IMG/VR virus record: IMGVR_UViG_3300044214_000008
Span: 1 to 28,036 of that record
Direction: 5' to 3' (one strand)
Length of the DNA stretch: 28,036 bases
DNA from: a virus
Taxonomy: Duplodnaviria > Caudoviricetes
Positions within the stretch are counted from its first letter, which is position 1, and the number at the start of each line of letters is the position of its first letter. The position numbers and the translations under genes were made by a program. This document shows, piece by piece, positions 1 through 28,036 of the stretch. A model generated the notes under the pieces. The model worked only from the letters and a program-made list of their open reading frames with translations. It made no database searches and was not told the DNA's origin.

Positions 1-42
1 ATTAATTGCTGCCCTCACGGATTCTAACTCGTCTGGAGTTAA
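1..42. repeat. 42-bp terminal direct repeat (left copy), probably assembly circularisation overlap
   Basis: attaattgctgccctcacggattctaactcgtctggagttaa at 1-42 is identical to 27995-28036. Confidence 0.97.
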
Positions 43-213
43 AAAGATATTCATTGTTGCCCAACCCGTTTCCGGTGTATATCTGGCAACTCGTAAATGG
101 TATTCACCAGGCCTAAATTCAGATAGATTGACAGCCAATTGATAATCCTCACGATTAACCACATTAGCAGCGGGTGGCGTTCTTCCTGGTTGTGTTGTTG
201 TATATTTCTGCAT
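1..213 (-). CDS. Hypothetical protein, 73 aa, spanning the circular junction (ends at TGA 27986-27988)
   Basis: Hand translation: MQKYTTTQPGRTPPAANVVNREDYQLAVNLSEFRPGEYHLRVARYTPETGWATMNIFLTPDELESVRAAINGS*. GGAG SD lies upstream, and the 3' end overlaps the terS start. Absent from the ORF track because it wraps. Confidence 0.8.
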   Translation of the reverse strand, partial: MQKYTTTQPGRTPPAANVVNREDYQLAVNLSEFRPGEYHLRVARYTPETGWATMNIFLTPDELESVRAAIN

Positions 214-266
214 AATTATTTACTCCAATTAAATCTGATTAAATCTGGTTTGAATCAATTTTGATA

Positions 267-289
267 GATTTTGATTAATAATCAAAATC
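267..289. promoter_or_regulatory. Perfect 11-bp inverted repeat (possible operator)
   Basis: GATTTTGATTA-A-TAATCAAAATC in the AT-rich gap upstream of the 73-aa/terS/terL genes. Confidence 0.4.
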
Positions 290-290
290 A

Positions 291-434
291 TTAGTTTACA
301 ACCCAATTATATAAGCTGATCAGTGCCCATGCTGCCAAACCAATCTGTGCCAGTGTTAAAAAGAAGTTTACCATAATCAAGTTCTCAATTTTTAATTTGA
401 GTAATTCCTCTTCTGTAACTTTTACCTTAAACAT
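291..434 (-). CDS. Small single-pass membrane protein, 47 aa
   Basis: Hand translation: MFKVKVTEEELLKLKIENLIMVNFFLTLAQIGLAAWALISLYNWVVN*. GGAG SD; start overlaps the end of the upstream ORF; hydrophobic C-terminal half. Confidence 0.75.
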   Translation of the reverse strand: MFKVKVTEEELLKLKIENLIMVNFFLTLAQIGLAAWALISLYNWVVN

Positions 435-702
435 TATTTTCTCCAATTGCTATGTAACTAAAGTCTTCAGTATTAAATCTCTGATTTAATCTATCTACTT
501 GATGTTGTGCTGTTGCTTGTGTATTGTAGAGCATTTTATTGTATTTGAATTGTGGTCCCGCCATTTGATGATGGTGACTGCGTATTCCCACTGGTTTGTT
601 TTTGTAAACTATCATGTAAACTGCTGGGCTGCTGGTAATGTCCCAAATGACATTATTCTCATCAGCACATGTTTCTATAATTTTAGGTCCTGGTCTTGCC
701 AT
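427..702 (-). CDS. Conserved-looking phage hypothetical protein, 91 aa (MARPGPKII...)
   Basis: ORF track 427..738. ATG at 702 preferred because GAGGA SD precedes it and it avoids overlap with 704..919. Confidence 0.8.
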   Translation of the reverse strand: MARPGPKIIETCADENNVIWDITSSPAVYMIVYKNKPVGIRSHHHQMAGPQFKYNKMLYNTQATAQHQVDRLNQRFNTEDFSYIAIGENNV

Positions 703-703
703 G

Positions 704-919
704 TTATACTGTCCTCGCTGTAAAATATTTGAATGCATGGGGATGTTTTAGTTTTGCCATGAGATAATCCTCTTCTGTAATTTGTGCCCAGTGATATTCT
801 AAGTTTATATTAGTGCCTGTTTTAATGGCATTGGTTTTTAGCACATTCACCACTTCGTCATGTCTATCTTCTTCTCGTAATAGCTCATATGCAAATGTGC
901 TGATTCTTAATTCAATCAT
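704..919 (-). CDS. Hypothetical protein, 71 aa
   Basis: ORF tightly packed between its neighbours on the coding strand. Confidence 0.75.
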   Translation of the reverse strand: MIELRISTFAYELLREEDRHDEVVNVLKTNAIKTGTNINLEYHWAQITEEDYLMAKLKHPHAFKYFTARTV

Positions 920-1220
920 TTACTTCATCCAATAAGTATTCCACCATATGTGGATTTTGTCTAAAAAAGTGTATTAGACTGAGCGCAATTAAATCGGTTT
1001 GTCGCTCTGTTAGATCCAGTTCCAACTTGATTTCCCAACTATGCACTATTTCGTGCCATATTGTTTGTCGCATACTGGATTCGCATTGACCTGGGTTTAT
1101 GACTACTTCAAGTTCATCTGCTTTACATAAACCAAGATCTGTGGGTAATTCGTGTAAGTGGGCAGCCCTAATCGTCCAGGGCTGGTCAAATAAGTCAAAG
1201 TTGACTGGTAGATATATCAC
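912..1220 (-). CDS. Small HExxH zinc-metallopeptidase-like (minimal zincin) protein
   Basis: IWHEIVH motif preceded by LGLC...EVVIN and followed by a downstream Glu (TERQ). GTG start with AGGAG SD. Confidence 0.7.
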   Translation of the reverse strand: MIYLPVNFDLFDQPWTIRAAHLHELPTDLGLCKADELEVVINPGQCESSMRQTIWHEIVHSWEIKLELDLTERQTDLIALSLIHFFRQNPHMVEYLLDEVND

Positions 1221-1241
1221 TTGTTGTTCTCCTGTAATGTA

Positions 1242-1247
1242 TATTTA
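1242..1247 (-). promoter_or_regulatory. TAAATA late-type promoter motif
   Basis: GAAATAAATAT about 21 nt upstream of the GTG start at 1220. Confidence 0.6.
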
Positions 1248-1297
1248 TTTCTATGCTCATATATCTACTTGTTTAGGGGTAAATTTTGGGTATTTTA

Positions 1298-1531
1298 CCG
1301 AAGTAAGATTTTGATAAAATCAATTGAAAACTTTTTTTACGATAAAAAAAAAGAATGCTCTTTTTATTTTCATTCTTTTTTTTTACGATAAAACTTTCAT
1401 TAAAATATCTTACTATCTTACTTCAAAGAGTATAATATATATAAAAACAGTGTTTTAGGTATCTGCAACGCTGTTTTTCCGAAGTAAGATTTTTTTCCAT
1501 ATCTTACTTCGAAGTAAGATTTTCTTACTTC
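1298..1531. repeat. Putative replication origin with iterons
   Basis: GAAGTAAGAT at 1300, 1481, 1511; its inverse ATCTTACTTC at 1415 and 1501, partial at 1407 and 1523. Perfect 20-bp palindrome at 1501-1520. Very AT-rich, and directly downstream of the helicase gene. Confidence 0.75.
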
Positions 1532-3168
1532 ATGAGCCCTTTCAACACTGTGACCGTGGGTTTTTCTTGTCGTTCATCAAGCCAATTGTGTAATCCCAGC
1601 ACTCTACCGGCATCATCTTTATTAAGATAAACATTTTCATTATAGGATCTTACTACGCGACCATTCACCGAATTGTTTACCAACATTTTCCCTTGTCCCT
1701 CTTGAGCGTTTAATTGCCAACTTTGGCGTTCACCATAACGCCATCCCACAACCAAACCCCGGGCAACTTGATCAGTCAAACCCGCAATAAATTTATTTCT
1801 ACCCAAAACACCACGATTATTGTAATGCTGTTTACCAATTTCCTTATAAACAATGTATAAATCATCCATCATAAATGCCAGTGGTTTATGATCATAATCC
1901 GCCAATAAAACTGTTTCAATAAGTTGATCCAAAGGGCTCTTATGTGCTTCCACCATTCTATCAAAAGCCTCACCATGATATGCGGCTACAGGACGATCCT
2001 CTTTAATTTTGGCCAGCAAGTAGCCTAACCAAATGCTTAAGTTTCCATCTGTAAAATCTTCCTGCACAAGTCGATCCCAAGCCGCTTTGTATTCAGCTTC
2101 ATCCTTTTTATCGTATATTTGATTCTTGCGTTTAGCCATCCAATAAAACAAATCTTTAGTATAATGTATGGCGCTGATTCGTCGTGTTGTGCTATCATTG
2201 CTGATACTGAGTGGTCCGCCTGCTCCCTGTCCACTGACATGTAACCACATAATATTGGGAACACTAACTACATCACTATAAAGTTTCTTCATGAGAAAGT
2301 CTTTGTTACCCGCAATACTCTTAAAACGATCGTAGTCTGATTTACTGTCAATGGTTTCATCCACCAGCACACATACTTTACCCAATAGCATAGCAGGGTT
2401 TTCAGTCAAGGTCTTAAAGTTGGTTACTGCACAGGACTTCTTAAAGATCTTACTGAGTATGTGTGTATTAAGTTCATTTTTACCCACACCCCCTTGTCCA
2501 AACATCAGTAAATTTGGGATTTTGTAATCACCGGGATGCCTATATTTTCTAACAATACATTCCTCCAAGTGATCTCTAATTTCAATGTCACCAGCACTGA
2601 GACTTTCCATGAGTAAATCAATACCCTGGGGACATTTATATGTTTTTACTATACCCGTATATTCCTGGGCTTTTAACCAATTATCACTTACACCCTGTGC
2701 CAAATTAAATGTAGTTTCCGGACAGTAACCAAAAGTAAATGTGTAATCAAGATAATTTCTATTTTCCTTTTCCAATAGGGAATGGAATATATTTTGTTCA
2801 GTTTTATTTTGGAACCTAAAGATCTCACGATCTATTTGTGTTAAATCTCGTGCGTGGTATTCATCGTTTATTTTAACCATGTAACCCTTTTGCCCAATGA
2901 TCTGCTTAACATCAAATTGATTAATTTTATCCAATAATATCTCCGCTATTCTTGCACTGTATTGTTCGCTACTTTCTATTTCAGCTTGTATCTTTGCTGA
3001 TTTAATTTGTTGTAATTCTTCAACTAAGGCAGTTACTCGATCACTGGCCTGTTTAACCAATTCTTGATTCTTACCGCTGGTTTCATCTCGTCGTAACTTA
3101 TTATGTGCATCTGCCAGTCCTTTCCTGGCTGCTGTTAATTCAGGCCTAACTATATTTTCATCTCTCAT
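1525..3168 (-). CDS. Superfamily 3 (D5/P4-alpha-like) replicative helicase
   Basis: Walker A FGQGGVGKN, Walker B VLVDE, FKSIAG...MKKLY motif, TTRRI arginine finger, probable winged-helix C-terminus. Overlaps the primase stop (ATGA). Confidence 0.85.
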   Translation of the reverse strand: MRDENIVRPELTAARKGLADAHNKLRRDETSGKNQELVKQASDRVTALVEELQQIKSAKIQAEIESSEQYSARIAEILLDKINQFDVKQIIGQKGYMVKINDEYHARDLTQIDREIFRFQNKTEQNIFHSLLEKENRNYLDYTFTFGYCPETTFNLAQGVSDNWLKAQEYTGIVKTYKCPQGIDLLMESLSAGDIEIRDHLEECIVRKYRHPGDYKIPNLLMFGQGGVGKNELNTHILSKIFKKSCAVTNFKTLTENPAMLLGKVCVLVDETIDSKSDYDRFKSIAGNKDFLMKKLYSDVVSVPNIMWLHVSGQGAGGPLSISNDSTTRRISAIHYTKDLFYWMAKRKNQIYDKKDEAEYKAAWDRLVQEDFTDGNLSIWLGYLLAKIKEDRPVAAYHGEAFDRMVEAHKSPLDQLIETVLLADYDHKPLAFMMDDLYIVYKEIGKQHYNNRGVLGRNKFIAGLTDQVARGLVVGWRYGERQSWQLNAQEGQGKMLVNNSVNGRVVRSYNENVYLNKDDAGRVLGLHNWLDERQEKPTVTVLKGLMK

Positions 3169-4208
3169 TTTATATTCCTATACTTAAATTGCTTAAATGT
3201 TGGCCTTCTCATGTCAGCCAAGACATCTACTTTTTTATTCTCTCGTTTGGGCTCTATACCGTTATGTGCTTTAATAAACTCATCACGCTTGTCAGCTCTA
3301 ATTCTATCACTGGTCCAACTAATCCAGGCATTTCTGCGTGTATGGGGATTCATTAACTGGCTATCTGCACTGGCTATTCTTTGACAAATATTATCAAACT
3401 CGTCATAACTACAACCGATACTTTTACATATACTAACCAAAGTTAGCACACCCAAATTATTGGCACCTTGCCCAGCATAGTGTAATCCACTGCAAGTCAG
3501 CAGGCTTTTTATAATGGATTCCTTATATTGTGCAGCCTGTTGTGATGTTAATGTAGTTGTGTTATCTCTAACTGGTTCCACATATACTTTAGGTGCCCTA
3601 TACTCAAAATCATTATAGGGATCCAACATGTAACCTTTGTTGTGATAGACAATGGGATCATTGGAACCACTATGGAAGTAAAAACTTTGGCTCAGCGTAA
3701 AACTTGCATGATCCACCAAAGGATACCTTTCTATAATGCTGGCTTGTCTACCCGCAATATCCTGCGCCAATAATGGTTGACTAAAAGGTATTACAATCCT
3801 AAATTTATGCCGATTAAATGTATGACGGAATGTGGTGTAAAGGACATATTCAATTGATTGGAATGTAGCCATGGCTTCTTCCAGTGTCATATTCTCATCC
3901 ACATCCAATACGATGCCTGTGAGGCTTATCACATTATTTTTACAACGCCTAACAGTATTGGGTATTTCGTCATAAGCCCCGGTGGCGTCTCTAACAAACA
4001 CCCCATCTATCACGGTGCCTTTATAACGCCTACCCTGTTCTGCATCTGGGCCTGCTTGCTTAAACTCCGCCATGTTAAACATAAGAACATCTTCCTTACG
4101 GTCGGCAGGATGATGGCGCATTAATAGCTGTGCAATATCCTGCCAGGGTAAATCCATATGCTCTAACACATAGGCTTTACCCACACTCTTAAATGTAGAA
4201 ATAACCAT
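3165..4208 (-). CDS. AEP-superfamily primase (prim-pol) with helical C-terminal domain
   Basis: GIVLDVD catalytic DxD, LYTTFRH, KFRIVIPFSQP and VDHAS motifs; adjacent to the SF3 helicase. Confidence 0.8.
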   Translation of the reverse strand: MVISTFKSVGKAYVLEHMDLPWQDIAQLLMRHHPADRKEDVLMFNMAEFKQAGPDAEQGRRYKGTVIDGVFVRDATGAYDEIPNTVRRCKNNVISLTGIVLDVDENMTLEEAMATFQSIEYVLYTTFRHTFNRHKFRIVIPFSQPLLAQDIAGRQASIIERYPLVDHASFTLSQSFYFHSGSNDPIVYHNKGYMLDPYNDFEYRAPKVYVEPVRDNTTTLTSQQAAQYKESIIKSLLTCSGLHYAGQGANNLGVLTLVSICKSIGCSYDEFDNICQRIASADSQLMNPHTRRNAWISWTSDRIRADKRDEFIKAHNGIEPKRENKKVDVLADMRRPTFKQFKYRNIK

Positions 4209-4211
4209 GGC

Positions 4212-4379
4212 TTAAAACCACAAGTCTGCTTCTGAGATTTTAATATTGTTCAGATAACAATACTGGTGTATCTCCCTAAGAACCTCGGTGATATTATTAT
4301 AAGCGTCGTTGTTAGGATAGTGCTGCAATTGTGTGGCCAATCCAATCATGGCTTCAATTAGATCTTGTTTACACAACAT
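4212..4379 (-). CDS. Hypothetical protein, 55 aa
   Basis: Hand translation: MLCKQDLIEAMIGLATQLQHYPNNDAYNNITEVLREIHQYCYLNNIKISEADLWF*. GGAG SD; fills the gap between 4369..4734 and the primase. Confidence 0.75.
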   Translation of the reverse strand: MLCKQDLIEAMIGLATQLQHYPNNDAYNNITEVLREIHQYCYLNNIKISEADLWF

Positions 4380-4734
4380 GATTGGTCTCCAGGTCAGATT
4401 CCAGTTCCTCTACAAACTGATCCAATATGGTTTGTATATCGTCTTCGCAATGCACAACTCTTACTATACTGTCTGCATTTACTAAAGGCTCCCCGGTCTT
4501 TCTATGTTTACCGGTTTTTTTAATTTTTAACCCATTGACAATGATACCAAAGCCTTCATCATACCCTTGTATGATGTCGCTCCAACGGCGAAAGTTTTGA
4601 TTACTTTCGTCCACATAAGTGTGGGCAATTTGATTGTTTGTATTGGCAAATGTAATTTCATATATTTCATTGCCGTAAATGCTTGGGCGTTGTGTGACCT
4701 TCATCACCACCCAGTTTTGGGATAGTTCTTTCAT
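4369..4734 (-). CDS. Hypothetical protein, 121 aa, first gene of the replication operon
   Basis: AGGAG SD at 4741-4745; beta-rich pattern with an acidic C-terminal tail. Confidence 0.8.
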   Translation of the reverse strand: MKELSQNWVVMKVTQRPSIYGNEIYEITFANTNNQIAHTYVDESNQNFRRWSDIIQGYDEGFGIIVNGLKIKKTGKHRKTGEPLVNADSIVRVVHCEDDIQTILDQFVEELESDLETNHVV

Positions 4735-4761
4735 ATGTAACTCCTAATTATAACATAGCAT

Positions 4762-4790
4762 ATTCTATATGTATAGTATTTATTAGTCAA
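4762..4790 (-). promoter_or_regulatory. Sigma70-type promoter with TAAATA embedded in the spacer
   Basis: TTGACT (4790-4785), 17-nt spacer, TAGAAT (4767-4762). TAAATA at 4782-4777. Confidence 0.75.
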
Positions 4791-4825
4791 GTCACTTTTT
4801 AACCGGATATGCTGCTAAAAATGGG

Positions 4826-4861
4826 AAAAAGATAAAGCCCCGGATCATTGCAATCCGGGGC
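4826..4861 (-). terminator. Intrinsic terminator
   Basis: GCCCCGGAT-TGCAATG-ATCCGGGGC (9-bp stem) followed by TTTATCTTTTT. Confidence 0.85.
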
Positions 4862-4940
4862 CTTATAAGAGCTATAACATTACCGAGAAAGGTTTTTTTG
4901 ACATAACAATTGGAGTTGATAACATCAAAGCCCTCGAAAA
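4826..4940 (-). ncRNA. Candidate small RNA A (about 105-110 nt)
   Basis: TAAATA at 4946-4941, then an ORF-less stretch with a possible stem (TTTGATGT/ATGTCAAA) presenting ACTCCAATTG, then the terminator. Confidence 0.45.
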
Positions 4941-4943
4941 TAT

Positions 4944-5162
4944 TTAGTCCTCATTATTCAATTCCTGCTGTAGTTTAGCGAACTGTCTCTGTTTAGTTTC
5001 TATTACTTCAATTAGATTCAGTTCCTTACGCAATTGGTGTAATGCTTCGGCTACTTCATGTCCTGTGGGATAGCGTTTATAAAATTCCCACATCCAAGCT
5101 AATGCTTCTGTAACGCCTTCAGGATCTGCATCAGTAATATAATAATCATATTTTGGTTTCAT
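4944..5162 (-). CDS. Hypothetical protein, 72 aa
   Basis: AGGA SD; ATGA overlap with the upstream gene; coiled-coil-like C-terminus. Confidence 0.75.
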   Translation of the reverse strand: MKPKYDYYITDADPEGVTEALAWMWEFYKRYPTGHEVAEALHQLRKELNLIEVIETKQRQFAKLQQELNNED

Positions 5163-5434
5163 CTAATGTATCCTATTGTTTGTCCATTTCGATCAGTTAT
5201 AATTCTACGACTGACACTGGCACGCCCGCCACCACACCAACTGGGCATTTGATATCCTTCTGGACGAGCCAGTTCTTTACGGCGGGCTTCATTGGTTCCA
5301 CCTGTTTGGCAGGGATCCGCTTGGTCGTAGTGTAATGCTATACGATCAAATACAGGATGTCCGGGTCCAAATGCACAACCTGTAACAGTGGCAGTTAGAA
5401 TTATGATTGGGAGTTTATTCATCATCCACTTCAT
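5159..5434 (-). CDS. Predicted lipoprotein
   Basis: MKWMMNKLPIIILTATVTG-C: basic N-region, hydrophobic core and lipobox-like VTGC. GAGGT precedes ATG 5434; the exact start is uncertain (5446/5434/5425/5422). Confidence 0.65.
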   Translation of the reverse strand: MKWMMNKLPIIILTATVTGCAFGPGHPVFDRIALHYDQADPCQTGGTNEARRKELARPEGYQMPSWCGGGRASVSRRIITDRNGQTIGYIR

Positions 5435-5609
5435 AAACGACCTCATAGTATTCTTTAATGATACGAGCCCGATACATTTCGGGTATGTTTGCTTTTGCTT
5501 CTTTCAATGAAGGATAGTATCCAACCTCATGCCACCGAGGCTCCAGTTCTTGCCCGGTCCGTCTATGTTGCCTATGCTTGAGTATTTGGACACTATATGA
5601 GAAGTTCAT
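5415..5609 (-). CDS. Hypothetical protein, 64 aa
   Basis: Coding-strand ORF with TAAATA at 5648-5643 upstream; weak SD. Confidence 0.65.
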   Translation of the reverse strand: MNFSYSVQILKHRQHRRTGQELEPRWHEVGYYPSLKEAKANIPEMYRARIIKEYYEVVYEVDDE

Positions 5610-5832
5610 AATCTTATTATGACACCTATGTAAATTATTGCCTATTTAATTCCAGCGAAAAAACCTGCTCTGCAGATACCGCGGATAGCGAAAAAACCGT
5701 TGTTTTTTTGCGATTTTCCTAAACACCCTGGTTTTGATCTATTCACTATCATGGATACATACGCAATTCTTAAGGGCCCTAAAAACGCATTATTTTTAGT
5801 AATACGGAATTACTACATAATACTTTTACCAT

Positions 5833-5864
5833 AAAAAATCCCCCAAGCGTTTCCGCCGGGGGGA
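5833..5864 (-). terminator. Intrinsic terminator
   Basis: TCCCCCCGGCG-GAAA-CGCTTGGGGGA followed by TTTTTT (GNRA loop). Confidence 0.85.
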
Positions 5865-5919
5865 CCAAGTATTAGGATACATATGAGACAAATAAATCGG
5901 GAGACTAACTTGTCATATA
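5833..5919 (-). ncRNA. Candidate small RNA B (about 80 nt)
   Basis: TAAATA at 5925-5920, just after the preceding terminator; no minus-strand ORF; contains TCTCCC and TCATATGTATCCTAAT; has its own terminator. Confidence 0.55.
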
Positions 5920-5936
5920 TATTTATCTATTGACAT

Positions 5937-5968
5937 AAGAAAAGCCCCAGGTTTGTGACCCAGGGCTT
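5937..5968 (-). terminator. Intrinsic terminator
   Basis: AAGCCCTGGGT-CACAA-ACCTGGGGCTT followed by TTCTT. Confidence 0.8.
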
Positions 5969-6018
5969 CCGAGGATAAAAAGCTACTCAAAATGGCCTAA
6001 TATTCATTGTAGCAATTT
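5937..6018 (-). ncRNA. Candidate small RNA C (about 75 nt)
   Basis: TAAATA at 6024-6019; GCTAC...GTAGC stem enclosing GGCCATTTT; linker TTTTTATCCTC; terminator. Confidence 0.5.
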
Positions 6019-6064
6019 TATTTAGCATATTAAAAACAGGTAGGCTAATCCCTGTAGTGAGTAA

Positions 6065-6622
6065 TTATGATATCACGCGATCCTCGGGATCGATATCGTA
6101 TGCTAAGGTTAAAGATTCGAGATTCTCACGAGGAGAACCAAGATGTGTTTGCATCCAGTCCCCATCATCTTCAAAATATTTACTACGGAAGTTCTCATAA
6201 TAGCCCGTTAGATACAGGTTCTCATTTTCAGTTAACACTGTGGCGTTCTTCTTACTCCATAACAATGTTTTTCTATTACGGTCTTTTTGTTCACGCTCGT
6301 TACGCCAATATATTCGAACTTGTAATGTGTGTAACCAAGCCATAAATTCTTCTTCTTGTTCTTTTGGAACATGGTAAACACTCCACCAAAACTTATCTTT
6401 CTTGGGGCGATATAAAACTTGGTTCTCAATAAACTTACATTCTATAGGATGAGTTGTATAAATTGCGTGGTTATAGTTATCGGGTTCAGGGAACTTAAAG
6501 TCACTGATCCGTTCATATGGTTTAACCCAACCAATATGACCGGAGATTGCGACCCGTGGGTCCTTAACTATTTTACTGGTGGACCCATGGATCCAAAATA
6601 TTTCTGCAAAAGGATATCTCAT
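6065..6622 (-). CDS. Hypothetical protein, 185 aa
   Basis: Long coding-strand ORF, aromatic-rich; no recognisable motif and no obvious SD. Confidence 0.75.
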   Translation of the reverse strand: MRYPFAEIFWIHGSTSKIVKDPRVAISGHIGWVKPYERISDFKFPEPDNYNHAIYTTHPIECKFIENQVLYRPKKDKFWWSVYHVPKEQEEEFMAWLHTLQVRIYWRNEREQKDRNRKTLLWSKKNATVLTENENLYLTGYYENFRSKYFEDDGDWMQTHLGSPRENLESLTLAYDIDPEDRVIS

Positions 6623-6653
6623 GTTTTAATTTATGCCAAATACTCTGCACAAA

Positions 6654-6926
6654 TTAATGGGTGATGATATACCCAATCACAGTCAATATAGCTGTAGCAA
6701 TAGTTCCGATAGTGGTAATCAACTGGATCGTTCGGGCATTACTTTGTCTTTCCAAAAGGAGTCTAAGATCACTGAACCCTGTCTGCACATCCACTTTAAG
6801 CGAAGACATTTTATCTTCCACGGTAGTGAGTCGTTTCTCGATATCATCAAACTTCTCCTCTATTCCCTTGTATCTCAGAGCGCAAATCTCCACATGAGCC
6901 GCTAAGTTACTTTCTTCTTGTGTCAT
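6654..6926 (-). CDS. Coiled-coil protein with C-terminal transmembrane helix (XhlA/holin-like architecture)
   Basis: Heptad region IEEKFDDIEKRLTTVEDKMSSLK, then hydrophobic LITTIGTIATAILTVIGYII; lies after the tail-fibre genes. Confidence 0.65.
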   Translation of the reverse strand: MTQEESNLAAHVEICALRYKGIEEKFDDIEKRLTTVEDKMSSLKVDVQTGFSDLRLLLERQSNARTIQLITTIGTIATAILTVIGYIITH

Positions 6927-7081
6927 CTCTTCTTTGCCTTTGCCTGTGCTTGAACACTGAGTGCAATCGCCACTGCTTGTCGTTGACTCATGTTTGGATG
7001 CTTCTTCATCTCAAAGGCAATGTTCTTACCCACTGCTTTTGGACTTGCACTTTTAATTAAATGTTTCTGTGTCTTTGCCAT
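6923..7081 (-). CDS. Small basic phage protein, 52 aa (QAVAIALS motif)
   Basis: Hand translation: MAKTQKHLIKSASPKAVGKNIAFEMKKHPNMSQRQAVAIALSVQAQAKAKKR*. AAGGA SD; ATGA overlap with the next gene. Confidence 0.8.
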   Translation of the reverse strand: MAKTQKHLIKSASPKAVGKNIAFEMKKHPNMSQRQAVAIALSVQAQAKAKKR

Positions 7082-7090
7082 TATTGTTCC

Positions 7091-9628
7091 TTAAACTGCT
7101 GAATTATCATGGACATAACTCCATCTTGAGTTACTGGTGTCCCAAAATGCTAACTTACCACCCGCATCACTAACTGCGGCTGTCCAACCTACTGATCCTG
7201 TAATTGCTCTTAAGGCACTTGCAGTATATGTTGGATACTTAAAGAATCCTGAACCAGAACTAATACTACCTTTAATCTGTAGATCTCCTGAATCAGTCAA
7301 TGCAAATAACATGTTTGCATAACCGCTGTCAATGATCTCCAATTGTCCTGTGTTATTCAATCGAATAAATTTACTGGTGTTGGTTGCACCACTGGTAGTA
7401 TTTGTTAAAGTCATTAGACCAGCATAACCAGCACCACCATGTGCATTGTTATTGGCAATGGTAACTTCAGGTGTAAATGTCGCAGCCGTTGCACTTAAAG
7501 ACATTCTTGTTGCAAGAGCACCAAGTGATCCACCACTTGTATTTGCCCTGGTATCGAATGTCATTGTGCTGCCACCCGCTGTGGCTGTAAAATCTTCAGT
7601 CGCTGTGGCAGTTACTCGTGCTGTTAAGTTACTGGTGCCTGTATCTGCACCATAACTACCGCCGTTGCTAACTTTAGTTCCCCAAATAGCAAATTGTCCT
7701 GCAATATCACCAGACTTAATTGCTTGTCTACGACCAGGAATACCAGATTGTCTATTACCAACAATATTAAACGCATTAGTTGCTAATAAGGTGTAGTTAT
7801 CAGGACCTGTTACAATTGTAAGTGGGCTACCACTTGAACCTGCTAATTGACTGATGCTAACTGTATAAGTTCCAGCACCACCTGTGCCAGTGCCCAGGGC
7901 AGTAATTCTTGTAAGTTGACTGATACCAGACCCATAAACCTGTTGTCCAACGCTTATAGTGCCACTACTCGGTGTTGCTGTAACTGTTAGTGTTGTGCCT
8001 GCTGAGCCAGCACCGTTATCAATATAACCAGTAAATGTTGCAGTATCCTGTTCCGTAACACCGGTAATGGTTAGGTTGTTATTGGGGAACGCACTGACAA
8101 ATCTACCATGTCCTTGATATCTTGTATTACCATCACTACTGGTTAAAATATTACCTGCCGTAGCATCACCAAAGCCCATGTTACCAACACCTGGCTGTGG
8201 AATAGTCACGCCCGCAACTGTAGTTGTGCCGGGATTTGCACCCCAGTTATTATTAAACCAACTGGCTAAACCGCCACTGTTAAGTTTAATACCTACGGGT
8301 AAACTTTGGAATAAAAATCTTGAACCTGCCGCTTTTGTGCCTTTACCAGTGAATGCGCCCGGGCTACCGGAACTGAATAATGTTTGGCTTACACTAACTG
8401 TATAAGTGCCTGCACCACCTGTGCCTGTTCCATATGCATTAAGTTGTGTGCCTGGCTGAATACCAGTAGCATCTAACAATAAGCCGGGATGCACATTGGT
8501 GCCGGCTGTAACTGTTAGGGTTGTGCCCGAAATATAACCAGTAAAACTGGCAGTGTCATTTTGGAATGCTTCGCTGGCCAGCGAATACATTCCATTTGGC
8601 GCATTGGTATTACCTGTTTCACTGGTAAAATCTGCTCCGTTATATCCACCAAAACGCACTATACCATATGTAGCACCATTAGCAACAGCACTGCCAGAAC
8701 CTGTGCTGGCAGGCAAACCTCGTTTGCCTTCAAACCATATGCTGGGTGTTGGGTTGGTAGCACTGGTGCCACCTGGACGATTTTGTCCATATTCACGCAC
8801 ATGCAATTGACCTAATTGACCACTGGTAGTATTATCTACATATAGGCTCATGGGTTTTAGGCCTTGAGTAGATACTACAATACTATTGATAGCCCCTGTG
8901 CTATCAACTGCGGCACCACCAAGTGCGGCTGTTTTAGTTGATTGAACGCCTCGACTGCCAATTAAATTACTGCTGGCTGTAACTGCATTAAATGTGACAT
9001 CACTGCTGGTGCTAACTGCTTGTCCAATACTGATTATGCCAGTAGAACTATCATAGGTTACCCCTGTGCCTGCTGAATGTGCGGCACGAGCCTGTGAATC
9101 TGTATACTGAGTAATTGTCGAACTAATAACGCCGGTTGAACTGTTATAACTGATACCTGTTCCAGCAGTTAAGGCTGCACGGGCTTGAGCATCTGTATAT
9201 TGGGTAATGGTGCTGCTGATGATGCCTGTTGCACTGTCGTAACTAATTCCAGTGCCAGAGGAGAGATTACTTCTAATTTCACCAGCACTTGCACCAGTAT
9301 AGGCAATAACTCCAGTGCTATTATTGTAAGACAGACTACCCAGACCGCTGGCATTAGATACCGAGATGGCAGCCTTTGCACGAGTGTTTGTAAAATAGAG
9401 ATTAGTAGTGCCTTCATTTAATTGGTCCGTATTAGTAATGCTGTTATTGATTTCAACGATGCCACCTGTGCTGACGGCAACATTGAGTGGTGTGCTGGTG
9501 ATAGCAATATTACTGCTGGGATTACCTACTGCAATAACCTGATCTGTAGGTGTTGTAACAGTAAAACTACTGTTGGGTTTTGTGACGGAGAAAGTGCTGT
9601 TAGGCACTGTGACATTAATTTCTGCCAT
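7091..9628 (-). CDS. Tail fibre / receptor-binding protein, 845 aa
   Basis: Gly/Ser/Thr-rich; repeated AGTGISYxSSTGxIS units; duplicated FTGYI..GTTLTVT...[16 protein letters not shown] module. Confidence 0.8.
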
Positions 9629-9637
9629 GTGTGCTCC

Positions 9638-10141
9638 TTAAACTGTAAATGCAGTGTAACCTGTCGCTGTGGTAGGATCGCCTATTGTTACACCTGGTTC
9701 ATAACTTTGAATGAATGCCCAGCGATGGCTGTTGACCTGTGTGGGAGTATCATTAGTGGTCCATTGGAATGTTACAATGCTGATAGCAACCTTACTGCGG
9801 GCATCTGGAATGACTGGGCCGGAATATAATCCACCAGGTATTGTTAGTTTAAGACTGCCAGTTGTAGCATTTACTATATTGATAACAGTCGTGTCTGTTG
9901 CATGTGTTACTGGTGCGAAATAGCCAATTACAAGGCTATTTGCAAAATTGGGTTCTCCGGTAATTCTATCCCAGGCTACGGGATCTACTACCAGTGTTTG
10001 ACTCTTTACTGAATATGTCCAATCTGTAATGTTTTGGTTAAAATTGTAAAGATATGTTCTTTTCGTTGAGGGGAAGATCTCTTCCACTTGTATGTTGTCA
10101 GGACCACCTAAGTAGTCGCTAAATCGTAATACTCCTGCCAT
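9638..10141 (-). CDS. Putative fibre-attachment/baseplate (BppU-like) structural protein
   Basis: Beta-rich 167-aa ORF between fibre genes (INIVNATTGSLKLTIP); strong AGGAG SD. Function inferred from context. Confidence 0.5.
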   Translation of the reverse strand: MAGVLRFSDYLGGPDNIQVEEIFPSTKRTYLYNFNQNITDWTYSVKSQTLVVDPVAWDRITGEPNFANSLVIGYFAPVTHATDTTVINIVNATTGSLKLTIPGGLYSGPVIPDARSKVAISIVTFQWTTNDTPTQVNSHRWAFIQSYEPGVTIGDPTTATGYTAFTV

Positions 10142-10162
10142 TTCATTTCTCCTAAAGGACGA

Positions 10163-10196
10163 GTAAAGGACACTAAGGCATCCTTTACACTATTTA
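10163..10196 (-). promoter_or_regulatory. TAAATA motif followed by leader hairpin
   Basis: TAAATA at 10196-10191, then GTAAAGGA-N10-TCCTTTAC, then the SD. Confidence 0.55.
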
Positions 10197-10200
10197 ACCT

Positions 10201-10362
10201 TTATTGATTGAGTGCATTCAGCAGAAGGGCCCGTTGTTCTTCAGTTAAACTGGCAACTACCGCCTCCATGGGATTGTCAGGTATTTCCACCTCCACTGTT
10301 TCTGAATGGATTAGATTGCCCTCTGTATCAAAAGTTTCATTTATATCTATTCTTATTGCCAT
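10201..10362 (-). CDS. Small acidic protein, 53 aa (possible fibre chaperone)
   Basis: Hand translation: MAIRIDINETFDTEGNLIHSETVEVEIPDNPMEAVVASLTEEQRALLLNALNQ*. AAGGAG SD; directly follows a fibre gene. Confidence 0.75.
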   Translation of the reverse strand: MAIRIDINETFDTEGNLIHSETVEVEIPDNPMEAVVASLTEEQRALLLNALNQ

Positions 10363-10372
10363 ATTATACTCC

Positions 10373-11752
10373 TTAGTTTACAGTCCATTTAGCAACAACC
10401 AAGCCCGGATGTCCAGCATTACTATAACTACCGTTAGTCCATGAGGCTGCTATGGCTGGTGTGCCACTGGTATAACTTACACCAGTTCTTGTCATTGCAT
10501 ATGTTGTGCCATCCGCTGTGCTCATGTTGTAGCCGTTACCAATAATAACTTGGTTAGCCATACTTCTACATTGTAATGTTCCAGTAAAGTTACTGAATTG
10601 AACAGTCATTAGATATGCACCAGCAGGTAAACTGATGCTTAAACCACTAATACTCTTAATACCTGTAGTAGTAATGTTGGATATTTCACCCGCATAGCCA
10701 CCGGATAAATTACTGGTTGGTTGCCATCCAGATGCCTTTAAGTCTACACTGGTGATATAAATCATAGCATTGCAACTGGCTAATGTTGTTGCTGTTGATA
10801 CACTGATGCCCAGTTCTGTCAGTGTGATGGGGGCAGTGACATAGAATGGATGATATCTAACTGTTTGTGCTGATATAGTTAAACTGTTACCAATGGAACC
10901 TATGTATAAACATCCAGGTGGTAGACTCCAAGGTTGGCTGCTATAACTTTCACTCTTAACTGCGGGGAGGCCGGATCCAGTGGCAGTTGCCCAGGATAGG
11001 GTGCCTGATCCGTTAGTTGATAATACTTGACCACTACTTCCATCTGCCGAGGGTAATGTATAGACTGTGCTGCCAGCAGCAGCGGCACCCTTTAAGCCAA
11101 CGCTACCACTACTGCTGCCCTTGAGGTATAATGTGCCCCCGGTATAGGCATTGCCGGGCATGGTAACATCTGTGCCGGACCAAGTAATAACACTGCTACC
11201 AGAACTATTGGCGATACTGGCACCATCTACTCTAATGCCACCACCCACTACAACGCCACCATTACTATACAATGTTGTGCCGCTACCAGTAATGGTAATA
11301 CTTTGTCCAGAACCTGCTGTAACTCCGCCATTAGCAGTGACCGTGTTAAAAGTGACATTGCTTGTTGTTGATACTGCTTGTCCAATACTAATTGCACCGG
11401 TTGTGCTATTATAAGTTACGCCAGTTCCGGCACTGATGGCTGCTCGGGCCAGTGCATCTGTGTATTGCGTAATAGTGCTACTGATAACACCGCCGGATAT
11501 CGAAATACCAGTGCCAGCAGTATAAGAACCACCGCCACCGCCTGTATTTGTTATTACACCTGTTGTGCTATCATAACTGATACCAGAGCCTGCACTGATA
11601 GCTGCTCGGGCTAATGCATCTGTATAATACTTGTTAGTGGAGCCAGCAGAGATATTGTCTGCTGTAAGTCCTGTAACTACACCAGCATCTGTGATGCTGA
11701 TGCTATTACCTATATCAATACCATTTTTTACTTTGAAATTCAAACTTGACAT
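10373..11752 (-). CDS. Tail fibre protein, 459 aa
   Basis: N-terminal NFKVKNG motif, YTDALARAAISAGxGxxY repeats, YTLPSADGSSGQVLSTNGSGTLSW fibre motif, beta-rich C-terminal head. Confidence 0.8.
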   Translation of the reverse strand: MSSLNFKVKNGIDIGNSISITDAGVVTGLTADNISAGSTNKYYTDALARAAISAGSGISYDSTTGVITNTGGGGGSYTAGTGISISGGVISSTITQYTDALARAAISAGTGVTYNSTTGAISIGQAVSTTSNVTFNTVTANGGVTAGSGQSITITGSGTTLYSNGGVVVGGGIRVDGASIANSSGSSVITWSGTDVTMPGNAYTGGTLYLKGSSSGSVGLKGAAAAGSTVYTLPSADGSSGQVLSTNGSGTLSWATATGSGLPAVKSESYSSQPWSLPPGCLYIGSIGNSLTISAQTVRYHPFYVTAPITLTELGISVSTATTLASCNAMIYITSVDLKASGWQPTSNLSGGYAGEISNITTTGIKSISGLSISLPAGAYLMTVQFSNFTGTLQCRSMANQVIIGNGYNMSTADGTTYAMTRTGVSYTSGTPAIAASWTNGSYSNAGHPGLVVAKWTVN

Positions 11753-11798
11753 AATTCATTGTCCTTATGTTAACTGATGGTTCTAACCATCCAGTGTC

Positions 11799-14700
11799 TT
11801 AAACAAAACTAATCATCTTCACACGCATGTAGATACTTGCTGATGAGTAGTCGGTTCTATTAGGGTTAAATTGTAACATAGCAGTGCCACTACCCGTGCC
11901 ACCCGCTGTTCCTACAAAAGTTCCTAATTCATTACCTGTATGTGATTTAATTCTACCATATTCCGTAATGTAAGTATTCAATGTTGATCCGGTAGCGGGA
12001 TTATAATCATGTGTTAATAATATTTCCACTACCTCTCGTTTATAGACTGTTGGACTGCTACCAACCTCACCTATTATGGTTATAATAAACTTTTTGCCAC
12101 TAAATGTTGCACCTGATTCACTATGAACCGTTGTTGCACCATAATTAGCAGTTACGCTAAAAAAGTTTTCTTTATCACTTCCCCAGTTTATACCAGCACT
12201 ACCTACTCCAGATGATACTCTTATGCTATTGAATTGAACATTGCTTGTTGTTGATACTGCCTGTCCAATACTGATAGCACCTGTGGATGAATCGTAACTT
12301 ACGCCTGTGCCACCGGAGAAGTTACCTCTAATATCACCAGCACTTGCGCCTGTATAAGTGATAACACCGGTGCTGCTATTATAAGATAGACTACCAAAGC
12401 CGCTGGCATTTGTGGTGCTAATAGCCGTTCTTGCCCGAGCATTTGTAAAGTAAAGATTTGTTAATTCCGCTAATTCACCTGTATTAACAGGAATTGTAGT
12501 GGGAACACCAGCACGATTTTGAATCCACTTACCATTATATTCATCCCATGTCAAACTACTATTAGTGCTGGTTCCTCGTTCGACTTCAATACCACTATCT
12601 GATGTAGGAGTGCCAGTAACATTACTATTCAAAGTAATAATGTTATCTTCAATTAAGACATTTTGTGTGTTTAGTGTTGTAGTTGTTCCCTGGACAGTTA
12701 AGTTTCCAGTGACAGTTAAATCTCCTGCTGTGGTAACATTTGCACCACTTAATGTAATTGCAGTCGCTGTGCTGGATTTAATATTATTACCAGATACTGT
12801 TAGATCTCCTGCTGTGGTAACATTTGCACCGGACAATGTAATTGCTGTTGCACTGCTGCTCTTAATATCATTGCCAGATACTGTTAGATCCCCAACGATA
12901 CCAAAGTTGCCTATATTATCCAAGGTTGCTTTTGATGTCTCAGCACCGGCGTTGGTAACTAAGAAGTTCATAATGAAGTTTTCAGCACCAGCAGTAATGT
13001 CGGTCGAGGATACCATAATACCACCGCCTCTTACAAAGTTATTTGCTGATGTTTCAACTTCAAAATCTGCACTAACACCAAAACCCACCGCCGGAGTTCC
13101 TGTGCTGTTTCCTCTTAATGTTACTGCTCTTGTGGCCGCATTAGTATTAGCACTATTTCTTACAATAGTAACTGGGTTAGCAAGATTACTGGTAATTGTT
13201 GTAGTAGATCCAGTGGCTGCTTGAATATTCAATGCCCCTGTCGTGTTGGTAATATCACTACCTTTAACATTAAAGTCGCCGGTAATCATTAAATTACCTA
13301 AACTATCCAATTCCAGTTGTGGACCAGGGGCAATATAACTTGGCTCAACGCCCGCAGTTATAACTGCCACTCGCATCTTAGCATCTTCACTACCAGTTGT
13401 AATGTCATCATAAACAAAGTCCATGTAACCAATAGTCTTGGTGGCGTGTGCAGCATTTTCTGCTTCAAAGGTTAGTGTAGTTCCAAATCCTGCAACAGGA
13501 GTTCCAGTAGTTGTATGACGCAATTTTAATGGCGCCATAGGATGTGTTGTATTTGAACTATCTACAACCGCATAACTTTCTGTAGTGCTGGCATTGATTT
13601 CAACTGCATTATTAGTGTCGTTGATTTTTAGGACGCTTGTCTTTTTCCAACGACTGCTATTTTCATCATAATAGATTGTGTCACCTTCAGTTGCACCATT
13701 TAAGTCAAAACCACTGTTCTCACCACCTGGATTCCAGTTAGCAGTTGGATTGCCTAAAGTGGATGCATCTGGACTGGTGAATGAACCATAACGATTATTC
13801 AGACCCATGCGTGTCTTAAAGTAATACTTTTGTCCCGCAACATTACCAGGCAATCCAGTGATATAAATTGCATGTGTCTTGTTGAAGTTAATGGTCAATC
13901 CCGTTGCATTAGTTAGTGCGACCGCATCGCCTGCTTCACTGGTAGCCACCTTAAATGCTGTGCTGGTTAAGCCAGAGGATAGGACCCAATAGATTGTATT
14001 AGTCACTAAACCACCTGCAGTTGTTCCTAAAAATAACAACTGATCACCTGCAACTAATCCATGTGCCGATGCTGTATTCAGCGTATTACCACCTGTAATG
14101 CTGGTGGCTGTTACAACTGTGGTGTTTTCATAGATAGTTGCTGGACTTGCTGGTCGATGACTTTGTAATAGAGTATAGGCTCTCTCGCTGGGTTGTCCTG
14201 ATTGTTCTGGATCTGGACCAATTGCACTCCATACTTGTATTTCATCATAGGGTCCGCCCAGTTCAGGAACGGTTGCACTTAATACCAAATATGGGATACT
14301 GGCTGTTGCATCACTATTAGCAGTAATAGTAACCAAGTTATCATCAGGAGTTTGAATGTTACCATCCGCACCACCACTGTAGATAGGAGGGATACCAATG
14401 TTAGCCTGTGTTGTAAAGTCAGTTAGTAGTTCTGTTGTGTAGATATCTGGGTTATATTCCAGTGCTTGAATGTTGGCAACCAAGTTACCATCTTCCTGCT
14501 CGATTTCTTTAACACGGATGACACGGAATAGTTTTGGATACCAGTTGTAAAGTTCGTTGGTGACTTCAATAATGTCACCTGCTTGTGTTTGGATACCATA
14601 GAAACTGCTGGTAAATTCAATTACAAGGTCATCTCTACTTTGGCGTAGTTGTATTTGACTAATCATGTTAGCCTGAATACTGTTGTTAGTTAAATCTAAA

Positions 14701-16238
14701 CCAACACGCAATGTATTGTCTGGTTCAGTTGGGTTACGATCCGCATCCGCCAATTCATCACGAGCATAGGCCTTTTGGTCTTTGTTATAACGATCAAAGA
14801 ACTCACACTCATAGGCATTATATAAGTCATCAAGACGAGTGCTACTGATGCTGATACCACTGATGATGTTATCATCATTAAACTTCAATAAGTTACCAGT
14901 TGTAGTGTAGAACTTTTGGCTGGTTAAGTTAGTGGTGCTGCTGATTGTATAACGACCTATTTGTCCTGTGCTTTCGCCTGTGGTTAATGGTAATGTCTGG
15001 CTGACAATTGAACCAATCTGTGTGCCATCTGACTTGTATAACACTTGCCCTGCTTCAATACGACCGCTGGGGAATGCAGTCACAGTTAGCGTTGTATTAC
15101 CAGTAATAGCACCAGTAAAATGTGTAGTATTATCTGCGGGATCGCCGGCACTGATTGCTTTCTGGATGATGGGACGCCATGTGCCCGCAGCCACATCAAA
15201 ACTCATCCAAGCGTTACCGTTTAATAGGATGCTATCAATGTTTTCCTTGACACTGCGACTGGTATCAATAACACCATTGATACTGGCACGGTTTTGTGTT
15301 GTGCTTGTTCCGGACTTGTCTATATAACGAATCTTTTCCGCACAGTAATTGGACCATTTAGTAAACTCTGTAGTATTAAGGGCACTGGTGGCTAAACCTG
15401 CACCATAACGATCACTGGTCATGTAATCCTGCAATACTGCTGCTGGGTTATAGACACTGTTATTGAGTTTGAATGTTACAGGGGCAAGGTTAGTAAAGCC
15501 CTTGTCCGCATTGTATTTTAATCTAACAATGGCAAATACGAGACCTTCCATGCGAGTGGAACTATTCCAAAATGCACTGCCATTAGTATCATGTGCCCAG
15601 TAATCCCAGGCATTTACCGGTGTGCCCACTCCCACGGGAGGCCATATTTGGTGGCTACTTGCACCGTCACCGGCGTAGACACGCATTTCAACCAAGTCCT
15701 GGAAGTTAGTATCCACAGTGTCATCTGTTGCATCAACAGTTTTTACACCCTTAATAACCTTATGTTCGTTTCCACTGGTGGCATCAAATATAAGTCGTTG
15801 GTCATTCCAATAAATTTCACTATTGCGGCCACCACCACTAAAAGTGCCGCTATCAATTGTATATGTTGCACTGGTATTAATTGCCTCACTTAAAACAATG
15901 CAGTAATACATGACATCGTTTTTACTTTTATCCGTTGTAATAAGTCTTGCATCAGTAATCATACCGTTTACATAGGCACTACCGTAGACCACTGGTATCT
16001 TGTTATTACTTGCAGGTGGGATCTGTATTCTACCACCCTCATTACTGGAACCCAAACTTCCTGAATTGGGATTGCCGTTGATAATACGGCTTGTAATGTA
16101 ACTTGCGCCAATAGCGGCAACACTGGCAACTGCAACACCAGCCCAACTTAATCCTACACCCGCAATGGTTGCGGCTGTTCCTGTCAAACCCAGTAAGGTG
16201 CCTGCTACATAGGCACCAATTGCTGAAAATGCTGGCAT
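11799..16238 (-). CDS. Tail tip / central fibre protein (lambda J-like tip attachment protein with fibre extension), 1479 aa
   Basis: Hydrophobic N-terminus, KIPVVYG, NPAAVLQDYMTSDRYGAGL, INGVIDT, AGDIIEVT...FRV and ALEYNPDIY motifs typical of siphovirus tip proteins; repetitive C-terminal half. Confidence 0.85.
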   Translation of the reverse strand: MPAFSAIGAYVAGTLLGLTGTAATIAGVGLSWAGVAVASVAAIGASYITSRIINGNPNSGSLGSSNEGGRIQIPPASNNKIPVVYGSAYVNGMITDARLITTDKSKNDVMYYCIVLSEAINTSATYTIDSGTFSGGGRNSEIYWNDQRLIFDATSGNEHKVIKGVKTVDATDDTVDTNFQDLVEMRVYAGDGASSHQIWPPVGVGTPVNAWDYWAHDTNGSAFWNSSTRMEGLVFAIVRLKYNADKGFTNLAPVTFKLNNSVYNPAAVLQDYMTSDRYGAGLATSALNTTEFTKWSNYCAEKIRYIDKSGTSTTQNRASINGVIDTSRSVKENIDSILLNGNAWMSFDVAAGTWRPIIQKAISAGDPADNTTHFTGAITGNTTLTVTAFPSGRIEAGQVLYKSDGTQIGSIVSQTLPLTTGESTGQIGRYTISSTTNLTSQKFYTTTGNLLKFNDDNIISGISISSTRLDDLYNAYECEFFDRYNKDQKAYARDELADADRNPTEPDNTLRVGLDLTNNSIQANMISQIQLRQSRDDLVIEFTSSFYGIQTQAGDIIEVTNELYNWYPKLFRVIRVKEIEQEDGNLVANIQALEYNPDIYTTELLTDFTTQANIGIPPIYSGGADGNIQTPDDNLVTITANSDATASIPYLVLSATVPELGGPYDEIQVWSAIGPDPEQSGQPSERAYTLLQSHRPASPATIYENTTVVTATSITGGNTLNTASAHGLVAGDQLLFLGTTAGGLVTNTIYWVLSSGLTSTAFKVATSEAGDAVALTNATGLTINFNKTHAIYITGLPGNVAGQKYYFKTRMGLNNRYGSFTSPDASTLGNPTANWNPGGENSGFDLNGATEGDTIYYDENSSRWKKTSVLKINDTNNAVEINASTTESYAVVDSSNTTHPMAPLKLRHTTTGTPVAGFGTTLTFEAENAAHATKTIGYMDFVYDDITTGSEDAKMRVAVITAGVEPSYIAPGPQLELDSLGNLMITGDFNVKGSDITNTTGALNIQAATGSTTTITSNLANPVTIVRNSANTNAATRAVTLRGNSTGTPAVGFGVSADFEVETSANNFVRGGGIMVSSTDITAGAENFIMNFLVTNAGAETSKATLDNIGNFGIVGDLTVSGNDIKSSSATAITLSGANVTTAGDLTVSGNNIKSSTATAITLSGANVTTAGDLTVTGNLTVQGTTTTLNTQNVLIEDNIITLNSNVTGTPTSDSGIEVERGTSTNSSLTWDEYNGKWIQNRAGVPTTIPVNTGELAELTNLYFTNARARTAISTTNASGFGSLSYNSSTGVITYTGASAGDIRGNFSGGTGVSYDSSTGAISIGQAVSTTSNVQFNSIRVSSGVGSAGINWGSDKENFFSVTANYGATTVHSESGATFSGKKFIITIIGEVGSSPTVYKREVVEILLTHDYNPATGSTLNTYITEYGRIKSHTGNELGTFVGTAGGTGSGTAMLQFNPNRTDYSSASIYMRVKMISFV
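12714..12892 (-). repeat. Intragenic 84-bp (28-aa) tandem repeat
   Basis: GDLTVSGNxIKSSxATAITLSGANVTTA twice plus a partial third; DNA tctcctgctgtggtaacatttgcacc at 12721 and 12805. Confidence 0.85.
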
Positions 16239-16242
16239 ATCT

Positions 16243-16689
16243 TTAGTCCTTCAAATATAAGGATTCCATTAGTCGGAATCCACGCTTTTCCAAATCATAA
16301 TCTTCTGTTGATCTCATACGAGTGGTAAAATAACCATCTATCTCACCTGAGCTCATGAGTTCATCACCTTGTTCGCAAAACTTGATAAACAGGCGACCTG
16401 CTCCCAGTGTCTTACGATATTCTTCCTTTACATACCAAACTAATTCTCTTAGGCTAACTTTGTCCGGCATCCAAATGTTTTGTTCTTTGACTGCAATTAA
16501 CAATCCAGTTGCAATTTCACCATTGAATAAAATCCAAATGTAGCCTGAACGCTGGACAGCATATATTAGTCGTTTAATATGTTCGCGATCTACATCATTA
16601 GTATATTTCGCATAACTGGATTCCTGTAAGAATTCTGTTATTAAATCTGCTACTCTATTTAAGTCTGCTCGTGTGGCCAGTCTAATCAT
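16243..16689 (-). CDS. GNAT-fold acetyltransferase-like protein
   Basis: MIRLATRADL start, ELVWYVKEEYRK...GRL acetyl-CoA-binding motif A, EKRGF C-terminal motif. Confidence 0.8.
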   Translation of the reverse strand: MIRLATRADLNRVADLITEFLQESSYAKYTNDVDREHIKRLIYAVQRSGYIWILFNGEIATGLLIAVKEQNIWMPDKVSLRELVWYVKEEYRKTLGAGRLFIKFCEQGDELMSSGEIDGYFTTRMRSTEDYDLEKRGFRLMESLYLKD

Positions 16690-17385
16690 TTAATATCCTT
16701 GAAATACTGGAGTTACAGGTTCTGTCGTTATTCCAGAACCTGTGCTATTTGATGTTGGTGCTACATAAGGCTTACCAAAGTCAAAACTACTGTTATGTAG
16801 CGCCTCAACTCTACTCATGCTGGGATCAGTTGTAATACCACTGGTGATGTATCTTTCACTCCACGCTCTTTGGTAATCCTTCTTGTTTGTTCTACGACCC
16901 GCATAACGATTCTCAAGAACACCCATAATACTGCTGGCAATTATGGTAATAACATGATTGATATCTCCACCATTGGAGTTTAAGTTGATATCTTCCTGGG
17001 CACTAAAGTTAACAATAGATCCCTTAAAGCGAGGATAAACTTCCAGGGGACTTGTTATAACATTGTGTTGGTTGATATTGAAGAATGCACGATATACATT
17101 AATACTGCCACCCTTAATCTGTATGTTTAATAGATTGACGGCGTTGAATGTATCAGTGGGAATACCACTTAAACTGATTTGGATATCACTATTGCTATTG
17201 CTGATGTTGTTTTGTATTTCACTAACTGCCAAGAATCCAGCCAAGGGAGTATAATCATGACCATTGTAAGTGACCGTAAAGCGAGTGTTACTAACATAGT
17301 AGGTAACACCATCTAATACTACATCAATCAATGTTCCATGCTCAATTGCTGTTTCAGTATCAACTGCTGTTATTGTTGTGGTCAT
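16690..17385 (-). CDS. Minor tail / baseplate hub protein (gpL/DUF2163-like position)
   Basis: TYNGHDY...GFLAVSEI...ISLSGI...VYRAFF...RFKG pattern; second gene after the tape measure. Confidence 0.65.
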   Translation of the reverse strand: MTTTITAVDTETAIEHGTLIDVVLDGVTYYVSNTRFTVTYNGHDYTPLAGFLAVSEIQNNISNSNSDIQISLSGIPTDTFNAVNLLNIQIKGGSINVYRAFFNINQHNVITSPLEVYPRFKGSIVNFSAQEDINLNSNGGDINHVITIIASSIMGVLENRYAGRRTNKKDYQRAWSERYITSGITTDPSMSRVEALHNSSFDFGKPYVAPTSNSTGSGITTEPVTPVFQGY

Positions 17386-18071
17386 TGTATTGCCTCCGTT
17401 AATCCAAAGTCACCGGTAAATTCTGCAAATCCACCAGGAATCATTTTAATATTAGGTAACTGTGTTACTTGCACATACCATTTGCAGGCAGTGCCCACCT
17501 TAATCTTACGCTGATTATTAGTGCTACTGAGTGGATCATAGTTAGCCTGTGCAATAAAGCCACGATGCACATTGATAACTTTGGTTGTATCACCGGTTGT
17601 AACTGAGACATCAGCAGTAACCGTATAGGGATAACGATATTCCAAATCATCGCTGCCAGTTCCAGCCATTTGAATAATGTCACCTGCTTTTACCAATGTG
17701 TAAGAACCTGTGATGCCAGATACATTGACTGTTAGTGCAGATCCACTATATGTGGAGAGGTAAACATTATCCAATACTCCGCTGGTCCTGGGCGCTGTGC
17801 CTTGATATTCGATTAGCCATGCGCTGCCCGTGTTTTGCCCCAATTGTAGTGTTTGGATGCTGACTCTATCACTATTCATGATGGGCTCTATTAGATTGCG
17901 GTTAGTTGCCCAATCCCAAATAGGCTTGGGGCTAACTGTAAATCTCCAGGGATTGGCCCAGTTACGGCTGGCAGTTAGTAATCTACCACTGCGGCTCAGT
18001 GTTTGTGCAACTAACTTGCTTTTGTTAATCTCAATAGTTACTGCGCTATCTATAATAGTTTGTAAACTCAT
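17382..18071 (-). CDS. Distal tail protein (putative)
   Basis: First gene after the tape measure; SRSGR...WRFTV pattern; ends in EAI. Confidence 0.6.
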   Translation of the reverse strand: MSLQTIIDSAVTIEINKSKLVAQTLSRSGRLLTASRNWANPWRFTVSPKPIWDWATNRNLIEPIMNSDRVSIQTLQLGQNTGSAWLIEYQGTAPRTSGVLDNVYLSTYSGSALTVNVSGITGSYTLVKAGDIIQMAGTGSDDLEYRYPYTVTADVSVTTGDTTKVINVHRGFIAQANYDPLSSTNNQRKIKVGTACKWYVQVTQLPNIKMIPGGFAEFTGDFGLTEAIQ

Positions 18072-18073
18072 CT

Positions 18074-20434
18074 TTATCTCCTTGATCTCTGTGGTAGACT
18101 TCTACGCCCTGCTTCTGTGACATTGAATAGGAATTCAGGATCACGGGCAATCATCTGCCTAAAACTGCTGGCATCAACTGCTTGTATGTTGTAAGTGACT
18201 TGGGATGATCCTCCTGCGCCACCTGCGGCTGCTAATGCATCATTGGGCACAATAGTTCCTGCTGCCTTGGGAACAAACAATTCAGGACCCTTCTCACCGA
18301 CAATATATGGACTGTTGGCTGCAACCGGTCCGCCTGCTGCTCTGAATAAGCCGCCAAATAATCCACCATCACCACCAGCAGTTCCAAACATTGCCAGAAC
18401 CAAACGCTTGGCTTGTATGCGAACAATATCTGCAATAATACTATTAGCCAAGTCCTTGAATGATAGTTTACCTGTTTGAACAAACTTAACAATACTGTCT
18501 TCAAATCCCTTACTGAATGTGGAAAATATTGTTTGTGCTTGATTAGCAGAATTGGTTGCATCTTCAGCATATTGTGCAAATGCCTCACTCCAACCTGAAC
18601 TCCAGGTTCTCATACTGTCATAGCTGTTAGTTGCCGCTGTTGTTTGTTCGTCATTGACACGCTTATATGCAAGTGCTATTTGATCCAAGCCATCTTTAAG
18701 TTCTTGTGCCTTTTCAATAGTTAGATCTTGATCCCCGAAACTTTCCGCAAATGTTCGTGCCGCTTCCTGTGCTGCTCGCTTATTTGTTTGGGTAATTTCC
18801 ATAATTTGCTTTTGCAAACTATTCTTACCAATCATGTCCTCTGGCTTCAATCCTGTTCGTGCTTCATATACCTTTTGGTTGGCTGCTCTTAATGCATCAC
18901 CTAACTTACCGGCACGGGCTATTTGATCCTCAATTGCCTGTTTGGAAATTTCCATTTCCTGCTTAACCATAAAGATTCTTACAGCACTATTTCGTGCTTC
19001 AGCTGCATTGCTATTACTCTTGTTTTGCAAGTCATTTGCTTCTTGACGCAATAACAATTCCTGCTGTGCGTTGATAACGCCTTTTCTGCGTTGTTCGCTG
19101 AGGCTGACCAAAGTATCGCTGTATGTCTTGGCATTTTGCAATATGGCTTCGTCATACTTTAAGTTATATTCGGTATCAAACATACCTTTTTCACGCGACT
19201 TGACAATGGCATCTTCCAGTTGTAACTGTCTTAATTTTGTGTCATTGGTAATGTAGGCTGCACGGTATGCTTCCTGTTGACCTTTTGCGTAGTCTGCAAT
19301 ACGGTCGTTGATTTCCTGTTGATTTTTAAGTCTAAATGCAGTTAGTTCACCATCACGGTTAGCACCGTCTTTGGCTGACTTTTCTTCCAACTGGTATTTG
19401 AATTCATTATATTTTAAGTCGCCTTCTTTGCGTATTGCAGTTACTTGATCAAAGTTTCTACGGGCTGCATTAATATCAGGAGCGGCACCCAACTGGATCA
19501 ACATCATACTGGCACTTAGATTGCTGGCTTGTTCTGCACTATTGCGTAGGTTTTCCTTTTGATCTAATAATGCTTGATTGATTTTTAATAATGGCTCAAT
19601 GACTTTTTCACTTTGTCTACGCAAATTAGTCGTTTCTGTGTTACTACCCTGTAAATATTCAATCATACCCTTGATAGCATTAGACGCCTTTTCAGGATCT
19701 TTACCATCAACATCTTTCATTCTCTTACCAAGTTCAGTAGCTTGTTCTGTGGATAAGCCTAACAGTAATGCTTGAGTTTTTAGTCGTGCTTCCCACCATA
19801 GATTGCCTTCTTTGAAGTCACTGCCCATGTAAATTTTACCAATAGCAGCACCCGAACCGGATACTGCGGTGTTCATTACATCAATTTGTTTTACTGCTTC
19901 TTTAATACTTGCGGCCAATTCAACAGTTGCCTGCTGTTTTCTAATGGCTTCTTGTGCTTCATAAAATGCTTTGGCAGATGCAGTTAATGCACCATATTGA
20001 TTGCCCATGCCTTCAAGACTGATCGCATTTTGTTTTTGTGCATCTTGATATTTTTGTGTAATATCAGTTAATGCTGATGTGCGTTCCTGTAAATTACGCA
20101 TATCAACACCGGCAATATTAAGACCTGCTCTCAATAATGGAATACCAACGGCTGCTACTGCACCAATAGCCGCCCCCCACATACCAAATCCACCCAGTAA
20201 CTGTGGTAACTGCTGACCCATGGCAACGAAGGCACTGGTGCCGCCTGCAATCTGCACTGCCATGTCCTGAATTTGGAATGATACATTCCTAATGTTTTGC
20301 CCACTGCCTTTTAATGTTTGACCTGTTTTATCAGCACTTGTGCCCAGGTTATCCATCTTAGTGGTGGCATCGCTAAGTTGGGCTGTGCCATCAACATTGA
20401 TTTTTACGGTTAATTCATCTATCGTCTTAGCCAT
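18074..20434 (-). CDS. Tail tape measure protein, 786 aa
   Basis: N-terminal FQIQDMAVQIAGG...QQLPQLL, long Ala/Gln helical region, lambda-H-like C-terminal FVQTGKLSFKDLANSIIADI and AAGGPV...YIVGEKGPELFVP. Confidence 0.93.
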   Translation of the reverse strand: MAKTIDELTVKINVDGTAQLSDATTKMDNLGTSADKTGQTLKGSGQNIRNVSFQIQDMAVQIAGGTSAFVAMGQQLPQLLGGFGMWGAAIGAVAAVGIPLLRAGLNIAGVDMRNLQERTSALTDITQKYQDAQKQNAISLEGMGNQYGALTASAKAFYEAQEAIRKQQATVELAASIKEAVKQIDVMNTAVSGSGAAIGKIYMGSDFKEGNLWWEARLKTQALLLGLSTEQATELGKRMKDVDGKDPEKASNAIKGMIEYLQGSNTETTNLRRQSEKVIEPLLKINQALLDQKENLRNSAEQASNLSASMMLIQLGAAPDINAARRNFDQVTAIRKEGDLKYNEFKYQLEEKSAKDGANRDGELTAFRLKNQQEINDRIADYAKGQQEAYRAAYITNDTKLRQLQLEDAIVKSREKGMFDTEYNLKYDEAILQNAKTYSDTLVSLSEQRRKGVINAQQELLLRQEANDLQNKSNSNAAEARNSAVRIFMVKQEMEISKQAIEDQIARAGKLGDALRAANQKVYEARTGLKPEDMIGKNSLQKQIMEITQTNKRAAQEAARTFAESFGDQDLTIEKAQELKDGLDQIALAYKRVNDEQTTAATNSYDSMRTWSSGWSEAFAQYAEDATNSANQAQTIFSTFSKGFEDSIVKFVQTGKLSFKDLANSIIADIVRIQAKRLVLAMFGTAGGDGGLFGGLFRAAGGPVAANSPYIVGEKGPELFVPKAAGTIVPNDALAAAGGAGGSSQVTYNIQAVDASSFRQMIARDPEFLFNVTEAGRRSLPQRSRR

Positions 20435-20435
20435 A

Positions 20436-20711
20436 TTATCTTCCTAAAGTCTTTCTAACATAGTCTCTAACTGCTTGAATGGCAGGTTCCACCATACCTT
20501 TAGGACTTTGTTTGCTATATCCTTCATCTAATCGTTTAGCATATGGATAAGCCGCATCTATTTCATTAGCCGTTCTGGTTGTATGCTGTTTTGCATAACC
20601 AGTTCTAACAGGGGTGTTTTTAACAAATGCTGGGTATGCAACATCAGTCATTCTTTGGGCCGTAATATATTGCTGTAGATATTTCAGCCTACTGCTGATA
20701 TTTGATTTCAT
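20436..20711 (-). CDS. HK97 gp10-like tail completion/neck protein
   Basis: TPVRTG...YAKRLDEGYSKQSPKGMVEP pattern; basic 91-aa protein. Confidence 0.65.
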   Translation of the reverse strand: MKSNISSRLKYLQQYITAQRMTDVAYPAFVKNTPVRTGYAKQHTTRTANEIDAAYPYAKRLDEGYSKQSPKGMVEPAIQAVRDYVRKTLGR

Positions 20712-20977
20712 TGCTGTGCCTTTCTATTACGGGCTCTTTCCAACATGGCAATCATTTCCTCTTGAGTTGGTTGTTTATGGCCTGGAACTGCATTGTTCGC
20801 TGCCGCCTCATTCAACTCATTTCTATATGAGACAGCCGCAGTTAAAACAGTAAGATCAAGAGTGTTGGCTCGTTGGAGACATTCGCTGGGCAATATACCA
20901 TATCGCTCTGCCATACTGTCCAACATAATCAACATATTAAAGTCTTGACCTTTCTTATCTAACTGCTCGCCTGTTAC
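20708..20977 (-). CDS. Tail assembly chaperone frameshift extension (gpT-like)
   Basis: The -1 frame is open from the slippery site (VTGEQLDKKGQDFN) into the ORF-track protein 20708..20935. Confidence 0.8.
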   Translation of the reverse strand, partial: VTGEQLDKKGQDFNMLIMLDSMAERYGILPSECLQRANTLDLTVLTAAVSYRNELNEAAANNAVPGHKQPTQEEMIAMLERARNRKAQQ

Positions 20978-21276
20978 TTTCCCAAGCGTTCTACCACTTG
21001 GTTTACTACTGCCATCATCAGGTCCGGAGGGATTGTGTTACCATCTTTGATTACTGGTTCACCCGCTTCATCTAATATTAAACTGTTTACGATATTGATT
21101 ACATCCGCCACATTATCGGGCTGTAATGTTGCCATCTTGATAAACTGCTCAATTGGTTGTCTATCGTAAATCCAAAATTCCACTGCATCACCATATTTCT
21201 CGACAATGGCTGCATCCTCAACTGTAATTTTAATCAGTTGTGGCTTCTTTGTTAATTGTGTTAATTTAATCGACAT
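20974..21276 (-). CDS. Tail assembly chaperone (gpG-like)
   Basis: Lies between the tail tube and tape measure genes; ends in GGGAAAG-TAA. Confidence 0.8.
   Translation of the reverse strand: MSIKLTQLTKKPQLIKITVEDAAIVEKYGDAVEFWIYDRQPIEQFIKMATLQPDNVADVINIVNSLILDEAGEPVIKDGNTIPPDLMMAVVNQVVERLGK
20977..20983 (-). other. -1 programmed ribosomal frameshift site GGGAAAG
   Basis: Same heptamer as the lambda G/T site, in the correct phase (G GGA AAG) just before the stop. Confidence 0.88.
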
Positions 21277-21281
21277 ATCTT

Positions 21282-21452
21282 TTATTCCTCAAATCGTTGT
21301 TGTAGATGATTAATTGCGGCTAATATAAACTTTAGACGCACATCTGCTTGGTTAAGATCTCCACGGGCGCATTTTAATTCAGATGCGGCTTTGGCTGCTT
21401 CTGCCAGAATGCTGGCGTAGATTTCTTCGTTTGTTTTGTTGTTAAACATCAT
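21282..21452 (-). CDS. Small helical protein, about 56 aa
   Basis: ORF track 21282..21524. The upstream part overlaps a terminator, so ATG 21452 (GGAG SD at 21468-21465) is preferred. Confidence 0.7.
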   Translation of the reverse strand: MMFNNKTNEEIYASILAEAAKAASELKCARGDLNQADVRLKFILAAINHLQQRFEE

Positions 21453-21494
21453 ATCTTTATAGATCTCCAAACCTATACCATACTTATCAATAGG

Positions 21495-21516
21495 AAAAGG
21501 GGTATTGCTACCCCTT
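21495..21516 (-). terminator. Intrinsic terminator after the major tail gene
   Basis: AAGGGGTA-GCAA-TACCCCTT-TT (8-bp stem, GNRA loop); a TAAGTA variant motif follows at 21486-21481. Confidence 0.75.
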
Positions 21517-21553
21517 AACACCACCGAAAACTTTTCTGCTGTTAAGCTATTGC

Positions 21554-22021
21554 TTAGGCAACAGTAAAGTCACCAGTCACAGTTAAAGTCACTGGGCTAA
21601 CCCAAACTGGGCTATCTGCACTGACTTTAGGTGCTAAACCAGTAACATATCCGCTTCCGCTGATAGTCTTACCTGCTGCACCACTGCTTGTATCACCAAG
21701 ATATAATTCAAAGGATACTAACTGTTTGTCTTTGCTTAAACCAAAGATACCTTTGGTCTTTGCACTTTCACCGGCAGTTGTTGTGCCGAAGAATGCTGCT
21801 TGATCTAAAACTAAGTTCATACCAATGCTGTTTGTTGCTGTAGTTGCAACTTGTAGTTTGGAACTGCTGTCCAACTGTGTCCAAGTGAATACATCATTAG
21901 CGTTGTTAACGGTAATGTCTTGTAGGCCTGGAACTGCTAAACCTGTTGTGTCACCAGATACTTTAAGAGTTAAAGTAAGTTCTGCTGCGCTAACACCAGG
22001 TGCTGGATAAATGTATGACAT
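21554..22021 (-). CDS. Major tail tube protein
   Basis: 155 aa, beta-rich, GKTISGSGYVTGL...VTLTVTG C-terminal pattern; upstream of the chaperone and tape measure. Confidence 0.8.
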   Translation of the reverse strand: MSYIYPAPGVSAAELTLTLKVSGDTTGLAVPGLQDITVNNANDVFTWTQLDSSSKLQVATTATNSIGMNLVLDQAAFFGTTTAGESAKTKGIFGLSKDKQLVSFELYLGDTSSGAAGKTISGSGYVTGLAPKVSADSPVWVSPVTLTVTGDFTVA

Positions 22022-22031
22022 TTTATCTTCC

Positions 22032-22424
22032 TTATGCTATGTTAGAAAATCTATATTCAAATTCATAGATAAGACGATCGTTATCTATGGTTGTTATATA
22101 GTCAAACTCGCGTTTGTGAACGCCAGTTATTGTAGTGATATCCTTAGCACTACCGAGTGTGTCTAATGCTTGATCTAAGTCCTGATTTCTGTTTTTGGCA
22201 TCAACGGATAGAAAGCCTTTGATAGTAATTGTGCGCTCATTGACATTACAACCACCAAGTGTTGCATACATTGAACGCTGTTCTGTCTTGGGCTCATCTA
22301 AGTAAACTCGTCTTGGATTACGCAAGTAAAGTGGATTATTACCTTCTTGGAACGGCAACTCTTGACTGGTCTTTATGGAACCAGTTAGTTGGTCTGTCAA
22401 ATAAGTTAATAATTCCGTTTTCAT
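22032..22424 (-). CDS. Tail terminator-like protein (putative)
   Basis: 130 aa, directly upstream of the tail tube gene; call from synteny. Confidence 0.55.
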   Translation of the reverse strand: MKTELLTYLTDQLTGSIKTSQELPFQEGNNPLYLRNPRRVYLDEPKTEQRSMYATLGGCNVNERTITIKGFLSVDAKNRNQDLDQALDTLGSAKDITTITGVHKREFDYITTIDNDRLIYEFEYRFSNIA

Positions 22425-22927
22425 CTTACGCGAACCCTGTTTACTATGCTGGGGAATTTCTCCCCAGTTTCTATTGTGCCATCAGCATCGAAGTCATACC
22501 AATCGCCTGATTGAATTAAATCCTGGAACAACTTATCATATTGGTCTCTATAGAAGTTGATCTTTGCCACTTCCGCACTATCTGGATTACCAAAATCCGC
22601 AACTGCTGGATATAGGTAGTCTTTGAGTGCAAAGTAAACATTGAGATCTATAAATTCCTGATAACGACTTTTAATGCAAGTGGGATCTACAACTGGTAAC
22701 AGGCGTAGATCGTGTTGCAATGTGGGCATCATCTTAAAACAAGTAGTCTTCCACCAGTCAGTATTTCTAATTTGTGTTAGAATACGCTGACTGGCTTGTG
22801 ATAGATAATCATCAACATTATTTTCGGTAATTCCTTCGTTAGCCTCAAGAATTCGTTGATCACGCTGGACCAAGTCGTCATAAGTCGCGAAACTTATTAG
22901 AGATTGATTATAAAATACAAAAGCCAT
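22421..22927 (-). CDS. Head-tail adaptor (putative)
   Basis: First gene after the capsid; FATYDDL N-terminal motif, helical; contains DFDADGTIE. Confidence 0.6.
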   Translation of the reverse strand: MAFVFYNQSLISFATYDDLVQRDQRILEANEGITENNVDDYLSQASQRILTQIRNTDWWKTTCFKMMPTLQHDLRLLPVVDPTCIKSRYQEFIDLNVYFALKDYLYPAVADFGNPDSAEVAKINFYRDQYDKLFQDLIQSGDWYDFDADGTIETGEKFPSIVNRVRVR

Positions 22928-22948
22928 CGTGATCTCCTAAATCATTGA

Positions 22949-23794
22949 TTAAAGAATAGAACTATCTGCGATTACGCCAACGCCGTAACCATCATAGATC
23001 TCGCCAACACCGTAGTGGCAACTTGCGACAACATCAGTGCCAAGGTAACTTGCACGACGCTGAGTTTCAACATTGATGTCACCAATCATAGCAAGACCAA
23101 GTGCTTCACGGTGGAAAACACCACCAATGTAGTCACCAGCAGTGCCAGTATCTGCAACAAGAGAACTTTCAAACACAGGGATGCCGAATAGCATACCAAC
23201 ATAGCCTTCTGCCATGGCCGCATTCTGGATGATACCAGCGTTAGGGTTAGCAAATGTGTTTGTTAAGTTGGCCTTTAAGTCATAAGCGACATAAGGGTTA
23301 ACAACACATGCCAACTGGTCAGCAGGAACACCAGCAGCGCGTAGTTTAGCAGCAGCCTTAGCGATTGTAGCGGCGCTTAGAGCAGTAGCGTTGTCACCAA
23401 CTGTGCCACTGAAGCCACTGAATAGAGCCATAAGGTCTGTATCAATCTTACGAGCAATTGCTTCACCGAATAGTTTACCTAAGTCAGCAACAACATTGCT
23501 TGCTGCACTGGCGATAGCCAAGTCAGTAACCAATGTGCGAATTGCAGCAGTAGCGATAGTTAGAGTTGCACCGTCTGTAGAAACAGCAGTGTTAGTAACT
23601 TCGTTACCTTCTGTTAATGTAGCCGCAGATTGTAGCGGATAGATAGGAACAGTAACAGTTTTACCTTGACCTGGAGCCAAGTTATAATTTTTTACCAAGC
23701 CACGCATGATAGAGCGTTCGCCGGCAACGAACATAGCCTCAGCAACAATGCTTGGCAATAGGTCGTTAAGAGTAGTGGATGTAGATCCTGACAT
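22949..23794 (-). CDS. Major capsid protein (HK97 fold)
   Basis: GKTVTVP, LTEG, GEAIARKID, VVNPYVAYDL, VGMLFGIPVFES, VETQR...TDVV...YG motifs; follows the scaffold gene. Confidence 0.92.
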   Translation of the reverse strand: MSGSTSTTLNDLLPSIVAEAMFVAGERSIMRGLVKNYNLAPGQGKTVTVPIYPLQSAATLTEGNEVTNTAVSTDGATLTIATAAIRTLVTDLAIASAASNVVADLGKLFGEAIARKIDTDLMALFSGFSGTVGDNATALSAATIAKAAAKLRAAGVPADQLACVVNPYVAYDLKANLTNTFANPNAGIIQNAAMAEGYVGMLFGIPVFESSLVADTGTAGDYIGGVFHREALGLAMIGDINVETQRRASYLGTDVVASCHYGVGEIYDGYGVGVIADSSIL

Positions 23795-23813
23795 AATATA
23801 TTTTCCTTAAAAA

Positions 23814-24485
23814 TTAGGCAATTCCAGCGGATTTACGATATTCCGCATAGATTTTTCTGTGTTCTGGATTCTTCATATCCAATTTCGTGATATCGAGTTT
23901 ATCAGCACGAGCACCTACATTACTGCGTGTAGCAGTGGTAGAGGGTGTTGGTTGAACAAAGTGTGGGTTCTTAGTTAAGAATTCTTGAACATAAGAATCA
24001 ACGGATAGTGGACGACCGGAATCATCATACCTCACCTTACCTTCACCGTCAGTAACTTCAACTTCGCCGTCACCATTTAAGCGAACACGATCGCGGACCA
24101 GTGTTTTAATCTGATCAGGTGCAACTGCGCGGAGTCGGGCTGCGGCATCCAATATAGGAGTGTTGACTTTGAATTCCTCAATCATTCGATCACGCTTGGA
24201 GATTTCTAAATCCTTTTTAGATACTACATCTTGTAGCACCTTTTCGAATTCACCCTTTTTCATTTGTTGATCTTGTTGATGTTTGCGGTAATTGCTAACA
24301 ATATCACGCAGCTCTTCAGGATCACCTAAGTCTTCGAACTTACTGGCGAACTTCTTCTCTAATTGAGTTTTAGTTTTAGCCATCATTGCGTTGACTTCTT
24401 CTTGAGTGAATGTCTTTGCCTGAGAATTAGTTTGGTCAGTGGTCTCAGTAACCTCTGTCGTTGCCGATGTATTTTCTTGACTCAT
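23814..24485 (-). CDS. Capsid scaffolding protein
   Basis: KTFTQEEVN motif, charged coiled-coil, KNPHF near the C-terminus; between portal and capsid genes. Confidence 0.85.
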   Translation of the reverse strand: MSQENTSATTEVTETTDQTNSQAKTFTQEEVNAMMAKTKTQLEKKFASKFEDLGDPEELRDIVSNYRKHQQDQQMKKGEFEKVLQDVVSKKDLEISKRDRMIEEFKVNTPILDAAARLRAVAPDQIKTLVRDRVRLNGDGEVEVTDGEGKVRYDDSGRPLSVDSYVQEFLTKNPHFVQPTPSTTATRSNVGARADKLDITKLDMKNPEHRKIYAEYRKSAGIA

Positions 24486-24518
24486 CGTATGTCACACCTT
24501 CCTTTGAAGTAAAATTTG

Positions 24519-24553
24519 TGGCACCATCACAGTGCCATTTATGTTAGTATTTA
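24519..24553 (-). promoter_or_regulatory. TAAATA motif followed by leader hairpin upstream of scaffold/capsid
   Basis: TAAATA at 24553-24548, then TGGCAC-TGTGATG-GTGCCA. Confidence 0.6.
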
Positions 24554-24559
24554 TTACTG

Positions 24560-26332
24560 TTAATTAACTATAGGTCCGCCCGGAGCCCAATCATCACATG
24601 TTCTTGCTGGTGTGCAAGTTATATCCCATTTAACACAGTAGCCTGCTGGGTTAGGAACATTCTCCCAAGCAGGATTAACTTCTGTTGCCAGAGGTATATT
24701 ACCTGCTGCCATATTGCTGGAATAACAATCTTTAATTGCCTGTGTATTAACATAGTAACCACAGTTGGAGCAAGTTTGACTCTTACTTTCTATTTCCATG
24801 ATATTCAATCTATCTGCTCTTTGAATCCAGAAAACACCGGGATTAGTTACACTGGCTGGTCCTAAGTTGGCTTGTTCCACACATATCAGATGATTAGCAA
24901 TATTTGTCTGTTTATCAGTCATTGGTAATGGGCAACCATTAATCATGCCTTCTTGTTCTATCTCAGCCATGGCCTCTACAGCATTGACAGGTGGTATGGT
25001 CATCTCACCCTCTAATGTGTCAATATCCAGGATCTCTGCAATGCGGCTGTCAATCTCTGCTTGTATTTCAGGACGAGCAGTAAGTTGCTTCATCTTTGCC
25101 AACTGATCCAGTTCATTGCTGATATTGCGTAATGCGTAATCATCTGGATACTCTATGGAACCTGTCCATTCTTGTCCAAGATACTGACAGACTTCTTGCC
25201 AGATCTGTTCTTCACCCAATTCGAGATTATCCGCAACACCGCTTAAACGAGCATTTAGTAATTGGAATTCTGTTTCGATTGCAATGCCACTCATGTCCCT
25301 GGTCTGGCTGCTACGAACACTGCCCACATTAGCCATGCCATCAATCATGTTTCTACGCTCATTGATACTGGCGTAAATTTTATCAATTTGTCCACCTTGG
25401 AATTGCAACACATAGGGTTTTAAGTTAGGATCCATGGTTTCTGGAATAGTAATAACTTGTCCAGCACTGGCACCTTGTGTATTAACCTGTTCCGTTGCAA
25501 CGAGACTTGGGTGTGTATCTAAACGAATGCTATCATAGACTTCTGCCAATTCATTGTAGATCATGCGCTGTTGATCTGCAATGTCATCTATTAGACTTTG
25601 TCCAATGCCACGCACAGGACTGCGCTCACCATAGATACAGACAAAAGGCAAACGACCTAATTCGTTTGGTAATTGCTCAACTGACTCCACAGTCTTTTTC
25701 TGTTGGTTGATTGTATAACTGGTAATTGTATCTCTTGTCCATTCAACTACAGTATTTGCTTCACCATTTACTTCTTCCAGGACTTTGATATAACTTAGGC
25801 TATAACCACCATTGGGTTGTCTTTCCCAAGTCCAGTCAAGAACTGCAAGTGGTGTGTATAGGCTTAGGTAAGGACGAGCATTAAGTGCCAGTTCTTCTGC
25901 AAGGCTGGTTGCACCTACGCTGGGTTTTGCAACACAGACCCATACATGTCCAAATACACTGCTCCAAGTGGCAACATCCTTCATGAATGCATCCATACTG
26001 CGTCCATCAAGATCTGCATCTTCCAGGATATTGTCTATGACAGGGTTACCATCTAAACTGCCAAAGTCTCTTACTGGTGCAATTCTAAATAGAAAACTGG
26101 TATAAAGACTGATCAGTCCGCGGCATTGATTATCCAAGGGGACATTTTGTAGTCTCAGTTGATATTCTCTATCACTTTCAAGGGTATAACGCTGGAGGTA
26201 TGTTCCATTACGGTAGGATTCTCCACCTTGATAAGAATCCATTAAAAATTGCCATCTTGATTGATAGCGTGTGTATAAAATATTAGCAGACACGGCCTCC
26301 GTGTATGCCTGTTGGAATGTTAAATCTGCCAC
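24560..26332 (-). CDS. Portal protein (SPP1 gp6-like) with Cys-rich C-terminal extension
   Basis: Follows terL; DADLDG, FGHVWV, NELGRLPFV, GQSLIDDIA and SGIA motifs; last ~125 aa contain CSNC...C...GYC...C...CDDW. Confidence 0.88.
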   Translation of the reverse strand: MADLTFQQAYTEAVSANILYTRYQSRWQFLMDSYQGGESYRNGTYLQRYTLESDREYQLRLQNVPLDNQCRGLISLYTSFLFRIAPVRDFGSLDGNPVIDNILEDADLDGRSMDAFMKDVATWSSVFGHVWVCVAKPSVGATSLAEELALNARPYLSLYTPLAVLDWTWERQPNGGYSLSYIKVLEEVNGEANTVVEWTRDTITSYTINQQKKTVESVEQLPNELGRLPFVCIYGERSPVRGIGQSLIDDIADQQRMIYNELAEVYDSIRLDTHPSLVATEQVNTQGASAGQVITIPETMDPNLKPYVLQFQGGQIDKIYASINERRNMIDGMANVGSVRSSQTRDMSGIAIETEFQLLNARLSGVADNLELGEEQIWQEVCQYLGQEWTGSIEYPDDYALRNISNELDQLAKMKQLTARPEIQAEIDSRIAEILDIDTLEGEMTIPPVNAVEAMAEIEQEGMINGCPLPMTDKQTNIANHLICVEQANLGPASVTNPGVFWIQRADRLNIMEIESKSQTCSNCGYYVNTQAIKDCYSSNMAAGNIPLATEVNPAWENVPNPAGYCVKWDITCTPARTCDDWAPGGPIVN

Positions 26333-26351
26333 TTGTTGTTCTCCTGTTGCA

Positions 26352-26357
26352 TATTTA
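26352..26357 (-). promoter_or_regulatory. TAAATA motif upstream of portal
   Basis: Overlaps the terL stop codon; about 19 nt upstream of the portal GTG. Confidence 0.55.
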
Positions 26358-27584
26358 TGCGGCTATAGAATGCCCGAATCTCTGGACAGCTTGTCGGACT
26401 GCTGGCTTCTGTATTGGGAATAAGAATTCTATGGGATAGGTTAGTGCGTCAAACATGTGGTCAAATTCACCTTTCATGGGCACTTGGCTATCTTCTTTAT
26501 AACTATAGTTCTTTAGACTCTTTATAGTATTCTTACATTTTGGATCGATGTAGAACTTCGTAGTTCCATCATCTCGTTTATAGAACAAACTGTTGGCTGC
26601 GTTTATTCTATCTTTGATTAAGGGATGTGCTCTATGATAGCGAACTGTAAAGCCCGCCATTTCCAATAATCTAATGTCCGTATTGCCATTGGCTGAGGTC
26701 TTGCGTTGCACACCTGCTGGATCGGGATAGGCTGTAATAGGATTTCTGGGATAACGATTGCGTATTTCCTCAATCATTTCATTTGTATTACTGCTGTGTA
26801 AGGCAATGTCATCTATAGCATGTAATCCATCACGAGTGTTAACCATAACGACTGCTGACATTGGAGTTGTGTTAAAGTCCATACCCACTAATAGTGGTGT
26901 ATGTGGTAATATCTCTGGAGCGGGCTTATAATTATGCTCACCAAATGCGTAGGCAATGATGCCTGCATATTGCTCAAATGTAGCCAAATATTCCTGTGCA
27001 AATGTGCGAGCATCCAAGTCCTGTCGTGCTTGTTCTATTTCGTCCTCTGGAACATTACCACCATCAATAGTTGTAAATTGGAAACTGACCCAACCCCTTC
27101 GAGTTTTACCCAAGTCATATAGATCTTTGAACCAGTTAAAGCCTTTGGGAGTGCCAAGGAACAAACAGGAACCTCCAGTATCTGACAGTGTAGGTCTAAG
27201 AACTTCATACCATGCTTCCCTATCTATATCCGCTGCTTCATCTATGACTAAAAAGTTAAGACCCACACCACGCAAACTGTCATAATTATCCGCACCCTTG
27301 AGACTGATTTCACTGCCATTAATTAATTCCAATGTTAGTTCTGTTTCATTGACTTTCTTTACCCAGTTAATATCAGTAAGTTTGCGTTTAAGTTTCTTCC
27401 AGAGAATCTGCTTGGCCATTCTGTAACTGGGGGCAACATACCAACAGCGTTGATTAGGTAATCGAGCAAAGCGGGCAAGTTCTCTTAATGCGAGATGAGT
27501 CTTCCCAAAACGACGCCCACATACTGCTACTCTAAAGCGAAGTGGGCTATCTGCTATCAGGCGTTGTGCTTTACTCAGCGGCAT
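26355..27584 (-). CDS. terL: Terminase large subunit
   Basis: Walker A CGRRFGKT, Walker B LVIDEAA, GTPKG motif, nuclease GMDFN and DHMFDALTY. Confidence 0.96.
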   Translation of the reverse strand: MPLSKAQRLIADSPLRFRVAVCGRRFGKTHLALRELARFARLPNQRCWYVAPSYRMAKQILWKKLKRKLTDINWVKKVNETELTLELINGSEISLKGADNYDSLRGVGLNFLVIDEAADIDREAWYEVLRPTLSDTGGSCLFLGTPKGFNWFKDLYDLGKTRRGWVSFQFTTIDGGNVPEDEIEQARQDLDARTFAQEYLATFEQYAGIIAYAFGEHNYKPAPEILPHTPLLVGMDFNTTPMSAVVMVNTRDGLHAIDDIALHSSNTNEMIEEIRNRYPRNPITAYPDPAGVQRKTSANGNTDIRLLEMAGFTVRYHRAHPLIKDRINAANSLFYKRDDGTTKFYIDPKCKNTIKSLKNYSYKEDSQVPMKGEFDHMFDALTYPIEFLFPIQKPAVRQAVQRFGHSIAA

Positions 27585-27996
27585 CTAATTCATCAAGTTC
27601 ATCTTCAAGATTATCCTTAATCTCATCAAGTTCATCATCGGTAAAGGGTAATACTTCTGCTTGTGTTCCTTGAGGTGTTTCGCTCTGTCCCAGAATGTTT
27701 TTACCCAGCCAGATTAACATGACTACATTTCCTGATAGTGCCGCTTTAAGTTGGGCGCGTCTAAGACTTTGCTTTAGGTTTTCTCGTCCTTTTGTGAGTT
27801 CCTCACTAAACTGATAGCGTAGTGTATTATCATTGACGCCGAACCAAGCGGCTATTTCAGTATCTTTACAGCCTAATGCTGCTAAATCCTCTACTTCCTG
27901 TGGGGGTATTACTGTATTGTTTCTACCCACCACTCGTCCCTCAACTATTTTAGTTCCCCAACGATCTTGAACTGCTTGTGTGTATTCAACTGCCAT
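27571..27996 (-). CDS. terS: Terminase small subunit
   Basis: HTH LGCKDTEIAAWFGV, GNVVMLIWLGKNILGQ motif; overlaps the terL start. Confidence 0.85.
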   Translation of the reverse strand: MAVEYTQAVQDRWGTKIVEGRVVGRNNTVIPPQEVEDLAALGCKDTEIAAWFGVNDNTLRYQFSEELTKGRENLKQSLRRAQLKAALSGNVVMLIWLGKNILGQSETPQGTQAEVLPFTDDELDEIKDNLEDELDELDAAE

Positions 27997-28036
27997 TAAT
28001 TGCTGCCCTCACGGATTCTAACTCGTCTGGAGTTAA
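27995..28036. repeat. 42-bp terminal direct repeat (right copy)
   Basis: Identical to 1-42. Confidence 0.97.

Follow-up and report, generated by a model that had tools for sequence, protein, structure and literature searches.

The window, a stretch of DNA of 28,036 nucleotides from a freshwater phage, analysed at its full length, on balance appears to be a satellite that encodes its own virion and uses the late sigma factor of a helper phage, and probably helper lysis too. This reading, favoured with modest confidence, is drawn from the sequence. A full virion module, a late promoter box ahead of the virion genes and no detectable sigma or lysis enzyme make dependence on a co-infecting large phage likely.

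Genome and virion module

The features of the window are collected in Table 1. The direct repeat occupies positions 1-42 and 27995-28036, the record being classed as direct terminal repeats and 100% complete, and all the called genes lie on the minus strand in the ORF map. The virion module follows the order TerS, TerL, portal, scaffold, capsid, connector, tail, tape measure, distal tail, hub and fibres. Head and tail are complete, the window encoding its own virion proteins as MiniFlayer-type satellite viruses do, and the capsid is 50-53% identical to those of HTVC111P-type pelagiphages and 42% to that of DSL-LC06. The profile of the holin-like protein matches 10 of 12 near-complete genomes and no endolysin adjoins this gene. 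Integrases gave no match in the window or the clade genomes in Pfam/PHROG-type searches, and DNA polymerase was not detected in the motif-bearing genomes.

Table 1. Location of the features identified in the window
Feature	Position	Strand	Evidence or context
Siphophage genome	1..28036	-	complete, circular, 27,994 bp plus 42-nt terminal repeat
TAAATA	217..222	-	precedes 71-aa ORF crossing the junction into TerS-TerL
91-aa protein	427..702	-	cultured homologs only in jumbo phages (Atu_ph07, PA5oct/Paride group, Phosso)
Origin-like region	1221..1524	.	AAGTAAGAT repeats in both orientations, AT-rich inverted repeat
TAAATA	1242..1247	-	precedes four-gene cluster 1220-291
Predicted SF3/D5-type helicase	1525..3168	-	DUF5906 E 9.7e-7, Walker A motif
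Primase	3165..4208	-	phrog_9765 E 1.3e-12
OB-fold protein, 121 aa, predicted ssDNA-binding	4369..4734	-	Atlas model pTM 0.66, TM 0.57-0.63 to OB folds
Dual promoter, replication operon	4747..4790	-	sigma70-type plus TAAATA
TAAATA	4941..4946	-	overlaps stop codon; then ORF-less stretch to terminator 4866-4832
TAAATA	5643..5648	-	precedes small-gene cluster 5609-4944
TAAATA	5920..5925	-	directly after 5968-5936 hairpin; opens second ORF-less unit, ending at hairpin and T tract near 5864-5832
TAAATA	6019..6024	-	opens ORF-less unit; hairpin and T tract end near 5968-5936
185-aa protein without known function	6065..6622	-	ordered part predicted alpha/beta, not sigma-like
Holin-like protein (inferred), coiled coil and C-terminal membrane helix	6654..6926	-	profile and alignment
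Siphophage virion module, full	7091..27996	-	Pfam/PHROG matches
TAAATA	10191..10196	-	precedes 167-aa gene, fibre gene and holin-like gene; 48-53 nt upstream in 7/8 ortholog copies
TAAGTA, possible degenerate copy	21481..21486	-	precedes small gene starting at 21452
TAAATA	24548..24553	-	precedes scaffold-capsid-tail operon
TAAATA	26352..26357	-	precedes portal; overlaps TerL stop codon; 19 nt to GTG

TAAATA sites in the window

The nine intergenic TAAATA sites of the original prediction were all recovered on the minus (coding) strand; a tenth, at 222, had been missed, and the single copy noticed in coding sequence became two coding-strand copies inside genes (16661 and 6182). Both strands together hold 14 copies against 33.3 +/- 5.4 expected from dinucleotide shuffles: 12 on the coding strand (10 intergenic, 2 inside genes) and 2 antisense inside genes (19652 and 26086). 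Counted by strand and against background, the motif is enriched between genes. Leaving out the two sites whose first letters are the preceding gene's stop codon (26357 and 4946), 8 intergenic copies were found against 2.45 expected, with 0 antisense; none of 200 shuffles of the intergenic sequence gave more than 7. A stop-codon artefact was therefore rejected as the source. Inside genes, 2 sense copies compare with 11.1 and 2 antisense copies with 12.9 expected under a synonymous-codon shuffle. Overall, depletion inside genes is put at 4-5-fold on both strands.

The most conserved site is 24553: of 23 clade gene copies, 20 have TAAATA no more than 90 nt from the start of the scaffold gene, as against none of 4 HTVC111P-type ones. 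TAAATA is also present ahead of non-virion genes. The copy at 222 lies just 3 nt from an ATG with GGAG upstream and may for that reason be an RBS spacer rather than a promoter. The leaders of the 1247 site and of the portal have an 18-nt RBS-start block in common (family D9). A search of IMG/VR and cultured phages with the leader pattern brought up no relatives. Regarding the two proposed variants, TAAGTA at 21486 gained support (10 of 14 orthologous genes have TAAATA within 90 nt), TAAATT at 6633 obtained none, and as a class they are not enriched. The claim that most sites have no -35 box stands in the pooled profile and fails at 4782, within a sigma70 spacer.

The motif across the clade and in gp55 phages

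In 21 clade genomes 112 intergenic copies were counted against 28.5 expected. The pooled profile of 135 sites is (A/C)TAAATA, with at most 0.24 bits at upstream positions beyond the -1 base. The distance to the first ATG is 5 nt in 14 of 114 cases, 4 nt in 9, and at most 4 cases fall at any other distance from 0 to 11; no window site is itself at 5-nt spacing. The same peak was identified in the gp55-encoding G024 (20/129), HTVC008M (8/14) and G030 (5/12). T4-type late promoters have their box at -11 to -6 of the transcription start, a position for which the distance to ATG is an indirect measure. The T4-late-like character first suggested is thus borne out by a lone -10 box ending in TAAATA, without -35, upstream of virion genes, with A/C at -1, a 5-nt peak to ATG and purging from genes, and these boxes are likely T4-type late promoters. 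Depletion inside genes was also seen in several gp55 phages; the candidate-type jumbo phages G024 (303/279) and Paride (456/527) show no purging of the bare hexamer, the preferred motif of G024 being GATAAATA.

The motif is restricted to one capsid clade (70 rows, SH-aLRT 96, 69 positive) and DSL-LC06. Neither the 4 cultured HTVC111P-type phages nor the 11 marine sister loci examined (ratio 0.83-1.41) show depletion. The marine sister clade, at first positive in 43 of 56 cases in a 340-nt interval, was discarded as a carrier, these positives being read as chance given the lack of depletion at 31-33% GC. An archaeal TATA box and a sigma28-type promoter were also rejected, as leaders are too short and a second element is absent. 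Phage rV5, described with a T4-like motif but without gp55 (PMC3606486), was considered as an autonomous counter-example and set aside: it has no phrog_234 match, and TAAAATA is present in 5 of 35 late upstream regions and TAAATA in 1 of 35. Its box differs, since TAAAATA can be read as an extended sigma70 -10.

Alternative readers of the box

An autonomous phage would need a self-encoded small protein, lineage-specific or too diverged to be recognised, that redirects host RNA polymerase to TAAATA, together with an unrecognised lysis enzyme or an endolysin-free route; this is considered unlikely. The lack of a recognisable gp55, gp45 or sigma claimed earlier was confirmed: searches of the window and of as many as 31 relatives detected none; T4-like phages encode both gp55 and gp45. 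Among gp55 and gp45 profiles, phrog_234 matched 0 of 16 genomes, phrog_12791 0 of 22, and phrog_223 was absent from the window. By set, gp55 profiles matched 0 of 16, 0 of 5 and 0 of 17 genomes, while the positive controls were recovered (5/5 jumbos vs 0/17 small genomes, T4, HTVC008M and DSL-LC03). A profile built from 6 gp55-like proteins gave no match among 14,978 six-frame pieces, a target set containing no positive control (best E 3, in HTVC112P). The three window candidates, two of them (4369-4734 and 6065-6622) singled out in the original prediction, have predicted folds that are not sigma-like: 4369-4734 is modelled as an OB-fold, 427-702 is described below, and 6065-6622, whose model (pLDDT 66, best Z 4.8 to ferredoxin-like folds) has an alpha/beta ordered part but was given no fold assignment, was rejected as a sigma. 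This last ORF has 3 homologs besides itself and no relatives in IMG/VR or cultured phages; its Atlas search gave no match and BFVD only uncharacterised phage proteins.

Also against autonomy, one invariant hexamer spans the clade and yet no non-structural gene common to all motif-bearing genomes, a possible activator, was found, the near-universal genes being only the virion genes, TerS and the holin-like gene; the promoter profile carries no upstream operator information. Endolysin profiles phrog_894 and phrog_7 each matched 0 of 22 clade genomes, whereas all 4 cultured autonomous relatives match one of them and lack the motif. In favour of autonomy, most small or non-structural ORFs belong to no family, so that undetected activators or lysins are possible. 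Zinc-finger-like or HTH proteins occur in some relatives (a 64-aa HTH matching sigma-factor PHROGs in G032, an HTH protein in G009), and lineage-specific activators are possible. Furthermore, according to bioRxiv 2019.12.14.876532, dilution to extinction with a check by sequencing was used to purify cultured relatives that have this virion module.

The replication genes also speak for autonomy. The replication operon is preceded by a near-consensus sigma70 promoter (TTGACT-17-TAGAAT, 4790-4762) that holds TAAATA (4782-4777) inside its spacer, and by a TG-extended TATAAT ending at 4747. Of the 21 clade genomes, 16 have a strong sigma70-type site between genes. With primase, helicase and an origin-like region (repeat families D20, I10 and I22, copies at 1301, 1415, 1482, 1501 and 1512), these promoters make early life look autonomous, which counts against helper dependence. 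P4 and PICI have a primase-helicase-origin module, as the window does. The helicase has no relatives in IMG/VR or cultured phages. MiniFlayer-type satellite viruses have no replication genes, a definition that leaves out the window with its primase, helicase, OB-fold protein and origin; in a DTR-complete relative (G034) non-structural ORFs reach 126 aa at most and replication genes gave no match, as that definition would have it.

A host alternative sigma, for example stress- or stage-specific, could read TAAATA as a lone -10 and time the late genes to host state. It needs no phage factor and fits the lack of a conserved phage regulator, but in hexamer, -1 preference and 5-nt spacing the boxes agree with those of gp55 phages, the profile shows no sigma28, sigma54 or ECF-like element up- or downstream, and the missing endolysin is left unexplained; this explanation is quite improbable. 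Very improbable is a signal at the RNA level or for DNA binding (processing site, translational enhancer, terminator tail or stop-codon context): 2 of 10 window sites begin with a stop codon and 31 of 140 copies directly follow terminator-like hairpins, but enrichment persists without stop-codon overlaps, purging from both strands of genes is consistent with cryptic promoters being avoided, re-initiation fits a site that follows a terminator and precedes a gene with no other promoter, and the geometry is that of known gp55 phages.

The 91-aa gene and the candidate helper

The protein encoded at 427..702 has homologs in 14 cultured records, all 14 of 284-490 kb, and a gp55-like sigma is encoded by 8 of the 11 large genomes in which the gene occurs. 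Its model (pLDDT 89) is beta-rich with no clear fold match (best Z 4.9). A homolog is present in just 4 of 12 and 1 of 10 clade genomes, and its role as a universal activator was rejected on the first of these counts. Such sharing shows common hosts or gene flow and not dependence. The best lead for a helper is the Atu_ph07/PA5oct-like jumbo group, owing to the 91-aa gene in common and a gp55-like sigma without detectable gp45 clamp; Kyanoviridae-like myophages are a further possibility. Tetranucleotide comparison singled out no helper. A host assignment from a GTDB scan was rejected, as it comprised five contigs of 4-16 kb in unrelated MAGs, probably mis-binned.

Proposed cycle and its meaning

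Under helper dependence, the early and replication operon would be transcribed after entry by host sigma70 RNA polymerase, and the DNA would persist or replicate via its own primase-helicase and origin; in relatives lacking such genes, host or helper proteins would replicate it. A gp55-encoding phage would then co-infect and its sigma, on the host core polymerase, would fire the TAAATA promoters, so that the genes for packaging, head and tail would be switched on when the helper enters its own late phase. Particles would exit through helper lysis, the endolysin probably coming from the large phage. According to PMC2988020, gp55 by itself suffices for basal, accurate transcription of supercoiled plasmid DNA, which makes action in trans biochemically possible. 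Against helper dependence, there is no integrase or attachment device to explain how an extracellular satellite meets its helper.

More tentatively, the widespread freshwater clade of tailed phages with 26-31 kb genomes may comprise full-virion, non-integrating satellites that would have lost their own late regulator and endolysin, with all virion genes wired to a gp55-like sigma of jumbo or T4-like phages and a diverged jumbo core gene possibly directed against the helper. This would be virophage-like, the analogy, part of the satellite reading, being a late promoter shared with a giant virus. Within the literature covered, mostly openly accessible texts, no description was found of a phage satellite that encodes its virion and has a late promoter read by its helper.

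If true, the satellite reading would add a new form of parasitism of one virus on another. What known phage satellites borrow is virion parts or replication, and a tailed phage that makes its entire particle and borrows late sigma and lysis would form a further class. In metagenome catalogues such a satellite would look like any ordinary phage, and a late-promoter box present with sigma and endolysin absent offers a sequence-only test for hidden ones. The view of abundant small freshwater phage genomes and of jumbo-phage control would change. If the phage is instead autonomous, an activator that mimics sigma and a route of lysis, both new, are hidden in the clade.

Comparison with known systems

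Late transcription in the T4 family uses gp55 sigma, gp33 and gp45 (PMC2988020), and the Rak2/CBB-type jumbo variant has a gp55-like sigma and ATAAATA with no gp33 or gp45 homolog (PMC5259590). The clade resembles both in its lone TAAATA-ending box, without -35, before virion genes and with a 5-nt peak. It differs in that the promoter reader is not detectably in the same genome, and in being a 28-kb siphophage, not a T4-like myophage.

The virion module and its gene order are those of HTVC111P-type pelagiphages (GOV VC_41) and of DSL-LC06, from the proposed family 'Nanhuiviridae' (PMC10611076). DSL-LC06 carries the TAAATA motif, and in the main text of that paper the words 'promoter', 'sigma' and 'satellite' never occur. 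In HTVC111P-type phages, whose host is SAR11, the motif is absent and endolysin, HTH regulators, exonuclease and DnaD are present; their virion module and synteny are shared with the clade, which lacks their early clusters and endolysins.

PLE of Vibrio cholerae on the lytic phage ICP1 (PMC13595925) and I55 on a jumbo phage (PMC12772148) are precedents for parasitism on lytic or jumbo helpers, and expression of PLE is tied to the helper's transcriptional progress, as is proposed for the window. PLE, P4, PICI, cf-PICI and I55 reside in the chromosome as islands, carry integrases and borrow virion parts, capsid or tail of the helper in PICI, P4, PLE and cf-PICI; the clade differs from these resident islands in having no detected integrase, and the window encodes the whole virion.

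MiniFlayer and MulchRoom of Streptomyces (PMC10690885) and Ando (PMC13587820) are satellite viruses with large virulent phages as helpers. Like them, the window encodes its own packaging and capsid genes, and the clade further resembles the non-integrating MiniFlayer and Ando, which has no lysis genes. All three lack replicases, and Ando also lacks tail genes, whereas the window has a long-tail module and a primase-helicase. The passages on these satellites mention no shared promoter or sigma, and it is in late sigma and lysis that the proposed dependence of the window would lie.

Genome content and cultured relatives

The window ends with a repeat of its first 42 nt, and its record carries the class of a complete genome with direct terminal repeats, so arguments from absence cover the whole genome. 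The minus strand carries every called gene. A search of 36 ORFs with Pfam and PHROG identified virion genes (TerS, TerL, portal, scaffold, capsid, connector, tape measure, distal tail, hub and fibres) and two replication genes (a primase and a DUF5906 helicase), with no match to a sigma factor, integrase, DNA polymerase or endolysin. A repeat-rich, origin-like region is also present. Freshwater metagenome runs contain the window sequence and are possibly its source. Judged by the capsid, the nearest cultured phages are four HTVC111P-type pelagiphages, at 50-53% identity; DSL-LC06, assembled from a lake metagenome, shares 42%. The GNAT acetyltransferase (see table) is also present in both. Portal length among relatives ranges from about 470 to 590 aa. 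Most relatives (contigs G001-G021) lack their own set of 4-base palindromes, G005 being strongly depleted of TGCA, CATG, GCGC, AGCT, ACGT and GTAC; the missing palindromes suggest that the hosts of the window phage and its relatives may be rich in 4-cutter restriction systems.

Features of the window genome and of one relative
Feature	Position	Strand	Observation
ORF-less units (n=3), candidate late small RNAs	6018-5832, 4940-4825	minus	TAAATA at opening, hairpin and T tract at close
Portal leader	26315-26347		18-nt RBS-to-GTG block after TAAATA
Metallopeptidase-like gene leader	1203-1235		identical 18-nt block after TAAATA
Overlap of sigma70-type and TAAATA promoter classes	4782
Jumbo-shared ORF	427-702
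First ORF flagged for sigma or activator folds	4369-4734		OB-fold
Second ORF flagged for sigma or activator folds	6065-6622		alpha/beta protein
Portal ORF (590 aa)	24560-25000		Cys-rich C-terminal extension past portal profile (residues 19-418)
GNAT acetyltransferase	16243-16689		between hub and baseplate genes
GTAC, CTAG, ACGT	1-27994		0 copies each
Non-structural DNA of relative G034	L300:5900-9200		about 3.3 kb

TAAATA in the window and its clade

TAAATA occurs 14 times on both strands of the window vs 33 expected: 10 intergenic and 2 genic copies on the coding strand, and 2 antisense, both inside genes. Two stricter nulls were used because the motif begins with a stop codon. Strictly intergenic DNA holds 8 copies vs 2.45 expected (maximum of 200 shuffles, 7) and 0 antisense vs 2.4; synonymous-codon shuffles put the genic copies at 11.1 on the sense strand and 12.9 on the antisense strand, vs 2 on each observed. 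Single-mismatch variants are at background level. The intergenic, coding-strand pattern of the original prediction is thus borne out, and it extends to the clade. Box clusters similar to the ORF-less units lie downstream of the holin-like gene in relatives; the 18-nt leader block has no further occurrence in IMG/VR.

Capsid searches of IMG/VR gave overlapping sets of 62 and 80 loci, and 31 relatives' contigs were taken whole, with genes from a purpose-made simple caller whose starts are approximate. The 21-genome set comprises the window, G001-G003, G005-G010, G031-G040 and DSL-LC06; outside it are G004 (a near-duplicate of G006) and the partial G011-G021. In this set intergenic TAAATA numbers 112 vs 28.5 expected and antisense intergenic 4 vs 26; genic copies in clade genomes are 110 vs 467. 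The profile of 135 de-duplicated sites is (A/C)TAAATA, with -35 information absent. Of 23 clade copies of the scaffold gene, 20 have a box no more than 90 nt from the start, and the other three have starts called short; none of 4 HTVC phages has one there. Terminator-like hairpins precede 31 of 140 sites vs 43 of 2100 coding positions drawn at random, which is a weak control. A quickly built capsid tree kept 95 rows from 162 scorable among 211, its careful search being unfinished. In it the motif occupies one 70-row clade (SH-aLRT 96), with 69 rows positive; DSL-LC06 sits on a long branch that is unreliable. Neither the HTVC phages nor 11 marine sister loci are depleted of TAAATA.

Likeness to gp55-type late promoters

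T4 late promoters are described as lacking a -35 element and recognised by gp55, which together with core polymerase supports accurate transcription at a basal level, most effectively on supercoiled plasmid DNA (PMC2988020). Jumbo phage CBB is reported with a gp55-like sigma, ATAAATA upstream of structural genes, and gp33 and gp45 homologs absent (PMC5259590). In the clade the box-to-first-ATG distance peaks at 5 nt (14/114), as in the gp55-encoding phages G024 (20/129), HTVC008M (8/14) and G030 (5/12); the window itself has 0 such sites. Among phages compared, genic TAAATA is depleted in G022 (8 vs 26), G025 (14 vs 27), G023 (24 vs 47), G029 (11 vs 47), G030 (12 vs 28) and P-RSM6 (13 vs 28), weakly in DSL-LC03 (41 vs 64) and HTVC008M (53 vs 79), and not in the jumbo phages G024 (303 vs 279) and Paride (456 vs 527). 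Two papers count against the helper reading: the PA5oct paper gives TATAATA/TTGAC motifs, its main text leaving TAAATA unmentioned (PMC7318152), and a pelagimyophage survey was unable to predict late promoters (PMC7029224). The TAAATA boxes are very probably promoters.

The reader of the promoter

The original prediction found no recognisable gp55 or gp45 in the window, and profile searches agree: gp45 is absent, gp55 profiles gave 0/16, 0/5 and 0/17 matches in small genomes with positive controls matching, and a six-frame search of small genomes also gave no gp55-like match. Neither of the two ORFs singled out for a fold search is sigma-like (see table). Clustering of all proteins against each other, followed by a profile for each cluster, left only virion genes, TerS and the holin-like gene as near-universal in the clade; the commonest other non-structural family, which by eye looks His-Me-nuclease-like, occurs in 8 of 12 genomes but is missing from the window. 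From each non-structural cluster one representative was scanned (150 against PHROG and Pfam, 44 and 60 against PHROG, 13 against Pfam), leaving out ORFs below 55-60 aa and above 600-700 aa. Matches were HNH nucleases, methyl- and glycosyltransferases, fibres and two HTH proteins, with primases and helicases in some genomes. The non-structural regions of five relatives' loci (L069, L071, L082, L298, L307) contain many HNH, NUMOD1-type and His-Me-like nuclease or DNA-binding ORFs, which may act as homing endonucleases or as nucleases against a helper.

A promoter that does not vary, in genomes with no phage regulator in common, suggests a reader provided in trans. That this would be a late sigma from a co-infecting helper phage is, on sequence evidence, somewhat better than an even bet. 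Counting against it are the window's own early programme and replication genes, and small ORFs of unknown function in which activators particular to a lineage, or lysins, could be concealed; it also offers no route by which a non-integrating satellite would meet its helper. A self-encoded activator is doubtful, no regulator being common to the clade. In 16 of 21 genomes there are strong intergenic sites of sigma70 type, all upstream of non-structural genes save one before TerS; hence the host polymerase is probably of that type, with TAAATA as a second class of promoter. Reading of the box by a host sigma is improbable. A signal other than a promoter is the least credible, given the likeness to late promoters.

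Possible signs of dependence and a gene shared with jumbo phages

Other features would fit dependence on a helper. Two endolysin profiles searched in six frames each matched 0 of 22 clade genomes, further lysin families being covered through the representative scans alone; three HTVC phages match phrog_894 and the fourth phrog_7. The relative G034 (DTR-complete, 27,990 bp) has a full virion module, and its non-structural DNA has no ORF above 126 aa and no replication match. It is the clade's most reduced member and its best satellite candidate.

The jumbo-shared ORF has 14 cultured-record matches, all jumbo phages of 284-490 kb, whose homologs lie near DNA polymerase genes. The family is unannotated (87-100 aa), conserved in jumbo phages and highly diverged in small ones, with 704 representatives at 50% clustering; in IMG/VR its jumbo form is frequent, at about 5000 stretches. 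A confident structure model of the window ORF gave no fold match. Of 11 large genomes with a homolog, 8 encode a gp55-like sigma about 275-300 aa long, and the three lacking a match are 43-72% complete; gp45 was found in 0 of 5. Copies from 11 jumbos share 65% identity and those from 9 small phages 31%, against 34% across the two groups, which would fit capture by small phages followed by diversification.

Comparison with known satellites

The literature searched, supplements aside, contained no report of a helper-read late promoter in a virion-encoding phage satellite. PLE activation is reported to depend on helper transcription (PMC13595925), a described jumbo-phage satellite is an integrated island (PMC12772148), Ando is described as without lysis and tail genes (PMC13587820), and MiniFlayer is reported to meet its helper by attaching to it (PMC10690885). 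The window phage differs from PICI, P4 and PLE in being without an integrase and having its own virion. In its proposed mode of working it resembles satellite viruses such as MiniFlayer, although those have no replicase and the window departs from them there. Virophages share a late promoter with their giant virus, a parallel to the arrangement proposed for the window phage.

Follow-up and report, generated by a model that had tools for sequence, protein, structure and literature searches.

Three short, ORF-less units on the minus strand of a 28-kb siphophage are likely small-RNA genes that would be switched on by the late sigma factor of a co-infecting jumbo phage. One of the RNAs (C) is predicted to hit a jumbo baseplate gene, while the other two (A and B) are predicted to act on genes of the small phage itself. 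We assign a probability of about 0.5 to this reading as a whole.

ORF-less units in the window and in related genomes

The stretch analysed (the window: 28,036 nt, positions 1 to 28,036 of IMG/VR record IMGVR_UViG_3300044214_000008) is a whole circular siphophage genome, 100% complete, and freshwater (lake) DNA runs contain it. All window genes lie on the minus strand, and they encode terminase, portal, scaffold, major capsid protein (MCP), tape measure, distal tail and fibre proteins, a primase and a helicase-like ORF; one further ORF reads as holin-like from its hydrophobic C-terminus. No polymerase, integrase, repressor or sigma family was found among the 34 window ORFs scanned, and a tRNA scan of the window gave 0 hits. 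The MCP is 50-53% identical to those of HTVC111P-type pelagiphages and 42% identical to that of DSL-LC06. A GTDB scan with TerL for host assignment returned one 41% contig in an archaeal MAG and no host, and blastn of positions 4700-6700 against cultured phages gave chance matches of 28-35 nt only.

Relatives were gathered from TerL and 185-aa-protein searches (79 + 32 + 14 loci), and ten whole or near-whole relatives were analysed beside the window; single-protein locus searches with the 185-aa protein or the primase gave no useful relatives. In G002, G010 and G015 the MCP is only 31-33% identical though TerL is 62-75% identical, pointing to head-module swaps inside the clade. We also observed a 304-nt non-coding, origin-like stretch behind the helicase-like gene (1221-1524), in which a ~20-nt repeat occurs three to four times together with an inverted repeat, as well as repeats of ~87-140 nt common to three fibre-like genes (7091-16238). 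Short pieces of these fibre-like genes weakly match jumbo fibre proteins. The units and the features around them are as follows.

1..42 and 27995..28036, no strand: 42-nt terminal repeat, the basis for a whole circular genome
427..702, minus: 91-aa protein, common to T4-like jumbo phages (PA5oct, Atu_ph07, many IMG/VR contigs)
4826..4935, minus: predicted sRNA A, ~110 nt, with a long stem, a 33-nt loop (4917-4885) and a seed at 4915-4901
4941..4946, minus: TAAATA motif of unit A, overlapping the stop codon of ORF 5162-4944
5833..5914, minus: predicted sRNA B, ~82 nt, with a 5' hairpin at 5914-5887
5920..5925, minus: TAAATA motif of unit B, 11 nt past the U tail of unit C
5937..6013, minus: predicted sRNA C, ~77 nt, with a 5' stem at 6013-6009/5986-5982
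6019..6024, minus: TAAATA late-type promoter motif of unit C; the same motif is enriched upstream of jumbo genes
6065..6622, minus: 185-aa protein without a known family; its homologues are directly followed by C-type cassettes

A sequence-only reading had described two back-to-back TAAATA-to-terminator units and a third one, and we found all three in place on the minus strand, the claimed spacing of about 11 nt between the unit C terminator and the unit B motif being exactly 11 nt. In unit C, TAAATA is followed by 50 nt, a GC hairpin at about 5969-5940 and a U tail to 5937; the predicted RNA carries a loop seed (6006-5991), an anti-SD tail (5977-5971) and the terminator (about 5969-5937). Unit B has 54 nt after TAAATA, a hairpin at about 5865-5838 and a U tail to 5833, and its predicted RNA has a single-stranded anti-RBS tail (5888-5866) ahead of the terminator (about 5865-5833). 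Unit A has 74 nt, a hairpin at 4866-4832 and a U tail to 4826, and it occupies the site where relatives have a large-loop RNA ('family 1'). The anti-RBS words that had been quoted for the unique segments are present, and the units gave folding z-scores of -2.8 (C), -4.3 (B) and -5.0 (A), each equalled by 0/200 shuffles. A generic terminator scan detected the unit A hairpin only, and Rfam gave no gathering-score match in the window or in eight related loci. At the sequence level each unit is ORF-less with its own TAAATA promoter motif and intrinsic terminator, and we consider it highly probable that all three are sRNA genes.

Cassettes were detected across the clade as TAAATA followed by a hairpin plus U-run within 45-150 nt with under 40% ORF cover, supplemented by motif rescue. 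We found 56 distinct ORF-less cassettes (19 large-loop family 1, 13 C-type, 7 'family 2' and 17 others), with at least one in 11/11 whole or near-whole genomes. As had been foreseen for related genomes, the scaffold of TAAATA, 5' stem and terminator is constant and the middle varies; in run X1, a second, co-occurring strain retains the unit A terminator with a replaced middle. A helix of five or more pairs begins 3-6 nt past TAAATA in 44/56 cassettes versus 16/93 other intergenic TAAATA sites, a register that is expected if the RNA begins there. In a covariation fold of six C-type RNAs, two stem pairs were altered on both sides in 3/6 sequences each and the loop was almost invariant; a MAFFT-based fold of 11 mixed C RNAs, with misaligned stems, gave no structure. 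Family-1 stems vary in like manner to the C-type stems. With a covarying 5' stem and a terminator, the cassettes would make discrete RNAs of 65-150 nt.

Anti-SD words, which had been proposed to exceed shuffled controls, occurred in 39/56 cassette bodies against 19.3 +/- 3.1 expected, and sense SD words were not enriched. Family 2 (L009:1923, L012:144, L017:1829, L019:3324, L027:4750, L030:2825, L040:2762) has a short 5' hairpin, carries no anti-SD words and gave no target. Further families (L058:1743, L059:8860, L061:7620; L121-L126) have loops complementary to ATG-CC starts, and their top jumbo gene family is an MPYT-starting gene, with L059 not beyond shuffles (21/25). At L107:1025-1450, four or five tandem ~40-nt repeats replace the cassette behind the terminator of the 185-aa homologue.

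Predicted targets of the three RNAs

Unit C is a member of the 13-member C-type family. We found no own target for it in the complete window genome, where the best start-site helix was equalled by 142/200 shuffles (36/200 with bulges allowed), and next-gene pairing in 10 C-type loci gave no signal. Comparison of the C homologues led to a predicted target composed of an SD and ATGGCC, the stem arm being looped out. A viral scan with a C-derived pattern was then followed through 120 of about 1000 stretches, and the largest protein cluster among the 120 matches listed comprised 8 loci encoding a gp53-like baseplate wedge protein (phrog_7145). This gene stands second in a TAAATA-led baseplate operon beside the late sigma. 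Among the best 80 of 591 gp53-like loci, which were confirmed and gave 70 distinct start sites, the start is highly conserved and overlaps the end of the upstream gene; this ranking by likeness to the pattern-selected protein favours MAKY starts. The overlap with the upstream baseplate gene and the MAKY codons constrain the start.

In its common version, the C loop can form 11-12 bp with positions -1 to +11 of the gp53-like start. The window C loop has different letters and pairs in register with positions -1 to +15 (15 bp) with one A-A mismatch, and its tail is complementary to the SD of the gene. Similarly, the loop of L100 fits an Asn-codon variant of the start in the same register, so that three differently worded C-type loops pair in register with the gp53-like start. 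Pairing extended at least 3 nt beyond the searched pattern in 5/8 members of the gp53-like cluster versus 2/111 other matches (1/120 matches was dropped at a contig end). Within the start sites from the best 80 of 591 loci, it did so by at least 3 nt in 57/70 and by at least 6 nt in 27/70, and the best-fitting sites lie outside the matches of the search pattern.

With loop plus tail of window C, the gp53-like start ranked 1/149, 1/104, 1/26 and 3/48 in four jumbo contigs; in the first of these (G036) it scored -30.5 kcal/mol and the next start -22.2 kcal/mol. The best C score was reached by 0/2517 background jumbo starts, and 2/100 shuffled loops equalled it over 580 starts. In the one complete jumbo tested (G019), whose gp53-like start differs, the gene came 84th of 431 with C and 356th of 431 with B. 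Of 66 jumbo gene families, gp53-like was the top one with four C-type RNAs and came second with another (these RNAs are homologous and hence not independent tests), and the family had itself been chosen with a C-derived pattern, a selection bias; family-level dinucleotide shuffles did equally well in 8/60, 7/60, 10/60, 40/60 and 30/60 cases. In a windowed scan, C-family median percentiles were only 2-52%, and two non-C RNAs also reached 2%. The C-target pattern was not enriched in 20 large records (3 matches versus 2 for the control), and a motif search in 82 jumbo loci yielded nothing recurrent. When runs X1-X4 were compared with a gp53-like locus, pieces of 33-51 nt from the middle of the gene were found in X2, X3 and X4, and none over the start, a result that weighs neither for nor against the pairing.

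Overall, we judge the chances slightly better than even that the jumbo gp53-like start is the target of C. The C loop on positions -1 to +15 and the tail on the SD would then occlude the ribosome at the baseplate gene, probably with polar effects on the genes that follow (hub, lysozyme and gp25). Fewer jumbo tails would form, and the small phage, having its own non-contractile tail, would be spared.

The predicted sites of A and B in their own genome are as follows.

441..455, minus: own predicted target of A, the SD region of a 47-aa hydrophobic ORF (434-291), 15 contiguous bp
4731..4750, minus: RBS of a 121-aa OB-fold-like gene (4734-4369), which opens the replication operon; among own sites the best fit to B
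5166..5175, minus: RBS of the 72-aa ORF 5162-4944; 10 Watson-Crick pairs with B

The fit of the A loop to the SD of the 47-aa ORF was equalled by 1/200 shuffles at start sites and by 5/200 with bulges allowed (three RNAs were tested), and A alone gave an informative outcome when whole RNA bodies were scanned for duplexes with own start sites. Against its next gene, the OB-fold-like gene at 4734, A paired no better than with non-cognate leaders (10/27; 13/30 shuffles), and the 4734 RBS fits A more weakly than B. The 47-49 aa ORF, hydrophobic in its C-terminal half, stands behind the 91-aa gene only in the window (291-434) and in G001, whose homologue lies in L146; other relatives have a different gene there. 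The G001 copy is the top own site for cassette L145rc:18136, with 53/100 shuffles as good.

For the B tail, the top three own sites are 4734, 3168 and 5162 (10/200 shuffles). B also makes 10 perfect pairs with the SD of 4/80 gp53-like starts from the best 80 of 591 loci, and the jumbo 91-aa gene family is its top match among 66, a rank that shuffles also reach (33/60, 9/25). In the search for jumbo targets, A, family 2, the L059 type and most family-1 segments stayed within the range of shuffles, the exception being a segment in L118, related to B, whose match to the jumbo 91-aa gene stood at 1/25 shuffles. These matches hint that B may also act on the jumbo copy of the shared 91-aa gene.

Where relatives have a large-loop cassette in the place of A, its pairing partner is the leader of the TAAATA-led gene that follows, with which the replication operon begins. 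In this test, for which a next gene was called for 49/57 cassettes, 15/23 large-loop cassettes stood at or below 1/30 shuffles and 18/23 beat the non-cognate mean, and only 4/23 ranked the next gene first. The family-1 seed has its partner 128-161 nt downstream in 8/20, and matched changes between RNA and next-gene leader were found in several relatives. The seven family-2 RNAs gave no next-gene signal. A search for the family-1 seed's exact complement together with an SD brought back the cassettes and unrelated matches, and no conserved foreign target. A and B would thus pair with RBSs of the replication module or of small genes of their own genome, and replication genes would be shut off late or dosed in this way. 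Across the units, antisense action is probable.

The own-target signals for A, B and family 1, together with the matched leader changes, would also be expected if the RNAs served self-regulation only, acting late in the manner of c4/sar antisense RNAs to set the timing or dose of the phage's genes and to keep out close relatives; generic SD plus ATGGC starts would then account for the jumbo match as a by-product. However, C conserves its loop with neither an own target nor a next-gene signal, and its pairing to gp53-like starts goes beyond the pattern. We consider this alternative unlikely, though to be taken seriously.

TAAATA and the late sigma of jumbo phages

We found that TAAATA is depleted in the window genome (14 sites versus 33 expected). 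Twelve of the 14 lie on the coding strand, and 10 of these 12 are intergenic or at a gene edge, before operons, in a genome with only 1478/28036 nt of non-coding DNA. Close relatives have the same strand bias, whereas the MCP-related HTVC111P (37 versus 42) and DSL-LC06 (9 versus 8) have none. In three jumbo records, TAAATA was found upstream (within 70 nt) versus inside genes at 103/11 of 426, 27/1 of 148 and 10/0 of 102, and the positions that flank it are unconstrained in the small and jumbo sets alike. Jumbo G036 encodes a 326-aa late sigma of family phrog_12791 (E 6e-84), and the jumbo late sigma adjoins gp47/gp46-like genes; the same family was present in 0/4 complete small genomes, the window included. 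PF08281 was tried as a probe for gp55 and discarded as the wrong one.

The consensus of T4 gp55-dependent late promoters is TATAAATA, and Ogr of P4/P2 is a precedent for using a helper's late activator. According to the account of T4 late transcription drawn on here (PMC7892883), late promoters consist of a lone -10-like box that gp55 recognises, and transcription from them is activated by, and normally also needs, gp33 and the sliding clamp. The sites described here are alike in having a single -10-like AT-rich box with no -35 conservation (PMC7892883), but they stand in a phage in which no late sigma gene was found and their conserved core is the hexamer TAAATA.

A second tie to the jumbo phages is the 91-aa protein, which linked the small phage to the jumbo clade before the target search. 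It is kept throughout the small-phage clade and also occurs in the jumbo phages PA5oct, Atu_ph07 and Phosso and in about 5600 IMG/VR stretches; TAAATA precedes its gene in PA5oct and Atu_ph07. In T4-like jumbo phages it is a core protein, with copies at L165:8001-8294 and L166:8001-8294. Its structural model is confident (pLDDT 92) and had no PDB match at Z 5 or more; that of the 185-aa protein (pLDDT 57) was too poor for a structure search. The 91-aa protein is a candidate late-transcription factor or a candidate interferer with the helper's copy.

TAAATA marks operon starts in the small clade and gene starts in the sigma-encoding jumbo clade, and the small-phage promoters would fire only if a co-infecting jumbo phage supplies the late sigma. 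This distribution makes it fairly likely that late transcription of the small phage is helper-dependent; a hidden phage factor or a host factor may read TAAATA instead. Sigma70-like promoters overlap TAAATA at the replication operon in the window (4762-4790) and at the equivalent positions in L017 and L043; the replication genes would also be read from these, which suggests dual early and late control of the operon. A further intergenic TAAATA (5648-5643) heads the small-ORF operon 5609-4944; of the loci searched, L040 is the only one with a homologue of ORF 5446-5159 from this operon.

If a host sigma or an unrecognised phage factor read TAAATA without any helper, the sRNAs might instead target host mRNAs with generic SD plus M-A-K starts. 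The anti-SD enrichment is target-agnostic, the phage encodes head, tail, terminase and primase-helicase itself, and several conserved proteins, including those of 91 and 185 aa, have no known function, all of which agrees with such a reading. Yet TAAATA marks gene starts in the jumbo clade that encodes a late sigma, and its strand bias is absent from HTVC111P and DSL-LC06; we regard host targeting as distinctly unlikely.

Other readings and known systems compared

The units might act as structured, protein-binding RNAs (sponge or decoy), as attenuator-like leaders or as a peptide-coding unit. The family-1 seed can form a small hairpin and pair inside its own RNA, the lack of anti-SD words in family 2 points the same way, and unit A has a possible 17-codon ORF with a weak SD buried in the stem. 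Against this, the substitutions in the C loop preserve pairing to one mRNA site, and no SD-led sense frame closes inside B or C, leaving the idea improbable. Still less probable are ordinary 3'-UTRs and tandem terminators with chance TAAATA and no RNA genes: C and A do lie directly behind ORFs in 3'-UTR positions, as the unit C terminator is the first after the 185-aa gene (6622-6065) and the unit A motif overlaps a stop codon, and their hairpins double as operon terminators, but B follows a separate terminator, as do C homologues in seven relatives (L008, L104, L112, L113, L119, L127, L142), for which a 3'-UTR is therefore no explanation, and the promoter-to-stem register is fixed and the 5' stems covary.

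The reading that we prefer, sigma-triggered antisense RNAs, has its closest parallel in a satellite. PLE of Vibrio cholerae, which encodes SviR, is an integrated satellite that uses ICP1's structural proteins. In the portion of the SviR report that we draw on (bioRxiv 10.1101/2022.04.08.487710), this RNA is helper-induced, occludes the RBS of ICP1 gp120 and regulates PLE transcripts too. Like the units described here, SviR is intergenic and ORF-less and ends in a rho-independent terminator, and it has its own helper-induced promoter (bioRxiv 10.1101/2022.04.08.487710). Its target gp120 is described there as a late, putative structural helper gene, and the predicted C target is a baseplate gene of T4-like jumbos. 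By that account SviR is one RNA of 160-300 nt that hits helper and own transcripts, whereas here several predicted RNA families of 65-150 nt occur in tandem, each behind a T4-type late motif, and the predicted targets are split (C jumbo, A and B own). Unlike PLE/PICI/P4-type satellites, the window phage has terminase, portal, scaffold, MCP, tape measure and tail genes and no integrase family match.

P4 CI RNA presents in a loop a sequence that pairs around the RBS of a phage gene. The same is described for the P1/P7 c4 and P22 sar antisense RNAs in the section of PMC12197685 used here, and, like c4 as outlined there, family 1 and unit A share a strand with their predicted own target and lie upstream of it. 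In contrast to c4, the targets here are not antirepressors: the next gene after family-1/A units is OB-fold-like or varying, the window has no integrase, repressor or antirepressor family match, and C is without an own target. The Rfam c4 model had no match up to E 10 in 4000-7200 and 0 gathering matches in the eight related loci. The units lie outside the c4 family and outside virion-less satellites, and most likely they would work like helper-induced, SviR-like sRNAs of a jumbo-dependent phage.

HTVC111P-type pelagiphages and DSL-LC06 resemble the window in genome size and structural gene order but lack the TAAATA strand bias, and the terms 'promoter' and 'small RNA' occur 0 times in the main text of the DSL-LC06 paper (PMC10611076). 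Six supplementary files of Fremin et al. 2023 (PMC10690425) contain none of 6 motif words; files 1, 2 and 4, which lie outside that search, may list the RNAs as unnamed candidates. We found no description in the published literature of these cassettes or of a TAAATA-using small phage. The earlier suggestion of an undescribed RNA-based interference system nevertheless goes too far as to kind, since SviR is a satellite sRNA that regulates satellite and helper mRNAs. What holds of the proposed modular antisense set that silences specific mRNAs is the constant scaffold with varying middles, a predicted foreign target for C and predicted own targets for A and B.

Extended to the family, the picture is tentative and falls somewhat short of an even chance: a widespread clade of ~28-32 kb tailed phages that make their own virions, borrow the jumbo late sigma and carry swappable, sigma-triggered sRNAs against conserved jumbo virion gene starts (the gp53-like baseplate gene, possibly also the 91-aa copy) and their own replication operon. 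If true, these phages would parasitise a jumbo-phage clade that ranks among the most abundant (two marker genes give about 2800-5600 IMG/VR stretches), with a new type of dependence that concerns transcription only and leaves them their own capsid and tail. sRNA warfare between mobile elements, so far exemplified by SviR alone, would then take in several RNA families whose targets can be named, an RNA-based phage-on-phage interference whose targets would be readable from sequence. The seeds could then pair small phages with their helpers in metagenomes, much as CRISPR spacers do.
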